From the NCBI GenBank assembly GCA_050178035.1, contig JBFXGK010000019.1, positions 54 to 64,053 on the forward strand: DNA of 64,000 nucleotides, in the 5' to 3' direction. Source of the stretch: Kiritimatiellia bacterium. GTDB lineage: Bacteria > Verrucomicrobiota > Kiritimatiellia > JAKQHR01. This document shows, one piece after another, positions 1 to 64,000 of the stretch. The translations under genes were made by a program, and so were the position numbers. Position 1 is the stretch's first letter. Each line of letters opens with the position of its first letter. A model generated the notes under the pieces. The model saw nothing but the letters and a program-made list of their open reading frames with translations. It was not told the origin of the DNA and ran no database searches.

Positions 1-1
1 C

Positions 2-1195
2 CACCTCTACCAAACCCTCACCCGCAATCTGCCCAAGGTCCAGAATGCCAAGCTGTTCGACTGGCTGATCGGTCTTTACGAGGTCTGGCGCGAACTGACC
101 CCGGAAGCTGTCGAAGTCAGCACGCAGGTCGGACTGGGCGAACTGCTTCTGTCCGGATGCACGACCACAACTGATCATTTCTACGTTTTCCCCCAGAACG
201 CGCCCGAGGAATTTCTGGATGTTGAAATTGACGCCGCCCGCAAGATGGGCGTGCGCTTCCACCCGACCCGCGGAAGCATGAGCCGCGGCCGGACCGCCGG
301 CGGGCTTCCGCCCGACGACGTGGTGCAAAGCCCCGAAGCCATTTTGAAGGACTGCGACCGGCTGATCAATAAATACCATGATCCAAAACCGTTCGCGATG
401 TGCCGGATCGTGCTGGCCCCCTGCTCGCCTTTCTCCGTGACCACCGACCTGATGAAAGAAACCGCCGTCTATGCCCGCACCAAGGGCGTTTTCCTGCATA
501 CGCACCTCTGCGAAACGCGGGATGAAGAGGATTTCTGCGTCCAGACGCTTGGCAAGCGTCCGCTGGCCTATATGGAACACTGCGGCTGGGTGGGCAAGGA
601 TGTCTGGTACGCCCACGGCATCTATTTCAACGACGACGAGATCAGGCAGCTAGCCGCCACCGGAACCGGCGTGGCCCACTGCCCCGGATCCAACCTGCGC
701 CTCGGATCGGGCATCTGCAAGGTGCCGCAGCTGTTGCGCGAGGGTGTGCGTGTCGGCCTTGCCGTGGACGGCAGCGCCAGCAACGATTCGTCGAGCATGA
801 GCCGCGAAATGCAGCTCGCGCTGAACGTGCACCGCATCGGCACCGGCGTGGACCAGATGCCGCCGCAGGATGTGCTGAAGATCGCCACCGTCGGCGGAGC
901 CAGCATCCTCGGCCAGCCCGAAATCGGGCAGCTCAAGCCCGGCATGGCCGCGGACATCGCGATGTACCGGCTGGACCGGATTGAATATGCCGGCGCGATG
1001 CACGACCCGGCCTCGGCCATCCTGTTCTGCGGCGCAGGCGCGCGCGCGGACTACACCATCGTGAACGGCAAGGTGCTGGTGGCGAAAGGCAAACTGGTCG
1101 GCATGGACGAGGAAGCGCTTTTCGCCCGCGCAAACGAAGTGGCCGCAAAGATGGTCGAGAACGCCGAACGCAAAACAGGCGTATCGTACCGCTGA
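2..1195 (+). CDS. Amidohydrolase-superfamily deaminase/chlorohydrolase (SsnA / 8-oxoguanine-deaminase-like); 5' end outside window
   Basis: Open frame from nt 2 (no start in window). Metal-dependent amidohydrolase motifs: HxH-region remnants, HLCET, AHGIYF, VAHCPGSNLRLG, LAVDGSASND. Lies immediately upstream of Mo-hydroxylase subunits, as ssnA does next to ygfM/xdhD in E. coli. Confidence 0.8.
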   Translation, partial: HLYQTLTRNLPKVQNAKLFDWLIGLYEVWRELTPEAVEVSTQVGLGELLLSGCTTTTDHFYVFPQNAPEEFLDVEIDAARKMGVRFHPTRGSMSRGRTAGGLPPDDVVQSPEAILKDCDRLINKYHDPKPFAMCRIVLAPCSPFSVTTDLMKETAVYARTKGVFLHTHLCETRDEEDFCVQTLGKRPLAYMEHCGWVGKDVWYAHGIYFNDDEIRQLAATGTGVAHCPGSNLRLGSGICKVPQLLREGVRVGLAVDGSASNDSSSMSREMQLALNVHRIGTGVDQMPPQDVLKIATVGGASILGQPEIGQLKPGMAADIAMYRLDRIEYAGAMHDPASAILFCGAGARADYTIVNGKVLVAKGKLVGMDEEALFARANEVAAKMVENAERKTGVSYR

Positions 1196-1231
1196 TTTAT
1201 AAACGAACATTAAGTAAAAGAAGGAGAACAG

Positions 1232-2080
1232 ATGAAATTCTGTGATTTTATCATACCGCACACGGTCGAAGAGGCCTGCGGAGTGCTCAGGCAGCTGGGG
1301 GAGGCGGCACAGCCCATCGCGGGCGGAACCGCTTTCCATTTCTACACCGATGACCGCATCGAAACTGCTGTGGATATCTCCCAGCTCGGGCTGAACACCA
1401 TCACTCCGGTTGACGGCGGATTCCGCATCGGCGCAATGACCACCCTTGCCCAGATATCGGATTTCAAGGCCGACGGCTGGATGCTCGGCGAGGTCGCGCG
1501 GCACATTTCGACCCAGCAGATCCGGAATATCTCGACCATCGGCGGCAACATCTCGCGCGTGTTCCCGTGGTCGGACTTTGCGATCGCCCTGCAGGCGCTC
1601 GGCGCCACGATGCACGTTCAAGGCGACGCCGCACAGGACATCTCCTCAGACGACTTCTTCAAGTCCCAGCCGGCGCGCCTGTTCAAGGATGGAAGCCTGC
1701 TGACGGGAGTGACCGTTCCCGCCGTCAAAAAGCCGGCGGGCTTCGGATGGCGCAAAGAGCAGCGTTCCATGAAGGGCTTCGGGCTGATGTCCTCCGGTGT
1801 GATGCTGACCCTGGGCGGCAATGCGATCGCCGACATCCGCGTCGCGATCGGCGCCGGGATCCCCTTCCCCCGCCGCCTGCCGAAAGTCGAGGCCGCGCTG
1901 AAAGGAAAGTCTGCCGACGAGAAAACGCTCGGCGACATCATCCTGTCCCGCCCGGAGGAAGTCAACTGGGTCAGCAAGGAAGGCCTCAGCGAGGAATACA
2001 TCGGGCACCTGGCCGATGTCGTGATTTTCGATGCCCTGATGCAGGCCGTGCGCCGCGCGAAAGGAGAGCAAAATGCGTGA
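1232..2080 (+). CDS. Molybdenum hydroxylase FAD-binding subunit (xanthine dehydrogenase / CoxM family)
   Basis: RBS AAGGAG at 1221-1226. GGTAFHFY FAD-binding PCMH motif. 8-nt overlap with the next gene. Confidence 0.8.
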   Translation: MKFCDFIIPHTVEEACGVLRQLGEAAQPIAGGTAFHFYTDDRIETAVDISQLGLNTITPVDGGFRIGAMTTLAQISDFKADGWMLGEVARHISTQQIRNISTIGGNISRVFPWSDFAIALQALGATMHVQGDAAQDISSDDFFKSQPARLFKDGSLLTGVTVPAVKKPAGFGWRKEQRSMKGFGLMSSGVMLTLGGNAIADIRVAIGAGIPFPRRLPKVEAALKGKSADEKTLGDIILSRPEEVNWVSKEGLSEEYIGHLADVVIFDALMQAVRRAKGEQNA

Positions 2081-2546
2081 ACCAAAGCATACAATAAGCC
2101 TCACGATTAACGGCGAGAAGAAGAAGTTCAAGGTCAACGCGGAGGAAAAGCTCCTCGATGTGCTCCGCCGCGAGGGCTACAAGAGCGTGAAATTCGGCTG
2201 TGGCGAGGCCACCTGCGGATCCTGCACGGTCCTCATGGACGGCAAGGCGGTCTATTCCTGCATCCTGTTCGCCTTCCAGGCCGACGGGCACGACATCTGG
2301 ACGGTCGAAGGTCTTGGAACCTTCGACAAGCCCCACCCCATCCAGCGCGCGCTGGTGGATGAAGGCGCCGTGCAGTGCGGATTCTGCATCCCCGGCATGA
2401 TCCTGGCCGCCAAGGCCATGCTTGACGCCAATCCGAAACCGGATGAAGAGGAGTTCCGCGAAAAAATGGACGGCAACCTTTGCCGCTGCACCGGTTACGA
2501 AAAAATCTGGGTCGCCATCCACAAGGTCATTGGAGGTGCGAAATGA
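2073..2546 (+). CDS. Molybdenum hydroxylase [2Fe-2S] ferredoxin subunit (CoxS/XdhC-type)
   Basis: RBS AAGGAGAG. Cys clusters CGEATCGSC and CGFCIPG...CRCTGY, typical of the two [2Fe-2S] domains. Confidence 0.85.
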   Translation: MREPKHTISLTINGEKKKFKVNAEEKLLDVLRREGYKSVKFGCGEATCGSCTVLMDGKAVYSCILFAFQADGHDIWTVEGLGTFDKPHPIQRALVDEGAVQCGFCIPGMILAAKAMLDANPKPDEEEFREKMDGNLCRCTGYEKIWVAIHKVIGGAK

Positions 2547-4876
2547 ACGTCAAGGATTTGAAAGTTGTAAATCACTCCGTCGAAAAAGTGGACGCCATGG
2601 CGCTCGCGCTCGGCAAATCCCTCTATGTGGCTGACCTGAAGCCCGAGGACTGCCTGCACGTCAAGATGCTCTGGAGCCCGCACGCGCACGCGCGCATCAA
2701 GTCCATTGATGTCTCCAAGGCCGAGAAAATGAAGGGCGTCCACGCGGTGCTCTGGCACGGCAATGTGCCGCGCGTCGCACACTGCACCGCCGGCCAGGGC
2801 TATCCCGAGCCGTCGCCCTACGACACCTTCATGTTCGACACCAAGGTCCGCTATGTCGGCGACCGCGTCGCCGCCGTTTGCGCGGAAACCAGGGAAATCG
2901 CCCAGGCCGCCGTCGAGGCCATCAAGGTCGAATACGAAGTGCTTCAGCCCGTGCTCTCGATCTGGGACGCCCTCAAGCCGGGCGCGCCCATTATCCACGA
3001 CGAGCCCGACTGCTCGATTCCGATTCCCGTGCCCTATGAACCTCAAAACAATGTCGTTGCCCGCCTCGAAATGAAGGTCGGCGATGTTGAAAAGGCGTTC
3101 AAGGACTCGGATTTTGTTTTTGATGAGGAATACGAGACGCAGTACGCGCAGCACTGCCCGATGGAGACTTATGTCTGCTCGGCGCAGATTGACGCGCGCA
3201 ACCGCATCGTCATCACAACCAGCACGCAGGTGCCCTTCCACTGCCGGCGCATCGTCGCGCAGACGCTGCAGATTCCGGAAAAGCAGATCCGCGTGATCAA
3301 ACCCCGCATCGGCGGCGGCTTCGGCAGCAAGCAGGAAATCCTGCTGGAGGATGTCGTGGCCATGTTTGCGCTGCGGACCCAGAAGCCCGTGTTCTGGGAA
3401 TTCACGCGCCAGGAGAACTTCCTGACCGGACGCACACGCCATCCGATCCATTTCAAGATGAAGGGCGGCGTGAAGAAAGACGGGACCATCACCGGCTACA
3501 GCATGATCGCCACCTCCAACACCGGAGCCTACGGCGGCCACGGCCTGACCGTGATCGGCTGCTGCGGAAGCAAGGTGCTTCCGCTGTACCACATTGACAA
3601 CCTCTACTTCAAGGGGACCGTGTGCTACACCAACCTGCCGGTCGGCGGCGCCTACCGCGGATTCGGCGCCACTCAGGCGTTCTTCGGATTCGAGTCGCAG
3701 ATCGACATGATGGCCGAGGCCATCGGCATGGACCCGCTCGAGTTCCGCAAGAAGAACCACATCCTGCTTGGCGAAACCTCTCCGGTTTTCTCCGCGCTGG
3801 GCGAAGGCAAGGAAGGCGTGCCGATGGACATCAGCTCCTGCGCGCTGGATGAATGCATCCGCCAGGGCGCCGAGGAAATCGGCTGGAAGAACCGCACGCC
3901 TCACACCGGGAAATCGGGGCGCTACCGCCGCGGCATGGGCATGGCCTGCCTGATGCAGGGATCCAGCGTGCCGGAAATTGACATGGGCGCGGCCTCCATC
4001 AAGATGAACGACGACGGCTCCTTCAACCTGCTGATCGGCGCAACCGACCTCGGCACCGGAAGCGACACTGTCCTCGGGCAGATTGCCGCCGAAGCCATCG
4101 GGACGACGATTGACAAAATGATTGTCTACTCGTCCGACACCGACATGACGCCGTTCGATGTCGGCGCGTACGCCTCCAGCACGACCTATCTGAGCGGAGA
4201 GGCCGCCCGCAAGGCCGGTGCCAAGGTCAACAAGCAGATCCTTGAAGTCGCCGGGAAGATGCTGGACAAGAAGCCGGAAGATCTCGTGGCGGAAAACTCC
4301 GTTGTGACGGCAAAGGACGGCAGCGCAAAAGTGACGTTCGGAGAGATTGCGAAGTACTCGCTCTATATGAAGAACCAGTTCCAGATCATGGACTCGGCCT
4401 CGCACATCACGCACAAGTCCCCGCCCCCGTTTGCGGCCCACTTCGTCGAGATTGAAGTGGACACCTGGACCGGAAAAATCCGCGTGCTGAAGTACGTGGC
4501 CACTGTGGACTGCGGCACCGCCATCAACCCGAAGCTGGCCGAGGGCCAGACCGAGGGCGGACTGCTGAACGGAATCACCTACGCGCTGACGGAGGAGTAT
4601 CTGTTCAACGACAAGGGCCGCATGACCAACTCCACCCTGCAGCGCTATCATCTCTACTCGATGAGAGACCTGCCCAAGGTGAAGGCGATCCTGGTTCCGA
4701 GCTGGGAAACCACCGGCCCTTACGGCGCAAAGAGCGTTTCGGAAATCTGCATCAACGGCGCAGGCCCCGGAATCAACAACGCGCTCTACAACGCCTGCGG
4801 CATCCGGCTTCATTCCATGCCGTTCACGCCGGAAAAGGTGTGGAAGGCTCTTCAGGAAAAAGAGAAAAAGGCGTAA
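2543..4876 (+). CDS. Molybdopterin-binding large subunit of xanthine-dehydrogenase-family hydroxylase
   Basis: ATGA overlap with the upstream stop and RBS GGAGGTG. Start chosen at 2543 (MNVKDLK) rather than the ORF-track start at 2480, which overlaps the previous gene. Aldehyde-oxidase/XDH a/b-hammerhead and MoCo-binding signatures (GGGFGSK, AYRGFG). Confidence 0.85.
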   Translation: MNVKDLKVVNHSVEKVDAMALALGKSLYVADLKPEDCLHVKMLWSPHAHARIKSIDVSKAEKMKGVHAVLWHGNVPRVAHCTAGQGYPEPSPYDTFMFDTKVRYVGDRVAAVCAETREIAQAAVEAIKVEYEVLQPVLSIWDALKPGAPIIHDEPDCSIPIPVPYEPQNNVVARLEMKVGDVEKAFKDSDFVFDEEYETQYAQHCPMETYVCSAQIDARNRIVITTSTQVPFHCRRIVAQTLQIPEKQIRVIKPRIGGGFGSKQEILLEDVVAMFALRTQKPVFWEFTRQENFLTGRTRHPIHFKMKGGVKKDGTITGYSMIATSNTGAYGGHGLTVIGCCGSKVLPLYHIDNLYFKGTVCYTNLPVGGAYRGFGATQAFFGFESQIDMMAEAIGMDPLEFRKKNHILLGETSPVFSALGEGKEGVPMDISSCALDECIRQGAEEIGWKNRTPHTGKSGRYRRGMGMACLMQGSSVPEIDMGAASIKMNDDGSFNLLIGATDLGTGSDTVLGQIAAEAIGTTIDKMIVYSSDTDMTPFDVGAYASSTTYLSGEAARKAGAKVNKQILEVAGKMLDKKPEDLVAENSVVTAKDGSAKVTFGEIAKYSLYMKNQFQIMDSASHITHKSPPPFAAHFVEIEVDTWTGKIRVLKYVATVDCGTAINPKLAEGQTEGGLLNGITYALTEEYLFNDKGRMTNSTLQRYHLYSMRDLPKVKAILVPSWETTGPYGAKSVSEICINGAGPGINNALYNACGIRLHSMPFTPEKVWKALQEKEKKA

Positions 4877-4890
4877 TCATCACGAAAAAA

Positions 4891-4921
4891 CCGCCGCGCC
4901 CAAAAAGCGCGGCGGTTTTTT
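4891..4921 (+). terminator. Rho-independent terminator of the hydroxylase operon
   Basis: CCGCCGCGC-ccaaaaa-GCGCGGCGG stem-loop followed by TTTTTT. Confidence 0.7.
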
Positions 4922-5059
4922 ATGCCCTGGTCGGACGAACGCCGCGGGGTCCGGCTGGGCCCCCGGCGGGTTTATCCCGCCGGAGCGGAAGGTCATGCCA
5001 AGGCGAGAGGCCGCAGCTTCCCGCCCTACACTGAACCATATATTATCAAGTGATGTCTG

Positions 5060-5265
5060 CGTTCCGTTTTTCGCGAATAATTAAGAAAATGGTCGTTTTT
5101 AAGCGTTTTTGGCCTATTTTCGACGCTTTTTGGGCATTTTTGAGCATATTTTGCCGATTTTTAATGTTTTTTGAGCCTTTTCGGGATTTTTGAAGCGATT
5201 TTTGCGTGCTGTTTTGAATTTGTTTTATGAAGGCCGCTTTTCGTATGATCTGCGCAAATCAGGAG
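5060..5265. repeat. Phased T-tract tandem-repeat array (about 14 units of ~10-11 bp, consensus GGCnnTTTTTg); predicted intrinsically curved DNA; copy A of four
   Basis: Sequence runs ...gtcgtttttaagcgtttttggcctattttcgacgctttttgggcatttttgagcatattttgccgatttttaatgttttttgagccttttcgggatttttgaagcgatttttgcg... T4-6 runs recur every 10-11 nt. Shares words (tttttgagcat(a)ttttg, GGCC(a/g)TTTTTGG) with copies at 25.3, 41.6 and 45.6 kb. Confidence 0.6.
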
Positions 5266-5272
5266 TTCGCGA

Positions 5273-5791
5273 ATGAAAATGAAAGCGCTGGCGGAGGCGG
5301 TGGACCGGTCGGTTCCGTTTGTAATGAACGTGCAGAAGAAGTTCGGTCTGCAAACGCTGCTGCATTATTCCGACGGCTATGCGGCGCTGATGAAGAAGCT
5401 GGTCTGGCTCTCCCTCTCTCCCGTTCCCCAGAAAGATATCGAACTGCTGCTGAACCGCGAACGGAAGCTTCTCGAGGTGCTGAAGGTGGATTCGGTGTCG
5501 CACGAAAGCGACTGGTTCGAGCGCATGTGCGTCATGAAATCGGGCCCGTCCCGCCTGCTGCTGAGCGGCTATGACCTGAAGTGCCGCATTGACGGGGATG
5601 CCGTGCAGCCGGGGCTTGATTTTGCCGAGCGCGCCCGCGAACTTTTCGAGGATCAGGAAATGGGCGCAGACGCCCTGACGGCATTGAAAAACTACGCCGC
5701 GATTTTCAAAAGAGTCCGGGACCAGCTGGCGCAGGACATTCCCGCCATGGCCGCATCGCTGCGTTGGGCAAAGAGAATTGCGACCCCATGA
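5273..5791 (+). CDS. Hypothetical protein with possible N-terminal HTH
   Basis: Coding-like GC3 bias. N-terminal LAEAVDRSVPFVMNVQKKFGL resembles a helix-turn-helix. No family recognised. Confidence 0.45.
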   Translation: MKMKALAEAVDRSVPFVMNVQKKFGLQTLLHYSDGYAALMKKLVWLSLSPVPQKDIELLLNRERKLLEVLKVDSVSHESDWFERMCVMKSGPSRLLLSGYDLKCRIDGDAVQPGLDFAERARELFEDQEMGADALTALKNYAAIFKRVRDQLAQDIPAMAASLRWAKRIATP

Positions 5792-5809
5792 TGTTTTCCC
5801 GGGCGGGGT

Positions 5810-6130
5810 TCAGCGCGCGGGCGCGGGCGTTTCGACGTTCAGGCGGTAGCGGCGCTGCACACCTGCCGCCACCCGGTCGGAAATCCTGATGTCCCCTCCG
5901 GTTCCCTGCAGCCTTTCGGCTCCGGCCAGCGGCATCCATAGCCGGCCGGCCGAGGCCGAGTCGTTATAGAACACCGTGTAATATACGCCCGGATCAGACG
6001 CCCACTGCAGGACAACGTTCTCTCCGCTGCGGGTGACGATGAGCGTGGCCTCCGCAAGGGGCTCGGTGGGCACAATCGTGCTAACGCATCCGGCGAGGGC
6101 AAGCAAAAGGATTGCGGATAGTTTTTTCAA
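5810..6130 (-). CDS. Putative lipoprotein (hypothetical)
   Basis: Signal peptide with lipobox MKKLSAILLLALAGC. 4-nt overlap with the upstream gene. Confidence 0.5.
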   Translation of the reverse strand: MKKLSAILLLALAGCVSTIVPTEPLAEATLIVTRSGENVVLQWASDPGVYYTVFYNDSASAGRLWMPLAGAERLQGTGGDIRISDRVAAGVQRRYRLNVETPAPAR

Positions 6131-6660
6131 TCGTACCAGCTGCGGCTCCGGCGACCGGCATTGAGATCTTTGAGCTCAAGATTGTAGCGGCGCGCGAACC
6201 AGCGCCAGTCATCCCGGCTGAACATGAAAACCTTCGACAGCGAGTTGAGGATCATTGCAGGATTCAGGCTGGGAATGTTCATGACGGAGGGGCACCAGGC
6301 CGTGGCCGTGACCAGAGAAGCCGGGAGGATGGTCTCGTCGCCGACCAGAATGGCGCGCGTCGGGACAACCTTCATGAAGTTTCCCTGCCGATAACGTTCA
6401 GCGGAGACATAGACCCATTCGGATCCGCTCCACGCGTAGAGCAGCGGTTCCGCGGAATCCCTGCTTTTCTGGTATGAAACCAGAACGGCGGGAAACCGGT
6501 CCGCGACGTCGAAGGCCAGTTCCAGCTGGGCCGGATTGGCCGGGATCACCAGCATGGTCAGCTGCCGGGGCTGCCGGCTTGCGGCGGCGAGAACATCTGC
6601 GCCCGCAAAAGCCAGAAGGGCCGCGCACACACTCAAAACCGTTAACTTCCTCGTAGACAT
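6127..6660 (-). CDS. Secreted hypothetical protein
   Basis: N-terminal signal peptide (LTVLSVCAALLAFAGADVLAA). Co-directional and overlapping the downstream lipoprotein gene. Confidence 0.5.
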   Translation of the reverse strand: MSTRKLTVLSVCAALLAFAGADVLAAASRQPRQLTMLVIPANPAQLELAFDVADRFPAVLVSYQKSRDSAEPLLYAWSGSEWVYVSAERYRQGNFMKVVPTRAILVGDETILPASLVTATAWCPSVMNIPSLNPAMILNSLSKVFMFSRDDWRWFARRYNLELKDLNAGRRSRSWYD

Positions 6661-6766
6661 AACACGCCTTTCTTCAAAACACAGAACAAACCTTTATCAT
6701 TCCGGCCCTGAAAACACAAGTCAGGAGATTTTGAATCGCGAACCGCCGCAAACATCCAATTGTGGT

Positions 6767-6800
6767 TTGACAAAACAGGCCGGCCGCAGTTAGTATGCGA
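6767..6800 (+). promoter_or_regulatory. Candidate sigma70 promoter for the 6846 gene
   Basis: TTGACA (6767-6772), 17-nt spacer, TTAGTAT, about 45 nt upstream of the ATG. Confidence 0.35.
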
Positions 6801-6845
6801 CCCGAACATACTTGCAGTGTGAGATATTTTGCAGAGGATGAACAT

Positions 6846-7673
6846 ATGAGCAAACTGGCAACGCCGTTTATAATTATTGTGCTTGTACTCAGTATTGTGG
6901 CGCTGGTGCTGGGAATCCAGCTCTTCAATCAGCGCGAGATCCTCAAGGGCCGCACCCAGCGGCTTGAAACCGCCGCAGGCGAGTTCGCCAAGAGCATTCA
7001 TTACGACGATTTCAATGTCGCCCTGCTCAAAGATTATGAGCAGATGATGACGCCCCTCAACCAGCTTTCCGCCCAGGGCGCCAACCGCTGGGATGAACTG
7101 CAGGACACCAAGCTGGATCTGGAAAACACCAAAGCCGAACTGACTTCAACCCAGGAAAAACTGGCCGCCACGGAAGAGAAGCTCGTCGCGACCGAGGCGC
7201 AGGTTGTGGATCTGACCGGACAACTCGAAAGCAAGGAAGTCGAGCTGGCCCAGGCCAACACCCAGATCGAGCAGCTGGAAGTTGAAAAGGAAGACCTCAA
7301 CACGCAGCTGGCGGACACACAGACTCAGCTTGAAAACGCAAAAAGCGAAGCAACCGATTTGAAGGACGAGATCGCCTCGCTGAACCAGACCATCGAGGAC
7401 ATGTCCCGTGAACTCGGCGAACTTCCGGACAAGCCCGCGCCGCGCGGCCTGACTGGAAAAATCCTCTTCCTCAACCCCTACTGGAACTTTGTTGTGCTGG
7501 ACATCGGGCGTGACGACGGTCTGAACCCCAATGTGGAAATGCTGGTCCACCGCAAAGATAAACTGATTGGAAAAGTGCGCATCAGCGCCGCCGACGACAA
7601 GATGGCCATTGCCGAAATCCTCACGGACTGGGAAGTGACGCCGGTGAAGGAGGGCGACTATGTTCTCTACTAA
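6846..7673 (+). CDS. Membrane-anchored coiled-coil protein with conserved C-terminal globular domain (hypothetical)
   Basis: Start chosen at MSKLATPFIIIVLVL (TM helix). The ORF-track start at 6795 is less likely. Long heptad-rich Q/E/L region (ATEEKLVATEAQVVDL...) precedes a C-terminal domain. Confidence 0.55.
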   Translation: MSKLATPFIIIVLVLSIVALVLGIQLFNQREILKGRTQRLETAAGEFAKSIHYDDFNVALLKDYEQMMTPLNQLSAQGANRWDELQDTKLDLENTKAELTSTQEKLAATEEKLVATEAQVVDLTGQLESKEVELAQANTQIEQLEVEKEDLNTQLADTQTQLENAKSEATDLKDEIASLNQTIEDMSRELGELPDKPAPRGLTGKILFLNPYWNFVVLDIGRDDGLNPNVEMLVHRKDKLIGKVRISAADDKMAIAEILTDWEVTPVKEGDYVLY

Positions 7674-7794
7674 GATTCTTAGTGTGCTGGCCGCCGTGGT
7701 GATCGTCCTGTTTCTGGCCCTGATCACCCTGCAGGCCGTGGAACTGAGCCACTACAAGAGCGCCCCGTCCGTCTGGCCAGCTGCTGCACAGTGA
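7660..7794 (+). CDS. Candidate small membrane protein (44 aa), absent from ORF track
   Basis: atg overlapping the previous gene's end. MFSTKILSVLAAVVIVLFLALITLQAV forms a single TM helix. Confidence 0.3.
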   Translation: MFSTKILSVLAAVVIVLFLALITLQAVELSHYKSAPSVWPAAAQ

Positions 7795-7811
7795 GGAAAC
7801 CGTTTGTGAAA

Positions 7812-7955
7812 ATGCCCGCAGTCATTCTTGCAATCCTGGCGCTGTGCGCACTTCTTGCAGGCTGCGCGAGCCCGGACAGCGAAGCCGAACTGCCGTGGAA
7901 CACACCCCAGTCGTGGGAAGCTTCGCCCATGATACCGGGCATGGATCGATACTAA
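7812..7955 (+). CDS. Candidate small lipoprotein (47 aa), absent from ORF track
   Basis: MPAVILAILALCALLAGCASPDSE... is a signal peptide with an L-A-G-C lipobox. Confidence 0.35.
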   Translation: MPAVILAILALCALLAGCASPDSEAELPWNTPQSWEASPMIPGMDRY

Positions 7956-7970
7956 TCCCTGGCGAGACGT

Positions 7971-8729
7971 TCAGCCCGCAGGGTCGCCGATGGCCATCTG
8001 GGGATAGAGTTCGCCGATGAACTCCCGGATTTCCTCATGATGCCCGTCCGAATCTTCCTCCCGCAACCCCGACACGGCGATATAGGCCCATCGGTGGGCG
8101 ACATTATGGAAAATCCGGTCGGTGGACATCCAGATCATGCGCTGGACGTGATAGGGGGTCTCGCGCCCCTTCCCCACAAACCAGTATGCGTAATAGGTGA
8201 GCGCGGCAGGCGACCCCTCCGCGCGGCCCTGGGGTTCAAGATCCAGAACCATTACGTCGAGAGGCTTGCGGCCGGCGAGAGGAACTTCCAGCACATCCGT
8301 GTTCATGATCACCTGGCCCTGACCCGTCAGGCACATCTGCGGGCGGTGTATGCTGGAGCGATCCCCGCCGCTCAGCACGATAGACACGAACATTTGGCGG
8401 CCCGACGGCTGCGTGTAGCTTTTTTTGATCAGTATCGTGTCGGGGGGCAATACGGCCGCCTCATCATATGACATGCCGTGCAGGGGGCTCCCGCAGGAAG
8501 GGCACACATCGCGATCGGGAAGGCTGCTCGTCAGAAATGTTCCGCGGCACTCCTTGTTATGGCAGTAGCGCAGTTCATCCCCCCCCCACGCCCCGACGGC
8601 ATCCGGGAGTTCCACCTTAATGCCCGCCTCGTCCGTGATGTTCACATCCACGGTCAAAGCCAGCACCAGGCTGGTTAACGCCATCAGGATGATGACGATG
8701 ATGTACGGCCAGTAAGTCCGAGTTTCCAT
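7971..8729 (-). CDS. EpsI-family exosortase-associated protein (putative), with a C4 zinc-ribbon-like insertion
   Basis: N-terminal TM anchor. ELPDAVGAWGGDEL resembles the EpsI P..iG.W.G motif. Lies directly downstream of the exosortase. Extra CHNKEC...CPSCG cysteine quartet. Confidence 0.55.
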   Translation of the reverse strand: METRTYWPYIIVIILMALTSLVLALTVDVNITDEAGIKVELPDAVGAWGGDELRYCHNKECRGTFLTSSLPDRDVCPSCGSPLHGMSYDEAAVLPPDTILIKKSYTQPSGRQMFVSIVLSGGDRSSIHRPQMCLTGQGQVIMNTDVLEVPLAGRKPLDVMVLDLEPQGRAEGSPAALTYYAYWFVGKGRETPYHVQRMIWMSTDRIFHNVAHRWAYIAVSGLREEDSDGHHEEIREFIGELYPQMAIGDPAG

Positions 8730-9673
8730 GTTTCCCGCGCCTTGTTAAGATCCTTGTCAAGGAGATTGCCCAGCCCGACCATCAGCAGGATCGCCACAGC
8801 AAAAACAATGTATCCGGAATAGTCATGATAAAGACCCGTGGCAACATCCTCGCCAAACGCCTCGGCCACCAGCGCCAGGGCCGTGATGCGCACTATGTTG
8901 CCCGCGATGGCGAGCGGCACGGCGCAAATGAAAAGAATCCATTTCTTGAGCAGTGTCTTCTGGGTGAACCAGGCATACACCGCCGTCAGCGCTGTCATGG
9001 CCAGCAGGGACCGCAAACCGCTGCAGGGATCGGCGACGTCAAGCTTGAAACCCTGCGCCGTTTCGGAATAGATGCCCGAGCCCACACGCTTGACCGCGAC
9101 ACCCAGCCCGTTGATCAGCAGCACCGATATCTTTGTGGCCGTGATCCGCAGCGGGAACGTGAGGCTGTCCAGAAAGTTCAGGGGGATGCAGAAGATCAGG
9201 TACGAACAGGGGAAGATGATTTCTTTGGCCACCCGCCATCCCCAAAAATATAAGGGGATCCCCCATATCAGCAGAATGAGAGCAACCAGCGAAATGCGCG
9301 GATGGGTCACACGCGCCCCCAGCCAGTGAAACAAGAGCGCACAGATAATCAAGACTAGCCCGGCGCGGCATAATTTGCGTTCCGGGAATGCAGCCATGAG
9401 CGCTTCCCGCTGTCTCCAAAGCAGATACAGGCTGGCGGGAACAATGATCCAGCCATGAGAGAAGTTGCTGTACGGGCTGTTCCAGCGGTGAATAAGCCAT
9501 ATAAAAGCCGACCGGCCGGTGGCGGCGATGTTTTCCGTATTGCCCTGATAATGATACATGATGAAGATCAGGCCGAATATGATCGAAGTCAGCCCGATCC
9601 GGATGAAATCATCCGCCGACAGTGCCGCCAGATTCCAGCGCTCGCTCCAGATTTTTTCGTCAATTTTTTTCAT
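8684..9673 (-). CDS. Exosortase (XrtA/EpsH-like polytopic transpeptidase)
   Basis: Eight or more TM segments. Invariant exosortase motifs VADPCSGLRSL (catalytic Cys) and AGNIVRITAL (NxxR). Confidence 0.8.
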   Translation of the reverse strand: MKKIDEKIWSERWNLAALSADDFIRIGLTSIIFGLIFIMYHYQGNTENIAATGRSAFIWLIHRWNSPYSNFSHGWIIVPASLYLLWRQREALMAAFPERKLCRAGLVLIICALLFHWLGARVTHPRISLVALILLIWGIPLYFWGWRVAKEIIFPCSYLIFCIPLNFLDSLTFPLRITATKISVLLINGLGVAVKRVGSGIYSETAQGFKLDVADPCSGLRSLLAMTALTAVYAWFTQKTLLKKWILFICAVPLAIAGNIVRITALALVAEAFGEDVATGLYHDYSGYIVFAVAILLMVGLGNLLDKDLNKARETWKLGLTGRTSSSSS

Positions 9674-9709
9674 GGGAAAAGTCTACAAACTATACGCCCG
9701 GTCTTGCGG

Positions 9710-10255
9710 TCAAGTCAAATGACCGGCAAGAAATTCGGGCAAATATTTCATCCCGTCGAGGCGAAAATTCGCGGCGGTTTCAGTGCCGGAGGGGGCGATA
9801 CGCACCGTCCGGCAGCCCGCGGCAAGACCGGCGCGGACATCACTCTCATGATCCCCCACCATCCAGGAGCCGGGCAGGTCTAAATTGTGCCGGCGGGCCG
9901 CATCAAGCAACATGCCAGGAAGCGGCTTGCGACAATCGCACTCGTGATCGCCGTGCGGGCACACCATGATGTCCAGCAGCTCCAGGCCTGCCGCACTGAC
10001 CGCACTGCGCAAATGTTCATGAATGCGGTTGAGTTCATCCCATGTAATCAGGCCCCGTTCAATGCACCGCTGGTTGGTGACAATCACCGCGGCATAATCC
10101 CTTTGATTCACCACTCGCAGAGACTCCATGAACTCCGGCATAATGAAGAAGCGTTCCAGAGAGAGCACATAATATTCCTCGGGCGGCGGCGCGATATTCA
10201 CCACACCGTCCCGGTCAAAAAAAACGCACTTCCGCTTTTCAGTTTGCGTTTTCAT
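9710..10255 (-). CDS. gmhB: D-glycero-D-manno-heptose 1,7-bisphosphate phosphatase
   Basis: HAD motif I FDRDGVVN. GmhB zinc loop CPHGDHECDCRKPLPGML, close to E. coli CDCRKPHPGML. Confidence 0.85.
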   Translation of the reverse strand: MKTQTEKRKCVFFDRDGVVNIAPPPEEYYVLSLERFFIMPEFMESLRVVNQRDYAAVIVTNQRCIERGLITWDELNRIHEHLRSAVSAAGLELLDIMVCPHGDHECDCRKPLPGMLLDAARRHNLDLPGSWMVGDHESDVRAGLAAGCRTVRIAPSGTETAANFRLDGMKYLPEFLAGHLT

Positions 10256-12605
10256 CGCCTGTTAAATTTATCTCTTTTTCTGACCATGCAAACCCGTCAT
10301 CCGCTCGAAGAATCAGGCGGGTTGCCCCCATTTTGCGCACCTGATCCGCCGAAAACTCCGCCCCGCCATCCTGAATGCAAACCATCGGGTTTCTGAATTT
10401 CAGCGGTTTGCGCTGGACCAGGAAACCGAACTGTCCACTCCAGCCGGGTTTCTGCATTGCAGTGACGCACACCCGCTCGCCATTGACACGGCCTTCCACG
10501 GTTCCATCCCGCAGGCGGCGGACGGACAAGCCAATCCAGGTGTTTAGAGGGATATAGGCCCCGAACGATTCCAGCGGCATCATCTTTCCATCGCGGCAGA
10601 CGCCCGTGGTCCACGCGCTGGTATCGCCCGCCGCGCCAAACCATGCAAAGTTCGCTGAATCCTGAACATCGAAGAGCAGGAACGCGCCGTGCAGCATACT
10701 GTTCGCGCGTCCCGGAGGAATCATGATCTCGGCAGAAAACTCGCATGCGCCATCTACGCGATCACCAGAGAGGCTAACGCCATGAGGCTGGTCGGCGTCC
10801 GGCGTGAAGACCCCCTCCCGCCCCGCACCATCAATGTCGCCACAGTCCTCCAGTTTGAGTGGACGGAACCAGCGATATTGAATGTCATCGCCATCGGGAT
10901 CGTTTGCCGATACATGAACATTTCCGGAGTCCATGTTTGCAAGACTGGATATTGCCGGAGGAAGATTCATCCGGGCAATCTCAAAAGCAACAGGCTCAGA
11001 GCGCACTTCCATGCCGTCGTCATAAACCGCGTACGCCTGACAACGAACCGGTCCCGCGCCAAGAATCATCGGGTTGAAACGCCCGGCCTCAATCGGAATG
11101 CGAAATTCTCCATTCACAAGGCCGGTTTCTTTCGGTTCGCCGGCCGCGGCTATCGAAATTTCAACTGCATGAAACAAATCCACCTTCTGGCCCGCAGATA
11201 TCCCCTTGAGATTCACTGAACGGTTCCTGTTGTTCACAATAAAGCTTCTTTCATCAAAAGCCTGAACCGCAACGGGGCCCGGTTTGCGAACAACCGCGCG
11301 CAGTTCATGGTAACCGTCGGGCAGCTTTGATGAATCAAAAGACAGCATGGGCTCAGATCCGAAATCGGCCCGAAATACCCCATCCAGAAAATACTGAATT
11401 CTCGGCGGGAAGCGGGAGTTCTGGATTCCCGCATCTGTATAGAAAGTCACTTTCCCCTTCAGCGGGCCCTCCGGATCCATGCCGGCAAGCGTAACCGGAA
11501 AGATCTCCGCCCAGGGGGCCGCCAGCGGCTCGCCCACCATCAGCAGCTGGAGCGGACACTGCACAGCCAGATAATAGCTCTCGATGATGCTGCATCCGCT
11601 CATGTAGTGAGCAAAAAAGAACGGACTGGCGAACTTAGATCCAATGGCAAAAGGTTCAGCCACGGTCCCGGAAGAAGCTGTTGCTCCGGCGCGAAGCCAG
11701 ACCGACAGCTTGGTCTGGTGCTGTTCAATAAAATTTGCGGCATGACTGGTAAGATGTTCCGCTACCGAGCCCGGCATCAAGGATCCCGGAGTTGGGACAA
11801 TTTCATGGATGCCGTCAAACAGCCCCATCAGACCCTTTTGGCCGTCCGGATACTTGTCACGGATTTCCGCCCGGCCCTTCACCGATGCAAGAGCACCAAC
11901 AGCGGGCGAGTACTGCCAGTCCCGGCATTTCGAACGGATGTCGTCACGCTTAACGAATATCACAGGCTCCCGCGGACGGGTACCGTCAGCGGCTGCTCCG
12001 CGACGAAGAACATCCAGGGACTCATCAACGCTCAGTCCGCGGGCGCCTGTATAGGCCAGCATCATGGATGGCAGGGGCATCCTGTCGCCCAGTTTGAAAT
12101 TGAAGCTGTCAAACGACTCGGCCAGTTTCACCCGGTCCTGAGGAGTTTTGGGGCCACAAAAAAGCGGGGAAGTATATTTCCCTTGCGCAACGAGCTGATC
12201 GTCCGGCAGCTCATTCCTCATAAAGGTCATCCCGGTCAGCGAAACAGGTGAGCCCGTCGCACGAGTGATGCGAACCGGAAAGTCAGCAGAATAGATCCAG
12301 GCCAGAACATGATCCCCAATGCCGCGCCGCAGAATCTCCTCGTTTGCGGGAGCCCAAATGTGCTGCAGAAACTCCGCCTCGTTCATTTCCGCCTCGGACT
12401 TCAGCACGGATGCCGGCAGCGGCAGTCTGATGACATTGTGATGCGGGATGCGCCTCAAATGCGCATAATGGTTTGCCACCTCAAGAGAACGCGGCGAATT
12501 TTCGTTTACAAGGATGACAACTTCATGCGGCGCCAGGGCAGCACCAAGCGTTGTGCAGGAAAAGACGAGTAGACACGCCAGACGAGATATTGAAGAACGG
12601 ATCAA
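10239..12605 (-). CDS. Large secreted hypothetical protein (788 aa) adjacent to exosortase
   Basis: Signal peptide, then a long soluble region with SGCS and Cys-containing segments. No PEP-CTERM tail. Family not recognised. Confidence 0.55.
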   Translation of the reverse strand: MIRSSISRLACLLVFSCTTLGAALAPHEVVILVNENSPRSLEVANHYAHLRRIPHHNVIRLPLPASVLKSEAEMNEAEFLQHIWAPANEEILRRGIGDHVLAWIYSADFPVRITRATGSPVSLTGMTFMRNELPDDQLVAQGKYTSPLFCGPKTPQDRVKLAESFDSFNFKLGDRMPLPSMMLAYTGARGLSVDESLDVLRRGAAADGTRPREPVIFVKRDDIRSKCRDWQYSPAVGALASVKGRAEIRDKYPDGQKGLMGLFDGIHEIVPTPGSLMPGSVAEHLTSHAANFIEQHQTKLSVWLRAGATASSGTVAEPFAIGSKFASPFFFAHYMSGCSIIESYYLAVQCPLQLLMVGEPLAAPWAEIFPVTLAGMDPEGPLKGKVTFYTDAGIQNSRFPPRIQYFLDGVFRADFGSEPMLSFDSSKLPDGYHELRAVVRKPGPVAVQAFDERSFIVNNRNRSVNLKGISAGQKVDLFHAVEISIAAAGEPKETGLVNGEFRIPIEAGRFNPMILGAGPVRCQAYAVYDDGMEVRSEPVAFEIARMNLPPAISSLANMDSGNVHVSANDPDGDDIQYRWFRPLKLEDCGDIDGAGREGVFTPDADQPHGVSLSGDRVDGACEFSAEIMIPPGRANSMLHGAFLLFDVQDSANFAWFGAAGDTSAWTTGVCRDGKMMPLESFGAYIPLNTWIGLSVRRLRDGTVEGRVNGERVCVTAMQKPGWSGQFGFLVQRKPLKFRNPMVCIQDGGAEFSADQVRKMGATRLILRADDGFAWSEKEINLTGDENAN

Positions 12606-14020
12606 TAGGCCCCTTCTTTAGTCAAAAGCGCCCGGAAGGTCCGGAAAAGGATCACGGTATCCAGCCAAATGGACCAGTTGCGGACGTAATAGGTGTCCCA
12701 TCGCTCCATGCCTTCCGTGCCAGCCTCGCTTCGTCCGGAAACCTGCCACAGGCCGGTAATGCCCGGCAGCACGCTTTCGCGCAGCGCACAAACGCTTTTA
12801 GGGAGCTGCTGATGATGGTATTTGGGCAGAGGCCGCGGCCCGACCAGCGACATCTCCCCGCGAAGAACATTCACCAGCTGAGGAAGTTCATCCAGAGAAC
12901 TGCGGCGCAAAAATTTCCCGATCGGCGTGATGCGCGGATCGTTTTTCAGCTTGTAGTGGCTGTTCCACTCCTCGCGCAATTCGGGCTTTTCCGCCATTTC
13001 CTTTTCAAGAACTTCCTCTGCATTGGGCACCATGGTCCTGAATTTCCATGTTTTGAAAAGCTTCCCGTGCCGGCCAACGCGCTCCTGCCGGAACAGCGGG
13101 CTTGCGCCCGTCTGAAGCCGGATGAGCAGAGCCAGCAGGAGACACACAGGAATCCATACCGGCGACAACAGCAGCACCGCCACCAATTCCATCGTCTGCT
13201 TTGAAATTCGCGCAATGGGATTCAACAGATTGCGCTCAACCTCAAGCCCCAGCACACCCAGAAAATCGCGCGCGCTTACCCATAATGACGGAATATCAAA
13301 CAGATCCGGAATGATGATTACACGGCGGTAGTGCGAAAGCGGTCCTTCCAAAAGCATCATCAGGCGCTCTCTCGCAATACTGGGCGCCCCCAGCACAGCA
13401 AAGCTTGCATCGTGTGTTGAATCTTCCAATCCTCCGAGCACGGGGATACCCCGAACGCTGTCACCCGTCTTCAAATCATCATCAAAAACGCCGATCGGGA
13501 TATAGCCGAGGCCGGCCTCCTTGGTAATCACATCCAGCACATGCGAGACGGTCCTGTCGTTTCCGTAAATCGCCGTGGGCACACCCCAGCAATTGCGCTT
13601 GAGCAGGATTCTCTTAACCAGTGTGCGGGTAAACGGAATCAGCGGGACGCTGATTAGATACATCAGCGCGAATTTAATACGGCTGGTCACATCTGCCGTT
13701 TTGGTCAGGAACATGGCGGCAGCCGCCATGCCGAAAATCACCAGAAGCAGCGTCTGAATTCTGCGCAGCTCTTCGATGGGCCCGATCCCCCATGGCGGGG
13801 TGATCTTGAAAATCACCGCGCCCAGCATCCACATCGGAATCAGATACAGCGCCCGGGAGGGGGGAATATGGCTTTCGCGTAGAATATACCGCAGCAGACC
13901 CGCCAGCAGAATAGCCGCCAGCAACGCCAACGCGTCGCCCAGCAGAATGGCGCCCATATTCAAAAACATCCGGCGGTAATAGGAGAACCCGCCGCCCAAA
14001 GAACTGTCATTCAATTCCAT
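12602..14020 (-). CDS. EPS polyprenyl glycosylphosphotransferase (WbaP/bacterial sugar transferase family)
   Basis: C-terminal catalytic domain KRPLFRQERVG.HG..F...KFRTM and DELPQL..VL.G.MSLVGPRP. N-terminal TM domain. Start set to MELNDSS (14020) to avoid a 52-nt overlap. Alternative start at 14149. Confidence 0.8.
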   Translation of the reverse strand: MELNDSSLGGGFSYYRRMFLNMGAILLGDALALLAAILLAGLLRYILRESHIPPSRALYLIPMWMLGAVIFKITPPWGIGPIEELRRIQTLLLVIFGMAAAAMFLTKTADVTSRIKFALMYLISVPLIPFTRTLVKRILLKRNCWGVPTAIYGNDRTVSHVLDVITKEAGLGYIPIGVFDDDLKTGDSVRGIPVLGGLEDSTHDASFAVLGAPSIARERLMMLLEGPLSHYRRVIIIPDLFDIPSLWVSARDFLGVLGLEVERNLLNPIARISKQTMELVAVLLLSPVWIPVCLLLALLIRLQTGASPLFRQERVGRHGKLFKTWKFRTMVPNAEEVLEKEMAEKPELREEWNSHYKLKNDPRITPIGKFLRRSSLDELPQLVNVLRGEMSLVGPRPLPKYHHQQLPKSVCALRESVLPGITGLWQVSGRSEAGTEGMERWDTYYVRNWSIWLDTVILFRTFRALLTKEGAY

Positions 14021-14097
14021 GGCCGGTAGAATAAACAACCGCCCCGCGGCGCGCAAGCTTGGGTTCGCGCGCCGCGGGGCGGTTGTCGGCAGAAAAA

Positions 14098-15300
14098 CTA
14101 AATCAGCTGGCTGTAAAAATTGAGCAAACGCGGAGCCTGATGCCTCCATTCCAGTTCGTTAACCATCCTGCGACGGCCGGTTTCGCCCATTTCTTTACGT
14201 CGTGCTTCATCGGTCAGCAGCTCCAATATTTTGGCGGCCAGGTCCTCAACATCATTGGGACGGGCGTAAAGAGATGCGTCGCCGGCGGACCGCCGACCCT
14301 CCAGTAGATCATACTGAACAATCGGGCGGCCCAGCGCCATGTACTCAAGAATTTTGTTCATGGTGGATTTGTCGTTGAGCGGGTTCAGCGGATCGCAATC
14401 CACGCACACATCGCAGCTTGAAAGTCGCGCAATCATCTCCTCGTCAGGAACCCGGCCCGTGAATTCCGTCTGCGATTCAATGCCCAGGCCGGCGGCCAGT
14501 TGCTTCAGATCCTCAAGGCACGATCCGCCACCAATAAAACAGAAATGAATGTCGTCCCGTCCCCTGTCTTTGATCAAATAGCCGGCAGCGCGCACCAGAT
14601 GGTCCACCCCGTCAAACTCGCCCATGACACCCATATAACCCACCAGCCACTTGCGGCCATTTTTATATCGCTCGTCTGGGGCAATGGGATTGAAGCGCGA
14701 GAGGTCCGGCCCGCTCCTCACCACCTGGACATTTTCGGGCTTTTTGCGCCCGCGATCAATGGCCACCTGTTTATACGATTCGTTGGTGGAAATCACCCGG
14801 TCAGCCAGCGCGAAGGTTAAACGCTCCGCCAGCCGCATCATTTGGTAAAAAAAACCGCGTTTATTGAATTTCGATTCGTACAGCTCAGGCGTCAGATCAT
14901 GGTGGTCGAAAACAAATTTAGTTCGATGAAACAGTTTGAACCACAGCACCACCAGAAATATCAGATCCGGCGGATTGCACGCATGTATGACGTCAAAACC
15001 AAAATCCCTCCGCACCTTACGCGCGAGGCGCCATTCGGCCCACAGCGCGCTGCTGTATTCGCGCAGATAGCCAAGCGCTGAACTTTTTTCCGGTGGAAGC
15101 CGGTGACGGTAAATATGTATGCCGTCCAAATCCTCGCGCAGGCTTTCGCAGCCCTTGCCAGTCGGACAGATCACGCAAACCTGATAGCCGGCCCTTGCCA
15201 GCGTGGTAGACTCCATCCAGACGCGCCGGTCAAAGGGCACGGGAAGGTTCTCTACAATAATCAGAATGCGGCCGGGTGGTCTACCAGGAGATACCGTCAT
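14098..15300 (-). CDS. Glycosyltransferase family 4 (GT-B, group 1)
   Basis: GT4 C-terminal E..ALGRPIV-type motif and Rossmann-like halves. Confidence 0.8.
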   Translation of the reverse strand: MTVSPGRPPGRILIIVENLPVPFDRRVWMESTTLARAGYQVCVICPTGKGCESLREDLDGIHIYRHRLPPEKSSALGYLREYSSALWAEWRLARKVRRDFGFDVIHACNPPDLIFLVVLWFKLFHRTKFVFDHHDLTPELYESKFNKRGFFYQMMRLAERLTFALADRVISTNESYKQVAIDRGRKKPENVQVVRSGPDLSRFNPIAPDERYKNGRKWLVGYMGVMGEFDGVDHLVRAAGYLIKDRGRDDIHFCFIGGGSCLEDLKQLAAGLGIESQTEFTGRVPDEEMIARLSSCDVCVDCDPLNPLNDKSTMNKILEYMALGRPIVQYDLLEGRRSAGDASLYARPNDVEDLAAKILELLTDEARRKEMGETGRRRMVNELEWRHQAPRLLNFYSQLI

Positions 15301-16579
15301 AATTCAAATCATCGGGTTTGGTTTTGAAAAGTCCCACCAGATCCAGAACTTTCGCGGATTTTGGAGCGGAGGCGACTACATTTCTAAATTCGGCCGTATC
15401 ATTGCAGATCACCAAAAGTTCCGCATGTTTTAGAATTGTCTCCCAATCCGCGAGCAGGACCGACAAATGCGGGATTTTCTCCTCAATATAACTGCGGTTT
15501 GCGCCGATCAGCTTTGCCTCCTGAACATAACGGTCCATGATTTTCAGCTCATACCCCTTGCCGATTAAGCGTTCGGCCAGTTCGACCGCCGGACTTTCGC
15601 GCAGATCATCGGTTCCCGCCTTGAATGCCAGGCCGAGCATGCCGATCCTGCGGCAGCCGGTTTTCGCGATCCTGTCCATGGTTATGGCCAATTGCTGGCG
15701 GTTCGACTCGTCCAATGATCCCAGCATCGGCAAACTGATGCTGTTTTTCCCGGCAAAGTAATTGATGGCGCGCAAATCCTTTGGCAGGCAGGATCCTCCA
15801 TAAGCAAAGCCCGGGCGCATATAAACCTGCGACACGTTGAGCTTTGTGTCCTGCGTGATGATATCCATCACTTTGCGCGCGTCCACGTTCACAGCCTTGG
15901 CCACGCGGCCGATTTCGTTTGCAAAGGTGATTTTTGCGGCATGCCACGCATTGGCTGTGTACTTGATCATTTCCGCAACGGCCACATCCGTCACAATGAG
16001 GGGCGCATTCACCGATGCATACACCTGCCGCAACACTTCTTCGGCATCCGCATCGTCGGTCCCCACCACGGTGTAGGGTGGATAATCATAATCACGGATT
16101 GCAGTGCCCTCACGCAGAAATTCCGGATTGAAGGCCACATGCACCTTTTGTTTTCCGGCGGCTTTACGCAGGCGCTCCGCACATTTCGCCGTGGTGCCCG
16201 GCAGTATCGTGCTGCGAATAATCACGGTGTGCATCTTCTTTTTTGCCGCAACCGCTTTGCCGATCTGATCGCAGACCGCCATGACATAGCTGTCGTCCAG
16301 CGAACCGTCCGCGCGGCTGGGGGTGCCGACACATACCAGCGAAACATCGGTCCGGGCCACGGCTTCATCAGCGGATACCGTGGCGGTGAGCCGGCCGCTT
16401 TTCACCGCCTCCGCCAAAAGCTCCGAAAGCCCCAGCTCAATGATCGGTGACTGCCCGCGGGCAACCATATCCACCTTTTCGCGATTCACATCCACGCCGA
16501 TGACCTGAAGGCCATCGCGCGCCATGCAGGCGGAGGTTACCACGCCCACATAACCCATGCCAAAAACGCTAATTCTCAT
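15281..16579 (-). CDS. Nucleotide-sugar dehydrogenase (UDP-ManNAc/UDP-Glc 6-dehydrogenase family)
   Basis: N-terminal GxGYVG NAD fold (ISVFGMGYVGVV). Catalytic-Cys region GGSCLPKD. C-terminal GLAFKAGTDDLRESPA. Confidence 0.85.
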   Translation of the reverse strand: MRISVFGMGYVGVVTSACMARDGLQVIGVDVNREKVDMVARGQSPIIELGLSELLAEAVKSGRLTATVSADEAVARTDVSLVCVGTPSRADGSLDDSYVMAVCDQIGKAVAAKKKMHTVIIRSTILPGTTAKCAERLRKAAGKQKVHVAFNPEFLREGTAIRDYDYPPYTVVGTDDADAEEVLRQVYASVNAPLIVTDVAVAEMIKYTANAWHAAKITFANEIGRVAKAVNVDARKVMDIITQDTKLNVSQVYMRPGFAYGGSCLPKDLRAINYFAGKNSISLPMLGSLDESNRQQLAITMDRIAKTGCRRIGMLGLAFKAGTDDLRESPAVELAERLIGKGYELKIMDRYVQEAKLIGANRSYIEEKIPHLSVLLADWETILKHAELLVICNDTAEFRNVVASAPKSAKVLDLVGLFKTKPDDLNYDGISW

Positions 16580-18515
16580 TCAGCACCTCAATTTCCGTTT
16601 CAAAAGCCGCCGGCAGACTGATTTCGGCCGCCGCCGCGAGGGTACATGCCGGTTCTTTTCTCATGAAGCCGGCAGAGTACCAGCCCCCGTCATTCTCCGC
16701 ATGCAAAATCTTCGCATCCATTCCCGCCGGAAGGCTGATGCGCAATCTGCGCCCCTGCCGCATTACTGTAACGGTAGATGACTCAGATATTTCCACGGCA
16801 CATCCCGGATGAAAATGAAGCCGCAGCTCTGCACGATGCCGTCCGGCACCCGTCAGCGAATCCCGAATCAGCAGGCGGTTCTCCATGAGTTCAATCCTGC
16901 GCTCATGTGTTGTCCCGAAATATTTGTATCCGTCATGCGAAGCGCACAGCACACCCCCGGAGGCAGCGGGCCTCCATTCTGATACCCGTGTCCTCGCGGG
17001 CCGACGCCACATCATGGGGCCGGTCTGTTCCGACTGATCCCGCCCATCCAGTGAAACCGTGTTATGCGCCAGCGTACCGCGGAAATATTTCCGCCATGAT
17101 GAATCTGTATAGTAGGTGAAAGTTCCCGGATCCACGATAAACTCCAGGCCGCCCGCCGAAAGCGTGAAGGACAGCGCATCGGCGTGTCCGTGAGCCGCGA
17201 TGCTCAGGTATCCGAGCGGCCCCGCGTCGGCCAGTACAAACACCTCTTTTTCTGTGCCGCGACGGGAGACCAGTTCATAGATTCCGGCATCTTCATAAGC
17301 ATGCGATCCGGCGGGCCGCGCCACCTCGCGGGCGGGTTTTGATTCGATTGCCAGGCACTGACTGATCAGTTCGGCCGTCATGGTTTTCTTTTCGGGCAGG
17401 CGGACACCAAACAGCCGCGCGCCGAGATCAAGAACCCATTTCGCAGACGTTTCCGCGGTCGCGGCCAACTGGAGCGCCTTGCCGTCATCGGAATCGCCAT
17501 AACGCGGCAGATTGCCCCCGGCATCCGCGAGAAGCGGAACCGCTTGCAGCATTTTCAGCAGCACATCCTTTGCAGGTAGAGCGAAATCATTTGCTTCCGC
17601 ATAAGCCAGCAGCCCGAAACCAAGGACAAACAGGTGATAACCGAAAGCCTGTTCGCGATTGAGGCCCGAGCGGAACGTCTGCCGGACCAGCTCTTCTTCA
17701 AGAACGCTCCGACTCAGTTCCTTCCATTTTTCAGATTCCGGCCCCAGCAGGAAATGCCTTGAGGAAATATACAGCCCCGCCATCTCTCCGATCAAATGAT
17801 TGTTGGCGGAAGAACCGGAGCAATAGGTTTCCGCGATGAATTTCTGCTGTTGGTATATGGACCGACGCACCGGAGACTGGCTGCCGAACAATTGGTCATG
17901 CGCATGGGAACCGCGCAAAAGACGTTCGCACCAGACCCAGGATATCAGCCGGATCCCCTGCTCCAGCGGATGCGTCCAGTTGACCCCAATGAACGGCGGA
18001 TTCTGGTCGATCCATGACAGTATCTGCCGCGCGACCTCATCGCTGTAGCGTTCGTCGCCGGAAAGCGCGTAAGTCGCCGACAATACCGACAGATGGTGAT
18101 GCCGATTCTTCTCCCAGATGATCTTGATATCGCCCAGGAACTGCGCATCGCGATGATTGATATCAAAACCGAATATTTGCGGAGCCTGCTTGCCAGACAC
18201 TGGATCGGCATGCCAGTTGATGTTCTCTTCTTTAATATCCAGCCCGAAGAACAGCCAGCGGTGATCTAGATAACGGTCTGCCTCCGCACGCAGAGCGACA
18301 ATCTGCTCGGCCGGGAAATCCCCCAAAGCCATTTTTTGTACAGCGATGAATCCCGTCTCACCCGGCATCCATGAGGCATCGCTTCCGTGCCGCCATTTGC
18401 GTTTTTTGGCGGCCAGGCGAACGCGGGACAGGATTTCGCCGGGACCCATGGCCCTGAGGCGGTGATAATACCAAGATGCAGACATTATTCGCTTAGGATT
18501 TCCAGTAGTCAGCAA
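16569..18515 (-). CDS. Heparinase II/III-like (alginate-lyase-like) family protein
   Basis: Alpha/alpha-toroid then beta-sandwich layout with the conserved H/N/Y pattern. Such proteins are commonly paired with WbpB-like oxidoreductases in glycan loci. Confidence 0.6.
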   Translation of the reverse strand: MLTTGNPKRIMSASWYYHRLRAMGPGEILSRVRLAAKKRKWRHGSDASWMPGETGFIAVQKMALGDFPAEQIVALRAEADRYLDHRWLFFGLDIKEENINWHADPVSGKQAPQIFGFDINHRDAQFLGDIKIIWEKNRHHHLSVLSATYALSGDERYSDEVARQILSWIDQNPPFIGVNWTHPLEQGIRLISWVWCERLLRGSHAHDQLFGSQSPVRRSIYQQQKFIAETYCSGSSANNHLIGEMAGLYISSRHFLLGPESEKWKELSRSVLEEELVRQTFRSGLNREQAFGYHLFVLGFGLLAYAEANDFALPAKDVLLKMLQAVPLLADAGGNLPRYGDSDDGKALQLAATAETSAKWVLDLGARLFGVRLPEKKTMTAELISQCLAIESKPAREVARPAGSHAYEDAGIYELVSRRGTEKEVFVLADAGPLGYLSIAAHGHADALSFTLSAGGLEFIVDPGTFTYYTDSSWRKYFRGTLAHNTVSLDGRDQSEQTGPMMWRRPARTRVSEWRPAASGGVLCASHDGYKYFGTTHERRIELMENRLLIRDSLTGAGRHRAELRLHFHPGCAVEISESSTVTVMRQGRRLRISLPAGMDAKILHAENDGGWYSAGFMRKEPACTLAAAAEISLPAAFETEIEVLNEN

Positions 18516-20655
18516 GATTTATCTTCATTCCGCTCCGAAGAGCATCCAGTGCGGCCAAGGTCACCAAGGTGGTGTCAAACAGGCAGTCAGCGGATATCGG
18601 CATTGGCCCGCCGGTCTCAACCGCTTGCACAAAGGCCTTCAGTTCATTCTTCTGACCCTTGTCCATACCGCCCTTCACAGTTTTCTTTTTGAGGCCGCTG
18701 AAGATGTGAAGGGATTCGAAATTAATCATTTGAAGCGTCATGCCCCCGCCGAATACTTCCAGAAACTCCTTGGGCACTTTGGGCGAACCCTGTGTCAGGT
18801 AGAGCAGGCTGGCCACGGAGCCGTTGTCGTACTCAACCGTTGCGATAATGTTCTCGCGCTCGTCTGCTGAAGGATTGTCCGGCGACAGAGCCGCTGCGGC
18901 CACAGACACCGGGCGCGCGCCGGTCAGGTATGCAAACACGTCAAGGAAATGTCCGGCCTCCCCCGCAAAACGTGTGCCCTCGCTCGCATCAACGTACCAT
19001 GATTTTGCATCAGTCTGCCCTGCATGCACTCGATAATTCAGAACCAGCGGAGTTTTGATCCCACTGATCTGCTCCTTCATGGCCCGAATAACGGGAGAAA
19101 ACCGGCGATTGAATCCCACCTGAAGACGATCGTTTCCGCTTTCAACAATAGCTCTTCGCACCTCTTCCACGCCCGCCAGATCAATGGCCAGCGGTTTTTC
19201 AACAAATACAGCCTTCCCGGCATGCAGCGCCTGCGTAGTCAGTTTCGCATGGGAAGCATGACGCGTGGCGATCAGGACGGCATTGGTTTCCCCGTCATTC
19301 AAAACAGCGGAAATATCCGTTCCACTGTTCTGGAATCCAAACTTGCGTGCGGCGTTCTGCGCCGTGAGGCTGGTGGTTGTAACAACCCGGCGCATCTCAA
19401 CCGACGGGTTGCCGGCCAGATGGGGGAGAAGCATGCTGGAGGCATAATTTCCCGCCCCGATCACCCCCAGTTTCACCGGCGCCGCCGTTGCGGGTTTTGC
19501 GGTTGGCAGCGAGGCGGGCTTTTCAGCAGGAACATTCTCATATTTGAAAACAAAACCCAGCCCGCGGATGGTGCCGTCGCCCACCTGCCCGAAGACGGAT
19601 TCCGCTTCGCTGAACGGATAGATGCTCGAAATGATCGGATCAAGCTTCATGCATCCGGAAGCCACCAGATCCAGAAACGACTGCATGTTCCGGTTCTCGG
19701 TCCAGCGCACATAGCCAATCGGATAATCCACGCCGCGCTCTTCATAGTTCGGGTCATAGCGGCCCGGCCCGTAGGAACGCGAGAAACGGAGTTCCATTTC
19801 CTTTTCGTAATAATCCTTCCAGGGGAGATCGAGATGCGTCTTGCCTATGTCAATCACGCGGCCGCGGTCGCGTGAAAGCTCGACGGCCAGTTCGGCGGGC
19901 TGTTTGCTGTCGCCGGCGGCGCAGATGAAAACGGCGTCGCAGCCGACACCGCGCGTGATTTGCCGCACCGCCGATTTCAATCCCGGATCGTCCGGTTTGC
20001 AGGCATTGAGCGCGCCAAGTTTGACAGCCAGTTCGCAGCGCTCCGCAGAAAGATCAATGCCCAGCGTCCGCACGCCGGCGGCGGCCAGTATCTGAACCAG
20101 AATCTGCCCCAGAAGACCAAGGCCAATCACGCAGGCGGTCTCGCCCAGGCGCATTTCCCCCTGCCGGAAACCCTGCATCGCGATCGCGCCGATGGTGGAA
20201 AAGGCGGCATGCTCCATGCGCACATCTTTCGGAACCGGAACCACCAGATTGCGAGGCACATAATTGATTTCTGCATGGTTCGCGTAACCCGCGCCCGCAC
20301 AGGCCACAGCCTGGCCCACGGTCAGGTCATTCACGCCCGCGCCCACGGCCGTCACCGTGCCGGAAACGGAATATCCCAGCGGAGTGAGCGCATCCAGCTT
20401 GTTCATGACTTTATCATAGGCCGCGCGCAGACCCTGCTGCTGCACCGTCTGCATGACCTTTTTCACCTGGTCCGGCCGAGCCTTGGCCATTTCGAGATAG
20501 GACATCTTCCCCTCGCGCACCTTCATGCCCTCCGTGCCGATGGAAATGACGCTGTATGCGGTTTTTACCAGCACGCCTCCCGACTTAAGCGCAGGCGAGC
20601 TCACATTCTCCAGTTTGATGGACCCGGTTTTATAGTTTTGAGATATCTGCTTCAT
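18493..20655 (-). CDS. Bi-domain oxidoreductase: zinc-type MDR dehydrogenase fused to Gfo/Idh/MocA NAD(P)-oxidoreductase
   Basis: N-terminal half has GroES-like and Rossmann regions (GLGLLGQ). C-terminal half has LGVIGAGNYA and EKPLA, typical of Gfo/Idh/MocA. Confidence 0.75.
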   Translation of the reverse strand: MKQISQNYKTGSIKLENVSSPALKSGGVLVKTAYSVISIGTEGMKVREGKMSYLEMAKARPDQVKKVMQTVQQQGLRAAYDKVMNKLDALTPLGYSVSGTVTAVGAGVNDLTVGQAVACAGAGYANHAEINYVPRNLVVPVPKDVRMEHAAFSTIGAIAMQGFRQGEMRLGETACVIGLGLLGQILVQILAAAGVRTLGIDLSAERCELAVKLGALNACKPDDPGLKSAVRQITRGVGCDAVFICAAGDSKQPAELAVELSRDRGRVIDIGKTHLDLPWKDYYEKEMELRFSRSYGPGRYDPNYEERGVDYPIGYVRWTENRNMQSFLDLVASGCMKLDPIISSIYPFSEAESVFGQVGDGTIRGLGFVFKYENVPAEKPASLPTAKPATAAPVKLGVIGAGNYASSMLLPHLAGNPSVEMRRVVTTTSLTAQNAARKFGFQNSGTDISAVLNDGETNAVLIATRHASHAKLTTQALHAGKAVFVEKPLAIDLAGVEEVRRAIVESGNDRLQVGFNRRFSPVIRAMKEQISGIKTPLVLNYRVHAGQTDAKSWYVDASEGTRFAGEAGHFLDVFAYLTGARPVSVAAAALSPDNPSADERENIIATVEYDNGSVASLLYLTQGSPKVPKEFLEVFGGGMTLQMINFESLHIFSGLKKKTVKGGMDKGQKNELKAFVQAVETGGPMPISADCLFDTTLVTLAALDALRSGMKINLADYWKS

Positions 20656-22325
20656 TTTGGCCCTGCCTTTTCATTCCAGTCAATGTGCAACCAATCAGGC
20701 TGAACATAAACAACACATCTTCCGTTCCATACAAAGGAATCACCCGGCTTCATGTTCTTAACCATCATTTCCCATTGCCCGATTCGATTGTCCGGAACCT
20801 CGTATCCCAGCAAATAATGAAACCAGTTCTGCCCCTGACTCCACTGCCCCAGCTGCACAAAATCGGGCCTGACGGCCTCCAGATAATCATCGAACCGGGG
20901 CATGCCGGTTTCTGGATCTATATATTCAAGGATCTTTCCCGAAGTTCTGCCATCCAGGCTCAGCACCACTATTCGCTCATCAACATAATGCCTCAGCTGC
21001 ACCTCTGTAACCGCAACCCGAGCCGTATTTGTCAGCGGACAGTTCAAATGAGTCAGCAGACGATCCGTGTATTCCTCCCGCTGCTTGTCGGCATGCATTA
21101 CTCGCACCAGATTCCCCCCATAGCCTTTAATCCTTATAATCCTGCGATAGTAATCAATTCCGCTGCCGGCCAGCATATATCCCGCGGCGAGCAAAATAAT
21201 CATCGTGCGCGTCGTCTCGCCAATCCGGCTGCGACTGCGCAGCTCGGCAAGGTCCAGCCCACGGATACCCGCGACAAAGAATGGCGGAAACACAACCAGA
21301 AAATATCGCCCGAAATGATCAGCTCCCACCACAAAGGTATAGAATGCAATTCCCGCAAGAATAACGGCCATTGACAGATATTCGATCAAATGACGACCCA
21401 CATGTTCCCTCCAGTCCGTTCTTTCAGAGAGATATATCCGGCAAAGTGTGACAACCCAGTACACAACACCCAGTGAAAGCGGGGTAAAAAATAGAAGCAG
21501 GGTAACCAGCGCCTTGGGATGGAAATACAGGCAACCGGGAATAAGCGTGATCGAAGCCCTCCGCCCGGCGTACATGCGCGCAAGAGATGAATCCGTAAAA
21601 ACCCGCCCGGTGATCTTGTACTGATACAGGTACCACGGATACAGAACCAGCACCGCGAAAACAGCGCACACTGCCACTCCCGCAATGCCATCCAGCCATC
21701 CCCGCAGCACAACCATGCGATACAGGAAATAGAGCGCAAACACCAGCAGGCACAGCGCGCCGCCATCCGGCCGCGTCAGCAGCGCCCAGCCAAGCAGAAG
21801 GCCCATGGCCGCGCCACCCGCGACGCTTTGCTTTGCGGAGCGCGCACATCCGGCCGCAAGAACCAGAGAAGACAGAACCTGAAATGCCGACAGGATGTTT
21901 TCCAAACCCGACAGGGCATTTGCCAGCACAGGAACACAGAACAGCCATAGAACAAGAAGCAGCCGGGCGAAGCGCTGCCGCACCGAAAAATACCTGCCCG
22001 CAACATGCCAGAGCAGAAGAGCAATGAGAAAATATATTGTGCTACACAATATCTTCAGGAACAGGACGGCGGCAGATCCCGACATCATCATCAATGCCAC
22101 CAGCATCAGCGTCCAAAAGGGGCTTGTCGAAGCAACCACAACTTCGTCTGCGTTGTATGTGAAGGGATGTCCCTCCACAAAACGCTCAGCGACTGCCAGA
22201 TGGACCTGGGCATCTCCCGCAATCTGCAGAAAGAACGGAATGAAGATCACCAAATATGCGAACAGCGCAAGAACCGCCAGCATCAGATGCGCCATCCGGA
22301 TATTGACCTGTAAAATCCTGTTCAT
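20652..22325 (-). CDS. Polytopic membrane protein with C-terminal soluble domain (GT-C-like glycosyltransferase/polymerase candidate)
   Basis: About 11 predicted TM helices in the first ~370 aa, then a ~180-aa globular tail. No confident family assignment. Confidence 0.55.
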   Translation of the reverse strand: MNRILQVNIRMAHLMLAVLALFAYLVIFIPFFLQIAGDAQVHLAVAERFVEGHPFTYNADEVVVASTSPFWTLMLVALMMMSGSAAVLFLKILCSTIYFLIALLLWHVAGRYFSVRQRFARLLLVLWLFCVPVLANALSGLENILSAFQVLSSLVLAAGCARSAKQSVAGGAAMGLLLGWALLTRPDGGALCLLVFALYFLYRMVVLRGWLDGIAGVAVCAVFAVLVLYPWYLYQYKITGRVFTDSSLARMYAGRRASITLIPGCLYFHPKALVTLLLFFTPLSLGVVYWVVTLCRIYLSERTDWREHVGRHLIEYLSMAVILAGIAFYTFVVGADHFGRYFLVVFPPFFVAGIRGLDLAELRSRSRIGETTRTMIILLAAGYMLAGSGIDYYRRIIRIKGYGGNLVRVMHADKQREEYTDRLLTHLNCPLTNTARVAVTEVQLRHYVDERIVVLSLDGRTSGKILEYIDPETGMPRFDDYLEAVRPDFVQLGQWSQGQNWFHYLLGYEVPDNRIGQWEMMVKNMKPGDSFVWNGRCVVYVQPDWLHIDWNEKAGPK

Positions 22326-23722
22326 ATTGTCTTCGCCTGCTTCATGTTTGAATTAATAAACCTGAACTTCCCATTCGGAGCACGCGGAATTGCATCCACA
22401 TACTCAAACCGGATGCCGATCTCATTTCCAAGCCTTATCCGGGCTTCCTGCATGATAAGCTTCTCGTCGCGCTCCGTATAAAATGATTTTTTAACTATTC
22501 TAAGAACCACCTCTTCCCGGCGGTCCTGGCATATCTGCGCCTCAGCCACATTCACGCTGTCCTTGAAAAGGTGATCCAGGCGGCCGACCATCCGGCCATC
22601 CGGCGTCAGAATGTAATCTTCGACGCGGCCAAGCACCTTGTCCACAAGGATGCCGGCACGCCCGCAGGCCGGTTCCTGTTTTGCGGAAAGGGTGACCACA
22701 TCGCCGACCTCATAGCGGATCAGCGGGAACGCAGGGTTTCCGAATCCCGTGCAGACCAGCCGGCCGGTTTCGCCGGGGCCACAGGGCTTGTCGTCATCGT
22801 TCAGCACCTCAACAAAGCTGTGCTCCAGCTTCATGTGCATTTCTCCGCACTCGCATTCCACAATATTGGCGCATATTTCCGTGTTGCCGTACCAGTTGAA
22901 CACCTTGCATCCGAACATTTCGCTGATCAGTGCGCGCTGGAAATCCAGCAGCGTCTCGGAAAACGTGTAGACCGCTTTCGGCCGCACCGCGCATCCGCCG
23001 AGTCTCTGCGCCTCAAGCGCCAGCAGATATATGGAAGACGGATACCCGCCGAGCATCACAGGCTGAAACCGTTCCAATTCGTGAATATAGTGCGGAAGAT
23101 TGCGTTCCGACATATGATAGGACGACATGAACAGATGATTGTTTGCATGATCATAAGTCCAGAACGGCGGCTTTATCTGACCCGGGCCGGTCACAGGATG
23201 TCCCGCGCAAAACGCAAACGGCCGGCGATTCAACAAACTGACGCGCCCCCATGAATAATGAATCTGCTTGTAGGCATATTCACGTTGAAAACAGCTGTTG
23301 GCCATTGGGAACACCAGCGCCTGTCCGGTTGTGCCGCTGGTGTGCACCATCCGATGGGGTATTTCCTTCAGATCAGAATTGATGAACTCGCGCGGACTGT
23401 TTTTCACAATGGATTTCGACAGCAAAGGCAGCCCAGAAAGATCTCCGGTCCTGGCCGCATCGACATATTCCGGCCGAGAAGCATAGTGCGGAGTCACGGG
23501 AACCATCTTCCGCAGAAACTGCGCGGTCTGCGCCTGCTGATAGGCCAGCAGAGACTCTCGCGGCCAGAACTGCAGTTGTAGCAGCAGCGCAAGATTGCTC
23601 ACGAAGTCGTCGCCATAGCGGGCATGCCGCTGCTGCAGGCCATAGGCGGTTGTTATCACGTTCTTTACAACTGCCGGCGACACATTGTACAGCCGCTGTC
23701 TAATTCCCGTTCCGTAACTCAT
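22322..23722 (-). CDS. CapK/PaaK-like adenylate-forming enzyme (coenzyme F390 synthetase family)
   Basis: HTSGTTGQ AMP-binding P-loop motif. Start set at MSYGTG (TAATG overlap with the upstream stop) rather than the track start at 23788. Confidence 0.7.
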   Translation of the reverse strand: MSYGTGIRQRLYNVSPAVVKNVITTAYGLQQRHARYGDDFVSNLALLLQLQFWPRESLLAYQQAQTAQFLRKMVPVTPHYASRPEYVDAARTGDLSGLPLLSKSIVKNSPREFINSDLKEIPHRMVHTSGTTGQALVFPMANSCFQREYAYKQIHYSWGRVSLLNRRPFAFCAGHPVTGPGQIKPPFWTYDHANNHLFMSSYHMSERNLPHYIHELERFQPVMLGGYPSSIYLLALEAQRLGGCAVRPKAVYTFSETLLDFQRALISEMFGCKVFNWYGNTEICANIVECECGEMHMKLEHSFVEVLNDDDKPCGPGETGRLVCTGFGNPAFPLIRYEVGDVVTLSAKQEPACGRAGILVDKVLGRVEDYILTPDGRMVGRLDHLFKDSVNVAEAQICQDRREEVVLRIVKKSFYTERDEKLIMQEARIRLGNEIGIRFEYVDAIPRAPNGKFRFINSNMKQAKTI

Positions 23723-25284
23723 TCGAGTTCCACATGCCCCGCCCAGCCGAAATGCGGGCGAAAATTGAGCAGCCTGTCCTTCGTCCATTTGTTAGGATCG
23801 CCAGACCAGCCGCTTTCATTGCTCACGACAGAAACATCTCCCGCGGCCAGCATCATATCGTGATGATCAAAGGCCCGCTTCACAAGGGGCAGTTTGTTTT
23901 CATCAAAGCCCATGATCCGGGCGCAGACGGCATCCACGGCCGCCGGATTGTCTCCGGCAATAATCAGGCCGGCGGGCCGCGCATCGCCGGCCACGGGACC
24001 ATTCCCCTCCATGGCGACAATGCCATCCACCACGGAAAGAAATCTTTTGGGCTCTCCGACAAACTTTCCGCCGGGTCTGCCATAGAAAAGGATGCGGTTC
24101 AAATCGAGGCACATTCTCCACACCGTGTCATTGCCATGCCAGTTGCCCGACCGCACCACCTCCTCGGTGCCGCCAAAGATTTTGTAGGCCAGTTTTTTCA
24201 GGCGGCGGGCGGCGGTCTGCATAAGGCGGCTGTGATTCATCAGTCCTTTTTTTGCAGCAAGCACCAGAGAATTTTCCAGGCGGCCACGGGCGCGAGCCTT
24301 GTCAAACTGATCGCCCCCGTTTTCCGGGGCGCCGATTACATAATGCGGCAGGCAGTTCTTGTTGGCATTGATGCCCACGAGACTCTTCAGGTTCACGGTC
24401 AGGCCGCATTTTTTATGCGTCTTGAGCTTGGGAACGCTGATAAACACATCCGCCGCCAGCGGCGAATTTGAAACTTCATATTCATGCTTCCCGCTGCTGT
24501 GATGGCGGTTGGTTTCCGCCACATCGTAATAGGCTCCGTAATAGGTTCTGCCTGCCCTGTCGTATTCCGCGAACATGCTGTTCGCACCCAAGTCGAAAAG
24601 CGACTTCCCGGCCGGATCACCTTTCAGCCTGATCCGGTCCGTGTAAATTCCGTCCTTCTCTATCCAGTGCTCGTCGCGCAGATCAATCAGCTCAATTTCA
24701 AATTGTTTCTGTTCCGCGTAGAGTTTGCGGATTTCATTCAGGCCCATGCGCTCCGTGATGAGATCCCATTTTGAATCTGTCTGAGGCCCGTCACCGATCT
24801 GAATGCGGCCCCGGCCTTGAAGCGCAATGTATACATAATCCACCACGGCACGAATCACCGAGCCATGCGTGATCACATAATCCCAGTCGTCGCACAGGCT
24901 GTGTTTATGGGCAATCATGTTGGGCTTGATGAAAACGGTCTCGCCCGGCCTGATCAGCCAGCCCAGCGGATTCCACGCGGCCGTGTTCCAATGAGGCAGA
25001 TCGTATCCAAGCAAATGGAAAGTGTCCCGCACGGCTTCATAAATCGTATTGGGCTGCGCCGCGCGCCCGCGCGTCAGCAGTTCCGGACAGGATTCAGACG
25101 GATGATACGGCGGCGCGGCGGGATACCGGCTGTCAGGTTTGTATGTGAGACCAACTTTCACAGAAAGCGGTCGCGACCCGGTTTTCGCCAAAGGCTTCGG
25201 CGTGGCAAGCGGAGCGCGACCCTCCAAATATAATATTTCCAGAAATTCACGATAATTTACCAAATTTAGGCAGAATTTGGCCAT
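23719..25284 (-). CDS. DUF362-family protein (uncharacterised, possibly Fe-S associated)
   Basis: VFIKPN, KTHKKCGLTVNLKSLVG and VDGIVAMEGNGP segments resemble DUF362 signature blocks. Confidence 0.55.
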   Translation of the reverse strand: MAKFCLNLVNYREFLEILYLEGRAPLATPKPLAKTGSRPLSVKVGLTYKPDSRYPAAPPYHPSESCPELLTRGRAAQPNTIYEAVRDTFHLLGYDLPHWNTAAWNPLGWLIRPGETVFIKPNMIAHKHSLCDDWDYVITHGSVIRAVVDYVYIALQGRGRIQIGDGPQTDSKWDLITERMGLNEIRKLYAEQKQFEIELIDLRDEHWIEKDGIYTDRIRLKGDPAGKSLFDLGANSMFAEYDRAGRTYYGAYYDVAETNRHHSSGKHEYEVSNSPLAADVFISVPKLKTHKKCGLTVNLKSLVGINANKNCLPHYVIGAPENGGDQFDKARARGRLENSLVLAAKKGLMNHSRLMQTAARRLKKLAYKIFGGTEEVVRSGNWHGNDTVWRMCLDLNRILFYGRPGGKFVGEPKRFLSVVDGIVAMEGNGPVAGDARPAGLIIAGDNPAAVDAVCARIMGFDENKLPLVKRAFDHHDMMLAAGDVSVVSNESGWSGDPNKWTKDRLLNFRPHFGWAGHVELE

Positions 25285-25345
25285 TTTTGGCCATTTTCAG
25301 GCTAATTATAACGATTTTTGGCATTATTCAGCCTTTTTTCATGAA
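25225..25345. repeat. Phased T-tract tandem repeat, copy B
   Basis: aatttaggcagaatttggccatttttggccattttcaggctaattataacgatttttggcattattcagccttttttc, with 10-11-bp periodicity. Located upstream of the 25284 start. Confidence 0.55.
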
Positions 25346-25361
25346 TTGTCGGCCTTCTGCA

Positions 25362-27197
25362 TCAAAGCTGTTTCGCACGATAAAAACCGGTCGTGCGGGC
25401 CGAATTTGTGTCTGACAGAAATATCGATGGAGTTGAAGAGGTGATTGGCCCGCCTTCGACCATCCAGCCGCCGGTCAGCAGATTTGAACTGAACTCAAGC
25501 GCATAAACGTAGCCGCTTACAACGCCATCCAGCGTATAGCCTATATTTGTCGGGCTTAAAATCAATCCACTCCCCCTCAATGATCTTTCATCATATCCCA
25601 GATCGGGAGCCGCCCCGAAAATGCGCGGCTGATAGTCCCCGTCCACCGAAACGGTAAGCCACATACCCGTGGCGCCGGCATCAATGCACGGGGAATCCCA
25701 CGCCAGATGAAAATCATTGCTCAGCGCATTCACAAAGCGCGGATCAATCACAATACTGTTTGAATCCATGCCTGTCGCTGCTGTCCAGTTACTCAGGCTG
25801 TTGAAGGCCACGTCAGGAGAAGGGGAGATGCGGTTCCAGCCAAATGCCAGCATTCCATTGGTTGTGAAATAACAATTGTGGTCAACAATGTTATCCACAA
25901 CATTAGAGCCGTCCTCCTCGCGGATGGAAATTTCATTCGTCAGGCTCAGATAAATGATGTTGTTATAAAACCGATTTCCGCGCATAGGCCACGGATTGCC
26001 GTAGGGGTCATAACGCGTTGGCGCAAAGTACAAACTCACAGCATAACTTCCGCGCGCTCCGATGATTGTGTTGTTATAGACATGATTGCTTTCCGCCGAG
26101 GTAATCAAAATGCTCCGGCCGCCGTTGTTGACCACCAGGTTGTTGTAAACCCGGGCATTTTTGCTCACTTCAATCATAATGCCTTCACCAGCGTTATCAT
26201 AAACATAGTTGTGACACACCACCAGCGCTCCGCCCGACCTGCAGTAATCAAACCAGATTCCAACCCCCTTGTTCCATGCAACCGTGCAGTTGCTCACCAC
26301 CCCATAGTAAGGTATAGTTTTCAGCCCGCCGGAACCCCATCCCGGCAGAAATGACCTGTAGCCATTGCTGACGACCAGACACGAGGAAATCTCACTGTTG
26401 TCCATCATCCCGCCGCCCATTACGCCATTGCAGGCCAGCACACAGCCCGTGGCTCTTGAATCAAAGCCCAGTGACAGTCCCGCCAGATCGCACCATTGAA
26501 TGTCACACTTAGACACCAGGGCATTCCCTCCCGAAAACACGCCGGGCAAGCCGCTGGTATAGGTGCAGGAATTTGAATGGCGGAAAGTCAGATTCTCCAG
26601 AACCAGCCAGCTGTTCGTCCGGTTGTCCCCGTTAAATATATACCGATTCGTGCTGGCCTCCATGATGCTCCCGTTCGGATCTGAATTGTCCGCCAGCCAC
26701 ACATATAAAGAGAGTGTATTCGTATCGTAGAAGAAAGAACCCTGTGTCATGTCTTCGCGGTTGGTCCCCACAGGAATATAGTAAGGATGCTTTGGCACCA
26801 AACCAATCTGCTGCAAAACCGCCCCGTCGTCAAACACCTGCTGCGGATTGATGGGCCAGTTTGTTCTATACCACACATAATCCTGATCAAAAGCCCAGCC
26901 CGTCACCACGGCGGATCCTTTCAGAACCGGCCGTTCATTTTCGTATGCCTTGAAGGTGATCGGCTGCCCCGGGAGTCCGAAGTTGGTGATTATAATCAAT
27001 TCTCTATAGTTCCCGCCGCGGATGTGAATTGTGTCGCCCGGCTGCGCCAGGCCGGCCGCCTTGCCAATGCCGCGGAATGGAGAACCCAAAGACATCCCAT
27101 CGTTAACAAAGTCATTTCCATTGGTGGCCACATAATAGTCGGCCGCGATGGCCATTCCGCAAAACAGCGCGATCATCATTCCCGCCAGAATCCTCAT
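25362..27197 (-). CDS. Secreted right-handed parallel beta-helix protein (polysaccharide lyase/epimerase/hydrolase-like)
   Basis: Signal peptide MRILAGMMIALFCGMAIA, taken as the start. Repeated N.V.NN.G PbH1-type rungs (VYNNLVVNNGGRSILI, VYNNTIIG). Confidence 0.65.
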   Translation of the reverse strand: MRILAGMMIALFCGMAIAADYYVATNGNDFVNDGMSLGSPFRGIGKAAGLAQPGDTIHIRGGNYRELIIITNFGLPGQPITFKAYENERPVLKGSAVVTGWAFDQDYVWYRTNWPINPQQVFDDGAVLQQIGLVPKHPYYIPVGTNREDMTQGSFFYDTNTLSLYVWLADNSDPNGSIMEASTNRYIFNGDNRTNSWLVLENLTFRHSNSCTYTSGLPGVFSGGNALVSKCDIQWCDLAGLSLGFDSRATGCVLACNGVMGGGMMDNSEISSCLVVSNGYRSFLPGWGSGGLKTIPYYGVVSNCTVAWNKGVGIWFDYCRSGGALVVCHNYVYDNAGEGIMIEVSKNARVYNNLVVNNGGRSILITSAESNHVYNNTIIGARGSYAVSLYFAPTRYDPYGNPWPMRGNRFYNNIIYLSLTNEISIREEDGSNVVDNIVDHNCYFTTNGMLAFGWNRISPSPDVAFNSLSNWTAATGMDSNSIVIDPRFVNALSNDFHLAWDSPCIDAGATGMWLTVSVDGDYQPRIFGAAPDLGYDERSLRGSGLILSPTNIGYTLDGVVSGYVYALEFSSNLLTGGWMVEGGPITSSTPSIFLSDTNSARTTGFYRAKQL

Positions 27198-28381
27198 CTG
27201 CACCCCGCCTTCCGATACGCCTGTTCTGTTTTTTCCATAACCCGGTTCCACGAATATACACCCGCCGCTTTGGCCGCGCCATTTCTACCCATCATTTCCA
27301 TCTGCTCCGGATGGTCCAGCAGCCAGCAGATTTTCTCGGCAATGTCGTTCGGATCCTGCCCGACGAGCAGACCGTTCACCCCGTTGTCGATCACGCTGGC
27401 GACAGAGGGAATGCCGCAGCCGATCACCGGTTTATTAAAGCACCAGGCTTCGACATATACTATGCCAAAGCTCTCCTGCAAAGAAGGCATGCAAAAAACA
27501 GAGCAGGCTGAGAGCGCATCCGTTTTTTCCTGAGGAGACACCTCGACAATGCGGTGCACGCGAGTCTCAGCAGCGAACAGTTCATAGTGCTTTTCGGACC
27601 CCCCCACCGGCGTGCCCATGAACACAAAGTGGACATCCGGGAACCGCGCCCACACCGCTGGCATCGCCTGCAGCAGCTGGCGGTACCCCTTGTAGTCGAA
27701 ATGCTGAGCCAGAAACAGCACGAAGGGACCCGTTATGCCGTTTCGGGCAAGAAATTGGGCGGGAAAAGAATGTTCTTCCACAAAGGGTCCGGCGCCGGCA
27801 ACGGTGATGCGGCTTTCATCCACGCCCAGTTCCACCAGCAGAGTTTTTTCCCCTTCCGAGAGAGAGATAACCGCATCCGCCTCGCGGTAGATTTTTATGA
27901 ATTCCCGATGCCGCCATGTTTTCCAGCGCGGATGATGAACGGGGCTCAGCACAAATGGAACATTCTTCTTCCGGGCCAGGTCCAGCGATGCCCTGCTCAA
28001 TCCCTCGCGACCGATACGAATATTATGTATAAGATCAACGCCATCCGAATAACGCTCGAGCCCTCGTTCAATCACCCGGGCAATGCGAGGAAGAGCCAAC
28101 GGCATCAATGGATAGTATGAGGCTACAAATGGCACCATCTTCAGCTTTTCCTTCAGGGAAAATCCGAGCTTGTTGACTTCGACGCCGTCCACCGCATAGG
28201 ATATGTCTTCACGAGGTGTGCGAAGGGTGGTGCCAAGAAGCCAGTCCGACCTGTTCTGATCCCAATGAGTCACCACGCACACGCCGTGATTTCGCGCGAA
28301 CAATTGCGCAGTTTTATGAATCAGCGCCTGCGCGCCGCCTTTGCAGGGAGGATAGGTCGTGCTGGTGTACAATATTTTCAT
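27194..28381 (-). CDS. Glycosyltransferase family 4
   Basis: GT4 fold. C-terminal SLQESFGIVYVEAWCFNKPVIG matches the E..G.....EA.a.G.PvI motif. Confidence 0.8.
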   Translation of the reverse strand: MKILYTSTTYPPCKGGAQALIHKTAQLFARNHGVCVVTHWDQNRSDWLLGTTLRTPREDISYAVDGVEVNKLGFSLKEKLKMVPFVASYYPLMPLALPRIARVIERGLERYSDGVDLIHNIRIGREGLSRASLDLARKKNVPFVLSPVHHPRWKTWRHREFIKIYREADAVISLSEGEKTLLVELGVDESRITVAGAGPFVEEHSFPAQFLARNGITGPFVLFLAQHFDYKGYRQLLQAMPAVWARFPDVHFVFMGTPVGGSEKHYELFAAETRVHRIVEVSPQEKTDALSACSVFCMPSLQESFGIVYVEAWCFNKPVIGCGIPSVASVIDNGVNGLLVGQDPNDIAEKICWLLDHPEQMEMMGRNGAAKAAGVYSWNRVMEKTEQAYRKAGCR

Positions 28382-28515
28382 ATAAATGTGATCTGGAACT
28401 CAAGAAAGCAAAATATGAAGAATATCCCGCACGGAGGCACAGAGACACGGAGATATGCATTCCTATTGATCTAGTAAATCCTGTCTAAAGAAACGCTTCT
28501 TGTATACAAATTTAC

Positions 28516-29346
28516 TCATTCATTTTTCCACCGAAAATCAGCCTTCTGAACAGAAAAGGATTTGCGCATATCAGAACCCGGAACATAAACCGCATATTCC
28601 AACGGCCATTTCTGAAAATATGCACCACTGAGCAGCTTTTCTGCACGACGAAGCAGCGTCAGCAGGCCGCGCGTTCTTTGGGCGCACATCGGTGCGCGCT
28701 TCAGCAGAATCTGAGCTTCCTCTCTTGCGGTATCACTTGCACTGAGATTCTCGCCCGTCATGGTGAATGCGGAGAGATATTTTTGCGCACAGGCCGCTTT
28801 GTACCCCGCCTCAAGAAGGCGCACCGCAAAGTCAGAGTCCCCGTTGGCCCGGAACGATGTGTCAAATCTAAAACCGTCATCAATGATGCGCTTGCGCAGA
28901 AACATCGCGCAACTCAACACGTATAAATGATCCGTAAGGAAATATACCGCCCGCGGACGATAGGCTTTTCGATATGAAATCAGCGAGCCGTCCGGCCTGA
29001 TGAGCAGCGCTCCGCCAAAGAGGATGTCCGTTTTCGGGTGGTCTTTGAAATATTTCTCCACATATGCCAGCGATCCCGGCAAGTACTGCTCGTCGCAGTT
29101 CAAATAGGAAATAATCTCGCCCTTTGCGCGAATGAAACCCTTGTTCACGGCATCATACATGCCATTGTCTTTTTCAATCGCATAGTAAAGTCCCCGCTGC
29201 CCGGCAAGCCACTCGGCAGTTCCATCATTCGAGGCCCCATCCATCACCATGTGTTCGAATTCCACACCATCCTGGTCGCGAACAGAGGCCGCGCAACGCC
29301 GGAGATGGTTCAGCATGTTAAAGCTGGGTGTAACAACAGATATCAT
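28516..29346 (-). CDS. Glycosyltransferase family 2
   Basis: MISVVTPSFN...DGASNDGT (DXD-type) GT-A signature. Confidence 0.8.
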   Translation of the reverse strand: MISVVTPSFNMLNHLRRCAASVRDQDGVEFEHMVMDGASNDGTAEWLAGQRGLYYAIEKDNGMYDAVNKGFIRAKGEIISYLNCDEQYLPGSLAYVEKYFKDHPKTDILFGGALLIRPDGSLISYRKAYRPRAVYFLTDHLYVLSCAMFLRKRIIDDGFRFDTSFRANGDSDFAVRLLEAGYKAACAQKYLSAFTMTGENLSASDTAREEAQILLKRAPMCAQRTRGLLTLLRRAEKLLSGAYFQKWPLEYAVYVPGSDMRKSFSVQKADFRWKNE

Positions 29347-29358
29347 CAGATGTCACAA

Positions 29359-30870
29359 TCATGCATTCAGCCTGATGGCCGCTGGAATCCGGGGTGCGGG
29401 AACGGGAGCAGGCCTCTCGCTCAAGGGCGATTGCCGCCCGTCCGCCCGCACAAGGCCTTCCAGCATAAATGCCCAGAAAAAGAACTGCTCAAAGGAATTA
29501 GTGGCAGAGCCATGGACAAAGATCAGAAGAACCGTGAACGACGCAAAGCCTGAATACAACACCACATATATGTGCCTCAATTGGGGATCGATCCAGTCTT
29601 TCTTTGCTAGCCGGTAATATCGGATATTCCCGAACAGAAGGAATAGGGCCGCGAAAACGGTGCCCGGGAAGCCCATAAGAATGAGCAAGCTTAAAGGCCC
29701 ACTGTGAAAATTCCGCGACACAATGTAGTCTTCATAAGTCGGGTTCTGCTGCCGGTAGGCCGGTATCGCATCCGCGGCCGTAAACGCAAAGCCCTTCCCA
29801 AGCCAAAAATAGTCAGGCACCTCTTTCAGCAGGTGCCGCCACAGCTCGATTCTCCACAACGTGGTGGCTTCGGCGGAGGCTCGGGCCTCGGGATCTATGT
29901 TGGCAAAGGGGATTACGCTCACGGATCGCTGATAATTCAACGGCAGATAGCGCGCGAAGAGCGCAACAAAAAGCACACCCGCCGCCATCAGCACCGTGTA
30001 TCGGTTGATGAACCTTCTCCATCCCAGGCTGAAATCGGAGGAATAGTAGAACACCAGCGTGGCCACGATAAACACAATGGCAATGCGGTGTCCCGATACA
30101 CCCGCAAGAACGAGGGCAAATATCAATATTCCAAGTTTAAGAATCTTCTGAAACAGCGTCTTCCTGGGAAGAAGCAGAAAAAACAGGCAGAACATATATC
30201 CCGTGGTTTGCGCCGGTTGCACACGGATCATTTCCTCATTGGATTCCATTCCCTGGAGCAGTTGAACCGCTCCGTAGTCGGGTTTTATAAACTGGTAGTG
30301 CTGCCAGATGGCGCCGCCGCTCTTTGCATAGATGAGCTGCCCCAGCGGGGGCAGTATGGAAAGAATGCAAAGCCAGTAAATGGATTTTTTCCACTGCCCG
30401 GGTGACAGCTGAACATCGCGGCAGACTACAACAAAGGCGATAATCATCCACAGGCGGACATAGGCCGCACCGCCCCATGTCTGGCCGCCAAGAAAGCGCA
30501 ATCCAAATCCGCGCAACGCAGCAGTATAGAACATGACAAGGGCATATCCAATCATCATGTAGTACACAGAGTTCAGCGCGAATTTCCTCCGCTTGTGAAT
30601 GATTCCCGCCGCGATCATCATGACCGTCATCAAAAATGACAGAAGCAGGTACATGTTGAAGTTCTGGGGGAAGAACGGAAGTGTGATGGTGCTCGCGTAC
30701 AAGGCAATAATGATCATGGCCAGAACCTGCGGACGGTTCAGAAAGAACACTGCCACGGGAAAAAGAACCATTGCGGCCATGACGGGGCTCTGGCCGGGTT
30801 TAAAGCCCACCACGACCGCGATGAAAATCGCGATGATGTAGCCAATAACGATCAGTATCTGGGGTGTCAT
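29359..30870 (-). CDS. Wzy-type O-antigen/EPS polymerase (O-antigen ligase-like membrane protein)
   Basis: 10-12 TM helices with a periplasmic loop carrying a Wzy_C-like region. Low GC. Confidence 0.6.
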   Translation of the reverse strand: MTPQILIVIGYIIAIFIAVVVGFKPGQSPVMAAMVLFPVAVFFLNRPQVLAMIIIALYASTITLPFFPQNFNMYLLLSFLMTVMMIAAGIIHKRRKFALNSVYYMMIGYALVMFYTAALRGFGLRFLGGQTWGGAAYVRLWMIIAFVVVCRDVQLSPGQWKKSIYWLCILSILPPLGQLIYAKSGGAIWQHYQFIKPDYGAVQLLQGMESNEEMIRVQPAQTTGYMFCLFFLLLPRKTLFQKILKLGILIFALVLAGVSGHRIAIVFIVATLVFYYSSDFSLGWRRFINRYTVLMAAGVLFVALFARYLPLNYQRSVSVIPFANIDPEARASAEATTLWRIELWRHLLKEVPDYFWLGKGFAFTAADAIPAYRQQNPTYEDYIVSRNFHSGPLSLLILMGFPGTVFAALFLLFGNIRYYRLAKKDWIDPQLRHIYVVLYSGFASFTVLLIFVHGSATNSFEQFFFWAFMLEGLVRADGRQSPLSERPAPVPAPRIPAAIRLNA

Positions 30871-30918
30871 TTGTTTGTCATGAAAGCATAACGCCTTCCG
30901 GCGTAAAATCTTTTTATA

Positions 30919-32028
30919 TCAAGAGTTCCCGCCCACCTTGCGAATCACTTCCAGCCATGCATGACTCCAGTTCGCCATATTGAAGGATTCCCTGACAATT
31001 CTTTGCTGTTCCCGTGCGGTTTTCTCCCGGCTGTCTAGAACAGAGATAACGGCGGCAGCCAAATCGCCGGGGTCGGGACGGGCCTGCACCGTCGGGAGGT
31101 CGGCCAGGCCGGCAACATTCGTCGATACCACAGCCGTTCCGCAGGACATGCTCTCCAGCGCACTCAGCGATGTTCCCTCCCGGCACAGGGTCGGAATAAG
31201 CGTCAGCGCGGCGGTTGAGTACAGCGCGGGCATGGCTGCATAGGCGGCTGACGGACAAAAATCAACTTTATCCCGGATTCCCAGTTCAACTGCCAGATCG
31301 ATACACTTTTTCAGGTAGCCCTCATGATGCGCCTTGCCCGAGATACAAAGCCGCAAGCCGGCCCGGGACTCAAGAATCTTTCCGAAAGACCGGATCGCCA
31401 GATCAATTCCCCGGTCCTCTGTAATTTGGCGGGGAACCAGGATCACCTTCTCTGCGCCATCACCAGGGGGTTCCGAAACCCTCCTAAAACAAGATGTGTC
31501 CACACAATTGGGAATGAACCAAACATTCGGGAGAATCTCGCGAAACATCTCCGTCGCCGGTTTTATATCTGCGCCCATTGTTCTCAAATAATGAGTATCG
31601 TTTGCGACCAGAGGATTCCGGCTAAATGTCGTCCGGGCGGCACGCTCATGCAGGCGGTCATACCACTGCATATTCTCCATGTGCCATTCGACGCCGTGTG
31701 ACAACACAATCGTCTTGCGGGCAAATTTTTCATGCAGAAGGGCATTCACCGCATAGTGCGCAATGATCACATTGCTCCGTCTGAGAACGGCCTGTTTCGA
31801 CAGATATGCAGACCACATGAACACGAATTCATCTGATCCAGGAACAAGACGATCCAGACCGGGAAGTCGGAGAACCATGATCGTATCTCCGGCGCGCACG
31901 CGCTTCATCGGCTGCATTACGCAGCTCCTGTGTCCCGCCGATTCAAAGACGCGCTGAAGGTTTTGAATATATACCTCCTGCCCGCCCACGATCGGCCGGT
32001 AGTGATAGCTGATCTGCGTGATATTCAT
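30919..32028 (-). CDS. Glycosyltransferase family 4
   Basis: GT-B group-1 motifs (EGTSLSALESMSCGTAVV). Confidence 0.8.
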   Translation of the reverse strand: MNITQISYHYRPIVGGQEVYIQNLQRVFESAGHRSCVMQPMKRVRAGDTIMVLRLPGLDRLVPGSDEFVFMWSAYLSKQAVLRRSNVIIAHYAVNALLHEKFARKTIVLSHGVEWHMENMQWYDRLHERAARTTFSRNPLVANDTHYLRTMGADIKPATEMFREILPNVWFIPNCVDTSCFRRVSEPPGDGAEKVILVPRQITEDRGIDLAIRSFGKILESRAGLRLCISGKAHHEGYLKKCIDLAVELGIRDKVDFCPSAAYAAMPALYSTAALTLIPTLCREGTSLSALESMSCGTAVVSTNVAGLADLPTVQARPDPGDLAAAVISVLDSREKTAREQQRIVRESFNMANWSHAWLEVIRKVGGNS

Positions 32029-32035
32029 GTTTTGT

Positions 32036-33166
32036 CTAATTCAGAATTTGTTCCAGTAAATCCGCGATCTTTTCAGACGCATGGCCATCGCCATAGGGGT
32101 TAACCGCGTGAGACATTTCCCGATAAACGGTCTCATCGCAAAGAAGCCGCTCGGTTTGGTGGAAAATTTCTTCTGTATCTGTTCCAACCAGCCGGGCGGT
32201 CCCGGCATCAATTCCTTCCTGGCGTTCCGTGACCTTTCTCATCACCAGAACGGGCTTGCCCAATGCCGGAGCCTCCTCTTGTATGCCCCCAGAGTCCGTC
32301 AGCACAAGATGGCACCTGTTCATCAGCCAGATCATTGATTCATAATCCACGGGTTCTATCAGGCATATGTTCGGCATGTTCCCAAGAATCCGGTTCACCG
32401 GTTCACGCACCCGCGGATTGAGGTGTACAGGATACACGATCTGAACATCATCATGTTTCTCTGCGATAATTTTCAGCGCGTGACATATCTGATCAAATTC
32501 CTTCCCGAAGCTTTCCCGGCGATGGCCGGTTACAAGAATGATCTTCCGATCCATATCTATTTGAGGGAAACGTTTCGTCATTTCTTCCGGCCGGCGCAAC
32601 TTCAGTTTCTCGCGGCCGCACAAGAGCGCATCAATTACAGTGTTGCCGGTGATATATACATGAGCCGAGATGCCCTCTCCCGCCAGCCGCGCGCGCGCCC
32701 TCTCCGTCGGCGCGAAATGGAAATCCGTCAGGTGACTGATCATAATTCTGTTGATTTCCTCGGGATAGGGCGAATATTTATCCCCGCTCCGGAGGCCCGC
32801 CTCAATATGGCCAACCGGAATCTTCTGGTAAAACGCGGCCAGGGCCGCCGCAAAGGCCGTTGTGGTGTCTCCCTGCACCAGCAGCACATCGGGACGTTCC
32901 CGCAGAAGCACATTCTCAACACCCTTGAGCGCGGCGGACGTTATATCCGTAAGAGTCTGGCCGGGTTTCATGATGTCCAGATCATAATCGGGGCGGATAT
33001 CAAAGAATTCCAGCACCTGATCCAGCATGTGCCGGTGCTGCGCCGTCACGCATATCACCGGCCGGAAACAAGCAGCACGTTTTTGAAGCTCCAGAACCAG
33101 AGGGGCCATCTTAATGGCCTCCGGCCGTGTGCCAAAAACAAACAAAACCTTTTTTGCCGGTATCAT
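32036..33166 (-). CDS. wecB: UDP-N-acetylglucosamine 2-epimerase (non-hydrolysing type)
   Basis: VLFVFGTRPEAIKMAPL, HIEAGLRS and EEINR are hallmark WecB/MnaA motifs. Confidence 0.85.
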   Translation of the reverse strand: MIPAKKVLFVFGTRPEAIKMAPLVLELQKRAACFRPVICVTAQHRHMLDQVLEFFDIRPDYDLDIMKPGQTLTDITSAALKGVENVLLRERPDVLLVQGDTTTAFAAALAAFYQKIPVGHIEAGLRSGDKYSPYPEEINRIMISHLTDFHFAPTERARARLAGEGISAHVYITGNTVIDALLCGREKLKLRRPEEMTKRFPQIDMDRKIILVTGHRRESFGKEFDQICHALKIIAEKHDDVQIVYPVHLNPRVREPVNRILGNMPNICLIEPVDYESMIWLMNRCHLVLTDSGGIQEEAPALGKPVLVMRKVTERQEGIDAGTARLVGTDTEEIFHQTERLLCDETVYREMSHAVNPYGDGHASEKIADLLEQILN

Positions 33167-34177
33167 TTAATCCACCATCCTGAAAATGCGCTCCAGAGGA
33201 AAGCGTTTCGCTTCGGCCACTTCGAATTTTTCGGGCACATTGCCCAGCGCCATGATCATGAATATGTGTTCATGGACGGGAATATTCAGCATCTGCCGGA
33301 TCTCCCGCTCCGCATGGCGGCCGGAGGCCCAGATCAGTGGACAGGACCCAATGCGCATGTAATGGAGGGCGTAAAGCAGGTTCATCGCAAAGATTCCACC
33401 ATCCGTATAGCCTTGGTATCTTTCCGAAATTCCGGAGAATGCCCGGATGCTGTATGTCAGCACGATGGCGCGGTTGATCTGCTCCGTGAAGCCCCGGGTT
33501 CCCCGCTGAAGCTCCATCAGCCGTCGCACCTTGTCGGCCGGAGTCACCGCATAAACCCGAACAGCCTGCCGGTTGCAAACCGACGGCGCGGTCTGAGCCA
33601 TCTCCACGGCGCGGGCCACTGCCGCCATATCCACCGGTTCATCTGTGAAATGCCGAACACTCCTGCGGCTTCTGCAAAACGCGGCAAAATCGCTCGCGGC
33701 GCCTTTAAAATATTCATCCCGCGACATTTTTAATGTTCCGCCCGGCGTCACATTTTCGCGCAGAGCAGCCAGATCCTTCCGGAGCGTCTCCACGGGAACA
33801 CCATGCGCCTCATTGAATTCAATGTAGCGCGCCAGAGCCGAAAGGCCCTCTTCAAATGCCGCGCAGGGCTTGCCGCAAAATTGGCCGTTGTACGCTTTCA
33901 GCAGCGCGATCAGATTTTCAGCCACCTGTCCTCCAAACCCCGGACGCGTATCGCGAAACGACAACCCCTTTTCAAGCACATGATAGGTGGCGGCTATGCG
34001 CGCCTCCAGCAACTCCTCGTTGGAGCACGGATCACCGACTGTAGCGGAATATTTCAGGTAGGACCGCGCATCAGCAAGCGACAGCCCCAAAACCTGCAGA
34101 CCCGACACGGTGTCTCTCAGTAATTTCCGCAAGGCCGGGGGAAGCAACGCACGCATTGTGGACCGAATGCTGTTCAT
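33167..34177 (-). CDS. Nitroreductase-family protein with ~150-aa N-terminal extension
   Basis: C-terminal RRSVRHF...SVCNRQ and LIWASG segments are typical of the nitroreductase/NADH-oxidase fold. Confidence 0.6.
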   Translation of the reverse strand: MNSIRSTMRALLPPALRKLLRDTVSGLQVLGLSLADARSYLKYSATVGDPCSNEELLEARIAATYHVLEKGLSFRDTRPGFGGQVAENLIALLKAYNGQFCGKPCAAFEEGLSALARYIEFNEAHGVPVETLRKDLAALRENVTPGGTLKMSRDEYFKGAASDFAAFCRSRRSVRHFTDEPVDMAAVARAVEMAQTAPSVCNRQAVRVYAVTPADKVRRLMELQRGTRGFTEQINRAIVLTYSIRAFSGISERYQGYTDGGIFAMNLLYALHYMRIGSCPLIWASGRHAEREIRQMLNIPVHEHIFMIMALGNVPEKFEVAEAKRFPLERIFRMVD

Positions 34178-35214
34178 GACGTCATGCTCCTTGTCAAAAA
34201 TTCCCGGGACTGCCTGATCTCGTCTTGAAGCCTCAGATTCACCGCGCTGAAATCGAGCGGTGTCCGAAGCACATCCGCCAGACCGTCCTGTGGCCCGTCG
34301 ACCATACGGGACTGCAGTCCGTAGCGCTGGAGAATGTCCCGAATCTTGTTGGCCCTGTAGGGGGTTCCGATGGCGCAGAAGGGTCTGTTAAAATGCAGCG
34401 AAAACAGCGTCCCATGATACATGCCGGTAAGCACCATGTCCGCTTTTCGCAAATAGCCCAGCCATTCAAACGGCGTTACACATGCGCGATTGATGTCGCA
34501 GTAAGGCGAGTAATATCCAACTGAAATTGTCTTCCTGTTCACTGAACGGGCATACGCCTGCAAATCCCGCCCCTGTTCCCGAGACAGGTGCACCGAATAA
34601 ACGAATATATAATCCTTATCTCGTGGTTCGATCATCTCCTTCTCGAAGGAATAAAGAAAAGTTGGATCCAGTACAATCTGGGCCTCACGGCCGGTCAATT
34701 CTTTCACAAATGCTTTTGTATTGGTATCCCGGACTCCAAAAGCAGAAAACCGGTTCAGCAATTCGGGAAGTTCTCTAGGACAAGGATCACCAACCGTGTC
34801 AGGCCCAAAGCTGGCGGCATAGGAGATCAGCTTCCTGCTGTTCACATGCTTTCCGAAATAGACCGGATCAAAACCGCTCATGGCATTAGTGTAGTTCCAA
34901 ATGGAATCGCTGCCGAATATTACACAATCAAAATGAAGTTTCCCCAGTCGCTTCCCCCGATAGCAGCGCGGGGTCAGCTTCAATTTACGGTAATCATCCC
35001 CAAATGCCGCAAGCTTCCGATAATTCATCCATGTATATGAAGGATATCGACGGGATATCAGGCAGAGGTATTCATTGAGTGTGAACCGCATATTCTTGTA
35101 ATCAATAATCACGTTTTCACAATATTCCGAAAGGAGATAGTTCTGAAGAGCATAGGCCTGAAGAAACGCGCCATAATTGACCGCATTGTGATAGGTCAGT
35201 ATCCCGGTCTTCAT
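34174..35214 (-). CDS. Polysaccharide pyruvyl transferase (CsaB/WcaK/EpsO family)
   Basis: N-terminal GILTYHNAVNYGAFLQAYAL matches PS_pyruv_trans. Confidence 0.75.
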   Translation of the reverse strand: MKTGILTYHNAVNYGAFLQAYALQNYLLSEYCENVIIDYKNMRFTLNEYLCLISRRYPSYTWMNYRKLAAFGDDYRKLKLTPRCYRGKRLGKLHFDCVIFGSDSIWNYTNAMSGFDPVYFGKHVNSRKLISYAASFGPDTVGDPCPRELPELLNRFSAFGVRDTNTKAFVKELTGREAQIVLDPTFLYSFEKEMIEPRDKDYIFVYSVHLSREQGRDLQAYARSVNRKTISVGYYSPYCDINRACVTPFEWLGYLRKADMVLTGMYHGTLFSLHFNRPFCAIGTPYRANKIRDILQRYGLQSRMVDGPQDGLADVLRTPLDFSAVNLRLQDEIRQSREFLTRSMTS

Positions 35215-36383
35215 GCAACTCCCAGAAATTCTTTGAGGATTTCCCGCCAGCGCCGCTCAAAGGCCTCCGGGCTGAACTTCTCAAGTGCAACCTCATGGGT
35301 CCTGCGGCTGTGGTCCTCATGCCAAGCCGGAGGCCGGCCTGCAAAATCAACAACCGTCTTTTCAATCGTCGAAATTGAACAGTCCTCCAAAGTTATGCCA
35401 AAGTCTTCAGTATCAATGCCGCATTCACGACTGATGATGGGAATTAGGCCGGCGCACATGCACAAAGTGACCGCGCCCGGCTGCCCCTCCCCGCTTGAAG
35501 GCATCAGCACGGCCCCGCACACGCCTATCAGTTCGTCAAACAATTTGCCGCCAACATCAACCCAGCCATGTAAATGGATGTTATTTGTCCTGAAGAGTTC
35601 AACCGCATAACATTCGCAGAAATCTTTTTCCCGTTTCAGCGGCGAACAAATGTGGAGTTCATATTCAGGATGCCTTGCAAATATTTCGAGGAGCAGATCC
35701 AGCCCCCTTCGAACGGAGCGCGACGAAGCCAGATACATAAATACTCGCCGCGCGTGTTTAAAATCTCGCTGTGTATTTCTGGTTTCTTCATAACCAGAAT
35801 TATTGAATGGTATTACGCTAGAATTATAGGGTTTATAACCCGATGCGGTAAAACTATTGCCAAAGCATGCAATCATTGAATAGTTGGCCAGGTCATTCGA
35901 AAATACTTCTGCAAAGTCATGTTTCTCAAGCTGGCACTTACGGCGTTCTTCCAGATCCTCATAGCGCTCCTCCAAATTGCGGTTGCCTAGTACCGCCTCC
36001 ATCCCAACGGTGATTCCGAGCTTGGGAACATTAGACGGGAGCAATTTGGCAATACGGATGCCGTTTTGTCCGGTGCCGATAAATGCATCGTAGTGCCGGT
36101 CGGGAACAAACCGGGAATCGGACCAGTCCACGACATCAATGATATATCCCAACTCATCGAGTATCCGCGCAATTTGAAGGTTCTGGCCCCAATTCTGATG
36201 AGCCCGGAACAACGCCCTGTTCTCAGGATCCGCCATAAACGGGCCCGCCAGATACTCGAACAGAAGCCGTTTCTTATAAACCCCTTCTTTACTAAAAACA
36301 TCCCGCAAAACCGGATATCCGGCGTATTTGCGATAAACCAGCCTGAACCGGTTCACTGCCTTATCCATAAAAGTATTCATCAT
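35211..36383 (-). CDS. Hypothetical protein with GT-B-like C-terminal half (putative glycosyltransferase)
   Basis: C-terminal SSGEGQPGAV...AGLIPI resembles the group-1 GT E..G motif. The N-terminal half is unrecognised. Confidence 0.45.
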   Translation of the reverse strand: MMNTFMDKAVNRFRLVYRKYAGYPVLRDVFSKEGVYKKRLLFEYLAGPFMADPENRALFRAHQNWGQNLQIARILDELGYIIDVVDWSDSRFVPDRHYDAFIGTGQNGIRIAKLLPSNVPKLGITVGMEAVLGNRNLEERYEDLEERRKCQLEKHDFAEVFSNDLANYSMIACFGNSFTASGYKPYNSSVIPFNNSGYEETRNTQRDFKHARRVFMYLASSRSVRRGLDLLLEIFARHPEYELHICSPLKREKDFCECYAVELFRTNNIHLHGWVDVGGKLFDELIGVCGAVLMPSSGEGQPGAVTLCMCAGLIPIISRECGIDTEDFGITLEDCSISTIEKTVVDFAGRPPAWHEDHSRRTHEVALEKFSPEAFERRWREILKEFLGVA

Positions 36384-37921
36384 TGCGGAATCAATTTAAA
36401 TCTCTGGCAGGCGGCGCTGACGGCCCAGGCCACAGCCACACCGGCGGCGCTGATCAGGACAGCAGCGGGGGCAAGGGTGAACCAGCTGGTCAGCGCAAGT
36501 TCAAAGAAGAGCTGGAATACATAGGCCACGAAGAAAGGAACTGTCACAGGCAGGAAATAGGTGAACTGCCCCAAAATACTGGAAACATTAAATAGTTTTC
36601 GATCCACATAAACGCGGATGAAAAGCATGAAGGGTATGGTCAGCAGCCAGCAGAGAGCTGCGCCGACGATGCCCATCCTCGGGATCAAAATGAACATGCC
36701 CGAGATAATCACTGGAATGTTAAGATAAGCCATGATGGTCTGAACCTTCACCAACCCCGCGCCCAGCAGAAAGTTGTGGTTGATAATCCCCATCGGGGCC
36801 AGAGCATAGCGGATGCACACAATCTGCAGGACCACAGCCGCCTGCAGAGCGAATTCCGGCCCCATCCAGAGCGTCAGAAACTGGCGGCCGCACAGAAACA
36901 GCGGCAAAATAAAACCCACGGAGATCACGATGATCAGCAGTGTGGATTTCACATAGAGACGGCGCAGGCGTGCATAATCCTTCTGTTCAAACAGACTTGC
37001 GGAAAACGGAAAAAGAAACGCGCTGGCCCGGGCCAGCACTGCATGCACCTGTCGCGCCAACTGCAAGGCCACCGTGTAGTAGGCCACCGCCGAAGGGCCG
37101 ATGTATGATGCAATCAGAAAACGGTCCACATTTGAATTTACAATATTCAGCAGCGACTCCAGCCAGCGGTAGACCCCGAAACCTGTGATTTCCCTAAGCG
37201 AATGCCAGTCCGCGCGGGGAACGGGTGAGAGACCGGATATCAGCACTGCGCGCGCGGTCAGGAATTTTGCAATCCCCCCGAGAAAAAGAATAATCACTGT
37301 CGCCGCTACGACCGCGCGCAATCCATATCCGGCGAGCACTAGCACAATATTCACAAGGATTGTCGCGGCTTGGGTGATGATGGTCACACGTGCGGCCAGG
37401 TCGTAGCGCTCATAGCCGTAAAAAGCGGACTCAAACACGCTGTCGAAAAATCGCGCCAGCAGGCCCAGCGATCCTATTTGAATGGCGGTGGTGGCCAGCG
37501 GGACATCGGCGGGCTCCAGCCTGAATACCCGCCCGCAGAGAAAAGGGGCCAAGAAGACTATAATCACGGCGCCCAGCAGCCCCAGCATGCAGTACATGGC
37601 CAGCGTGGTGGCCATCGTGCGCCTGACCCCCTCGCTGTCACCGCGCGCGCGATACAGCGACACATACTTGACGGTGGCATCCGTCAGGCCGAATTCCATG
37701 ATGCCCCCAAACCCCAGCACGCTGTTCACCAGCATCCAGATACCGAAATGCTGGATGCCCATCCGCGCCACAAATACCGGCGTTGAAAGGAACCAAAGCA
37801 CCGGATAGACCAGATAGGCCGTCAGATTTGAACCCGCATTCAGAACGCCGCGCTGGAAATCAGCCGACCGAGTGCGCGGATCCAGACCTTTTAAGAATAT
37901 TTTCAGATTTTCTGTTGCCAT
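36380..37921 (-). CDS. wzx: Wzx-type oligosaccharide flippase (MOP/PST family)
   Basis: 12-14 TM helices. Start chosen at MATENLK (37921) rather than the track start at 38020. Confidence 0.7.
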   Translation of the reverse strand: MATENLKIFLKGLDPRTRSADFQRGVLNAGSNLTAYLVYPVLWFLSTPVFVARMGIQHFGIWMLVNSVLGFGGIMEFGLTDATVKYVSLYRARGDSEGVRRTMATTLAMYCMLGLLGAVIIVFLAPFLCGRVFRLEPADVPLATTAIQIGSLGLLARFFDSVFESAFYGYERYDLAARVTIITQAATILVNIVLVLAGYGLRAVVAATVIILFLGGIAKFLTARAVLISGLSPVPRADWHSLREITGFGVYRWLESLLNIVNSNVDRFLIASYIGPSAVAYYTVALQLARQVHAVLARASAFLFPFSASLFEQKDYARLRRLYVKSTLLIIVISVGFILPLFLCGRQFLTLWMGPEFALQAAVVLQIVCIRYALAPMGIINHNFLLGAGLVKVQTIMAYLNIPVIISGMFILIPRMGIVGAALCWLLTIPFMLFIRVYVDRKLFNVSSILGQFTYFLPVTVPFFVAYVFQLFFELALTSWFTLAPAAVLISAAGVAVAWAVSAACQRFKLIPQ

Positions 37922-38056
37922 GAAATTATTCCAGACACGACGGCATCCTCGCTTTGGGGGTCGAGCTTCCGCCTTCGCCAGGAAGCTCCGGCGTGACACG
38001 CCGTGGAACCTTCCCGACACGGCGTCGCAGGAGATTCGCCCTCCATAGAGGCGGCT

Positions 38057-38935
38057 TCAGGACTTGCGGCCAATGAAATATACCGTCCGGAGTGTTTCTT
38101 CACGCCCCCTGAACGCGTGTATTCTTTCGTCCGTTTTCTCGAACAGGGGCTCGAAATGCTTCTGAATGAAGTCCTGCAGTATTTTCTGGTCCACCCGCAG
38201 GGGGTGAGCCGCATCATACTTCTCCCTCACGCGCTCGCGGATAACGGAGGCCTCATAAAGCCTGTCATTAAACACAAAGACGCCGCCAGGCTTCAGCACC
38301 CGGAGGAGATTGTCCAGCAGCAGGCGCACATCATAGCAATGCTCTATGACATTTATCATCACCACAAGGTCATAAGTGCAGTCCAGCGGCATTTCTTCGA
38401 TGGGCATATCCAGCATGGCTTTCACGGATATTCCGGGCAGCCAGCGCCTCATTCCCCCGGGCATGGAACGCCACAACACCTTCCGCACATTCCGCGCCAG
38501 TGCGCTGTTTGAAGGACGGTCTTTGACCAGGTTTCCCGAACGATACCGGCACTGAGGATGTGTCAGATATTCCCTGATAAGAGGATCCAGCAGTGTGCAC
38601 TGCCGGATTTCGCATGCGTTCGCTATCAGCCGAAGATTGGTGAACGGGCCGCAGCCCAGTTCGATGGCATGATCAAAAGACAGACCCCTCAGCGTACGGT
38701 AGCCATCAAAGAAGGCCGCATGATCATAATTCCTGTCGTCAGCGGCGCGGAGTCCAAGCTCCATCCAGTGTTTTCTTTCAGCCTTCTGGGCCGTAGTCCA
38801 ACGATTCTTTTCCACTTGGGCAACACCTTCATTCTCGTGAAAATATTTCTCATCGTTCTCCCGCTGCAGCGCTTTCTCCGCCGCCTCACCGGTCAAAATG
38901 TTGACATTGCTGTCGATATGCAGCTTTTCATTCAT
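38057..38935 (-). CDS. Class I SAM-dependent methyltransferase
   Basis: ELGCGPF motif I and a VLKPGGVFVF post-II region. Start chosen at MNEKLH, with a GGAG RBS 10 nt upstream. Confidence 0.7.
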   Translation of the reverse strand: MNEKLHIDSNVNILTGEAAEKALQRENDEKYFHENEGVAQVEKNRWTTAQKAERKHWMELGLRAADDRNYDHAAFFDGYRTLRGLSFDHAIELGCGPFTNLRLIANACEIRQCTLLDPLIREYLTHPQCRYRSGNLVKDRPSNSALARNVRKVLWRSMPGGMRRWLPGISVKAMLDMPIEEMPLDCTYDLVVMINVIEHCYDVRLLLDNLLRVLKPGGVFVFNDRLYEASVIRERVREKYDAAHPLRVDQKILQDFIQKHFEPLFEKTDERIHAFRGREETLRTVYFIGRKS

Positions 38936-38951
38936 GAGCAGAACCACTCCT

Positions 38952-40025
38952 TTATAAAAGGTCCACGACACGTTTCGCGGCATGACCGTCCCAGCCCTCA
39001 ATTCTGGCGGGTTTCGCATTATGGCGCGCGGCGAATTTCTCCCAAACTGTTTCAACAGGGTTCGCTTCAAGATCCAGCAGACTGTTGGTGCCCTCGCAAA
39101 TGGTAACGGGCCGCTCGGTGTTGGGGCGGAGGGTCAGGCACGGGATGCCCAGAAATGAGGTTTCCTCCTGAATGCCTCCGGAATCTGTGACCACGGTTCC
39201 GGCTCCGGCCATGAGTGCAAGAAATTCCACATAACCCATCGGGTCCAGAAGCGTTACGCCGGCCGGACATTCCAACCGGTGTTTCTGAAGCATCGCGCGC
39301 GTGCGCGGATGCACAGGGAAAATCACGGGGCCGGATTCCGCCACCCGGCCCAGCATGGTCATGATGCGCCCCAGCATCGCAGGCTCGTCCACGTTGGACG
39401 GCCGGTGCAGCGTTACCGCAAAATATTCGCGCGGCGTCAGCTCCAGCCGCTCGATGACATCGGACTTCGCTGAGATAGGAAGTATCTGGCAGAGACTGTC
39501 GATCATGACGTTGCCGACAAAATGAAATTTCTCCTGCGGAATGCCTTCCCGGAGCAGGTTTTTGTCCGCATCGCGGCAGCTTGTGAGCAGAATGTCGGAG
39601 ATGGAATCGGTCACAATTCGGTTGATCTCCTCGGGCATGGTGCGGTCAAAGCTACGGAGGCCCGCCTCGATGTGCGCAACGCGAATGCCCATTTTCACCC
39701 CCGTCAGCGCGCCGGCAAGAGTTGAATTCACATCGCCGGGCACAACCAGCAGATCAGGACGCAGCTGCTCCAGCAGCGGCTCAAGGGCGGTCATCACTTT
39801 GGCGGTCTGGACGGCATGACTGCCGGATCCGACCCCGAGGAAGTGATCCGGCGGGGGCATGCCGAAATCGCGAAAGAAAATGTCCGACATGACGGCGTCA
39901 TAATGCTGACCCGTATGAACAACAATCGGATCATATCCGCAGTCACGCGATTTGATTTCCCGCCAGACCGGGAAAATCTTCATGTAATTCGGCCGCACCC
40001 CAGCCAGCAACACAATCTTCTTCAA
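38952..40025 (-). CDS. UDP-N-acetylglucosamine 2-epimerase family protein (second copy)
   Basis: HIEAGLRSFDRTMPEEINR and GDVNSTLAG motifs. Divergent from the 32036 copy, so it could be the hydrolysing/NeuC-like or WbpI-like type. Confidence 0.8.
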   Translation of the reverse strand: MKKIVLLAGVRPNYMKIFPVWREIKSRDCGYDPIVVHTGQHYDAVMSDIFFRDFGMPPPDHFLGVGSGSHAVQTAKVMTALEPLLEQLRPDLLVVPGDVNSTLAGALTGVKMGIRVAHIEAGLRSFDRTMPEEINRIVTDSISDILLTSCRDADKNLLREGIPQEKFHFVGNVMIDSLCQILPISAKSDVIERLELTPREYFAVTLHRPSNVDEPAMLGRIMTMLGRVAESGPVIFPVHPRTRAMLQKHRLECPAGVTLLDPMGYVEFLALMAGAGTVVTDSGGIQEETSFLGIPCLTLRPNTERPVTICEGTNSLLDLEANPVETVWEKFAARHNAKPARIEGWDGHAAKRVVDLL

Positions 40026-40096
40026 AATACTCTCCGATCCTGCGTTTTCACTTCATTTCCTGCCTTCCTGAGTTCCTGATTCATATTTCTGTTTGT

Positions 40097-41038
40097 CTAC
40101 AGAATTTCATGCAGGCGGCAGATTTTTGCGTCGGGGGAGACATAGCGGGCTTCGCACTCCAATGAGGCGCCCGTTTTCTCGCGTACGGCGTCTCGAACTT
40201 TGCGCGTAAGCGCAATGACATCGGCAGAGGTTGCCTCACCGCGATTGACAATAAAATTAGCATGTTTTTCGCTGACCTCCGCATCGCCGATGCGAAGGCC
40301 CTTGAGCCCCGCGTCCTCAATCAGTTTTCCCGGCGGACCGAGATGCTCCAAATGCCGGGGCAGCGCGGCAAAGACGGATCCGCAGGACGGGAATTCAAGC
40401 GGAAATTTATTGGCCCTGAGCTTTAGCGCCTGCCGGGCACGTTCGCGAATCTTTTCGGGGTCTGATCTTTTGCATTCCAGCTCGACGTGCAGAATGACCA
40501 GGAGCCGTTCATGAAATACCGACCGGCGGTAACCGAATTCGCATTCATCATGACTGAGACGGATGACCTGCCCTTTCTCATCCAGCGCCCAGACCTGGCG
40601 GACGCGTTCCCCGATGGTGTAACCGCTGCAGCCCGCATTCATGAAGACCATGCCGCCCAAGGTGCCCGGGATGCCCTCCAGAAATTCAAAACCCGCAAGG
40701 CCTTCGTTTTCGAGGGCGTGCGTCAAATTGGCCGACCGGATACCGGCCTCCGCCAGCACACTGACCCCGTCAATGTTAAGTGATGAAAAATTCCGGCCAA
40801 AGCGGATCAGCGCGCCGCGAATACCCTCGTCATCGAACAGCAGCTTGGCTCCGCCGCCAATGACAGCATATTTCATCTTTTTTGCACGGACATACTGGAT
40901 TGCATTTTGAATCTGCCTGGCATTGCCGGGTTCGATCAGCAAATCGCAGGTTCCCCCGATTTTCCAGGAACAGTGCTGTTTCAACCCCGTATTCTTGCGG
41001 AAATACCCAAGATCCCTTTCATTCAGTTCAATGCGCAT
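40097..41038 (-). CDS. murB: UDP-N-acetylenolpyruvoylglucosamine reductase (UDP-N-acetylmuramate dehydrogenase)
   Basis: FAD-binding PCMH domain (KIGGTCDLL, AVIGGGAKLLF) and C-terminal MurB domain (GSVFANP-like SCGSVFA). Confidence 0.8.
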   Translation of the reverse strand: MRIELNERDLGYFRKNTGLKQHCSWKIGGTCDLLIEPGNARQIQNAIQYVRAKKMKYAVIGGGAKLLFDDEGIRGALIRFGRNFSSLNIDGVSVLAEAGIRSANLTHALENEGLAGFEFLEGIPGTLGGMVFMNAGCSGYTIGERVRQVWALDEKGQVIRLSHDECEFGYRRSVFHERLLVILHVELECKRSDPEKIRERARQALKLRANKFPLEFPSCGSVFAALPRHLEHLGPPGKLIEDAGLKGLRIGDAEVSEKHANFIVNRGEATSADVIALTRKVRDAVREKTGASLECEARYVSPDAKICRLHEIL

Positions 41039-41048
41039 GAAATATTCC

Positions 41049-41549
41049 CTACTTCAGCAGCACGTTCACGATCATTTTTTCCCAAAGCCACTGGGCCCGG
41101 TCGCGGAACTGTTTGAAGCGCTTCAGGCGTTTCTCGAAAAAGGCCCAGTCGGGATCTTTCTTTACACCTGTCTGCCGGTGCGCTGCGACCGCGGCTTCCA
41201 TTTCGCTCATTAGGGCATCAGACGCTTCAATCTTCTGAGCGATGGCATCCAGCAGGGCCTTGCGGAATATTTTTCCAAACTCCTCATTGGCGCGGTAGAA
41301 ATCCTTGCGGTCGCCCTTGACCCACACGCGACTGACGGCGCCCCACTGCTCGAGCTGACGCACGGCCATGCTGGCGCTCCCCTTGCTGATACCGAGATTG
41401 TGCATCAGGTCGGCCAGCGTCTGCGGCTCGCGACAGAAATAGAGGTGGGCAAAAATCTGGCCGATAATGCGGCCGGCGCCAAAGGATTGCGAAAAGTTTC
41501 CGGCAGACTCGACGAAACGCTGACGCAGATCTTTCAGTTCATCAGGCAT
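41049..41549 (-). CDS. GbsR/MarR-type winged-helix transcriptional regulator
   Basis: GRIIGQIFAHLYF...EPQTLADLMHNLGISKGSASMAVRQLEQWGAV matches the GbsR-family HTH. Start set at MPDELK. Confidence 0.6.
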   Translation of the reverse strand: MPDELKDLRQRFVESAGNFSQSFGAGRIIGQIFAHLYFCREPQTLADLMHNLGISKGSASMAVRQLEQWGAVSRVWVKGDRKDFYRANEEFGKIFRKALLDAIAQKIEASDALMSEMEAAVAAHRQTGVKKDPDWAFFEKRLKRFKQFRDRAQWLWEKMIVNVLLK

Positions 41550-41599
41550 GGCAACACCCCACAAGGCAGAAATTTCGGATTAGTGGAACGAAAGGAAAC

Positions 41600-41695
41600 G
41601 CTAAAAGGCTGAAAATAGGCAGTATTTAAGCGCTTTTTATAAGAATTATAACAAAGTTTTGGCCGTTTTTAATGCTTTTTAAGCATCTTTAGCCG
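41600..41695. repeat. Phased T-tract tandem repeat, copy C
   Basis: gcagtatttaagcgctttttataagaattataacaaagttttggccgtttttaatgctttttaagcatcttt. Located immediately upstream of the regulator gene. Confidence 0.5.
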
Positions 41696-41704
41696 GTTGT
41701 CGGG

Positions 41705-41887
41705 CTAAAACAGAGTGTAGATAAACGGAGCCACCGATGATCCGGCGACAATCAAAACGGACAGCAACAGCAGGACTATGACCACGGGGACAATCCACCA
41801 GGCCTTATTGTGCCACGCGAATTCGCCGAATTCTTTTAATAGAAGTCCGAGATATTTCAAAATCTTCATGGAGCAATTTCCCTGCAA
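41705..41887 (-). CDS. Small membrane protein, DUF5989/SxtK-like, carbamoyltransferase-associated
   Basis: 60 aa with a single C-terminal TM helix (WWIVPVVIVLLLLSVLIVAG). Sits 4 nt downstream of the carbamoyltransferase, as SxtK-like genes do. Confidence 0.5.
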   Translation of the reverse strand: MQGNCSMKILKYLGLLLKEFGEFAWHNKAWWIVPVVIVLLLLSVLIVAGSSVAPFIYTLF

Positions 41888-41890
41888 CGG

Positions 41891-43720
41891 TTAATCCAAT
41901 ACAAAGTCCGTCCGCCAGCTGGCGCTGTCCTGGAAGGGCGGCTGATGTTTTTTATCCAAAATGTAGGAACCCAGAACGAGATAGTCCATTTCGGTTCGCA
42001 TGAAACAGCGGTAGGCATCTTCAGGCGTGCAGACGATGGGTTCACCGCGAACATTGAAAGAAGTGTTGATAACAATACCATAGCCGGTGAGATCATCAAA
42101 GGCCTTGATAATAGCATGGTATCGCGGACTGGTCTCGCGGTTCACGGTCTGTACGCGGGCGGAATAATCCACATGCGTAATGGCCGGGATGTCAGAGCGC
42201 ACCTGGTTGATGCGCTCGCGAACGGAAAGCTTTTCGCTTTCATCCAGCCCAAGGCAGCGATCCTTGCGGACCCGGGCAACCAAAAGCATATAGGGCGACG
42301 GGCGGTCCAGTTCAAAGTAATCAGATGCTTTTTCCTCGAGGCACGACGGCGCAAAGGGCCGGAAGGACTCGCGGTACTTGATCTTCAAATTCATAATGGA
42401 CTGCATTTTGGGAGAACGAGCATCGCCAATGATAGAGCGCCCGCCAAGGGCGCGCGGGCCAAACTCCATACGGCCCTGGCATAGGCCTATGACATTTTCC
42501 TCCGCAATCAGCCGGGCTATAGTGCGGGCCCAGTCGGCTTCAGTCGGTCTCGTCGCGGGATATCCCTTTACCTGGAGGAACTCGCCAACTTCCTCATCGG
42601 AGAATTCGGGACCAAGATAAGCACCATTCATCTGATCATGCTTATTGTCAGCCGAACGGGGATTCCCCTTCACCTGATGCCAGACCAGGAGAGCACACCC
42701 GAGGGCTCCGCCGGCATCTCCCGCGGCGGGCTGTATCCAGATATCCTCAAACGGGCCTTCCCGCAAAAGGCGGCCATTGGCCACACAGTTGAGCGCAACG
42801 CCGCCGGCCATACAAAGATATTTTTCGCCGGTTATTTTGTGAACATGCCGGGCCATCCGCAAAACAATTTCCTCCGCGACCACCTGAATGGAGGCGGCGA
42901 TGTCCATTTCGCGCTCAGTGAGGTCCGATTCGGACTTGCGCGGCGGTCCGCCAAATAGTTCATCAAAACGGTTGTTGGTCATCGTCAAGCCGTCGAGATA
43001 GCCAAAATAATCGAGATTCAGCCGAAACGATCCATCCTCGCGCAAATCAAGAAGCTTATCCCTGATGAGATCAGCAAACACGGGTTTCCCGTAAGGGGCA
43101 AGGCCCATGAGTTTGTATTCTCCGGAATTGACTTTGAAGCCGGTAAAGTAGGTGAAAGCGGAATAAAGCAAACCAAGGGAGTGAGGAAAACGCAGTTCGC
43201 TGAAGATTTCCACTTGATTTCCCCTGCCGCGACCAATGGTGCTGGTCGCCCATTCGCCCACGCCATCAATCGTCAGGATAGCTGCGCTTTCATAGGGCGA
43301 GGGATAAAAGGCGCTGCCGGCATGCGACTCGTGGTGCTCCGGAAAGAACATTTCCGGCGGCATTTTGATGCCGGCCTGCTCCAGCGAGGCCTCAATCTCC
43401 GGTGGAATCCACAGTTTCTGTTTAAGCCAAAGGGGCAGGGCCATCATGAAGGAATTCAAACCTTTGGGGGCAACCCCGATGTAGGTCTCAAGAATGCGGG
43501 CAAACTTGTTGATGGGCTTGTCATAAAATGCAACCGCATCAAGCTGTCCCGACTGGATGCCACCCTCGGCAAGGCAATAGCGGACAGCATTAACCGGGAA
43601 GTTGGAATCATGTTTCTTGCGTGTAAAGCGCTCCTCCTGCGCGGCAGCTATAATCTGCCCGTCGCGCACAAGTGCGGCAGCCGAGTCGTGATAAAAAGCG
43701 CTGATCCCAAGAATATTCAT
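41891..43720 (-). CDS. Carbamoyltransferase (NodU/CmcH/SxtI family)
   Basis: N-terminal MNILGISAFYHDSAAALV, metal site EHHESHAGSAF and C-terminal YrdC-like half. Start at the TAATG overlap, not the track start at 43888. Confidence 0.85.
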   Translation of the reverse strand: MNILGISAFYHDSAAALVRDGQIIAAAQEERFTRKKHDSNFPVNAVRYCLAEGGIQSGQLDAVAFYDKPINKFARILETYIGVAPKGLNSFMMALPLWLKQKLWIPPEIEASLEQAGIKMPPEMFFPEHHESHAGSAFYPSPYESAAILTIDGVGEWATSTIGRGRGNQVEIFSELRFPHSLGLLYSAFTYFTGFKVNSGEYKLMGLAPYGKPVFADLIRDKLLDLREDGSFRLNLDYFGYLDGLTMTNNRFDELFGGPPRKSESDLTEREMDIAASIQVVAEEIVLRMARHVHKITGEKYLCMAGGVALNCVANGRLLREGPFEDIWIQPAAGDAGGALGCALLVWHQVKGNPRSADNKHDQMNGAYLGPEFSDEEVGEFLQVKGYPATRPTEADWARTIARLIAEENVIGLCQGRMEFGPRALGGRSIIGDARSPKMQSIMNLKIKYRESFRPFAPSCLEEKASDYFELDRPSPYMLLVARVRKDRCLGLDESEKLSVRERINQVRSDIPAITHVDYSARVQTVNRETSPRYHAIIKAFDDLTGYGIVINTSFNVRGEPIVCTPEDAYRCFMRTEMDYLVLGSYILDKKHQPPFQDSASWRTDFVLD

Positions 43721-44196
43721 TAGAACTGTTTCCTGTATCGCGAAACGTCCCCAACCGGCTTGCGAGATGTCCAATAGGTGGGTTCGGCCGTATGAATCTG
43801 GCGATGAAGAGGGTCCTTCCCTTTTAGTTTCAGCGCCAGATGCATAGGGAAGAAGCACAGATAGTAGAATGGCGTCAGTAGCACCCATGTAAGGACTTCA
43901 CCCACCCGTTGCCCCAGCCGCTTTCCAAAGCGTTCAATGGCGGAAAATACCGGTGGAATGAATAATCCCGACACCAGCACAACTCCGGAAAAACTCCAAA
44001 CAACAAACCCCATAGTCCTATGACCCAGCCGCCAGAAAAGAAAAGCGCCAATAACCGCCATAACCGCGGTTTGAATTACAGCTGCTTTTTTTGAATTTTG
44101 CCCTTTTGAGGCGTCAGCTTTTTTCGCTGCGCCTTCCCGCCAGGGCCAAACCACTGATGAAACCGTATTACTCATAGAACTGCTGTATCGATCCAA
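43720..44196 (-). CDS. SxtJ-like small membrane protein (putative)
   Basis: 158 aa with 3-4 TM helices. Overlaps the carbamoyltransferase start. Confidence 0.45.
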   Translation of the reverse strand: MDRYSSSMSNTVSSVVWPWREGAAKKADASKGQNSKKAAVIQTAVMAVIGAFLFWRLGHRTMGFVVWSFSGVVLVSGLFIPPVFSAIERFGKRLGQRVGEVLTWVLLTPFYYLCFFPMHLALKLKGKDPLHRQIHTAEPTYWTSRKPVGDVSRYRKQF

Positions 44197-44420
44197 TAAA
44201 CCTGCTCACTGAAGTTACGGCGGGTGTCTCTACAACAAAATGCCGGGCAATGAAAGGAAAAATCCGCAAGGTCAGCCGGCGGAGCCCCCACCCGGTTGAA
44301 TTCACTGCCGCTTTATTATTCGGCTTGCCCTGCTGGGTTTAATCGTTAAGCTTGCCAACCGGTTTGTGTCAGGTGAATTAGACACGAAATACAAGCGATC
44401 AGGAAAGCCGGAGCACAAAT

Positions 44421-45569
44421 ATGAAACCCAAGAAAACAAAGCAGACGCGGATTGCACGAAAAATCGGCCTGCTTGCTGCCAGCACACTGATCTCCTGTTT
44501 GCTGCTGGAGTTCGCCGTGCGGATATTTCTCGGCGACCGCATCGTTTTATTCCCGAGATTTCATGCCCGGGCCGAGTACGGGCCATACACCATCAGACGT
44601 TTGCGGCCAGACACCACTTTCCGTCATCGCAGCCGGGACGGATCCTGGAAATTCACTATCAACTCGCAGGGTTTCCGTTCAGCCGCGGATTTTCAGTATG
44701 AAAAACCGGAGGGAAATTTAAGGGTGATCTGCCTCGGTGATTCGCAAACCCAGGGCTTCGAGTGCCGTCAGGACAAAACATTTTCCGCAGTCATTCAGCG
44801 CTATCTCTCCAAACGCGGGGAAAATGCGGAAGTCATCAATGCCGGGGTCTCCGGATTCAGCACCGCCGAAGCTCTCGCCTTTCTGGAAAATGAAGGCATC
44901 CGGTACAACCCCGATGCCGTTGTGCTCGGTTTCTTTGCCAATGACATGGATGACAACATCAAAGCCGATCTTTTCAGATTAACCGAAGAGGGTCTGGCGA
45001 ACCATCGCTTCGAGCACATTCCCGCCGTCGGCATACTGGATGTGGTTGACCGTTGCCCGCCGCTGCGCTGGCTCTCTCAGAATTCGTATGCCTACTCCCA
45101 CTTGTTCAATACCGTATGGGAGTACAAAAAGAGCCTGCTGTTGAAAGAGGCTGAATACGCCGCCGCGACGGAGTTTGCGGCTGCCCAGAAAGACGAAGAT
45201 GCCCGCCTGACTGGGAAGAAACAACAGCTGACGGAAGCCCTGCTGGAACGCATGCATTCATTCTGCGAAAGCAACAATGTTGTCCTTGTTGTGCTGGATA
45301 TTCCTCAGCCGGGCAAGGAAGATCAGGACTTCCTGCCGTCCATTCCCGAAAAAATGGTGCAGTCTTTCAAGGAGCATTCGGATGCGCTTATTCTGAGTCC
45401 GGAAATCCTTGGAGATTATGACGGGCTGCTGGATTTTTTCGTGCCGCACGGCCAGCGCCATATTTCCGAAGCAACTCACATGCTGCTTGGAGCAGCGGCG
45501 GCAAAATCCATTCTGGAACAGTTGGAGGGCAGAAAATCATTGGAAATCGCTCCTGCCGTGGATTATTGA
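44421..45569 (+). CDS. SGNH/GDSL hydrolase-family protein (putative polysaccharide O-acyl esterase/transferase)
   Basis: N-terminal TM anchor. Block I VICLGDSQTQG carries the catalytic Ser. Gly (NAGVSG) and Asn blocks are present. Confidence 0.7.
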   Translation: MKPKKTKQTRIARKIGLLAASTLISCLLLEFAVRIFLGDRIVLFPRFHARAEYGPYTIRRLRPDTTFRHRSRDGSWKFTINSQGFRSAADFQYEKPEGNLRVICLGDSQTQGFECRQDKTFSAVIQRYLSKRGENAEVINAGVSGFSTAEALAFLENEGIRYNPDAVVLGFFANDMDDNIKADLFRLTEEGLANHRFEHIPAVGILDVVDRCPPLRWLSQNSYAYSHLFNTVWEYKKSLLLKEAEYAAATEFAAAQKDEDARLTGKKQQLTEALLERMHSFCESNNVVLVVLDIPQPGKEDQDFLPSIPEKMVQSFKEHSDALILSPEILGDYDGLLDFFVPHGQRHISEATHMLLGAAAAKSILEQLEGRKSLEIAPAVDY

Positions 45570-45589
45570 AGCACAAGTGCGGAAAAACC

Positions 45590-45690
45590 TGATAATTTTG
45601 TTCATTTTCCACGATTTCTGCTGTTTTTAGGCCGTTTTTGAGCATTTTTGGCTGTTTTTGAACGTTTTTTGCTTTTTTTAGGATATTCTA
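45590..45690. repeat. Phased T-tract tandem repeat, copy D
   Basis: ttcattttccacgatttctgctgtttttaggccgtttttgagcatttttggctgtttttgaacgttttttgcttttttta. Shares tttttgagcatttttgg with copy A. Confidence 0.55.
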
Positions 45691-45926
45691 CGTGTTTGGG
45701 GGCGCGTTTATCCACCAACCCGGAGGCAGACTTCGTCCCGGTGAAATCCCGGCGGGACGGGATTGCACGGACCGCAATCTAATTTCCGGACGTCACGCAT
45801 ACGCATAACGTTCAATACGCATTGAACATATCATACGACACGGCAGACGCAAGAACAATGCGCCAAAATCTTTTTTCTTGGGGGAGGCGGCTCCGGTCTG
45901 ATAGTCTCATAAACAGTGTTCTGACC

Positions 45927-46748
45927 ATGAATACCTTTTTCGAACTGGTGATCGCAGAACTCCTGTCGCAAGGCGTTCTTCGGCGCGACAGCCGCATCCT
46001 GGTGATGTGCGGCGGCGAAACCGACCACGCTGTGCTGATGAAGCTCGGCTTCACAAATGTTGTGATCAGCAATGTGGACGAGCGGAGAGACCGGAATGAC
46101 ACCGCCCAATACGCCCCGTTTGAGTGGAGCTACCAAAATGCCGAATCCATGACGTTCGAAGACCGCAGCTTCGAGTTTGTGATCGAGCACTCGGGCCTGC
46201 ACCACCTGCCCTGTCCACAGCGCGGCATTGCGGAAATGTACCGCGTGGCGTCAAAAGGAATCATCGGATTCGAGGCAAACCGCAATCTTTTCACCACCCT
46301 CGGCGTAAAACTTGGATTCGGACAGGAATATGAGACGGCGGCGGTTTTCTACAACGATCTCAAATACGGCGGCATTTCCAACAGCGCCATCCCCAATTAT
46401 GTCTACCGCTTCACCGCAGGCGATATCCGGCGAACCGTCTCAACGCTGAATCCCGCTGCACGGCACCGTTATCGGTTCTGGCACGCCACGCAAATCCCGG
46501 CGGCTGCGCAAAATATTAAAAATCCTCTGGTCCGCTTCGGATTGCGGACATTCGGAAGCCTGCTGAAGCTGGCGGGAAGATCTTGTCCGTTTCTCGCGAA
46601 CAACATGGCCTTCTTTGCGGCCAAACCCGCCATTCCGGATGATCTGCATCCATGGCTGAAGTTGGAAAACGGGAACATCGTTCCCAACCGGGAATTCCTG
46701 GAGAGAAAGTACCGGCCGGGCCGGGTTAACGGCCCAGCGCCTCTTTAA
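45927..46748 (+). CDS. Class I methyltransferase-like protein
   Basis: ILVMCGGETDHAVLMKLGF...FEFVIEHSGLHHL resembles the SAM-MT motif I/II layout. Start chosen at MNTFFEL. Alternative start at 45822. Confidence 0.5.
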   Translation: MNTFFELVIAELLSQGVLRRDSRILVMCGGETDHAVLMKLGFTNVVISNVDERRDRNDTAQYAPFEWSYQNAESMTFEDRSFEFVIEHSGLHHLPCPQRGIAEMYRVASKGIIGFEANRNLFTTLGVKLGFGQEYETAAVFYNDLKYGGISNSAIPNYVYRFTAGDIRRTVSTLNPAARHRYRFWHATQIPAAAQNIKNPLVRFGLRTFGSLLKLAGRSCPFLANNMAFFAAKPAIPDDLHPWLKLENGNIVPNREFLERKYRPGRVNGPAPL

Positions 46749-48612
46749 GAAGCTGAATGTTCAGCATGACCATTGTCGGAGGCTCCGGCAGACGGGCCGC
46801 CCGCTCAAATACTTCCAGAGCCTCTTCGTGTCGGCCGTTCAGTCGCAGAGCCAAACCCAGCTGAGTGATGTAGAATGAATCCTTCGGATAATCGTTCACG
46901 ATCTGTCGAAGAAGTTCGATGGCCCTGTCGTTTTCGCCAAGGGCCGAATGCACCTTGCTCTTGCCGTAGACAACTTCCAGCGCGTACGGATTGCGCTTGA
47001 GCGCCTCGTCATAGCTTTCCAGCGCCAGTCGGCTGTTTTCCTTTTTAGCCTCCGCATCGAGGCTCCAGAATCCGCGTGTCTTGTGAATGTGCCCCATACC
47101 CTTCCACGGTTCCCAGAATCCGGGATCAATTTTGACAGCCTTCTGAAAATACTGCAGAGCCTTCTCGTCTTTCAGTTCGCCGCGGGCCTTTTCCCCGAGT
47201 CGGAAAAGAACGTCCGACGCCAGCGCCTGCGCCGACAGGAGCAGAAGGATTACAGCGCACAGCGCGCCGCACAGGGAAAACGCCCGGGCAGATATCCGGC
47301 GGGGCTGAAAAGCTCCCGCGGCGTACAGCTCGGCCGAAACCAGCCCCCCCAGCAGAATCAGGATGTGGCTGTTGGCAGAGATGTGGAAGTTGAAATCGAA
47401 AACAGCATGCGCAAGACTGGCCGCGGACGCCCCCAGAAACCCCGCCGTGAGAAATTCCGCATGCCCATGCAAATCCCTCTTCAAGTAAATGAAAAGCAGA
47501 CGTCCGAGACCCCAGAAAACAAAGACCGCAAACAGCACCAGGCCCACCGCGCCATATTCCGCAAGGATCTGAACATACTCGTTATGAGCATACATCACCC
47601 ACGACTGGTAAGTATGCGACCTGTATTTCGGCTCCACCCAGCGGTAGGTGCCCGGCCCGCAGCCGAAAATGGGGTTATCCTTCACGATCCCCATGGCGTC
47701 GGACCACAGCTGTGTGCGGACATCTCCCGTTCGGGCGTATTCGATCCGGTTTCTCACGACCGGAACGGTTGTCCAGAGAACGAAGCCAAGACCAGCGACC
47801 AGCAGCGGCAGGCCAATAAAACTCACATAGAATAATTTTCTGTTCCGCTTCCAGAGAACAAGCCAGAGCGTCGCCACAAAACCGACCGCCCCCCCGATCC
47901 AACCCGAACGAGACTGGGTCAGCACCAGCACCGGCGCAATCAGGGCCAGCGTATATCCAGAGAAGATGCGCAGCATTCCGCCCGCGCCCGGCGAGAAAAG
48001 AAAAGCCAGGCAGATGCACATAACAATCTCCAGCAGATTGGCAAAATGATTGGGGCACATATAGGTGCCGCTGGCGCGCATGCCATACGTTTCCGGCCGC
48101 ACGAGGTTCAGAACCATGCGCGAGCCGCGCACGTGCAATACGAGCGCATACCAGAGGATGAGTGAAACAACAACGACGAGAAGGCCGGTGATCCATTTCC
48201 AGCGGTTTCCGCGGTGGCCCATGTTCGTCCACGCCAGCAGGATCAGCACGGCGTTTGCCAGCATCACAAAATGAAAGCGGGTGATGTGGCTGATTTCAGA
48301 ACCCGGAATCCTGAACGCCACATAGGCCAGCAGAGCCAGTCCCGCAAAGAAACCGGGCGGGATGCGGATCTCGCGCAGATCCGGCGCAAACAGCGGCCGG
48401 AGAAAAAACAGCAGAAGGCCGGCCAAGGAAAACATCATCAGCAGCGCAATAGACCAGGTTCTGACGCCGCCATACAGGAACAGGCCCGCCCATGCAGGCG
48501 CCAGAAGGAATATCAGGGTGATTCCGTCATAAAAACCACGACGCAAGGACACCGGGGCAACCTGACTGCGGCGGCGGCGGCGGGATCCCTGATGGTCTTC
48601 AGGCGGTTGCAT
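46726..48612 (-). CDS. O-antigen ligase-family membrane protein fused to C-terminal TPR domain (PEP-CTERM-system-type O-glycosyl ligase candidate)
   Basis: About 12 TM helices with a Wzy_C/O-antigen-ligase loop (LTQSRSGWIGG). C-terminal ~150 aa carry 3-4 TPR repeats. Confidence 0.65.
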   Translation of the reverse strand: MQPPEDHQGSRRRRRSQVAPVSLRRGFYDGITLIFLLAPAWAGLFLYGGVRTWSIALLMMFSLAGLLLFFLRPLFAPDLREIRIPPGFFAGLALLAYVAFRIPGSEISHITRFHFVMLANAVLILLAWTNMGHRGNRWKWITGLLVVVVSLILWYALVLHVRGSRMVLNLVRPETYGMRASGTYMCPNHFANLLEIVMCICLAFLFSPGAGGMLRIFSGYTLALIAPVLVLTQSRSGWIGGAVGFVATLWLVLWKRNRKLFYVSFIGLPLLVAGLGFVLWTTVPVVRNRIEYARTGDVRTQLWSDAMGIVKDNPIFGCGPGTYRWVEPKYRSHTYQSWVMYAHNEYVQILAEYGAVGLVLFAVFVFWGLGRLLFIYLKRDLHGHAEFLTAGFLGASAASLAHAVFDFNFHISANSHILILLGGLVSAELYAAGAFQPRRISARAFSLCGALCAVILLLLSAQALASDVLFRLGEKARGELKDEKALQYFQKAVKIDPGFWEPWKGMGHIHKTRGFWSLDAEAKKENSRLALESYDEALKRNPYALEVVYGKSKVHSALGENDRAIELLRQIVNDYPKDSFYITQLGLALRLNGRHEEALEVFERAARLPEPPTMVMLNIQLLKEALGR

Positions 48613-48621
48613 CGGCAGAAA

Positions 48622-49662
48622 CTAGAAGACGCTGCGAGGAACCACAATCACGTCTTCCGCCTCAATGGAGATATCCTTCTCAGGATTCTTCTCGATGTAT
48701 TTCACATCGTAGATGTCCGAATTGTCCCCGCGGATCAGCTTCACCTTCTTGGGCTGGGCAAACTCCGTGTAGCCGCCGGCCGTTGCAATGGCCTGCACAA
48801 GGGTCATGCCGCTAAGCAGCGCGTAACGCCCGGGCAGCCGGACTTCACCCCGAACGTAATAGCTCTGCTGCTGCATCACCACATTGACGCTGATAGTCTT
48901 GTAAATTTCAGCTTTTAGATAAGCGTCGCGGATGGCCCGCTCAAGTTCCGAAGTGGTCTTCCCTGCGGCGAGGACCTCATTGATGTAGGTCAGTGTCACA
49001 TACCCGCCCTCGTCAATCACATCTTGAATTTCCTCTTCGCGCGGGATCCCGCGAAGATAGATCGCGAGCACGTCTCCGGATTTCAGCTGGTAAGGGGATG
49101 TCCTCCCGGTATTGCCATATTCCCGGGACGTTTCGCCACCCGAAGCCGGAGCAGCAGCCGCCGGAATCCGGGGCGGCTCCGGCTGCGGATCAACCTTCAC
49201 AGGAAGCGGAGTGGCCGCAGCGGTCCGTTGAGTATGGGGTCGAATCGGCGAAGACGCAGGGGGCGGGATGGTCTGAGGAGAAGCCACAGGAACCATAGCG
49301 CGCGGCTGTGAGGCCTTCTTCCGAGCGGCCTCGTCGGCGCGCGCCTGTTTTTCCGCCAGTTTCCGGGCTTCTTTTTCGCGGGCCTCGCGCTCCTCCGCAA
49401 GCCGTTTTGCGGCCTTTTCCTGTTCTCTCTTTGTTTGCTGCTCCTGCGCAATACGCGCCTCTTCCTCCCGTTGGAGGCGGGCCTCTTCTTCCCGGATGGT
49501 TCTTTCGTAGGCCTGCTCGTATTCACGAGCCTGCCGGGTGTAGCGGGAGGAATAATCGGGATAAGGATAGCCGGAAGGACGGTTGGACCGGCATCCGGAC
49601 ACCGCGGAAACCATAAACGCGCAAGCAAGAATGATCCAGATTCTCATCTTCATGCTGATCAA
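48622..49662 (-). CDS. wza: Polysaccharide export protein (Wza/EpsA family, SLBB domain) with charged low-complexity N-terminal region
   Basis: Lipoprotein signal (AVSGC). A E/R/K/A-rich ~90-aa segment and a Pro-rich linker precede the Poly_export and SLBB core (YQLKSGDVLAI...PGRYAL). Confidence 0.7.
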   Translation of the reverse strand: MISMKMRIWIILACAFMVSAVSGCRSNRPSGYPYPDYSSRYTRQAREYEQAYERTIREEEARLQREEEARIAQEQQTKREQEKAAKRLAEEREAREKEARKLAEKQARADEAARKKASQPRAMVPVASPQTIPPPASSPIRPHTQRTAAATPLPVKVDPQPEPPRIPAAAAPASGGETSREYGNTGRTSPYQLKSGDVLAIYLRGIPREEEIQDVIDEGGYVTLTYINEVLAAGKTTSELERAIRDAYLKAEIYKTISVNVVMQQQSYYVRGEVRLPGRYALLSGMTLVQAIATAGGYTEFAQPKKVKLIRGDNSDIYDVKYIEKNPEKDISIEAEDVIVVPRSVF

Positions 49663-51767
49663 GCCTTTCCCTCCGGTTCCACTTTCGCGGCGGCAGGCTC
49701 GGGCTGCGCCTCTTCGCCCGGCGCGTAGTAATGCGAATAGTAGGAATGATAGTAGTAGTAGTAATCATCCCGCATGATGTTGATGTTGTTCAGAACCACA
49801 CCGATCAGTTTCCCGCCGACATTTTCAATGATCTGCTTGGCGCGCGAAGAAATCATCTTGGGGTATTTCCGGTACTGGATCACCAGCAGGACGGCATCCA
49901 TTTCACTGACCAGAATGGAGGCATCGCTCACCCCCATCACCGGCGGAGAGTCGAAGAATACGTAATCGTAGCGGCTCTTCAGGTTCTTGACCAGTTCGCG
50001 CAGGCGCTGGGTGTCGAGCAGGCCCAGCGAAGAACGCGGGAGCTTCCCGCTTGGGAGAAAGTGCAGGTTTGGAACGCTCGTGGCCTTGATGGTTTCCTCA
50101 ATCGGCACATCGCGCATCAGCACATTGGTGAGACCAAACCGGTTGGACATGCCCAGGATTGTGTGCTGCACGGGACGGCGCAGATCGGAGTCCACAATCA
50201 GCACCTTGTCGCCAAGTTGGGCGCAGACAAACGCCAGATTGAACAGTGTTGTGGATTTACCTTCGCCGACCCCGCCGCTCACCATCGCATAGGCGCCGCC
50301 GGGAACTTTCGCCGCAAACTGCATATTGGTTCGCAGCACGCGATAGGCCTCTGCATGGGGACTGTCCGGCCCCTCCTCGATCAGCGGGCGCACTTTCTGA
50401 GGGATCACGCCCAGAACAGGCAGACCCATGGACCGCTCCACGTCGTCCACGGTCTTGACCGACGTGTCGAGGTACTCGATGAAATAGGCCAGGCCGAGTG
50501 CGGCACCCAATCCCACGAAGAGGCTCAGCAGGATGTTCATGAACACATTCGGGCTTGCCGCCCGGAGAGGAGGCTCCGCCGGATCCACAACCTCAACGGC
50601 CGTGCGCGGAACCTCAAGAGAAATGCCTTCCTGGGCTATACGCGCCTGCAGCGCCTCAAGAATGGAGCGCTGCACATCCAGCTCCCTCTGCGCTTTTTCA
50701 AACGGAAGGAATTTATCGCGCGACGACTCGATGTCCTCTACGCGAGCCTCACCAAGCGCCATTTCCAGGGCCTCGTATTTCTCGCGGGCGACGGCATAGT
50801 CGGCCTCAAGACCCTTCTTCAAACCCGCCAGAGCGTTTTTCAGCTGCTGCTTGAGCTCATCGCGACCGGCCACCAGACGCTTCACTTCCGGGTGGTTGGC
50901 TCCGTAAGTTTCCAGAGCTAGCTTGAGATTCACCTCCGTGTTCACCAGATCGGAACGGATGCGTGAAAGCGCGGGATCATTGACAATATAGGCCGATGCA
51001 TTCAGAAGATCCTCCCCCTCGAGATTGATCAGCTGTTCGTACCGGGCCTTGCGCACCACGCGATCCACATTGGCCGCAAGACGGTCGGCCTCAAGCTGCG
51101 AGAGGCGAATCTTGTCAACGCTCACGCCCCGGTCGATCACCGAAACGCCCAGTTCCTCACGTATGGTTTCGACACGGTTTTCAACCTCATCCACCTTGTC
51201 CTGCTGCTTTTTCATTTCGTTCTGCAGCGCATCGATGGCCGATTTGATTTCACGGCGCTTGGCCTGAAGGCGGTGATCGCGGTAGACATTGGCCACCTCG
51301 TTGGCAATGCGTGCGGACTCCTGCGCATCTGTGCTGTAGACGGAAATTTCGATGAGGCTGGTGTCGCGCGCCTGCGCCACGCTAATAGAACCGTTCAGAA
51401 CCTCGTAAGTCTCCTCCCGGGAGAGGGCTCGCTCTCCATCGGTAAAGCGCTTGCCCCAGATTTCCTCCAGGTTCAGGTTTCTGATCACCTCGTTAAGGAT
51501 GGGTTTGGATCGGATGATTTCGTACTGCGTGCGCAGGAAAAAGGGGTTATAGGCGGAATTGAGCTGGCGCTCGAAGACATCAATGTCCGTAGCATCCTGC
51601 CGCACCAGAATGCGGGCAGTGGCGGCATATTTCTTCGGCAGCATGAACGTTACTCCGGTGCCGGTGAGCACCACCAGAAGAGTCACTGCGAGGATGACTT
51701 CCTTGCGGGAGCGGATGACCCGCCAGTAGTCCAGAAAATGCAGTTGGGCTTCGTTCGACTGTTCCAT
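49659..51767 (-). CDS. wzc: Polysaccharide co-polymerase / BY-kinase (fused Wzc-type chain-length determinant and tyrosine autokinase)
   Basis: N-terminal Wzz TM anchor and a long coiled-coil periplasmic domain. Second TM. Walker A VSGGVGEGKST and A' VLIVDSDLRRP. C-terminal Tyr cluster YYYYYHSYYSHYY. Confidence 0.8.
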   Translation of the reverse strand: MEQSNEAQLHFLDYWRVIRSRKEVILAVTLLVVLTGTGVTFMLPKKYAATARILVRQDATDIDVFERQLNSAYNPFFLRTQYEIIRSKPILNEVIRNLNLEEIWGKRFTDGERALSREETYEVLNGSISVAQARDTSLIEISVYSTDAQESARIANEVANVYRDHRLQAKRREIKSAIDALQNEMKKQQDKVDEVENRVETIREELGVSVIDRGVSVDKIRLSQLEADRLAANVDRVVRKARYEQLINLEGEDLLNASAYIVNDPALSRIRSDLVNTEVNLKLALETYGANHPEVKRLVAGRDELKQQLKNALAGLKKGLEADYAVAREKYEALEMALGEARVEDIESSRDKFLPFEKAQRELDVQRSILEALQARIAQEGISLEVPRTAVEVVDPAEPPLRAASPNVFMNILLSLFVGLGAALGLAYFIEYLDTSVKTVDDVERSMGLPVLGVIPQKVRPLIEEGPDSPHAEAYRVLRTNMQFAAKVPGGAYAMVSGGVGEGKSTTLFNLAFVCAQLGDKVLIVDSDLRRPVQHTILGMSNRFGLTNVLMRDVPIEETIKATSVPNLHFLPSGKLPRSSLGLLDTQRLRELVKNLKSRYDYVFFDSPPVMGVSDASILVSEMDAVLLVIQYRKYPKMISSRAKQIIENVGGKLIGVVLNNINIMRDDYYYYYHSYYSHYYAPGEEAQPEPAAAKVEPEGKA

Positions 51768-51874
51768 ATCTGTTCCGTCTCTAAAACGCCAGTGAGGCGC
51801 ACAGTGCGCCCCACTAGCTTTCTGTCAGCAAATATACATTCACGCCGACCCCGCAGGGGGCGGCTGAATTCATC

Positions 51875-53071
51875 TTAAAGCTGAACTTTCCAGCCAAGAT
51901 GTATGCGGTTGCGCTCGTAGTCGCCGCGCAATTCTGAATCCACATCATAATACTGCCAGCCGGTTTCAAGCCAGTTGGACTTCGTGACCTGATAGGTCAG
52001 GCGCGCGCTGACCTGCGTTATGTCTTCGGATCCGCTCGTGCTCAGCAGAGTGGTTTCTTCCTCGGCGCCCGTGGCAATGTCATCCTCGCTGTAGTCGCCA
52101 ATCGAATACCCGGCCGAAAGATAAGCCGACAGGCGGGCCGTGATGTCATGCGCAATGCTGGCAAAAAAGCGGGTGCGCTCCTGATTGGCAAACGGGTACA
52201 CATCCGTCTCCATCAATGCAAAGCTCGCGCCCAGCGAAATGCGGGTGGCCGGCGACGGGAGGAAGGTCAGAGAGGCTTCGCCATAGGGCGAGGATTCGCT
52301 TCCGGATTCCGTTTCCATGTCTTTTTCCATGAAGCCCGCGCGCGCGCTGCCCAGCAGGCTCGCGCTGAAAATCTGCTCCAGGCCCAGGCCAATCTCCACG
52401 GTGTCAGATCCGCGATCCACCACATCCGTGTTCTCATATTCCATGGACTCCGCGCGGAACTCCGCCAGCACGGCCGTTTCAGGAACAAACTGATTGCGAA
52501 GCGTCAAACCCCCGACCAGAATGTCGTAGTCGTTTTGATCCGCAACCACATCATCATCGTAGCGCAGGAGGATGTGGCGTCCGGCAATATCAAAGCGCGT
52601 CTCAGGACGCAGATGGATGGAAAGATTTCCATTGACCGTATTATAGGTGTAGTCATTCTGCTGGCGAACAACGGTGCCGCGATCCATCAATTCCGGCAGC
52701 TCAGCGATCTTCAGGGATTCCTTCACACCCAGCGCAAGGCGCGGAGTGAATTCATGATTCAAAATAAAGTCGAGGGCATGATGAATATCTTCATTGTCTT
52801 CGTCGCGATCAGCCCAATAGACAAAGCCCGGCATGTAGCGCAGGCTGAGGAAGGTCTGCTCAAGACTGATGTTCCCGATGAACTCAATTTCCTCAATGAC
52901 TTTAACGCTCTCGTCTTCTTCGCCTTTGACGGCTTCCCGTATGTTGTCGTCATATTCCAGGCGCAGGCGGTTAACCAACTGATAGCCGCGGCCTTCACCC
53001 TGGGCAAGGACAACGCCCTGCAGCGCAAAAAGAACCGCAACAGAAGCCAGCAAAAATGTCTTCCAGTTCAT
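51875..53071 (-). CDS. Outer-membrane beta-barrel protein (EPS-locus associated)
   Basis: Signal peptide. Alternating amphipathic beta-strands. C-terminal aromatic/hydrophobic ending (WKVQL). Confidence 0.55.
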   Translation of the reverse strand: MNWKTFLLASVAVLFALQGVVLAQGEGRGYQLVNRLRLEYDDNIREAVKGEEDESVKVIEEIEFIGNISLEQTFLSLRYMPGFVYWADRDEDNEDIHHALDFILNHEFTPRLALGVKESLKIAELPELMDRGTVVRQQNDYTYNTVNGNLSIHLRPETRFDIAGRHILLRYDDDVVADQNDYDILVGGLTLRNQFVPETAVLAEFRAESMEYENTDVVDRGSDTVEIGLGLEQIFSASLLGSARAGFMEKDMETESGSESSPYGEASLTFLPSPATRISLGASFALMETDVYPFANQERTRFFASIAHDITARLSAYLSAGYSIGDYSEDDIATGAEEETTLLSTSGSEDITQVSARLTYQVTKSNWLETGWQYYDVDSELRGDYERNRIHLGWKVQL

Positions 53072-53124
53072 ATTATTCCTCTCCTCGATTTCCTAAAGCT
53101 AACTATTCTGTATCTTTATTAAAC

Positions 53125-53712
53125 TCAGTTGGGGGTCATCGGACGGATCGGCGGAGCAACAAATTCAACCTGCTGCAGGAGCTCCTGAAGGCCGAGATAG
53201 CTGATGGCCACATTTGCATCGGTCCCGAATTCGGGCTGGTCCGGTTCGCCGAACTCCTTGCTGTCCTTCAAGGGGTCTGTCTGCGACCCTCCCTTGAACA
53301 CATTGGCCACAACGGGTTCTGCCAGGGGGCGGAGGCTGTCAGCCGCCTGGCTCATGCTGTCAATGTTCACGCCGCGGCTCGCCAGGAAATCAACCCAGGA
53401 CTTGTCATTTTCGGGGTTCTTGACCTCATCACCGCGCTTCATGGCCAGCACGATCACGCGGGCCAGATCAGCCTTAGTGAGCACTTTTTCAACATTCCAG
53501 CCATCCTTGGGCTGGATGCCGTTGATGGCCAGCACCTCGGCGCATTCATAAACAGTGGGGGATGCGGGCAGAAACCGGGCCAAGCCCAGCACGTTGACCA
53601 GAATTTGGGCCAGTTCGCCCTGTGTAACCTCTTCCTTCTCTTCGGCCGCCCAAACTCCGGGAACGGCCATAATCACAGAAAGCAACGCCATCAACACAAT
53701 CGCTTTTTTCAT
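53125..53712 (-). CDS. Secreted hypothetical protein
   Basis: Signal peptide MKKAIVLMALLSVIMAVPGVWA (start chosen here). Acidic and Pro-rich C-terminus. Confidence 0.45.
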   Translation of the reverse strand: MKKAIVLMALLSVIMAVPGVWAAEEKEEVTQGELAQILVNVLGLARFLPASPTVYECAEVLAINGIQPKDGWNVEKVLTKADLARVIVLAMKRGDEVKNPENDKSWVDFLASRGVNIDSMSQAADSLRPLAEPVVANVFKGGSQTDPLKDSKEFGEPDQPEFGTDANVAISYLGLQELLQQVEFVAPPIRPMTPN

Positions 53713-53937
53713 AACTTTCAAACCCTCCGTTCTGATCATTTCCAGCATTTTCAAAAAAACCGATAAAACACAGCCGGCTCTCACGGCTGATCCAACTTCA
53801 CAATTTTGGATAAACTACCTTTTTGGGATCAAACCCGTCAAATGAAAAATCTGATTCCCGCACATAAATATCCGCCAAGGAAACACTTCCCAAAAAACCT
53901 TTCGTATCTCCGAAGCCCCTTTGCTAGTATCCGCGCC

Positions 53938-56325
53938 ATGTTCTGGAGACTGAAAAAAATATTTCCGCTTCTGCTGGCGGCGGGCGCACTGCAAACGGCC
54001 GCAGCTCCTGTTCACCCGCTGGGGGCATTCAACTTCCCTTCGCGGGAGGAGGCCGACAAGGCCTGGATCCGCCGCGACGGAAGCCCCGCAGTCGCCACGG
54101 CCGGCGCCGCGGGCGGCGTCACATTCCCCTGCCCCCTCAAGGACCGGGACCGGGTCTACTGGGATCAGGCCGTTTCCCTGGATCTCTCAAGTTTCACCAG
54201 CCTCGAAATGGATTTATCCTGCCGGCGGCCTGAATCCATCCGCTCACTGGGCATATATTTGAAAAGCGGAAGCGGATGGTATGTCTGGAACAAACCGCTG
54301 GCGTACGCCGGCCGCCAGACGGTCCTCATGCCGAAAAACCTTTTCTCCATTGAGGGAACCCCCGCAGGATGGCACCGGATTGAGGCGGTTCGAGTCTCGC
54401 CGTGGAGAGGCAATGCCGAAAACACTGAAATTTCCATTTATGGCCTTTTCGGGCGCGCTGACGAGATCCTGATCATGAAAGGAACCCACACCGACCCGGC
54501 CGAGCAGGCGGCTGCACGGCGGGCGGCGGAACGCCTCAGCGACTGGCTGGCCGACCTGAATCTGCCCCACGGAATCGTCGCAGGGGACCAAATTCCGGCA
54601 CAGGCCCGCATTCTCATTCTTCCCTATAATCCGGCGCTCACAGGCGGGCAGCGAAAGTCCATATCATCCTTCATAGCCCGCGGCGGGAAACTGATGGTCT
54701 TCTACTCCGCCGATTCCGAACTGGCCCGCATGATGAATCTGAAACTGGGCGCTTATGCCTCCGCTGCAAACCGCGGGCAGTGGAGTTCGTTCGCTTTCAG
54801 CAAGCCGCATGAATGGCTGGTTCCGGAGTCCGTGCCGCAGCAGTCGTGGAACATACGCCCCGTCACGCCGGGCGCGGGCAGGGGCGAGATCATTGCCGAA
54901 TGGCGCGATGCCGCAGGGCGGCCGACCGGCGATCCCGCATGGGTTTTCACCGACCGAGGCCTCTGGATGACGCACATCCTGCTGGGCGACAATCCGCAGA
55001 AGAAACAGGAAATGCTTCTGGGGCTGCTGGGCCGGCTGGAGCCGTCCATCTGGGCGCGGCCAGCATGGATGATGCTGCAGCGGGCCGGACAGATTGATTC
55101 GTTCCGCAGTCTCGAGGAGGCAATTGGAGTTATTGGAACGGCCGCCCGGAAAAACGGGAGGAAAAAGGAGGCCGAAGCCCTGCTGGCGGAAACGATGCAG
55201 CACTACCGGGAGGCCATTGGTCTTTATGAAAAATCCGCTTTCCCCGCCGTGGTCGCTTCCTGCAAGAAAATGCGCGACTGCCTCACGCGCGCCTATTCCT
55301 GCGCGCAAACTCCGGCGGCGAACGAGTTCCGGGGCGTCTGGGATCAGTATGTCACAGCATTTTATGACGGCAAATGGGCCGAAACCTGCCGGCGGCTGAA
55401 AGAGGGCGGCATGACCGCCGTATTCCCCAACGTGGCCAAAGGGGGAATCACCCGCTGCCGCGGAAACATCCTTCCGATGGAACTCAAAAACGGAGGCGAT
55501 CCATTCAAGGAATATATTGAACATGCCCGGGCCGCCGGGCTGGAAGTCCACGCATGGATCATCTGCTGGAACCTTGACACTGCGCCGCCGGAATTTGTTG
55601 AGCAGATGAAAAAAGAAGGCCGCCTGATCATCGGCGCGGACAGCAAACCCCGCCCGTGGCTCAATCCCGCGCATGAAGCCAACCGCAGCATGATGGCCGC
55701 GTTCATCCGCGAGGTTGTTCGCAACTACGGACCGGACGGCATTCACCTGGACTACATCCGCTATCCGGATGCCAACGGGAGCTACGACCCCGTTTCCCGG
55801 CAGCTGTTCGAGAAACAGATGAAGATCACGGTCGGCCGCTGGCCGCGCGACGTGATGGACGGCGGCCCTCTGCGCAAAAGCTGGCGAAAGTGGCGGGCCG
55901 ACAACCTGACAGCCCTGATCTCGCGGCTGCACGATGAAATCCGCGCGGAAAATCCCCGCGTCCGGTTCTCCGCCGCCGTCTACGGCAACTGGCCGGATTG
56001 CGCAGAAAGCATCGGACAGGACTGGGGCTCCTGGGTGGACCGGCGGCTGGTGGATTTTGTCTGCCCGATGAACTATACGTCAAAGCCGGGCGCTTTCCAT
56101 GCGCTGCTCAAAAAGCAAATGGATATAGAAAACGCGGAAAGACGGATGTATCCCGGCATCGGCGTATCGGCCACGGAAAGCCAGCTGCCCCCGGATCTTG
56201 TGATCGAGCAGATCGGAACGGCCCGGGAACTGAAGGCCCCGGGCTTCATGCTGTACCAGCTCGACGAAGTGCTGGCGGATGACGTGCTGCCCGTCCTGCG
56301 CCTCGGAACCACCCGCGTGCGCTGA
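53938..56325 (+). CDS. Large secreted glycoside-hydrolase-like family 10 (GHL10/DUF187) protein
   Basis: Signal peptide. Central TIM-barrel-like region (HAWIICWN, GIHLDYIRYPD) resembles GHL10. Start set at MFWRLKK. Confidence 0.6.
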   Translation: MFWRLKKIFPLLLAAGALQTAAAPVHPLGAFNFPSREEADKAWIRRDGSPAVATAGAAGGVTFPCPLKDRDRVYWDQAVSLDLSSFTSLEMDLSCRRPESIRSLGIYLKSGSGWYVWNKPLAYAGRQTVLMPKNLFSIEGTPAGWHRIEAVRVSPWRGNAENTEISIYGLFGRADEILIMKGTHTDPAEQAAARRAAERLSDWLADLNLPHGIVAGDQIPAQARILILPYNPALTGGQRKSISSFIARGGKLMVFYSADSELARMMNLKLGAYASAANRGQWSSFAFSKPHEWLVPESVPQQSWNIRPVTPGAGRGEIIAEWRDAAGRPTGDPAWVFTDRGLWMTHILLGDNPQKKQEMLLGLLGRLEPSIWARPAWMMLQRAGQIDSFRSLEEAIGVIGTAARKNGRKKEAEALLAETMQHYREAIGLYEKSAFPAVVASCKKMRDCLTRAYSCAQTPAANEFRGVWDQYVTAFYDGKWAETCRRLKEGGMTAVFPNVAKGGITRCRGNILPMELKNGGDPFKEYIEHARAAGLEVHAWIICWNLDTAPPEFVEQMKKEGRLIIGADSKPRPWLNPAHEANRSMMAAFIREVVRNYGPDGIHLDYIRYPDANGSYDPVSRQLFEKQMKITVGRWPRDVMDGGPLRKSWRKWRADNLTALISRLHDEIRAENPRVRFSAAVYGNWPDCAESIGQDWGSWVDRRLVDFVCPMNYTSKPGAFHALLKKQMDIENAERRMYPGIGVSATESQLPPDLVIEQIGTARELKAPGFMLYQLDEVLADDVLPVLRLGTTRVR

Positions 56326-56370
56326 CCCGGAACACCCTGCGAAAATTTTTTTCTTTTGTGCTGGACATAA

Positions 56371-56412
56371 TTCACAGTTAATCTATAAGTCCTATCATAT
56401 TAGTCATATTAA
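56371..56412 (+). promoter_or_regulatory. Candidate promoter plus direct-repeat operator upstream of the Rrf2-pst operon
   Basis: TTCACA-16 nt-TATCAT. Direct repeat TCATATTA x2 (56395-56402 and 56404-56411) overlaps the -10/+1. It has similarity to the Pho-box half-site TGTCATA. Confidence 0.3.
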
Positions 56413-56428
56413 TGAAGGCGGGTATCAA

Positions 56429-56869
56429 ATGAAGCTGACAACCAAAAGTGAATACGCCCTGCTGGCCCTGCTGCACATGGCCCGGCAGGAGCCTGATGCA
56501 TGGACTTCCGTGGATGCCGTGGCGCGGGCGAAAAATATCCCTCCCAAATTCCTCGAGCAGATCCTGCTCGCGCTCAAGCGGGCGCGAATCCTTCGCAGCA
56601 CCAAAGGCAAGCACGGCGGCTATCAGCTCGCACGGCCCGCAAACCGGATTTCCATCGCTGAGATCGTCCGCGTGCTCGACGGCGCCCTCGCCCCCGTGGA
56701 ATCCGTCAGCGAATATTTTTATGAGTCCACCCCCATTGAAAGCGAGCAGGGGCTTGTCAGCGTTTTCAGAACCATCCGGGATTACATCTCGGACCTGCTG
56801 GAAAAAACCACCTTGGCGGATGTCTGCCAGATGAAAGTTAAAGGAAAGAGAAAAGGAGATTCAAAATGA
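56429..56869 (+). CDS. Rrf2-family transcriptional regulator (no Cys cluster)
   Basis: MKLTTKSEYALLALLHMA N-terminal wHTH. Lacks the IscR three-Cys motif. Stop overlaps the pstS start. Confidence 0.8.
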   Translation: MKLTTKSEYALLALLHMARQEPDAWTSVDAVARAKNIPPKFLEQILLALKRARILRSTKGKHGGYQLARPANRISIAEIVRVLDGALAPVESVSEYFYESTPIESEQGLVSVFRTIRDYISDLLEKTTLADVCQMKVKGKRKGDSK

Positions 56870-57915
56870 AGAACATTGTAAACATTGGTTTAATGATGGC
56901 TTCAGCGTTTGCCCTGTGCTCGCTGTGCGCATGCCAGAAGAAGACCGAAGCCCCCGTGGAGGCACCGGCCGTGGAACCGTCTGCCGCCCCCGCCGAAGAG
57001 GCTCCCGCCGCAGTGACGCCCGGCAAAGGCGCTGTTGTAACCGAAGGCACCCTCAGTTTTTCGGGCGCATGGGCACTCTATCCCATGGCCGTCCGCTGGG
57101 GCGAAGAATTCCAGAAGCTGCATCCGGATGTCCGGTTTGACATTTCCGCGGGCGGTGCCGGGAAGGGCATGACCGACGTTTTGGCCGGCGCAATTGATGT
57201 CGGCATGGTCTCGCGCGACGTGGCGCAGGCAGAAGCCGAAAAGGGCGCACTGGCTTTTGCAGTGACCAAGGACGCCGTGGTTCCCGTCATCAGCGCGAAT
57301 AATCCGCAACTGGCGGCTCTGCTGAAAAGGGGCCTCACCCGTGAGGCCGCCAAATCCGTCTGGATCAGCGGCGCCGCCAAGACCTGGGATGAGATTACCG
57401 GCGATGCCATGGAGGCGCCGCTTCACGTCTATACCCGCTCCGACGCCTGCGGCGCGGCCGAAACGTGGGCCAAGTATCTCGACGGCAAGCAGGAAGACCT
57501 CAAGGGCATCGGCGTCTACGGCGACCCCGGCATTGGCGAGGCGGTTCGCAAGGATCCGCTGGGCGCTGGCTACAACAATGTGAATTACGCCTACGACGCG
57601 AAAACTCAGAAGCCCGTGGACGGCCTGGTCGTGCTTCCGCTCGACGTGGACAACAGCGGCAGCATTGAGCCAGCCGAGGATTTCTACAAAACCCGGAAAG
57701 AGCTGACAGACGCCATTGCCGACGGCCGCTACCCTGCGCCGCCCGCACGGGATCTGTATTTCGTTACGCTGGGAACGCCAAAAACAGAACTGCTCAAGTC
57801 ATTTCTTGAATGGGTGCTGACTGACGGCCAGCAGTTCGTTCCGGAAGCCGGCTATATCAATCTCCCGCAGGAAGTGCTTTCCCGCGAAATCAATAAACTG
57901 AAAGGAAATGAATAA
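56866..57915 (+). CDS. pstS: Phosphate ABC transporter substrate-binding lipoprotein
   Basis: Lipoprotein signal, then the PBP fold with FSGAWALYP, SAGGAGKG and GMVSRDV phosphate-binding motifs. Confidence 0.8.
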   Translation: MKNIVNIGLMMASAFALCSLCACQKKTEAPVEAPAVEPSAAPAEEAPAAVTPGKGAVVTEGTLSFSGAWALYPMAVRWGEEFQKLHPDVRFDISAGGAGKGMTDVLAGAIDVGMVSRDVAQAEAEKGALAFAVTKDAVVPVISANNPQLAALLKRGLTREAAKSVWISGAAKTWDEITGDAMEAPLHVYTRSDACGAAETWAKYLDGKQEDLKGIGVYGDPGIGEAVRKDPLGAGYNNVNYAYDAKTQKPVDGLVVLPLDVDNSGSIEPAEDFYKTRKELTDAIADGRYPAPPARDLYFVTLGTPKTELLKSFLEWVLTDGQQFVPEAGYINLPQEVLSREINKLKGNE

Positions 57916-58625
57916 TGAAAAAATGGATTCTCATCATGCTGTTCCTGGCGGCAGTTTCCGCCAGCGCCTATGACGACGGCGACAACCAGATATGGCTGAA
58001 GCTCGGCCTTTCCGGCAAGCTGGCCTCGAATGTCACCGTCAAAGCCGAAAGCGAATTCCGCTACGGCGACGATGCCAGCGAATTCTATGAACAGTACACC
58101 CTGCTCGGCGCCGACTACACCGCCACGGACTGGCTGAAGATCGGCCTGGCCCACCAGGAAATCGCCAGCCTGAAGCAGACCGCCAACTGGTCACAGAAGA
58201 TCACGGATGGAGCGGAATCCTATTCCAAAGTCAGCGACACCTACTGGACCCAGGAGGAGCGCCCGACGCTTGACATCACCCTGAACGACAAGCTGGCTGG
58301 CTGGGGCCTGGAAGACCGCGTCCGCGTGGAATACCGCATGAAAGAAAACGAGGATGAATACTTCCGTTACCGGAACCGCATCAAGGTCAAAACCCCGTGG
58401 AAGTGGACCTCGCTGGGAATCAATCCCTATGTTGCGTGGGAAGCCTACTACAGCGACAAGGATGTTGATCCCGACTGGGACCGCCACCGTTACTATGCGG
58501 GAGCCGCCTTCAAGGTTTACAAGGCCATAAAGGCAGATGCGTATTACTGCCTGCAGCAGGATCTCAAGGCCGGCGACTGGACAGACGTCAATGTGGCCGG
58601 CATCGGAATAAGCGCCGCGTTCTAA
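57915..58625 (+). CDS. Outer-membrane beta-barrel protein (DUF2490-like) embedded in the pst operon
   Basis: Signal peptide. Alternating-hydrophobic strands. C-terminal aromatic (AAF). Confidence 0.5.
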   Translation: MKKWILIMLFLAAVSASAYDDGDNQIWLKLGLSGKLASNVTVKAESEFRYGDDASEFYEQYTLLGADYTATDWLKIGLAHQEIASLKQTANWSQKITDGAESYSKVSDTYWTQEERPTLDITLNDKLAGWGLEDRVRVEYRMKENEDEYFRYRNRIKVKTPWKWTSLGINPYVAWEAYYSDKDVDPDWDRHRYYAGAAFKVYKAIKADAYYCLQQDLKAGDWTDVNVAGIGISAAF

Positions 58626-58632
58626 GGAAAAC

Positions 58633-59523
58633 ATGATGCCGGGACGCATAGCCAGGGATATTGTCGCGCGGAAAACATTCTTCGCGCTGACCCTGGCTGT
58701 GTGTCTGCTGGCCCTGCCGCTGGCGGTCAGCCTTTTCGTCAAGTCGCTCCCCGTGCTGAAGAGCGCCCCGCTTGCATCCATTCTGTTCTCCACCGAGTGG
58801 CAGCCCATGCAGGGCAAGTTTGGCATGCTGGCGTTTTTCATGGGAACGGTGACGGTCACGGCGCTGGCCATGCTGATTGCCGTTCCCGTTTCGCTCCTGG
58901 CCGCGATCTGGCTCTCCGAATACGCATCCAGCCGGCTGCGGAACGTTCTGCTCCCGATGATTGATCTGCTGAGCGGAATTCCGTCGGTGATCTACGGCGT
59001 ATGGGGCATCATCATTCTGGTTCCTTCGGTGCGCTGGCTTTCCCATCGGTTCGGCGCATGGTCCAGCGGCTACTGCCTGCTGTCCGGCGCGCTGGTGCTC
59101 GCCGTGATGATCAGCCCGTTCATCATCCATGTCGCCCGCGAGGTCCTTTCAACGGTGTCCTTCGGCATCCGCGACGCCTCGCTCGCGCTGGGCGCCACCA
59201 AATGGCAGACCATCAAACTGACCGTGCTCCGCAAGGCTTTGCCGGGCATCGTGGCGGCGGTCATTCTCGGACTCTCCCGCGCGCTCGGTGAAACCATTGC
59301 CGTGCTGATGGTCATCGGCAATGTGCCCATGATTCCCAAGTCGCTTTTTGACCCTGTCTATCCCCTGCCCGCCCTGCTGGCCAATAATTACGGGGAAATG
59401 ATGTCCATCCCGCTCTATGATTCCGCCCTTCTGCTGTCGGGCTTCATCCTGCTGGTCACGGTGCTGGCGTCCAATCTCGTCGCCAAGGGCATCCTGCGCG
59501 CCATGCAAAGGGGGCAGATATGA
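58633..59523 (+). CDS. pstC: Phosphate ABC transporter permease
   Basis: Six TM helices and the EAA-like loop characteristic of PstC. Confidence 0.85.
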   Translation: MMPGRIARDIVARKTFFALTLAVCLLALPLAVSLFVKSLPVLKSAPLASILFSTEWQPMQGKFGMLAFFMGTVTVTALAMLIAVPVSLLAAIWLSEYASSRLRNVLLPMIDLLSGIPSVIYGVWGIIILVPSVRWLSHRFGAWSSGYCLLSGALVLAVMISPFIIHVAREVLSTVSFGIRDASLALGATKWQTIKLTVLRKALPGIVAAVILGLSRALGETIAVLMVIGNVPMIPKSLFDPVYPLPALLANNYGEMMSIPLYDSALLLSGFILLVTVLASNLVAKGILRAMQRGQI

Positions 59524-60386
59524 AGTTGTCCAATCTCGCCGCGAGAAAACTTGAAGAAAGAATATTCAAGGCCCTGATGTATTTATCGGTGGCCCTCGTC
59601 TTGGGCACCCTCCTGCTGATCGTCGGCATCATCATCGCCAAAGGCGTGCCGTCGCTCAGCATCCAGATGCTGACCCAGACGCCCAAGGGCGGCTACTATC
59701 TCGGCAAGGAAGGCGGCATCCTGAACGCGATCATCGGATCGATCTATCTCGCGTCCGGAGCCACCCTGCTGGCCCTGATGGTCAGCCTGCCGGTGAGCCT
59801 CTATATAAATGTCTACACGCGCAACAACTCCAGACTCGCCTCGCTGGTTCGTTTCAGCATGGACATCCTCTGGGGCATCCCGTCCATCGTCTACGGCGCC
59901 TTTGGCTTTATCATCATGATCTCCCTCGGCCTGCGCGCCTCGCTCGGAGCGGCCATCATCGCGGTGGCCCTGTTCGAACTCCCCATCATGGTCCGCGCCA
60001 TGGATGAAGTGCTGAAAATGATCCCGCAGGAACTGGCCGAAGCCTCCTACAGCCTCGGCGCCACCCGCACCGAAACCGCTTTCCGCGTGATCGTCCGGCA
60101 GGCCGTTCCGGGACTTATCACCGGCGGGCTGATGGCCTTCGGGCGCGGCATTGGCGACACGGCCTCCGTCCTCTTCACCGCTGGATTCACCGACCGTATC
60201 CCCACTTCGCTCTCGCAGCCGGCCGCCACGCTTCCGCTGGCCATTTTCTTCCAGCTCGGCACACCCTTCCCCGAAGTGCAGGGCCGCGCCTATGCGGCGG
60301 CCACCGTGCTGACCGTCATGGTGCTGGTCATCAGCCTGACGGCCCGGCTGATCGCGCACCGTTATTCAAAATGCATCACACACTAG
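59520..60386 (+). CDS. pstA: Phosphate ABC transporter permease
   Basis: PstA-type permease with an EAA motif region (ELPIMVRAMDE...EASYSLGAT). Confidence 0.85.
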   Translation: MKLSNLAARKLEERIFKALMYLSVALVLGTLLLIVGIIIAKGVPSLSIQMLTQTPKGGYYLGKEGGILNAIIGSIYLASGATLLALMVSLPVSLYINVYTRNNSRLASLVRFSMDILWGIPSIVYGAFGFIIMISLGLRASLGAAIIAVALFELPIMVRAMDEVLKMIPQELAEASYSLGATRTETAFRVIVRQAVPGLITGGLMAFGRGIGDTASVLFTAGFTDRIPTSLSQPAATLPLAIFFQLGTPFPEVQGRAYAAATVLTVMVLVISLTARLIAHRYSKCITH

Positions 60387-60395
60387 GAATCACCT

Positions 60396-61154
60396 ATGAG
60401 CACACGCAACCTGAGCATCGAACATCTGAATGTCTGGTACGGACCGCGCCAAATCCTGCAGGATGTCACGCTGGACATCCCCGACCGCCAGATCACCGCG
60501 ATCATTGGGCCCTCCGGATGCGGAAAGACCACACTGATGCGCTGCCTCAACCGCCTGCTCGAAGTCAACACCGAGGCGCGAACCGAGGGGAAGATTCTGC
60601 TGGACGGGAAAAACATCTTCGATCCCGACACCGAAGTGACCTCGATCCGCAAAAAAATGGGCCTGCTCTCGCAGCGCCCGCAGGTGCTGCCAATGTCCAT
60701 CTACGACAATGTCGCCTACGGACTGCGCATCCACGGCCTGCGCAAAAAATCGGAACTGGACCGGCTCGTGGAGAAAAACCTCAGGGGCTGCAGTCTCTGG
60801 GACGAAGTGCACGACCGCCTCCACAGCCCCGCCACCGGTCTTTCCATCGGCCAGCAGCAGCGCCTGTGCCTTGCGCGCGGACTCGCGGTGGAACCGGAAA
60901 TCATACTGGGCGACGAGCCCACCTCGGCGCTCGATCCGCAGTCCAGCCAGAACATCGAGCAGCTCCTGGTGCAGTTGAAAAAGGACTACACCATCGTTCT
61001 GGTGACTCACATTCTGCGGCAGGCCAAGCGCATCGCGGATCATGTCGTGTTTCTCTACATGGGCAAAGTCATCGAAACCGGGCCCGCCGCCGAAGTGCTC
61101 AACAACCCGCGCGAAGACCTCACCAAGCGCTACATCGCCGGCGTCATCAGCTAA
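60396..61154 (+). CDS. pstB: Phosphate ABC transporter ATP-binding protein
   Basis: Walker A GPSGCGKTT, signature LSIGQQQR, Walker B ILGDEPTSALD. Confidence 0.9.
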   Translation: MSTRNLSIEHLNVWYGPRQILQDVTLDIPDRQITAIIGPSGCGKTTLMRCLNRLLEVNTEARTEGKILLDGKNIFDPDTEVTSIRKKMGLLSQRPQVLPMSIYDNVAYGLRIHGLRKKSELDRLVEKNLRGCSLWDEVHDRLHSPATGLSIGQQQRLCLARGLAVEPEIILGDEPTSALDPQSSQNIEQLLVQLKKDYTIVLVTHILRQAKRIADHVVFLYMGKVIETGPAAEVLNNPREDLTKRYIAGVIS

Positions 61155-61162
61155 ACAAAAAG

Positions 61163-61190
61163 GGCCGCGCAGATGCGCGGCCCTTTCGTC
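61163..61190. terminator. Bidirectional rho-independent terminator between pstB (+) and the serA-like gene (-)
   Basis: GGGCCGCGC-agat-GCGCGGCCC stem, flanked by an A-run (aaacaaaaa) 5' and TTTCGTCT 3'. Confidence 0.6.
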
Positions 61191-61208
61191 TCACATATGT
61201 CCGGCTTT

Positions 61209-62159
61209 TTATTTCACCGCATGCAGCGGCTTGCCGGTGCTCTTGTAGGCCTTCACGATGTTGATCACTTCTTCCGCAACCGCTTCCGAAGCCTGGTCCG
61301 TCGAGGCCCCGACGTGCGGCGTGGCGCCCATAACCATCGCGGCCAGCTCCGTGTCCGCAAAAGTCTTGTCCTGCGCCGCGGGTTCGTTTTCATAAACATC
61401 CAGGCCGACGCGCAGGCCCTTCTCTTTGATCGCAGTCTTCAGCGCGGCCGTATCCACCACCTCGCCGCGGGCGCAGTTGATGAAAATTGCGCCTTTTTTC
61501 ATGGCCGCAAAGAATTCCGCGTTGAAGAAATGCGCCGTGGCCGGAACCGCGGCAATATGCACGGTGACCACATCGGACTTCGCGGCCAGGTCCAGCTTCG
61601 TGGCGCAGTGCCCTACGCCCAGCGATGCGGCCTTCTCGGGGGTCAGGTCAATATCCCATGCGACGATGTTCATCTCCATGCCCTTCGCGCGGCTGGCGAC
61701 GGCCTTGCCGATCGCGCCCATGCCCATCACGCCCAGTGTGCGGCCCTTGAGCCCGCGCGCCTTGCCGTATTCCTTCTTGTTCCACACGCCGTTGCGCATG
61801 TCCGCCGTAGCGTTCACAATTCGGCGGTCGGCGGCAATCATCATGCCGATTGCAAGCTCGGCCACGGCATCGGTGTTTTTGCCGGGCGTGTTGCTCACAA
61901 AAACCCCCTTCGCCTTTGCGGCGGCGCAGTCAATCGTATTCACACCGGCGCCGGCGCGAATGATCACCTTCAGCGCTGATGCGGCTTCAATCACGGCTTT
62001 GGAAACCTTCGTCGAGCGCACGATGAGGATTTCCGCATCGCCGATCGCGGCGGGCAGGCCTTCCGCGCCCACATCGGGCTTTGAAATCACTTCCGCTCCC
62101 AGCGCGGTCAGCGCCTTGGAAGCCGTATCCGACAACTTGTCTGCAACCAGAATCTTCAT
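61209..62159 (-). CDS. D-isomer-specific 2-hydroxyacid dehydrogenase (short-form D-3-phosphoglycerate dehydrogenase-like)
   Basis: NAD-binding GMGAIG, catalytic R/E/H arrangement (NCARG...VDVYENEP) and a GGAGG RBS. Resembles SerA without the ACT domain. Confidence 0.75.
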   Translation of the reverse strand: MKILVADKLSDTASKALTALGAEVISKPDVGAEGLPAAIGDAEILIVRSTKVSKAVIEAASALKVIIRAGAGVNTIDCAAAKAKGVFVSNTPGKNTDAVAELAIGMMIAADRRIVNATADMRNGVWNKKEYGKARGLKGRTLGVMGMGAIGKAVASRAKGMEMNIVAWDIDLTPEKAASLGVGHCATKLDLAAKSDVVTVHIAAVPATAHFFNAEFFAAMKKGAIFINCARGEVVDTAALKTAIKEKGLRVGLDVYENEPAAQDKTFADTELAAMVMGATPHVGASTDQASEAVAEEVINIVKAYKSTGKPLHAVK

Positions 62160-62195
62160 TTCATTCCTCCGTTTTAATATTCACAATCCCGAAAC

Positions 62196-62325
62196 TTGCC
62201 GCCCTGTATAGCGGGAACACCCCGCCCCTGCAAGCCCGCGATTTTCCAATCATTGGAAATTCTGACTCGAAAAGTTCCAACCATTGGAAGTTTTTCAGGC
62301 AAAAGTTCCAATCATTGGAACTTTT
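62196..62325 (-). promoter_or_regulatory. Sigma70-type promoter (-35 TTGCAG / 17 nt / -10 TATACA) with three upstream TTCCAAT-n-ATTGGAA palindromes at 31-bp spacing
   Basis: On the - strand the -10 is 62205-62210 and the -35 is 62228-62233. Palindromes lie at 62244-62258, 62275-62289 (one mismatch) and 62306-62320. Confidence 0.55.
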
Positions 62326-62373
62326 GAGTTTCTGCCAAAAAGCGAAAACCTTGCAGGAACCATTTCTCCGGTT

Positions 62374-62889
62374 TCAACTGCGCTTCAGATAAAAGGAAAT
62401 CAGGTAAACCGCAACGGAAATCGCGATGTAACCGAATTCGACGCGGTTCTTTTTGGGCGCGTCCCCGCGCGAGTGCGTGATGTCCAGCACGGCCTGATGC
62501 AGCAGGAAAGTGTAGAGCACAAAATAGAGAAAGGGAATCACATGCACATGGATTGGATAGTCACCGATTTCCTTTTTGAACAGCGAAAGGATCCATCCGA
62601 TCTGCGTGTAGATTCCGAGGAGGCCCAGCCCGGCGTTGATAAACATCCATTTGACTTCGTCGCGGCCGAAGATGGCGAGATAGAATATCGTATAGACAAA
62701 AATTGCAATGCCGCCGTGCGCATACAGGAACGCCACCGGCGGGCCATTTTTGGCATAGGCCATGGCAAACCCCGACGCGCCAAACGCCAGCATGTGGATC
62801 AGGAAAAATGGATAAACCGAGTACCACGGGATTTCGGATCCCTGCGCATAGCGCCTGTTGTTCATCGTCATTTCGCTGTGAATTTTCAT
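62374..62889 (-). CDS. Hypothetical integral membrane protein
   Basis: 5-6 TM helices. Start chosen at MKIHSEM, which abuts the upstream stop. Confidence 0.45.
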   Translation of the reverse strand: MKIHSEMTMNNRRYAQGSEIPWYSVYPFFLIHMLAFGASGFAMAYAKNGPPVAFLYAHGGIAIFVYTIFYLAIFGRDEVKWMFINAGLGLLGIYTQIGWILSLFKKEIGDYPIHVHVIPFLYFVLYTFLLHQAVLDITHSRGDAPKKNRVEFGYIAISVAVYLISFYLKRS

Positions 62890-62893
62890 AGCT

Positions 62894-63625
62894 CTAAAAC
62901 GACAGCACGAGTCCGGCCACAGCATAATGGAACAGGGCAAAGGTGTACACCTCGTCGTTGTCGGCGCCGCCCTCCAGGATGCGATAGCCGGCCGTCAGCG
63001 CGAGGCGGGGACTGAAATCGTACCGCATCGCAAAAAGCACATCCTCCGCCCGCCCCTGCGGCGCGGCCAGCGCTTCGCCGTCAACCAGCAGATGAATTTT
63101 TTCAAAAGGCGTCCAGGTGACGCTGAAACTCAGCAGCGGAACAACGCCCGTGTTCTCCTTCTCTGATTCCATGCCGCCGCCTTCCAGTTTAATGGAGGCA
63201 TCGCGCACCTTGAGCGCCCCGCCGAAGCTGAATGTCCATTTGTCTGTTTCGCGGAAGATATAACGATAAATCAGGCGGTACGAGTCAAACCGGAAGGTGG
63301 CCTCAACCGGCGTTCCCGCGGGGAAGATGTCGCCATTGAAATCCGTATCACGGGCCAGCACCCCCTCGGCATCCATGGTCAGCGGGGCCGCCAGAAAACC
63401 GACCCAGTGCCTGTCCGCAAAGATGCATCCGTAACGGGCCCTGAAGGCGACGGTTTCATCGGCTTCCAGATCATCCGTCAGCGAAAACCTTGTGCCGGAA
63501 TCACCGGGAATGGCGGCATCGTTGTAGCCCGGAAAGACATAACCGGCCTCAAGGTCGAGAGTGTGCTGTCCGGACGAAGTGCAGGCCAGCCCGATCAGGC
63601 ATAAAAACGCAGCGACATTCCTCAT
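62894..63625 (-). CDS. Outer-membrane beta-barrel protein (hypothetical)
   Basis: Signal peptide MRNVAAFLCLIGLAC. Amphipathic strands. C-terminal LVLSF. Confidence 0.5.
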   Translation of the reverse strand: MRNVAAFLCLIGLACTSSGQHTLDLEAGYVFPGYNDAAIPGDSGTRFSLTDDLEADETVAFRARYGCIFADRHWVGFLAAPLTMDAEGVLARDTDFNGDIFPAGTPVEATFRFDSYRLIYRYIFRETDKWTFSFGGALKVRDASIKLEGGGMESEKENTGVVPLLSFSVTWTPFEKIHLLVDGEALAAPQGRAEDVLFAMRYDFSPRLALTAGYRILEGGADNDEVYTFALFHYAVAGLVLSF

Positions 63626-63684
63626 CTTTATCCTCACCCCTGCTGATTCCGGACGCGGTTTGTTCATTTCTCAAATCACCTTGT

Positions 63685-63744
63685 GCCGCCCTATGTATCC
63701 CGAACGCCACGCCCCTGCAAGCCCGCGATTTCCAATCACTGGAA
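63685..63744 (-). promoter_or_regulatory. Second copy of the TTGCAG-17-TACATA promoter with one TTCCAATcACTGGAA palindrome
   Basis: The sequence from 63684 to 63750 is ~85% identical to 62195-62260. The -10 is 63692-63697, the -35 is 63715-63720, the palindrome is 63730-63744. Confidence 0.5.
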
Positions 63745-63778
63745 ATTTCAAATGCAAAAAACCTTTTAGGGCTTTTGG

Positions 63779-64000
63779 CTATTTCACCGCGTTCAGGATT
63801 CCGCCCATGGTCAGGGCGCCGACGGCGGATAATATCAGCAGGATGATGGTCGGAGCGGCCCAGCGTTCCCATTCCGCATCGAAGGCGGCTTTCTGGTCGT
63901 CCGGTTTCCCGAAAACAGTGAGACCGACAAGTTCCCGCACCCCAACGCCCACCGCATTGAGCATGAACGCGGTGTTTGCTATTTTCGCAATCGGAGGCAT
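63779..64000 (-). CDS. C-terminal portion of a membrane protein whose 5' end lies beyond the window
   Basis: Open frame runs to the window edge. The ATG at the edge is probably coincidental. Hydrophobic TM-like segment present. Confidence 0.35.
   Translation of the reverse strand: MPPIAKIANTAFMLNAVGVGVRELVGLTVFGKPDDQKAAFDAEWERWAAPTIILLILSAVGALTMGGILNAVK

What the first reader, a model, noticed from the sequence alone, without database searches (positions are those of the whole stretch)
5060..5265. Dispersed family of helically phased T5-tract tandem repeats (four copies) at operon boundaries
Four intergenic sites (5060-5265, 25225-25345, 41600-41695, 45590-45690) consist of 8-14 tandem ~10-11-bp units with consensus GGCnnTTTTTg. 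They share longer words (tttttgagcat(a)ttttgg, GGCC(a/g)TTTTTGG). T/A-tracts repeated in phase with the helical pitch produce strong static curvature. Each copy sits directly upstream of a gene start (5273 +, 25284 -, 41549 -, 45927 +), at sub-operon junctions of the EPS locus and of the small HTH-like gene. Such a regular, sequence-related array is not a typical UP element. It looks like a family-specific regulatory or architectural element, for example a nucleoid-protein nucleation site, a thermosensing bend or a multi-site activator array.
Basis: seen in the sequence. Interest (0 to 1): 0.7.

Follow-up and report, generated by a model that had tools for sequence, protein, structure and literature searches.

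The report
Phased T-tract bent-DNA islands at promoters
Four short AT-rich stretches in the polysaccharide gene cluster of an uncultured Kiritimatiellia bacterium consist of T/A runs spaced one DNA turn apart, which should bend the DNA strongly next to promoters; this is an unusually long example of a known kind of promoter architecture, not a new sequence family.

Summary
The four sites are the four strongest 10-11-bp A/T-tract periodicities in the window. They are also its four most curved stretches in two wedge models (period 10.0-10.6 bp; no shuffle reaches them). They are 36-39% GC islands in a 56% GC Kiritimatiellia genome. The "sequence family" part fails: words shared between sites are no commoner than in shuffles that keep the tracts and scramble the spacers. 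Two quoted gene starts are off. Comparison with relatives was the most informative step. S1 lies at about -40 to -190 of a core promoter (TTGTTT-18-TATGAT) that is conserved in relatives lacking the array. At the S2 site and the S3/S4 site, close relatives also carry arrays. These mostly have unrelated sequence and opposite strand polarity. More distant relatives have none. What is kept at these sites is therefore tract phasing, not sequence. The best reading is intrinsically bent promoter-region DNA that acts through shape, by RNA polymerase contacts or wrapping and/or nucleoid-protein binding. Against this, one orthologous array sits between convergent genes. It is a new, unusually long member of a known kind, of modest interest.

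The parts
4885..4921 (.). Bidirectional terminator-like hairpin (AAAAAACCGCCGCGC / GCGCGGCGGTTTTTT) that ends the upstream xanthine-dehydrogenase-type operon, about 145 bp before S1.
   Evidence: Perfect 15-nt inverted repeat with a 7-nt loop; sequence; conserved in L078-L080.
5066..5241 (+). S1 array: 15 runs of T>=4 (18 AnTn tracts), spacing 9-15 bp, best period 10.1-10.2 bp. Tract centres lie at -187 to -16.5 relative to the inferred +1 (5256).
   Evidence: Most curved site in the window. Conserved in L078-L080 and homologous to the L081 array.
5210..5249 (+). Conserved sigma-70-like core promoter of the 172-aa gene: TGTTTTGAATTTGTTTT (-35 TTGTTT at 5220-5225), 18-bp spacer, -10 TATGAT at 5244-5249. 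The +1 at about 5256 is inferred, not mapped.
   Evidence: Phylogenetic footprint across window, L078, L081, L083 and L086 (alignment A4).
5273..5791 (+). Gene downstream of S1: a 172-aa protein of a family found only in Kiritimatiellia. It has no Pfam domain and a weak MerR/RacA-like N-terminal fold.
   Evidence: Foldseek E>1, so suggestive only.
25226..25339 (+). S2 array: 11 phased AnTn tracts (only 4 runs of T>=4), period 10.0-10.2 bp. It lies between the stop of the beta-helix gene (25362) and the start of the DUF362 gene.
   Evidence: Arrays at the orthologous site in L207/L208 and L209/L210.
23719..25161 (-). DUF362 gene downstream of S2, with its start corrected to GTG 25161 (not ATG 25284).
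   Evidence: Homology begins at ORF residue 52-54. Homologues are 480-482 aa. The L209 start ATGAAAGTGGG aligns with the window's GTGAAAGTGGG.
41570..41680 (+). S3 array: 9 phased tracts, A-tracts in the left half and T-tracts in the right half, period 10.6 bp. It lies between the DUF5989 gene and the GbsR/MarR-like HTH gene.
41645..41672 (-). Promoter-like site inside S3 on the gene strand: TTAAAA-16-TATAAT with an upstream TG (10 of 12 matches).
   Evidence: This is a consensus match only, with no TSS data.
41049..41549 (-). GbsR/MarR-like HTH gene (166 aa). It is the first gene of the variable EPS biosynthesis operon throughout the class.
45594..45679 (+). S4 array: 9 phased T/AnTn tracts, period 10.0-10.1 bp. 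It starts 25 bp after the GDSL gene stop (45569), 240 bp before the methyltransferase start (45927), and about 40 bp beyond the 3' end of the minus-strand leader.
45727..45858 (-). Conserved non-coding element next to S4: TTGTTC (45858-45853), 17 bp, TATGAT (45835-45830), palindrome GTTCAAT-N4-ATTGAAC (45827-45810), then a leader with invariant ACCGGGACGAAGTCTG. In relatives it sits directly upstream of the HTH gene.
   Evidence: No Rfam match.

Best explanation
The four sites are intrinsically bent, AT-rich DNA islands built from helically phased T/A-tracts. They lie in the promoter-bearing intergenic regions of the EPS/exosortase gene cluster of an uncultured Kiritimatiellia bacterium. They act on transcription of the adjacent unit through DNA shape, not through a repeated recognition sequence.

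Proposed mechanism: the promoter-proximal tracts present narrow minor grooves on one helical face, at the positions used by UP-element-like RNA polymerase alpha-CTD contacts. The longer upstream part forms a 160-340 degree planar-to-shallow-superhelical bend. This bend could wrap back on RNA polymerase, fix the promoter at a plectoneme apex, or load shape-reading nucleoid proteins.

Shown: the periodicity, the predicted curvature, the position of S1 relative to a conserved promoter, and persistence at the same sites with turnover of sequence and polarity. Inferred: that curvature really occurs, that it changes promoter output, and which protein reads it.
For: (1) Periodicity and phase coherence are far beyond chance, at 10.0-10.6 bp.
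(2) These are the four most curved sites of the window in two wedge models. Summed turning is 161-338 degrees against 72-133 for controls.
(3) S1 ends at the -35 of a core promoter conserved across relatives with 74-99% protein identity. Tract centres lie at -42.5, -55, -67, -76.5 and so on. A terminator lies upstream.
(4) The property is kept while the sequence is not. At the S2 site, L209 has a homologous array (z=11.7). L207 (89% protein identity) has an array of the opposite polarity with no same-orientation similarity. At the leader-to-HTH site, L064-type genomes have a 270-bp array of opposite polarity with no detectable homology to S3 or S4. In every close-relative locus the array is the single most curved site.
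(5) All six independent arrays have the helical period, which neutral slippage would not produce repeatedly.
(6) T-tract columns are more conserved than spacer columns (98.6 v 94.3%; 77 v 59%).
(7) HU-gene promoters in more distant Kiritimatiellia have three phased A-tracts abutting a conserved TTGTTT -35. Upstream tracts are therefore part of promoter design in this class.
(8) Helically phased A-tracts upstream of bacterial promoters are an established phenomenon (PMC9825172 and its references 36-54).
Against: - The L081 orthologue of S1 is separated from the promoter by an oppositely oriented radical-SAM gene. It lies between two convergent gene ends, so an array can persist away from a promoter.
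- S4 lies between the 3' end of the GDSL gene and the 3' end of the minus-strand leader. It is 240 bp from the next start codon.
- The same core promoters exist without arrays in relatives (L081, L083; L073/L075/L077), so the arrays are dispensable.
- 100-270 bp is far more than RNA polymerase contacts.
- Other promoter regions of the window (28382-28515, 44062-44420, 62160-62283) have no array.
- No TSS, expression or binding data exist. The wedge parameters were entered from memory.
Confidence: 0.6

Rival explanations
1. Nucleation sites for a nucleoid-associated protein or xenogeneic silencer. On this reading the curved AT-rich islands mainly recruit an H-NS/Lsr2/Rok-like or HU/IHF-like protein. 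That protein silences or insulates modules of the horizontally variable EPS locus. The GbsR/MarR-like first gene acts as a counter-silencer, as SlyA does with H-NS at E. coli kps promoters. This overlaps with the best explanation; the difference is that the primary reader is a nucleoid protein and the default effect is repression.
For: - The islands are 36-39% GC in a 56% GC genome.
- Their length of 100-270 bp is beyond the reach of RNA polymerase.
- Arrays are tolerated at non-promoter positions (L081, S4).
- Arrays sit at junctions where cassettes differ between relatives.
- A MarR-type regulator heads the operon.
- There is precedent for H-NS/SlyA control of capsule promoters and curved DNA (PMC8960920, PMC6070653, PMC4245942).
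Against: - No H-NS-like gene was identified or searched for in this lineage.
- No binding data exist.
- S1 tracts are positioned exactly like activating upstream tracts.
- The analogy to SlyA is by family name only.
Confidence: 0.2
2. Non-functional by-products. On this reading the arrays are tandem 10-11 or 20-21-bp slippage repeats, or AT-rich recombination scars, left at sites where EPS gene cassettes were inserted or lost. They drift without selection.
For: - TRF detects tandem structure (period 10 at S1; period 20 with 82% matches at S4).
- Turnover is rapid and the arrays are absent from relatives at 60-74% identity.
- Arrays coincide with indels: the radical-SAM gene at S1 in L081, and a 4.2-kb cassette between S4 and S3.
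- One array lies between convergent genes.
Against: - Six independent arrays all have the helical period of 10.0-10.6 bp.
- Phase coherence survives although the units have diverged to about 63% matches.
- Arrays recur at the same three intergenic sites in different species with unrelated sequence.
- Tract columns are more conserved than spacers.
Confidence: 0.12
3. Iteron-like array of binding sites for a sequence-specific regulator, as with ParR-parC or omega-heptad arrays. Candidates are the adjacent HTH proteins, recognising GGCnnTTTTTG units.
For: - There is a weak unit consensus GRCSR-T5-G.
- Putative DNA-binding genes lie directly downstream of S1 and S3.
- The word ACGATTTTTGGC recurs in S2, L081 and L207.
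Against: - Shared words are not above a tract-preserving null.
- There is no alignable similarity between arrays at the same locus in relatives whose regulator is 90% identical.
- Polarity flips relative to the regulated gene.
- The same word type occurs in unrelated metagenomic organisms.
Confidence: 0.05
4. RNA-level element: the arrays are transcribed and act as U-tract (or A-tract) leaders, for example as binding platforms for an RNA-binding protein or as pause/termination signals.
For: In L064-type genomes the array lies between a conserved promoter/leader and the Shine-Dalgarno sequence of the HTH gene, so it may be transcribed. Part of S3 lies downstream of its best promoter match.
Against: - S1 lies upstream of its conserved promoter.
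- Polarity flips would give U-rich RNA in one species and A-rich RNA in another.
- There is no Rfam match.
- There are no hairpin-plus-U terminators in the arrays.
Confidence: 0.03

Closest known systems
Upstream phased A-tract activators and UP elements of bacterial promoters (E. coli rrnB P1 UP element; phage and Bacillus promoters with phased upstream A-tracts; C. perfringens plc). Named from my own knowledge; a general statement and references are in PMC9825172.
   Same: - A/T tracts lie on one helical face immediately upstream of the -35.
- S1 tracts are centred at -42.5 and -55, where the proximal and distal UP subsites lie.
- Both A- and T-strand polarity are seen.
- The effect is expected to depend on helical phase.
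   Different: - UP elements span about 20 bp and classical curved upstream regions have 3-6 tracts. S1 has 13 tracts upstream of the -35, and the L064 array has 23 over 270 bp.
- The arrays are restricted to EPS-locus junctions of one genus.
- One orthologue is detached from its promoter.
- Alpha-CTD dependence is untested.
A-tract clusters and the '10-11-bp structural code' of bacterial genomes (Tolstorukov et al. 2005, cited as ref. 48 in PMC9825172; PMC4132750; PMC3940949; PMC3431218).
   Same: These are helically phased short A/T runs, interpreted as curvature or supercoil-loop determinants. They occur in many phyla.
   Different: The known signals are statistical, weak and genome-wide, and also occur in coding DNA. 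Here the arrays are discrete, strong and exclusively intergenic. Their period is about 10.1 bp rather than about 11 bp.
Kinetoplast minicircle bent segment (Crithidia/Leishmania; from my own knowledge).
   Same: It is the closest in form: about 16-18 A4-6 tracts in about 200 bp, nearly all on one strand, with a 10-bp period and G/C-rich spacers such as GGCAAAAAATGCCAAAAA.
   Different: It belongs to a eukaryotic organelle and is unrelated to promoters. There is no evolutionary relationship; the similarity is a convergent physical design.
H-NS-bound curved DNA at capsule and virulence promoters (E. coli kps PR1/PR3 with SlyA, PMC8960920; rcsA upstream curved region, PMC6070653; Shigella virF thermosensor, PMC4245942).
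   Same: There is AT-rich curved DNA around promoters of a surface-polysaccharide locus, and a MarR-family regulator is encoded at the locus.
   Different: No H-NS homologue is known here. Those H-NS sites are not regular tract arrays. Temperature or silencer dependence is untested here.
Campylobacter jejuni RpoD promoters, which have a periodic T-rich signal instead of a -35 box (Petersen et al. 2003, ref. 45 in PMC9825172), and Synechocystis promoters phased with A-tracts (PMC9825172).
   Same: A periodic A/T-tract signal extends upstream from the -10. At S2 and L209 the conserved proximal ATATTTGGAGG has no conserved -35.
   Different: Those are genome-wide promoter features in AT-rich or polyploid genomes. 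Here only a few loci in a GC-rich genome are involved, and S1 keeps a recognisable -35.
Iteron or centromere arrays phased with the helix (R1 parC/ParR, pSM19035 omega heptads; from my own knowledge).
   Same: These are tandem 7-11-bp units upstream of or around promoters, with several arrays per replicon.
   Different: Iterons conserve a recognition sequence in each unit and co-vary with their binding protein. Here only the T-tract is kept.

Membership tests
Helically phased A-tract (intrinsically bent) DNA | Runs of >=4 A/T without TpA steps | tested here: met
   There are 15, 4, 4 and 8 runs of T>=4, plus AnTn tracts, giving 18, 11, 9 and 9 tracts per site.
Helically phased A-tract (intrinsically bent) DNA | Tracts repeated at the helical period over several turns, on one face | tested here: met
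   Best periods are 10.0-10.6 bp and resultant length is 0.68-0.94. Fourier power exceeds all shuffles.
Helically phased A-tract (intrinsically bent) DNA | Predicted static curvature well above the genomic background | tested here: met
   These are the top four sites of 64 kb in two wedge models. Summed turning is 161-338 degrees. Model parameters were recalled from memory.
Helically phased A-tract (intrinsically bent) DNA | Anomalously slow, temperature-dependent gel migration | not testable with these tools
   This needs PAGE of PCR fragments at 4 and 50 degrees C.
UP element / upstream A-tract activator | AT-rich tracts between about -38 and -60, adjacent to the -35 of a sigma-70-type promoter | tested here: inconclusive
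   It is met for S1 with an inferred +1: tracts at -42.5 and -55 upstream of the conserved TTGTTT-18-TATGAT. The promoters of S2-S4 are not established.
UP element / upstream A-tract activator | Activation depends on the RNA polymerase alpha C-terminal domain and on helical phase | not testable with these tools
   This needs in-vitro transcription or reporter assays.
Iteron / multi-site operator array for a sequence-specific protein | Each unit carries a conserved recognition sequence shared between arrays | tested here: not met
   Shared 8-mers are not above a tract-preserving null. The spacer consensus is weak. There is no homology between same-locus arrays of relatives.
Invertible promoter (inverton) | Flanking inverted repeats, and both orientations present in a population | tested here: not met
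   No flanking inverted repeats were found. All 10, 3, 2 and 2 contigs per species have one orientation. Read-level data were not available.
Sigma-54 promoter | TGGCAC-N5-TTGCW at -24/-12 | tested here: not met
   There are 90 matches at <=3 mismatches against 122 expected. Only two weak matches fall in S4, and both lack the GG.
Known RNA family (Rfam 15) | Match to a covariance model | tested here: not met
   There are no hits at gathering thresholds in the window. The only hit at 45500-46000 is a chance mir-33 match, E=0.35.
H-NS-type silencer nucleation site | AT-rich curved DNA bound by an H-NS/Lsr2/Rok/MvaT-like protein encoded in the genome | not tested
   AT-richness and curvature are met. 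The presence of such a protein and its binding were not examined.

The most novel reading that the evidence does not exclude
Kiritimatiellia of this genus may use long (100-270 bp) phased-tract islands as a dedicated, shape-read control layer for modular EPS loci. On this reading the islands are nucleation or insulation sites for a lineage-specific nucleoid protein, and the GbsR/MarR-like first gene acts as counter-silencer. The same islands would serve as preferred breakpoints where cassettes are inserted, lost or inverted. This would explain why arrays flank the 4.2-kb cassette (S4/S3) and why the radical-SAM gene sits between array and promoter in L081. It would also explain why polarity differs between species at the same site.
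Probability: 0.12. Interest if true: 0.65.

Novelty: new member of a known kind. Interest (0 to 1): 0.32.

Why it matters
If the arrays work as inferred, they are a clean natural example of selection on DNA shape rather than sequence. The same intergenic sites keep a helically phased tract array across species, while its sequence and even its strand polarity are replaced. They would also be the first described promoter-architecture feature in Kiritimatiellia, a class with no promoter studies found in the literature search. They mark likely internal promoters or regulatory junctions of a large exosortase/EPS locus. Practically, they give defined fragments for gel-curvature, reporter and pull-down experiments. 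The general phenomenon is well known, however, so the conceptual gain is modest.

Tried and rejected
(1) Common-descent or mobile sequence family. Shared-word and local-alignment tests used tract-preserving shuffles. Only true orthologues are significant: S1-L081 (z=8.7) and S2-L209 (z=11.7). Pairs among S1-S4 are not.

(2) Invertible promoter. There are no flanking inverted repeats and one orientation per species. L207 shows weak reverse-orientation similarity to S2 (z=4.7; blastn E=3e-5). However, units such as TTGGCCAA are self-complementary, and the whole L207 intergenic region is different. I therefore treat inversion as unproven.

(3) Sigma-54 promoters arising from GG-N10-GC periodicity: rejected.

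(4) Known RNA families: none found.

(5) Terminator function: no hairpin-plus-T sites in the arrays.

(6) Metagenome-wide pattern scan for TTTTT-N5-TTTTTGGC-N2-4-TTTT-N4-7-TTTT. None is related to this genus (no blastn match at E<=1e-10). Most are low-GC and 20 of the 36 analysed lie inside long ORFs. This was unproductive for context. It shows only that such words are not lineage-specific.

(7) The genome-contig scan with MurB gave only one close relative, a 4.5-kb contig.

(8) Identity of the 172-aa protein. It has no Pfam or PDB sequence match. The AF2 model has pLDDT 72. There is only weak MerR/RacA-like similarity of the N-terminal 60 residues (E>1), which is not enough to link it to the arrays.

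(9) Replication-strand explanation for all T-tracts being on the + strand. This is not supported, because polarity differs between relatives at the same site.

Full report
OBSERVATION

The four sites read as described. S1 (5066-5241) has 15 runs of T>=4 spaced 9-15 bp apart, and S4 (45594-45679) has 8-9. S2 (25226-25339) and S3 (41570-41680) have only four T>=4 runs each. They are nevertheless equally periodic once AnTn tracts (AAATT, AATTT, AAAA) are counted.

In a sliding 100-bp Fourier scan the four sites are the four best in the window, with power 5.4-8.5 against 2.8 for the fifth. Their periods are 10.1-10.7 bp. Second-order Markov windows of 64 kb reach at most 1.6 for T-tracts. Shuffles of each site never reach the observed value. 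Tract centres are phase-coherent (R = 0.68-0.94). The sites are 36-39% GC in a genome of about 56% GC.

Two dinucleotide wedge models, with parameters entered from memory, rank the same four sites as the most curved 105-bp windows. End-to-end/contour is 0.42-0.74 against a median of 0.98. Summed turning is 161-338 degrees against 72-133 for controls. All tracts are on the + strand, although the flanking genes are + at S1 and S4 and - at S2 and S3.

WHAT DID NOT HOLD

The consensus GGCnnTTTTTg is weak. Words shared between the four sites are no more frequent than in shuffles that keep the tracts and permute the spacer letters (p = 0.05-0.43 in the T-strand orientation).

The start at 25284 lies inside the array. 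Homologues of 480-482 aa and the L209 orthologue place the DUF362 start at GTG 25161.

S4 is 240 bp from the 45927 start. A conserved minus-strand element lies between them.

CONTEXT

The window is from an uncultured Kiritimatiellia bacterium. L001 (Logan SRR27751817) is identical to window 39618-47643. The nearest named relatives are Kiritimatiellia or 'Verrucomicrobiota' MAGs.

Positions from about 5 to 53 kb form an exosortase/EPS cluster:
- EpsH/EpsI, a sugar transferase and glycosyltransferases;
- Wzz-kinase, Poly_export and Wzy_C;
- a GbsR/MarR-like HTH gene that heads the variable biosynthesis operon throughout the class.

S1 follows a perfect bidirectional terminator hairpin at 4885-4921.

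COMPARATIVE ANATOMY, SITE S1

The region directly upstream of the 172-aa gene is conserved across relatives with 74-99% protein identity. It reads TGTTTTGAAwTTGTTTT, then 17-18 bp, then TATGAT or TATAGT, then about 12 nt, then CAGGAG, then about 6-11 nt before the ATG. This is a sigma-70-like core promoter, with -35 TTGTTT at 5220-5225 and -10 at 5244-5249. With +1 inferred at about 5256, the tract centres fall at -42.5, -55, -67, -76.5, -86.5 and so on out to -187.

The array is present in window and in L078-L080, which are about 91-94% identical in DNA. It is absent in L083-L086, where a terminator abuts the promoter. In L081 (83% protein identity) a clearly homologous array exists (alignment A1; z = 8.7). 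There, however, an oppositely oriented radical-SAM gene lies between the array and the promoter. The array therefore sits between two convergent gene ends.

T-tract columns are more conserved than spacer columns (98.6 v 94.3% to L078; 77 v 59% to L081). This has the caveat that low-complexity alignment favours T-T matches.

COMPARATIVE ANATOMY, SITE S2

The beta-helix | DUF362 junction is syntenic in L207/L208 (89% protein identity) and L209/L210 (86%). In each locus it holds that locus's only strong array and its most curved site.

L209 is homologous to S2 in the same orientation (z = 11.7). It shares the proximal ATATTTGGAGGrTCGCGCTCC.

L207 has mostly T-tracts on the operon strand, the opposite polarity, and a different proximal region. 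It has no same-orientation similarity and only weak reverse-orientation similarity (z = 4.7).

COMPARATIVE ANATOMY, SITES S3 AND S4

In all relatives the HTH gene is preceded by a conserved element. It consists of a promoter-like hexamer pair, the palindrome (AC)GTTCAA-N5-6-TTGAACGT, and a leader with invariant ACCGGGACGAAGTCTG.

In relatives at 60% identity (L073, L075, L077), about 80 GC-rich nt link this leader to the start codon and there is no array. In L064-type genomes (90% identity), a 270-bp array of 23 tracts fills that interval. Its T-tracts are on the operon strand.

In the window the leader lies at 45858-45727 on the minus strand. It is followed in order by S4, a 4.2-kb block absent from L064 (GDSL on the opposite strand; 113-aa gene, carbamoyltransferase, DUF5989), S3, and then the HTH gene. 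S3 and S4 have A-polarity on the operon strand. They show no detectable homology to the L064 array in either orientation.

Three intergenic sites therefore keep an array across species, while its sequence and polarity are replaced at two of them.

OTHER PROMOTER EVIDENCE

S3 contains TTAAAA-16-TGtTATAAT on the gene strand, with A-tracts at about -38 and -49. S4 ends in TTGAAC-18-GATATT on the + strand; I read this from the sequence and it falls below the scan threshold.

HU-gene promoters of L073, L075 and L077 carry three phased A-tracts abutting a conserved cacTTGTTTTGC-N14-ccACAATG.

Other promoter-containing gaps in the window (28382-28515, 44062-44420, 62160-62283) have no array.

INTERPRETATION

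The feature kept by evolution is tract phasing at the helical repeat, in AT-rich islands next to promoters. Neither a motif nor a strand is kept. This fits the established class of intrinsically bent upstream DNA and UP-like A-tract elements (PMC9825172 and references therein).

The most likely mechanism is shape-mediated control of initiation:
- Proximal tracts contact RNA polymerase, and in S1 they occupy UP-subsite positions.
- The long distal part wraps DNA, fixes a plectoneme apex, or loads nucleoid proteins.

A silencer or nucleoid-protein reading is a serious variant. It is favoured by the arrays' length, by the AT islands in a variable EPS locus, by the MarR-type gene, and by arrays tolerated away from promoters. 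It has precedent at E. coli capsule promoters (PMC8960920, PMC6070653).

Neutral slippage or recombination scars are disfavoured. All six independent arrays have periods of 10.0-10.6 bp, and arrays recur at the same sites. The rapid turnover and the L081 and S4 contexts keep this rival alive.

Sequence-specific iterons, invertons, sigma-54 promoters, terminators and known RNAs were tested and not supported.

LIMITS

- There are no TSS, expression or binding data.
- Promoters other than that of S1 rest on consensus matches.
- Curvature is modelled, not measured.
- Genus-level sequence available to me is about 150 kb, all in or near the EPS cluster. A genome-wide test of placement could not be done.
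- The metagenome pattern scan returned only unrelated contigs.

VERDICT

This is a real and statistically strong structural feature. Its sequence-family aspect is over-interpreted, while its physical and architectural reading is essentially right. It is a new and unusually long instance of a known kind of element. The position-conserved, sequence-unconserved evolutionary pattern is its most interesting aspect.

Noticed in passing
window 45727-45858 (minus strand); L064 9520-9700; L073/L075 9790-9960; L077 9805-9960: A conserved non-coding element lies upstream of the GbsR/MarR-like HTH gene across Kiritimatiellia. It has a promoter-like hexamer pair, an invariant palindrome GTTCAA-N5-6-TTGAAC(GT) overlapping the -10/+1 region (operator-like, possibly autoregulation), and a leader with invariant ACCGGGACGAAGTCTG in a hairpin loop. 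There is no Rfam match and little covariation in 7 sequences. In the window it is detached from the HTH gene by 4.2 kb.
   Followed up: partly
window 62244-62324; L083 19431-19511: Three copies of the 15-bp palindrome TTCCAAnCATTGGAA are spaced 31 bp apart in an intergenic region (TRF period 31). They are 81% conserved in a relative. This looks like a triple operator for a dimeric regulator.
   Followed up: no
window 41551-45727 and 45927-46748, compared with L002/L064: A 4.2-kb block (GDSL lipase on the + strand; 113-aa gene, carbamoyltransferase and DUF5989 on the - strand) and a methyltransferase gene are present in the window. They are absent from L064-type relatives, where the leader, one array and the HTH gene are contiguous.
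   Followed up: partly
L081 2118-2861 compared with window about 5190-5210: In the 83%-identity relative a radical-SAM gene of opposite orientation lies between the S1-homologous array and the conserved core promoter. This leaves the array between convergent gene ends.
   Followed up: partly
window 4614-4872 compared with L078 4960-5218 and 9341-9600: L078 carries a 4.1-kb insertion (Usp, ferredoxin, FGE-sulfatase and other genes) flanked by a direct duplication of about 260 bp from the 3' end of the Mo-cofactor dehydrogenase gene. The window has a single copy and no insertion.
   Followed up: no
L073 about 140-190, L075 about 170-220, L077 about 1585-1625: HU (Bac_DNA_binding) gene promoters in more distant Kiritimatiellia have three phased A5-7 tracts directly upstream of a conserved cacTTGTTTTGC-N14-ccACAATG. 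This is a compact UP-like arrangement.
   Followed up: partly
window 5273-5791: The 172-aa protein belongs to a small family seen only in Kiritimatiellia (40 clusters, including Pontiella desulfatans PDESU_06166). It is always next to two small divergent genes and a coiled-coil protein beside the exosortase genes. The AF2 model suggests an N-terminal MerR/RacA-like winged helix and a long C-terminal helix (not significant).
   Followed up: partly
window 28430-28453; L207 about 9945-9965: A CACAGAGAC/CACGGAGA-type short tandem motif occurs in another EPS intergenic region of the window. A similar motif occurs in the L207 region between its array and the DUF362 start.
   Followed up: no
window 25199-25232 (minus strand); L209 about 5440-5465: A proximal motif ATATTTGGAGGrTCGCGCTCCG is conserved between the window and L209, just upstream of the DUF362 gene. 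It may be the -10/+1 region of the S2-associated promoter or a small hairpin.
   Followed up: no

Follow-up and report, generated by a model that had tools for sequence, protein, structure and literature searches.

Probable Wzx/Wzy-dependent polysaccharide locus joined to an exosortase/EpsI module in a Kiritimatiellia bacterium

Results

We analyzed a 64,000-nucleotide stretch of a Kiritimatiellia contig (the window); a 100% identical NCBI protein assigns it to a MAG of an uncultured Kiritimatiellia bacterium. The genes from 7971 to 53071 very probably constitute a synthesis and export locus for a Wzx/Wzy-dependent heteropolysaccharide of the capsule or exopolysaccharide type, with its 3' end joined to an exosortase/EpsI module. 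The cluster belongs to the already known type of exosortase-associated exopolysaccharide locus and is fairly ordinary for that type; we found no description of such a pairing in papers for this phylum (Kiritimatiellota). The Wzx/Wzy essentials occur as single copies scattered across the whole span, which argues for one functional locus: the priming transferase is at 12.6 kb, the candidate polymerase at 30 kb, the flippase at 37 kb, and the PCP/OPX genes at 49-51 kb. Bit scores are given below as score vs model cut-off.

Organization of the locus

Long minus-strand ORFs are nearly continuous from 53071 down to 7971 with about 96% coding, confirming the ~45-kb one-strand polysaccharide locus of the preliminary description. 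Its figure of about 40 genes was too high, as the ORF count gives 33 credible genes, 31 on the minus strand and two on the plus strand. The plus strand is limited to 44421-45569 and 45822-46748, in agreement with the single island at 44.4-46.7 kb noted earlier. The strand bias is far beyond chance (two-sided binomial p ~1e-7, assuming independent gene orientations). An additional 158-aa ORF (43720-44196) was discounted; it has no homology and is probably an artefact of an over-extended carbamoyltransferase ORF. Because the Pfam match in that extended ORF begins at residue 59, ATG 43720 is the likely carbamoyltransferase start.

The 30 same-strand junctions include nine 4-nt overlaps (seven ATGA, two TTGA), one zero gap (TAAATG), and four longer overlaps of 11-46 nt. 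The short overlaps previously taken to indicate translational coupling are real at 9/30 junctions; gaps of 71-341 nt interrupt the minus-strand array at seven places. These gaps argue against one transcript, as do a strong hairpin of 23 bp and sites resembling promoters and terminators, so the single-polycistron reading is unlikely and several transcription units are likely. The end blocks have a GC content of 0.564-0.572 and the flanks 0.59, compared with 0.538 for the middle block. The region outside the 10.5-kb exosortase-proximal block is a low-GC mosaic.

Exosortase and EpsI

7971-8729, minus: EpsI/DUF3485 partner, 252 aa, with TM anchor and Cys-knuckle insert (PF11984)
8684-9673, minus: exosortase of an unnamed XrtA-like clade, 329 aa (TIGR02602, PF09721)

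The exosortase HMMs confirm the exosortase identity, with scores above the family cut-offs (TIGR02602, 163 vs 105.55; PF09721, 184.3 vs 25.7) and the TIGR04178 signature (77 vs 23). The defining motifs Cys-x-Gly, Asn-x-x-Arg, and His-x-x-x-Gly (Haft et al., 2006, PMC1569441) are intact as C217-S-G219, N259-I-V-R262, and H283-D-Y-S-G287, and are invariant in an alignment of 18 clade members. The protein reached no NCBIfam cut-off for a named Xrt subtype (XrtA, 163.3 vs 208; XrtD, 156.9 vs 400; XrtV, 138 vs 313; XrtW, 137 vs 425; XrtB, 113 vs 275; remaining subtypes lower), and NCBI labels clade members simply as 'exosortase/archaeosortase family protein'. The epsI gene is directly downstream and overlaps the exosortase stop codon. 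For the EpsI-like protein, PF11984 scores above its cut-off (41.1 vs 26.1), though TIGR02914 remains below (21.1 vs 42.8) and the models for EpsI types B and V give about 24 bits against cut-offs of 220 or more.

Exosortase-proximal genes

9710-10255, minus: HAD-IIIA phosphatase, GmhB/histidinol-phosphatase-like (TIGR01656, 120.7 vs 84)
10239-12605, minus: secreted TIGR03790-family protein, 788 aa (93.7 vs 67, residues 28-348)
12602-13957, minus: WbaP-type polyprenyl-phosphate hexose-1-phosphate transferase, priming (TIGR03022, 422 vs 403; Bac_transf, 207 bits)
14037-14084, minus: perfect GC-rich hairpin of 23 bp in the 140-nt spacer upstream of wbaP (-74.6 kcal/mol, z = -6.65)
14098-15300, minus: GT4 glycosyltransferase
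15281-16579, minus: nucleotide-sugar 6-dehydrogenase, UGDH family (TIGR03026, 404 vs 190)
16569-18485, minus: heparinase II/III-like protein, 638 aa (Hepar_II_III_C, 159 bits; Hepar_II_III_N, 62.6 bits)

The TIGR03790 protein is composed of an N-terminal alpha/beta domain, Ig-like domains, and a CBM66/lectin-like beta-sandwich. In its AF2 model (pLDDT 89.5), the C-terminal part matches CBM66 (TMt 0.77) and the N-terminal domain has no PDB match. The hairpin upstream of wbaP is conserved in the related loci L002 and L003, where two C-to-T changes retain G-U pairs. The stp3 equivalog TIGR04063 was rejected for the GT4 gene at 14098-15300 (97.9 vs 442).

Middle block

18493-20655, minus: Zn-ADH-like and Gfo/Idh/MocA oxidoreductase fusion, 720 aa (ADH_zinc_N, GFO_IDH_MocA; PDB sequence matches)
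20652-22325, minus: polytopic membrane protein, 557 aa, possibly GT-C-like (only NF047440, 24.7 vs 200; no Pfam or PDB match)
22322-23722, minus: PaaK/F390-synthetase-like adenylate-forming ligase (NF045666, 98 bits, below cut-off; TIGR02155, TIGR02304)
23719-25284, minus: DUF362 protein, 521 aa (Pfam DUF362, 104.9 bits)
25362-27197, minus: secreted right-handed beta-helix protein, pectate-lyase-like fold (Beta_helix, 63 bits; NosD, 30 bits)
27194-28381, minus: GT4 glycosyltransferase (many GT4 NCBIfam matches)
28516-29346, minus: GT2 glycosyltransferase, WcaE-like (TIGR04009, 76 bits, below cut-off; other GT2 models)
29359-30870, minus: Wzy-type polymerase candidate, 503-aa membrane protein (Wzy_C, 44.7 vs 31.7)
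30919-32028, minus: GT4 glycosyltransferase (multiple GT4 NCBIfam matches, all under equivalog cut-offs)
32036-33166, minus: WecB-1, UDP-GlcNAc 2-epimerase (TIGR00236, 506 bits)
33167-34177, minus: nitroreductase-family protein, 336 aa (Pfam Nitroreductase, 70.2 bits)
34174-35214, minus: polysaccharide pyruvyl transferase (PS_pyruv_trans, 112.7 bits)
35211-36383, minus: GT1/GT4-like glycosyltransferase, weak match (Glycos_transf_1, 24 bits, just under 26.4)
36380-37921, minus: Wzx/MOP-family flippase (Polysacc_synt_3, 76.5 vs 23; Polysacc_synt, MatE)
38057-38935, minus: SAM methyltransferase (Pfam Methyltransf_11/23/12)
38952-40025, minus: WecB-2, UDP-GlcNAc 2-epimerase (TIGR00236, 283.6 vs 210)
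40097-41038, minus: MurB, UDP-N-acetylenolpyruvoylglucosamine reductase, 313 aa (NF010480, 296.6 vs 259)
41049-41549, minus: GbsR/MarR-type winged-helix regulator, ~166 aa (NF047500 CudC, 61.7 bits, below cut-off; HTH_IclR, MarR)
41891-43720, minus: NodU/CmcH-type carbamoyltransferase, ~609 aa from ATG 43720 (Carbam_trans_N, 336 bits; Carbam_trans_C, 244 bits)

The functional calls made from raw sequence were all borne out in HMM searches, including Wzx and Wzy in this block; from its Wzy_C domain, the 503-aa protein would act as the polymerase. The same searches put the number of confirmed glycosyltransferases at six, next to enzymes for sugar nucleotides and for decoration. MurB may be a housekeeping gene lying within the array. 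A promoter-like TTAAAA-16-TGnTATAAT (41672-41645) is inside the 341-nt gap preceding the regulator gene.

Plus-strand island and export end

44421-45569, plus: SGNH/GDSL hydrolase, 382 aa (PF13472 Lipase_GDSL_2, 41.4 vs 32.9)
45822-46748, plus: class I SAM methyltransferase, 308 aa (Methyltransf_11, 31.4 vs 21.2)
46726-48612, minus: O-antigen-ligase-like Wzy_C membrane protein with C-terminal TPR repeats, 628 aa (Wzy_C, 88 bits; many TPR models)
48622-49662, minus: Wza/OPX polysaccharide export outer-membrane lipoprotein, 346 aa (Poly_export, 43.6 bits; SLBB, 45.7 bits; lipobox SAVSGC)
49659-51767, minus: Wzc-type co-polymerase with BY-tyrosine kinase, 702 aa (TIGR01007, 161 vs 108; Pfam Wzz, GNVR, AAA_31)
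51875-53071, minus: EpsL-like outer-membrane beta-barrel, 398 aa, with signal peptide (PF10082 BBP2_2, 67.3 vs 23.7)

Both plus-strand calls, hydrolase and methyltransferase, agree with the domain matches, as do the calls for Wza, Wzc, the outer-membrane barrel, and the O-antigen-ligase-TPR protein. The wza and wzc genes overlap by 4 nt (TTGA). Their products show the features of an OPX and PCP-2a pair, with Poly_export and SLBB domains in the lipoprotein, and Wzz, BY-kinase, and a Tyr-rich tail in Wzc. The Walker A motif of Wzc is GEGKST; the protein also has a Tyr cluster at its C terminus, DDYYYYYHSYYSHYY, and a C-terminal YYYYYHSYYSHYY tail. The assignment is at the family level only, with the E. 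coli Wzc and Wza equivalog cut-offs unreached (134 vs 1068; 30.5 vs 333). The barrel is below the TIGR03014 EpsL cut-off (33.6 vs 275). A terminator-like hairpin (46724-46712) follows the stop of the Wzy_C-TPR gene.

PEP-CTERM substrates and partner genes

A regex scan of every ORF of at least 40 aa in the 64-kb window found no PEP-CTERM tail. HMM searches of the window gave no PrsK or PrsR match, and the sole PrsT signal was a sub-threshold TPR match (27.7 vs 312), so the absence of these components reported earlier stands. It is no puzzle, since PrsK/PrsR/PrsT are tied to Proteobacteria, and Verrucomicrobium spinosum is also without them (Haft et al., 2006, PMC1569441). No partner gene in the window reached an XrtA- or XrtB-system equivalog cut-off by HMM. 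The XrtA-system models tested were PrsK, PrsR, PrsT, pepcterm_ChnLen (118 vs 279), pepcterm_TyrKin (117.5 vs 231), pepcterm_export (58 vs 180), EpsB_2 (148 vs 393), stp1-3 (stp3, 98 vs 442), and PEP_O_lig_1 (33 vs 188).

Homologous exosortases in four other loci (L047, L050, L055, and L072) are beside genes for genuine PEP-CTERM tails with VPEP/IPEP, a TM helix, and an Arg-rich end, and the L047 protein is above the TIGR02595 cut-off.

Related loci in other genomes

Exosortase relatives were found in 234 species genomes, almost always with an adjoining EpsI, which is directly downstream of the exosortase in 61/75 related loci. The HAD phosphatase adjoins the exosortase-EpsI pair in 32/80 loci. 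Within 10 kb of the exosortase, a WbaP homologue was found in 23/80 loci and a TIGR03790 homologue in 16/80; Wzy_C-TPR homologues are upstream of the pair within the same distance in 10/80. Homologues of Wza, Wzc, and EpsL were found within 10 kb in none of the 80. DUF362 genes are divergent beside the HAD-exosortase genes in nine loci (L005-L008, L010, L012, L015, L020, and L053), and GbsR/MarR regulator homologues adjoin the exosortase in L018 and L051.

Two close relatives, L002 (95% identical) and L089 (85%), lose colinearity with the window at 18485, beyond which gene content and order differ. The block common to close relatives is only the 10.5-kb exosortase-proximal part. In several relatives, the exosortase has housekeeping genes (gyrA/B, efp) as neighbors, and the polysaccharide genes run on the other strand. 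Therefore, the adjacency of both locus ends here could be partly accidental.

Discussion

From the family assignments, we infer the following working of the locus. The WbaP-type enzyme would load hexose-1-phosphate onto undecaprenyl phosphate, and five or six GT4/GT2 enzymes would assemble the repeat unit. The two WecB epimerases may provide UDP-ManNAc and the UGDH-family dehydrogenase a uronic acid, and pyruvyl, carbamoyl, and methyl groups, perhaps with acyl or O-acetyl groups as well, may decorate the unit. Wzx would flip the unit, the 503-aa Wzy_C protein would polymerize it, and the polymer would be exported through the tyrosine-kinase PCP Wzc, the OPX protein Wza, and the EpsL-like barrel. 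The heparinase-II/III-like and beta-helix proteins may trim or modify it. The exosortase and EpsI are predicted to cut off the PEP-CTERM anchors of secreted proteins whose genes are elsewhere in the genome, and these proteins would then reside in or on the polysaccharide layer; a covalent protein-glycan link is conceivable. The window contains no such substrate, which leaves exosortase function here a prediction.

The distance of export genes from the exosortase in the 80 relatives and an apparently bona fide murB in mid-array count against one integrated locus. We consider it possible but unlikely that two or three independent loci are side by side: a conserved exosortase module at 7971-18485 (heparinase, UGDH, GT4, WbaP, TIGR03790, HAD, Xrt, EpsI), a horizontally exchanged variable glycan cassette at 18.5-46.7 kb, and a generic Wza/Wzc export module at 46.7-53.1 kb, perhaps also used for other polymers. 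The end of colinearity with L002 and L089 at 18485, the low GC of the middle, the hairpin splitting wbaP from the upstream genes, and the missing export genes near other exosortases are all consistent with this arrangement. However, the priming transferase, the flippase, and the PCP/OPX set each occur only once in the window, so the blocks need each other for any Wzx/Wzy product. Single capsule or O-antigen loci, too, normally have a variable middle between conserved ends.

Other readings concern the product. A protein O-glycosylation locus seems improbable to us; in it, the Wzy_C-TPR protein would be a PglL/TfpM-like O-oligosaccharyltransferase transferring the Und-PP-linked oligosaccharide to exosortase-released PEP-CTERM proteins, and Wza/Wzc would export no more than the surplus polymer. 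The protein matches TfpM (26 bits) and TIGR03097, the model 'putative O-glycosylation ligase, exosortase A system-associated' (33 vs 188), but far under the curated cut-offs. Its homologues just upstream of the exosortase-EpsI pair in 10/80 loci, and the glycosylation of PEP-CTERM proteins proposed in the epsSMASH preprint (10.64898/2025.12.21.693542) and by Haft et al. (2006, PMC1569441), favor this role, whereas the presence of a separate Wzy_C protein and of a complete Wzc/Wza set indicates a long polymer, and the window encodes no acceptor protein. An LPS O-antigen/core locus, with the HAD phosphatase as a true GmhB of heptose synthesis and the Wzy_C-TPR protein as the WaaL ligase, appears very improbable. 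The top model of the HAD protein is indeed D,D-heptose-1,7-bisphosphate phosphatase (134.8 bits), the Wzy_C 'O-antigen ligase' domain is present, and WbaP is a classical O-antigen initiator. Nevertheless, the GmhB equivalog cut-offs were missed (134.8 vs 178; 103 vs 150), gmhA and hldE are not nearby, and a Wza/Wzc/EpsL-like export set typifies capsule or EPS, not O-antigen, which uses Lpt.

The preferred capsule or exopolysaccharide reading can be compared with known systems. The putative sulfated glycosaminoglycan-like EPS cluster of Pontiella (Kiritimatiellales), from the same phylum, is likewise large and GT2/GT4-rich, and it too encodes a TuaB/Wzx-like flippase as well as methyltransferases (van Vliet et al., 2020, PMC7356697). 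Sulfotransferases are reported there and none was detected here; exosortase, Wza, and Wzx are unmentioned in that paper. The E. coli group 1 capsule and colanic acid systems share WbaP/WcaJ-type initiation, Wzx, Wzy, a Wza lipoprotein bearing Poly_export and SLBB domains, and a Wzc BY-kinase whose tail is rich in Tyr, the present scores all being at the subfamily or domain rather than equivalog level. Unlike the group 1 capsule, our cluster has no detected Wzb phosphatase and adds the EpsL-like barrel, the Wzy_C-TPR protein, and the exosortase/EpsI pair.

The PEP-CTERM/EpsH EPS loci, such as the 40-kb Rhodospirillum rubrum region and the methanolan eps cluster of Methylobacillus sp. 12S (epsH-epsI), show the same eight-TM exosortase with three motifs, EpsI directly downstream, an array of ~40 kb with glycosyltransferase, chain-length-determinant, sugar-transferase, and export genes, and substrates mostly encoded elsewhere (Haft et al., 2006, PMC1569441). 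Our cluster differs in lacking XrtA-/XrtB-system equivalogs and PrsK/R/T, in its recurrent partners (the HAD-IIIA phosphatase and the TIGR03790-lectin protein), in the Cys-knuckle insert of EpsI, and in its phylum. The Zoogloea zooglan and Sphingomonadales exoPS BGCs also combine Wzx/Wzy-type synthesis, PCP/OPX export, and an xrtA-like exosortase, and their released PEP-CTERM proteins are modeled as joining the polysaccharide layer (epsSMASH preprint, 10.64898/2025.12.21.693542). Those clusters are from Pseudomonadota with a recognizable XrtA; the likeness is one of common architecture, not orthology, and the variable middle of our cluster is unlike even that of 95%-identical relatives.

Gene Content and Organization of the Locus

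Long - strand ORFs run nearly gap-free from 53071 down to 7971 and are about 96% coding. The ORF listing and junction analysis thus agree with the near-unbroken single-strand array of the preliminary description, and the + strand is confined, as described there, to one island, the pair at 44421-45569 and 45822-46748. The number of genes had been put at about 40, which was overstated; we counted 33 that are credible, 31 on the - strand and 2 on the + strand. By our own arithmetic, 31 of 33 genes on the same strand corresponds to p ~1e-7 under independent orientations. The functional calls made earlier from the raw sequence were supported by NCBIfam and Pfam scans.

Genes of the locus in transcription order (bit scores are given against the model cut-off)
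51875-53071, - strand: EpsL-like outer-membrane barrel (PF10082)
49659-51767, - strand: Wzc, with Wzz and TIGR01007 kinase domain, Walker A and C-terminal DDYYYYYHSYYSHYY
48622-49662, - strand: Wza, with Poly_export and SLBB domains and a lipobox
46726-48612, - strand: ligase-like protein with Wzy_C and TPR
44421-46748, + strand: SGNH hydrolase and methyltransferase
41891-43720, - strand: carbamoyltransferase
41049-41549, - strand: GbsR/MarR-type regulator
40097-41038, - strand: MurB (296.6 bits, above the equivalog cut-off of 259)
next, - strand: WecB-2, methyltransferase, Wzx (Polysacc_synt_3)
next, - strand: weak GT1-like protein, pyruvyl transferase, nitroreductase-family protein
next, - strand: WecB-1, GT4, Wzy (Wzy_C, 503 aa), GT2, GT4
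next, - strand: secreted beta-helix protein, DUF362 protein, PaaK/F390-like ligase
next, - strand: 557-aa membrane protein with no functional assignment
next, - strand: Zn-ADH/Gfo-Idh-MocA fusion, heparinase II/III-like protein
next, - strand: UGDH-family dehydrogenase, GT4
12602-13957, - strand: WbaP (TIGR03022, 422 bits against 403)
10239-12605, - strand: TIGR03790 protein, 788 aa
9710-10255, - strand: HAD-IIIA phosphatase
8684-9673, - strand: exosortase
7971-8729, - strand: EpsI

A 158-aa ORF at 43720-44196 was rejected as a gene because it shows no homology and overlaps the over-extended carbamoyltransferase ORF. Because the Pfam match of that ORF starts only at residue 59, ATG 43720 is the likely carbamoyltransferase start. 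The 436-aa + strand ORF at 32423-33733, antisense to WecB-1 and the nitroreductase gene, was also rejected, as the - strand WecB scores 506 bits, and is regarded as a GC-driven spurious ORF. Rfam gathering and tRNA scans of the whole window gave no match, and a PDB sequence search with the 557-aa membrane protein gave no meaningful match. MurB lies in the middle of the polysaccharide array, flanked by the regulator and WecB-2, and no murB homologue was found among 88 related loci; it could be a housekeeping gene or an EPS-specific paralogue.

Exosortase and EpsI

The exosortase belongs to the general family, as the profile search confirmed (TIGR02602, 163 bits against a cut-off of 105.6; exosortase/archaeosortase signature, 77 against 23; PF09721, 184 bits). 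It reaches the cut-off of no named Xrt subtype (XrtA 163 vs 208, XrtD 157 vs 400, XrtV 138 vs 313, and XrtB 113 vs 275 bits), and the XrtA-system partner equivalogs tested by profile search likewise gave no score above cut-off. Cys-x-Gly, Asn-x-x-Arg, and His-x-x-x-Gly are listed as the family's only invariant residues (Haft et al., 2006; PMC1569441). All three motifs are intact (C217-S-G219, N259-x-x-R262, and H283-x-x-x-G287) and invariant in 18 members of the clade. EpsI appears to be a divergent member of its family, since it scores above the Pfam cut-off (PF11984, 41 bits vs 26) and below that of TIGR02914 (21 vs 42.8).

Residues 56-79 of EpsI, between the TM anchor and the DUF3485 core, contain a Cys-knuckle pair (YCHNKEC ... 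VCPSCG), which looks like a zinc-ribbon insert in the predicted periplasmic domain. Cys56, Cys76, and Cys79 are retained in 71% of 77 homologues and Cys61, often replaced by His, in 57%; the knuckle cysteines are missing in Pontiellaceae-like members. One Kiritimatiellia genome (locus L053, 4701-8486) carries two tandem exosortase-EpsI pairs, whose first and second exosortases are 34% and 53% identical to that of the window.

Conserved Neighbours of the Exosortase

More than 1,100 relatives of the exosortase are present in the databases, and 234 loci on one-genome-per-species GTDB contigs encode one. Nearly all of these loci are labelled as Kiritimatiellota or Verrucomicrobiota PVC MAGs. We counted neighbours in the best 80 of the 234 loci, and EpsI in the 75 with enough flank. 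EpsI lies directly downstream of the exosortase in 61 of the 75. A HAD phosphatase homologue adjoins the Xrt-EpsI pair in 32/80 loci, either upstream of xrt or downstream of epsI, and these two arrangements suggest functional linkage rather than inherited synteny. Neither gmhA nor hldE was found near this GmhB-like HAD-IIIA phosphatase. Within 10 kb of the exosortase, WbaP homologues occur in 23 of the 80 loci and TIGR03790 proteins in 16. Some relatives have polysaccharide genes that diverge from xrt, which is followed there by housekeeping genes (gyrA/B, efp).

The ADH/Gfo fusion, PaaK-like ligase, and DUF362 genes (window 18493-25284) are found together again in L053 (1-4381), divergent from HAD-xrt, at 49-67% identity. 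In L005-L008 (around 7700-9300), HAD-xrt has DUF362 by itself as its divergent neighbour, and the same holds for at least four other species loci (L010, L012, L015, and L020).

The TIGR03790 protein (10239-12605) was modelled by AlphaFold2 from a 42-sequence alignment (pLDDT 89.5, pTM 0.91). An NCBI protein from a Kiritimatiellia bacterium MAG is 100% identical to it. In the model, Ig-like domains make up the C-terminal half together with a beta-sandwich resembling CBM66 and lectins of the galectin type (TMt 0.77, E ~1e-7). The TIGR03790 region itself is the N-terminal 365 residues, an alpha/beta domain with a pLDDT of 91 when modelled alone. A Foldseek search of the PDB with the isolated domain gave no significant match (best E = 6.5e-3, TM <=0.25), and periplasmic-binding-protein-like and CHAT-protease-like folds were rejected because the matches were too weak. 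The PDB sequence search with the protein also gave no meaningful match. The protein is thus secreted, probably binds carbohydrate, and has an uncharacterised alpha/beta domain; that its gene lies repeatedly between wbaP and xrt suggests a place in the exosortase module.

Tentatively, the exosortase may represent a phylum-wide, still unnamed subtype with its own partner set, namely EpsI with the Cys/His knuckle insert, the GmhB-like HAD-IIIA phosphatase, a WbaP-type transferase, and the secreted TIGR03790 protein. The conserved block of 10.5 kb at 7971-18485 would then be a dedicated machine coupling PEP-CTERM protein release to a lipid-linked glycan, not a chance resident of an EPS locus. We consider this reading possible and somewhat doubtful; the clade-specific partner set could mark a distinct variant, if phylogeny confirms a separate subtype.

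Substrates and Regulators

A regex search for PEP-CTERM-like tails over all ORFs of at least 40 aa found no genuine tail in the window, its matches being limited to spurious short ORFs and the C-terminus of Wzx, in line with the earlier statement that no PEP-CTERM protein is encoded there. Tails are present beside homologous exosortases. Locus L047 encodes a 939-aa autotransporter-repeat protein with the tail ...VVPEPTAISLLGLAGIMMLVGRRLRFVRR (TIGR02595, 16.8 bits against a cut-off of 16). Trypsin-like proteins with TAxH and GDSGGG motifs and an IPEP-TM-RR tail are encoded in L050 (13200-14222), L055 (5773-6939), and L072 (13271-14221), between wbaP and the TIGR03790 gene and directly after xrt-epsI; the window contains no counterpart of them. 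Given these genuine tails next to homologous exosortases, the clade most likely recognises the classical PEP-CTERM signal.

The absence of PrsK, PrsR, and PrsT is uninformative because these are tied to Proteobacteria, and Verrucomicrobium spinosum has none of them in Table 1 of Haft et al. (2006; PMC1569441). A PrsT identity for the TPR region of the protein at 46726-48612 was rejected (27.7 bits vs 312). The locus encodes one regulator, the GbsR/MarR-like protein (41049-41549), whose homologues directly adjoin the exosortase in L018 and L051.

Transcription Units

The short overlaps between genes had been taken as an argument for translationally coupled polycistronic units. Of the 30 same-strand junctions, 4-nt overlaps account for nine (seven ATGA and two TTGA) and longer overlaps of 11-46 nt for four; at one further junction, stop and start codons abut without a gap (TAAATG). 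One single polycistron across the array is unlikely, with seven real gaps of 107 nt (51875/51767), 341 nt (41891/41549), 71 nt (40097/40025), about 135 nt (38057/37921, given the Wzx start at ATG 37921), 134 nt (28516/28381), 77 nt (25362/25284), and 140 nt (14098/13957).

Sigma-70 promoter and terminator scans were compared with shuffled sequence (15 vs 11.2; 21 vs 13.7; 5 vs 6.0 promoters), and since these overall counts are close to the shuffle expectation, the boundary sites are hints only, named where they fall in real intergenic gaps. Promoter-like sequences are located at 41672-41645, inside the 341-nt gap (TTAAAA-16-TGnTATAAT), and at 9718-9689, just ahead of xrt (TTGACT-18-TATAGT). 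A terminator-like hairpin (46724-46712) lies immediately past the stop codon of the Wzy_C-TPR gene. A perfect 23-bp GC-rich hairpin (14037-14084, - strand; -74.6 kcal/mol, z = -6.65) lies in the 140-nt gap that separates the GT4 stop codon from the likely start of wbaP. Both L002 and L003 retain it, with two C-to-T substitutions that leave the pairs intact as G-U. Its tail is only weakly rich in T, so that attenuator, processing site, or stability element may be a better description than classic terminator.

One Locus or Several

L002 (GCA_029559795.1), the 95%-identical relative, shares with the window a colinear stretch of 93.5% DNA identity that extends from the left flank as far as 18485, where the heparinase gene starts; beyond this point the two diverge. 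In L089, the 85%-identical relative, beta-helix and methyltransferase genes are inserted between the ADH/Gfo and heparinase genes. In 18.5-46.7 kb the GC content is 0.538, lower than in the end blocks (0.564 and 0.572) and the flanks (0.59). Conserved ends with an exchangeable mosaic middle are usual for a capsule or O-antigen type locus.

Such blocks might be read as adjacent independent loci lying side by side, and Wza, Wzc, and EpsL homologues were found within 10 kb of the exosortase in none of the 80 loci. The priming transferase, the flippase, and the PCP/OPX set, each present once, are located in different blocks, which favours one functional locus, likely of about 5-6 transcription units; separate neighbouring loci are conceivable and rather doubtful. 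A system for protein O-glycosylation built around the Wzy_C-TPR protein, whose homologues lie within 10 kb of the exosortase in 10/80 loci, is unlikely, and an LPS O-antigen locus is still more improbable.

Proposed Function and Relation to Known Systems

Family membership, the intact catalytic motifs, the linkage counts, and the phylum are shown by the data; the function outlined here for a single EPS locus is drawn from established Wzx/Wzy-Wza/Wzc knowledge and the exosortase model (Haft et al., 2006; PMC1569441; epsSMASH preprint, 10.64898/2025.12.21.693542). WbaP would prime Und-P, and the GT4/GT2 enzymes would build a repeat unit with ManNAc-derived and uronic-acid residues, decorated with pyruvyl, carbamoyl, methyl, and possibly acyl or acetyl groups. 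Wzx would flip the unit, Wzy would polymerise it, and the product would be exported through Wzc, Wza, and the EpsL-like barrel and trimmed by the lyase-like proteins. Exosortase/EpsI would cut the PEP-CTERM anchor off proteins encoded elsewhere, allowing these to enter the polysaccharide layer.

The locus is of a known type, the classical pairing of an exosortase with an EPS locus. The same architecture is seen in the PEP-CTERM/EpsH-associated EPS loci, including a 40-kb R. rubrum example (Haft et al., 2006; PMC1569441), and is shared with the zooglan and Sphingomonadales clusters (epsSMASH preprint, 10.64898/2025.12.21.693542). Our full-text literature search found no paper tying exosortases to Kiritimatiellota, and the Pontiella EPS paper (PMC7356697) does not mention them. 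With its clade-specific partner set, the present locus extends the pairing to this phylum, whose members are abundant anaerobes that both degrade and produce complex, partly sulfated polysaccharides. The xrt/epsI pair, the TIGR03790-lectin protein, and the HAD phosphatase are gene targets for studies of matrix building in these bacteria.

Flanking Regions

Both flanks are unrelated to the locus, with an amidohydrolase, a xanthine/aldehyde dehydrogenase set, and a coiled-coil protein on the left and a GHL10 hydrolase-like protein, Rrf2, and a Pst phosphate transporter on the right. Directly upstream of the EpsL-like gene, after a 53-nt gap, lies the gene of a 195-aa secreted protein without a family match (53125-53712, - strand), and divergent from it that of the 839-aa GHL10 (PF02638) hydrolase-like protein (53806-56325, + strand). 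Either protein may be part of the locus, and the right boundary would then be about 53.8 or 56.3 kb. In the left flank, L002 has an extra 4.1-kb block (15063-19186), missing from the window at about 4614-4872, with an FGE-sulfatase domain, a ferredoxin, Usp, and small ORFs.

Follow-up and report, generated by a model that had tools for sequence, protein, structure and literature searches.

Three open reading frames in the 64,000-nucleotide stretch of DNA analysed here (the window) are confirmed, all on the minus strand, and encode an SxtJ-superfamily small membrane protein, an ATP-dependent O-carbamoyltransferase (CT) and a single-pass membrane protein of the DUF5989 family. A gene for an SGNH hydrolase diverges from them, and a gene for a winged-helix regulator lies on their other side (Table 1). 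A first-pass annotation had described the three as an SxtJ-SxtI-SxtK-like trio, and this description stands with small corrections to the lengths and to the gap. In the Pfam scan the two CT domains and DUF5989 score above their cut-offs, whereas SxtJ falls below its own and is recovered by profile-profile comparison. Judged by its sequences, the cassette is a membrane-associated O-carbamoyltransferase unit of the SxtI/SxtJ/SxtK(/SxtL) type, real but of an already recognised kind. PGAP (NCBI) already names such trios, and the window cassette adds one more member. The host is an uncultured member of the Kiritimatiellia, known as a MAG.

Table 1. Coordinates of the carbamoyltransferase cassette and its neighbours in the window
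Feature	Coordinates	Strand	Remarks
GbsR/MarR-like winged-helix regulator	41049..41564	-	171 aa; neighbour, not conserved part of the cassette
DUF5989 single-pass membrane protein, SxtK-sized	41705..41869	-	54 aa; extendable to TTG 41887; Pfam PF19451
Class III (NodU/CmcH/TobZ-type) ATP-dependent O-carbamoyltransferase (CT)	41891..43720	-	609 aa; Pfam Carbam_trans_N and Carbam_trans_C
SxtJ-superfamily small membrane protein	43720..44175	-	151 aa; extendable to TTG 44196 (158 aa)
Divergent intergenic region, SxtJ-like gene/SGNH gene	44176..44420	.	245 bp, read from sequence
Membrane-anchored SGNH/GDSL hydrolase	44421..45569	+	382 aa; divergent from the SxtJ-like gene; Pfam Lipase_GDSL_2

The CT has the architecture of a Kae1-like N-domain followed by a YrdC-like C-domain, and both Pfam domains score far above their cut-offs: Carbam_trans_N at 3.3e-100 (336.3 bits against 24) and Carbam_trans_C at 6.9e-73 (244.2 bits against 27). 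Its relatives in the PDB are GdmN (1.5e-91), NovN and TobZ. In the alignment to GdmN, H11 of the CT pairs with the catalytic base H27, and H129, H133, D152 and D335 pair with the iron ligands H133, H137, D156 and D333 (GdmN residue roles from PMC9633730); by this alignment all catalytic residues are kept. Both the domains and the aligned active site bear out the earlier assignment to the NodU/CmcH family of O-carbamoyltransferases. The overlap with the upstream reading frame that had been claimed is also present, the ATG of the CT and the stop codon of the SxtJ-like gene having 1 nt in common (TAATG).

The SxtJ-like protein most likely starts at ATG 44175, which gives it the 151 aa found in most of its 104 close homologues. 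It had been described as a 158-aa multi-TM protein; the multi-TM character stands, with two strong helices and a weaker third, and the length does not. Its features are an N-terminal WPW motif and a basic C-terminal tail (GKDPLxR...TYW...RYRKQF), and W10, W97, L100, P102, F103, D121, W135 and Q150 are invariant in the family alignment. At default thresholds neither Pfam nor NCBIfam has a match for the 158-aa reading frame. The score against Pfam SxtJ (PF19588) is 16.1 bits (E 0.019), under the gathering threshold of 24.4 bits, and a match of any kind at E<=10 is found in only 5 of 33 family members. The SxtJ identity proposed earlier is therefore not carried by a direct Pfam match but by hhalign probabilities of 97-98% to two bona fide SxtJ proteins. 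The family profile aligns at 97.2% (E 4.6e-11) with P0105, which carries PF19588, and at 97.8% (E 9.2e-13) with WP_068422840.1, which PGAP names 'SxtJ family membrane protein'. The C-terminal motif TYW...RY.KQF is near-identical in WP_068422840.1 and the window protein and, at the profile level, the tail GxDPLxR...W...Y(K/R)(Q/M)(F/Y) is common to the family and to accepted SxtJ proteins. From these comparisons, the assignment of the window protein to a divergent SxtJ subfamily holds, with relatedness at the profile level only.

The AF2 model of the SxtJ-like protein (pLDDT 78) has helices at residues 28-48, 53-72 and 74-118 and an irregular tail of low confidence. By hydropathy, only helices 1 and 2 exceed the threshold; helix 3 is weaker, long and amphipathic or interfacial. 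The counts of lysine plus arginine are 4.3 for the N-terminus, 0.8 for loop 1, 2.6 for loop 2 and 7.1 for the tail. Foldseek of the model against the PDB returns nothing under E=2.

The DUF5989 reading frame matches PF19451 at 6.4e-17 (61.8 bits; cut-off 27), confirming the DUF5989-like label it had been given. Its start is most likely ATG 41869, giving 54 aa, and the same 54-aa gene is called in another locus (L065). Among those listed of its 169 homologues, all match PF19451 and most have 54 aa. The previous description was of a 60-aa single-TM protein 3 nt after the CT gene; the single TM helix is retained, the length is most likely 54 aa and, because the start has moved to ATG 41869, the gap is 21 nt. 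In this protein, an amphipathic segment at the N-terminus is followed by one TM helix and by a conserved C-terminal APFIYTLF, and it is 54% identical to a PGAP-named 'DUF5989 family protein' that adjoins an SxtJ family protein and a CT. The sxtK gene has 165 bp, i.e. 54 codons (PMC2679770), and this shared length together with the co-occurrence with Pfam-SxtJ proteins supports a putative equation of DUF5989 with SxtK.

The SGNH protein matches Lipase_GDSL_2 at 2.8e-10, and its catalytic blocks are intact. G106, S108, N140, G142 and H347 are invariant in its alignment, and D107 and N174 nearly so. Its AF2 model (pLDDT 89) has an N-terminal TM helix at residues 7-37 and an SGNH core. The Leptospira SGNH families LA_2486 and LA_2490, suggested by NCBIfam, were dropped, their scores being far under the cut-offs. 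A weak Foldseek match of the model is the crocagin protein CgnD, at 12% identity.

Synteny was examined in 64 related genome loci chosen by the SxtJ-like protein alone. The CT gene lies directly downstream of the SxtJ-like gene in 63 of them, and the 1-nt stop/start overlap seen in the window recurs in 37 of the 61 that could be scored. The SxtJ-like family comprises 7374 clusters at E<=1e-3 in a library of 1.84 billion proteins, and because of this number and the synteny with the CT the SxtJ-like reading frame is not a chance call. DUF5989 is found in 36 of the 64 loci, so that both small reading frames are conserved beside the CT in relatives, as the trio reading implied. In about 16 loci with room after the CT, L054 among them, no DUF5989 gene is detectable, and this partner is therefore either dispensable or encoded elsewhere. 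Canonical cassettes have the same partners in varying order: SxtJ-DUF5989-CT in L070, CT-SxtJ-DUF5989 in L076, SGNH-CT-SxtJ-DUF5989 in L077 and L078, and SGNH followed by J-K-CT on pSymB of S. meliloti. On pSymB of strain 1021 the SGNH gene occupies 482,210-483,538, J 483,931-484,383, K 484,387-484,563 and CT 484,580-486,412. The SGNH homologues in L077 and L078 are 50% identical to the window protein and lie directly upstream of the other three genes.

Apart from the trio, the SGNH gene is the only window gene that recurs beside the cassette. Its family HMM finds matches in 23 of the 64 loci, several of them directly after DUF5989, and tblastn places a homologue beside the cassette in 17. The cassette thus has the SGNH protein as a fourth, recurrent member, placed where sxtL follows sxtK in the sxt cluster. 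The recurrence of CT, SxtJ-like, DUF5989 and SGNH genes in related loci therefore defines a four-gene cassette whose parts are those of sxtI-J-K-L. The first-pass annotation had drawn from the SGNH gene and the GbsR-type regulator a regulated module adding carbamoyl and acyl groups. The acyl part finds no support, the SGNH gene recurring as a cassette member. The regulator is likewise rejected as a member: among the 64 loci, L059 alone has a homologue close to the cassette. The window regulator matches NCBIfam CudC at 7.3e-17, well under the cut-off, and Pfam HTH_IclR and MarR weakly.

No convincing terminator was found between the DUF5989 and GbsR-like genes. A promoter-like site, TTAAAA-16-TATAAT (41645-41672, minus strand, score 10 of 12), lies just upstream of the GbsR-like gene; it stands between the trio and the downstream EPS genes, a point against the reading preferred below. 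The 245-bp divergent region presumably holds the promoters of both the SxtJ-like and the SGNH genes; the scan for promoter sites called none in it. An Rfam scan of 40900-46000 gave no match, hence no riboswitch or leader.

The reading that we prefer, with a rough probability of 0.55, is a membrane-tethered O-carbamoyltransferase complex in which the SxtJ-like and DUF5989 proteins dock the CT and the SGNH hydrolase acts after export. By homology, the YrdC-like domain of the CT would form carbamoyl-AMP from carbamoyl phosphate and ATP, and the Kae1-like domain would pass the carbamoyl group to a hydroxyl of the acceptor. The SxtJ-like gene appears to be translationally coupled to the CT gene. 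Its product most likely crosses the membrane twice, as a hairpin whose two ends lie in the cytoplasm, and has helix 3 at the interface and the conserved basic tail; DUF5989 would place its amphipathic N-terminus in the cytoplasm and one helix in the membrane. As small inner-membrane subunits, the two could dock and orient the soluble CT at the cytoplasmic face, where it would act on a membrane-bound acceptor or hand its product to export. The SGNH protein, presumably anchored by its single N-terminal helix with the catalytic domain outside, would most likely remove an ester or carbamate from the same product once exported. Some points speak against docking. TobZ, GdmN and NovN each have a structure that was solved for the protein by itself, and GdmN needs no partner for its activity in vitro; the loci without a detectable DUF5989 gene count against it as well; furthermore, helix 3 of the SxtJ-like protein could span the membrane, which would place the tail outside and away from the CT. 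A transmembrane 'carbamoyl relay', analogous to AlgI/AlgJ/AlgX or PatA/PatB, is by inference judged unlikely: MBOAT and AT3 proteins are far larger than the membrane parts present here, and a carbamate makes a poor acyl donor.

The weakest step of this explanation is the acceptor, which we tentatively assign, at somewhat under even odds, to a lipid-linked sugar of the surrounding Wzx/Wzy polysaccharide. The setting in an EPS locus claimed earlier is evident from genes for a Wza-like and a Wzc-like protein, two Wzy_C proteins, a flippase, GT2 and GT4 glycosyltransferases and a pyruvyl transferase, and an O-carbamoylated EPS is a plausible product. The cassette might instead carbamoylate an acceptor that is independent of the surrounding genes, for example a common glycolipid of the envelope, a precursor linked to lipid or a small metabolite; it would then be a self-contained, horizontally portable unit whose position in an EPS locus is incidental. 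This alternative survives best, and it is rather unlikely. The cassette is portable, and its flanks other than SGNH are not conserved, even in its closest relatives. A homologue of any window glycan gene lies within 6 kb in only 7 of the 64 loci, and several cassettes lack nearby glycan genes altogether. Stand-alone copies, some of them in housekeeping surroundings, lie among AddAB/PhoH genes, among POR/AMP-binding genes and among tRNA synthetase/LptE genes; the copy on S. meliloti pSymB (L075) lies beside a two-component system and an Opp transporter; and the SxtJ-like/CT pair of L054 adjoins a tRNA-Ser gene and a serine recombinase. Over the 55 loci with a match to almost the full length of the protein, the CT is 63-88% identical to that of the window. 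Its median identity across loci spanning several phyla is 74%, against 39% for the SxtJ-like protein. This unusual conservation of the CT is easier to reconcile with a common acceptor than with EPS sugars that vary. On the other side, a glycan gene stands directly beside the cassette in about half of the neighbourhoods annotated by Pfam or PGAP (immediately so in L066, L068, L072, L074, L076 and L077), which looks commoner than chance placement, and in the window the cassette comes first in a series of polysaccharide genes that share its direction.

A narrower alternative, improbable in our estimate, detaches the SGNH hydrolase from the CT and has it act on the EPS as an O-acetyl esterase or transferase, the source of the supposed acyl decoration, so that its recurrence would reflect only a shared polysaccharide context. 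An Acidobacteria EPS locus (L079) does carry the same SGNH family without CT, SxtJ or DUF5989, Foldseek matches the model to generic SGNH esterases that include carbohydrate acetyl-esterases and PatB (matches that do not discriminate esterase from transferase or acyl from carbamoyl substrates), and the S. meliloti homologue has a weak match to the AlgX domain. This alternative has to contend with the recurrence of SGNH as the sole non-trio window gene, with its direct adjacency to the cassette in L075 and L078, both of them loci without other glycan genes, and with the GDSL lipase kept directly after sxtK in the sxt cluster. Least probable, and very unlikely, is that the small membrane proteins serve the export, self-protection or regulation of a diffusible carbamoylated small molecule, with the SGNH protein as an extracellular decarbamoylase as proposed for SxtL: the same parts do lie in the saxitoxin cluster (sxtI-J-K-L, consecutive accessions ABI75099-ABI75102), and in a small-molecule-like cluster of R. 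solanacearum, with genes for ATP-grasp, proline dehydrogenase, MFS and redox enzymes, a 54%-identical CT is accompanied by a small TM protein and by an SGNH gene. A transporter would, however, usually be larger than proteins of 151 aa with three hydrophobic helices and 54 aa with one, no transporter fold was matched, and no gene for small-molecule biosynthesis was found beside the cassette in the window. For saxitoxin a role of this kind is loosely assumed, SxtJ and SxtK being listed as 'regulatory'.

Applied to the source genome, an uncultured Kiritimatiellia, the membrane-tethered reading leads one to expect an envelope glycan that carries a carbamoyl substituent. More generally, schemes of the saxitoxin pathway have listed SxtJ and SxtK as 'unknown' from 2008 onwards. 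Searches of the literature on DUF5989, SxtJ function, EPS carbamoyltransferases with small partners and the S. meliloti genes yielded no functional study, and the remark in the first-pass annotation that the small membrane partners are uncharacterised is accurate for SxtJ and SxtK up to a preprint of June 2026. The comparison sharpens the question of what they do, since it separates a coupled SxtJ-like/CT core from DUF5989 and an outward-facing SGNH as frequent accessories, all within one CT clade. As the cassette occurs in culturable model bacteria, the question can be tested there. A wider generalisation, which we regard as doubtful, is that SGNH, SxtJ, the SxtI-type CT and DUF5989 form one ancient portable machine that carbamoylates membrane-bound or exported acceptors at the cytoplasmic face and edits them outside the cell, with the mini-proteins as obligatory subunits and sxtIJKL as a co-opted copy. 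If it were true, S. meliloti 1021 (pSymB 482,210-486,412) or R. solanacearum could reveal the roles of SxtJ and SxtK.

Among known systems, the sxt cluster combines an O-carbamoyltransferase of ~610 aa (sxtI, 1839 bp), a hypothetical membrane protein of ~134 aa, a 54-codon ORF and an adjacent GDSL lipase, four parts thought to serve one carbamoylation step (PMC2679770, PMC2684587, PMC2885083). It has been hypothesised that sxtI, J and K act together (PMC2679770; also a 2026 preprint), and in the saxitoxin literature the role of SxtL as a decarbamoylase is a proposal only. By descriptions, lengths and families, all four kinds of part are present in the window, with a DUF5989 ORF of the same 54-codon length. 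The two systems differ in order, sxtI-J-K-L against J-I-K with a divergent upstream SGNH gene, and in setting, an alkaloid cluster against a Kiritimatiellia polysaccharide locus. The window J protein also differs from SxtJ in scoring under the Pfam threshold and in having the extra N-terminal WPW segment.

Another counterpart is the trio on plasmid pPL62-1 of Planctomyces sp. SH-PL62 (VT85_RS25675-25665), which PGAP names 'carbamoyltransferase / SxtJ family membrane protein / DUF5989 family protein'. Its CT is 61% identical to that of the window and its DUF5989 protein 54%, its SxtJ protein gives the profile match of 97.8% and shares the C-terminal motif, and exosortase, EpsI and a sugar O-acetyltransferase mark its surroundings, too, as EPS-type. 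It is unlike the window cassette in its order (I-J-K), in its canonical 138-aa SxtJ and in having no adjacent SGNH gene.

The stand-alone enzymes TobZ, GdmN and NovN and the glycan-modifying relatives NodU, NolO and WapO/PA5005 share with the window CT the two-domain architecture and the conserved metal ligands and catalytic histidine. NodU carbamoylates the sugars of Nod factors, and an LPS core sugar is carbamoylated by this enzyme class through WapO/PA5005. GdmN is an active soluble homodimer with a C-terminal dimerisation domain of its own (PMC9633730). Enzymes of these types are only 27-40% identical to the window CT, and the three loci examined have neither SxtJ nor DUF5989 nor SGNH neighbours, whereas CTs at least 54% identical to it carry these partners. 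The partner association is thus specific to the one CT clade to which the window enzyme belongs.

The first-pass annotation had placed a NodU/CmcH-family carbamoyltransferase between SxtJ-like and SxtK/DUF5989-like genes; this arrangement is borne out, as is the reading at annotation level, and the three ORFs run head to tail on the minus strand. The middle ORF encodes a full-length class III O-carbamoyltransferase (CT) that matches both Carbam_trans_N (3.3e-100) and Carbam_trans_C (6.9e-73) in Pfam, and its closest relatives with solved structures are GdmN (1.5e-91), NovN and TobZ. In the GdmN alignment, H11 corresponds to H27, the catalytic base, and H129, H133, D152 and D335 correspond to the iron ligands H133, H137, D156 and D333 (PMC9633730). 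Since these residues are kept, the CT is very probably active. By homology, it would first form carbamoyl-AMP from carbamoyl phosphate and ATP, then transfer the carbamoyl group to a hydroxyl. The downstream ORF is a DUF5989 protein (Pfam 61.8 bits, cut-off 27). The tight coupling described earlier holds for the SxtJ-like and CT genes, whose stop and start codons overlap by one base (TAATG), but the sizes and start sites of the small genes change. The 104 close homologues of the SxtJ-like protein are mostly 151 aa, so the likely start is ATG 44175 rather than TTG 44196; PF19451 is present in all listed DUF5989 homologues and most have 54 aa, which places the true start at ATG 41869, not TTG 41887.

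Features of the cassette and the surrounding polysaccharide locus
Feature	Coordinates	Strand	Remark
Wzy_C-domain protein	29359-30870	-	
Flippase	36380-38020		polysaccharide-locus gene
UDP-GlcNAc 2-epimerase	38952-40025	-	
MurB paralogue	40097-41038	-	FAD_binding_4 + MurB_C
GbsR-like regulator	41049-41564	-	
Sigma-70-like site	41645-41672	-	predicted; TTAAAA-16-TATAAT, TG before, 10/12 matches
DUF5989	41705-41869	-	downstream ORF, 54 aa
CT	41891-43720	-	middle ORF, 609 aa
CT C-terminal tail	41891-41950	-	
SxtJ-like	43720-44175	-	upstream ORF, 151 aa
SGNH/GDSL hydrolase	44421-45569	+	divergent from SxtJ-like gene
Wzy_C-domain protein	46726-48612	-	fused to C-terminal TPR-repeat block
Wza-like	48622-49662		polysaccharide-locus gene
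Wzc-like	49659-51767		polysaccharide-locus gene

A genome scan seeded solely by the SxtJ-like profile gave 64 loci, mostly in Kiritimatiellia, Verrucomicrobiota and Lentisphaerae MAGs, the others being from Desulfobulbaceae, a Planctomicrobium MAG, Thermoanaerobaculia and the isolate Desulfosediminicola flagellatus. The small genes are conserved beside the enzyme in these relatives. A CT lies directly downstream of the SxtJ-like gene in 63 of the 64 loci, with the 1-nt stop/start overlap in 37 of 61 scorable loci and a gap of at most 10 nt in most others, and DUF5989, found by HMM in 36/64, usually comes right after the CT. In some 16 loci where enough sequence is available, L054 among them, the DUF5989 HMM has no match. 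The sole other window gene that recurs near the cassette is the SGNH hydrolase (HMM matches in 23/64 loci), which directly follows DUF5989 in L022, L030, L033, L034, L062 and L064 and is divergent upstream, as in the window, in L003, L004 and L029. In two annotated loci, L077 (a Lamellibrachia symbiont genome) and L078, an SGNH protein ~50% identical to that of the window is encoded directly upstream of CT-SxtJ-DUF5989. As these genes recur across loci, the conserved unit is a four-part cassette, with SxtJ-like and CT as the core and DUF5989 and SGNH as frequent accessories. Compared with the window proteins, the CTs have a median identity of 74%, the DUF5989 proteins one of 70% and the SxtJ-like proteins one of 39%; such unusually strong CT conservation favours a shared acceptor motif.

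The sole locus of the 64 with no CT after the SxtJ-like gene, L059 (Lentisphaerae JAFGTH010000074.1, 1-3816), has instead a ~400-bp repetitive stretch, a 375-aa ORF resembling, by eye, a DegT/DnrJ-type aminotransferase, and a GbsR-like regulator sharing 50% identity with that of the window. L054 (Kiritimatiellae FR_21, 3889-8281) carries the core pair with neither DUF5989 nor SGNH, adjoining tRNA-Ser(tga) (5701-5792) and an ORF of 644 aa resembling, by eye, a large serine recombinase; this neighbourhood may be an integration hot spot.

The SxtJ-like identity proposed in the first-pass annotation stands at the profile level but not in direct Pfam scoring, where the protein scores 16.1 bits, short of the 24.4-bit threshold, and any SxtJ match at all is seen for just 5 of the 33 family members. 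The family profile (A1) matches two accepted SxtJ proteins by hhalign, a JGI protein carrying PF19588 (97.2%, E 4.6e-11) and a protein of Planctomyces sp. SH-PL62 that PGAP names 'SxtJ family membrane protein' (97.8%, E 9e-13). The common core is the third helix and C-terminal tail (GKDPLHRQIHTAEPTYWTSRKPVGDVSRYRKQF in the window protein, GRDPLERGRRPAVATYWAPKATPTDPRRYFKQF in Planctomyces SxtJ), while the N-terminal ~40 residues, with W10 invariant and W12 nearly so, are peculiar to the window subfamily. The sub-threshold score together with these matches thus indicates a divergent SxtJ superfamily member that falls outside the present bounds of the Pfam family. The superfamily itself is extensive, with 7374 clusters (50% identity) at E<=1e-3 and 242 at E<=1e-30.

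Across the family, the K+R count is 4.3 at the N-terminus, 0.8 in the helix 1-2 loop, 2.6 in the segment past helix 2 and 7.1 in the tail; no helix other than 1 and 2 passes a transmembrane (TM) hydropathy threshold, and in the AF2 model (pLDDT 78) helix 3 is one 45-residue helix followed by a low-confidence tail with no regular structure. These results fit a predicted topology in which a two-TM hairpin with both ends cytoplasmic is followed by an interfacial helix and by a basic tail that could bind a partner. In the DUF5989 protein a basic amphipathic N-terminus precedes a single TM helix, and the terminal APFIYTLF is conserved; two adjacent DUF5989 paralogues (P0284 and P0296; HQ523_03990, HQ523_03995) occur on one 37.5-kb Lentisphaerae contig. 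Given the conserved translational coupling and the predicted topologies, the simplest model is that the two proteins are membrane subunits that would hold the CT against the cytoplasmic side of the membrane, beside lipid-linked acceptors or an export route. A short conserved tail (…SWRTDFVLD / …NWREDYVLD), past the GdmN-alignable region and shared by CTs of this clade, that of L054 included, could be a docking motif. In the SGNH protein an N-terminal helix follows six basic residues in sequence and predicted model, an arrangement that would turn the catalytic domain outward. Residues S108, G142 and H347 do not vary in the family, and N174 hardly does; the fold search did not discriminate the substrate. 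For SxtL a decarbamoylase role has been put forward, itself a proposal only.

The exopolysaccharide (EPS) setting is confirmed: the window, part of a Kiritimatiellia MAG, holds a Wzx/Wzy-type locus that, beyond the tabulated genes, encodes a BBP2-type porin, GT2/GT4 enzymes, a pyruvyl transferase and methyltransferases, with the cassette at the head of a series of polysaccharide genes that share its direction. A 140-nt gap separates DUF5989 from the GbsR-like gene, and from the strong predicted sigma-70-like site within it the downstream EPS genes may have a promoter of their own. Inside the polysaccharide operon the MurB paralogue directly adjoins the epimerase, a pairing that may reflect a lactyl-ether (muramic-acid-like) sugar in the polysaccharide. 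Related loci do not share the polysaccharide context: in just 7 of the 64 does any homologue of the window glycan genes occur within 6 kb. In annotated neighbourhoods (Pfam/PGAP), glycan genes directly adjoin the cassette in L066, L068, L072, L074, L076 and L077, and housekeeping or unrelated genes surround it in L071, L073, L075 and L078. In R. solanacearum it sits in a small-molecule-like cluster (L080, CP049788.1 48239-51425), flanked by ATP-grasp, proline dehydrogenase, MFS and redox-enzyme genes; there the gene for a CT 54% identical to the window's precedes those for a 68-aa TM protein and then SGNH, the TM protein matching neither the DUF5989 nor the SxtJ HMM but resembling the last helix of SxtJ plus a 'DP..RRR' tail. 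The suggestion of regulated EPS decoration with carbamoyl and acyl groups is upheld only in part. SGNH recurs as a member of the cassette itself; the GbsR-like regulator, whose family-level support is weak, recurs near the cassette once in 64 loci, in L059. EPS carbamoylation is reasonable for this genome, yet draws no support from conserved context.

Partner association is specific to one CT clade. CTs from plasmid records split in two by their identity to the window enzyme, into a 54-62% group (Gemmatirosa, planctomycetes, Sinorhizobium/Ensifer, the R. solanacearum megaplasmid), whose inspected members carry partner genes, and a group at <=40% (natural-product CTs, NodU, LPS-core-cluster CTs), three examined members of which have none beside the CT. 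The interest of the cassette lies chiefly in the unsolved role of SxtJ/SxtK and the availability of tractable hosts. In S. meliloti 1021, a model rhizobium, pSymB (NC_003078.1 482,210-486,412; L075, unannotated in PLSDB) carries the complete quartet, a divergent SGNH gene and then SxtJ-DUF5989-CT, the CT being 59% identical to the window enzyme; instead of EPS genes, its flanks encode an Opp-type ABC transporter and a two-component system. In the saxitoxin cluster, sxtI (1839 bp), sxtJ (405 bp), sxtK (165 bp) and the GDSL-lipase gene sxtL are consecutive (ABI75099-ABI75102), and the window has the same four kinds of part. Such trios are named by PGAP and have been remarked on in the saxitoxin literature since 2008-2010; the window cassette is a new member of this known type, with a divergent SxtJ subfamily and a J-I-K gene order.
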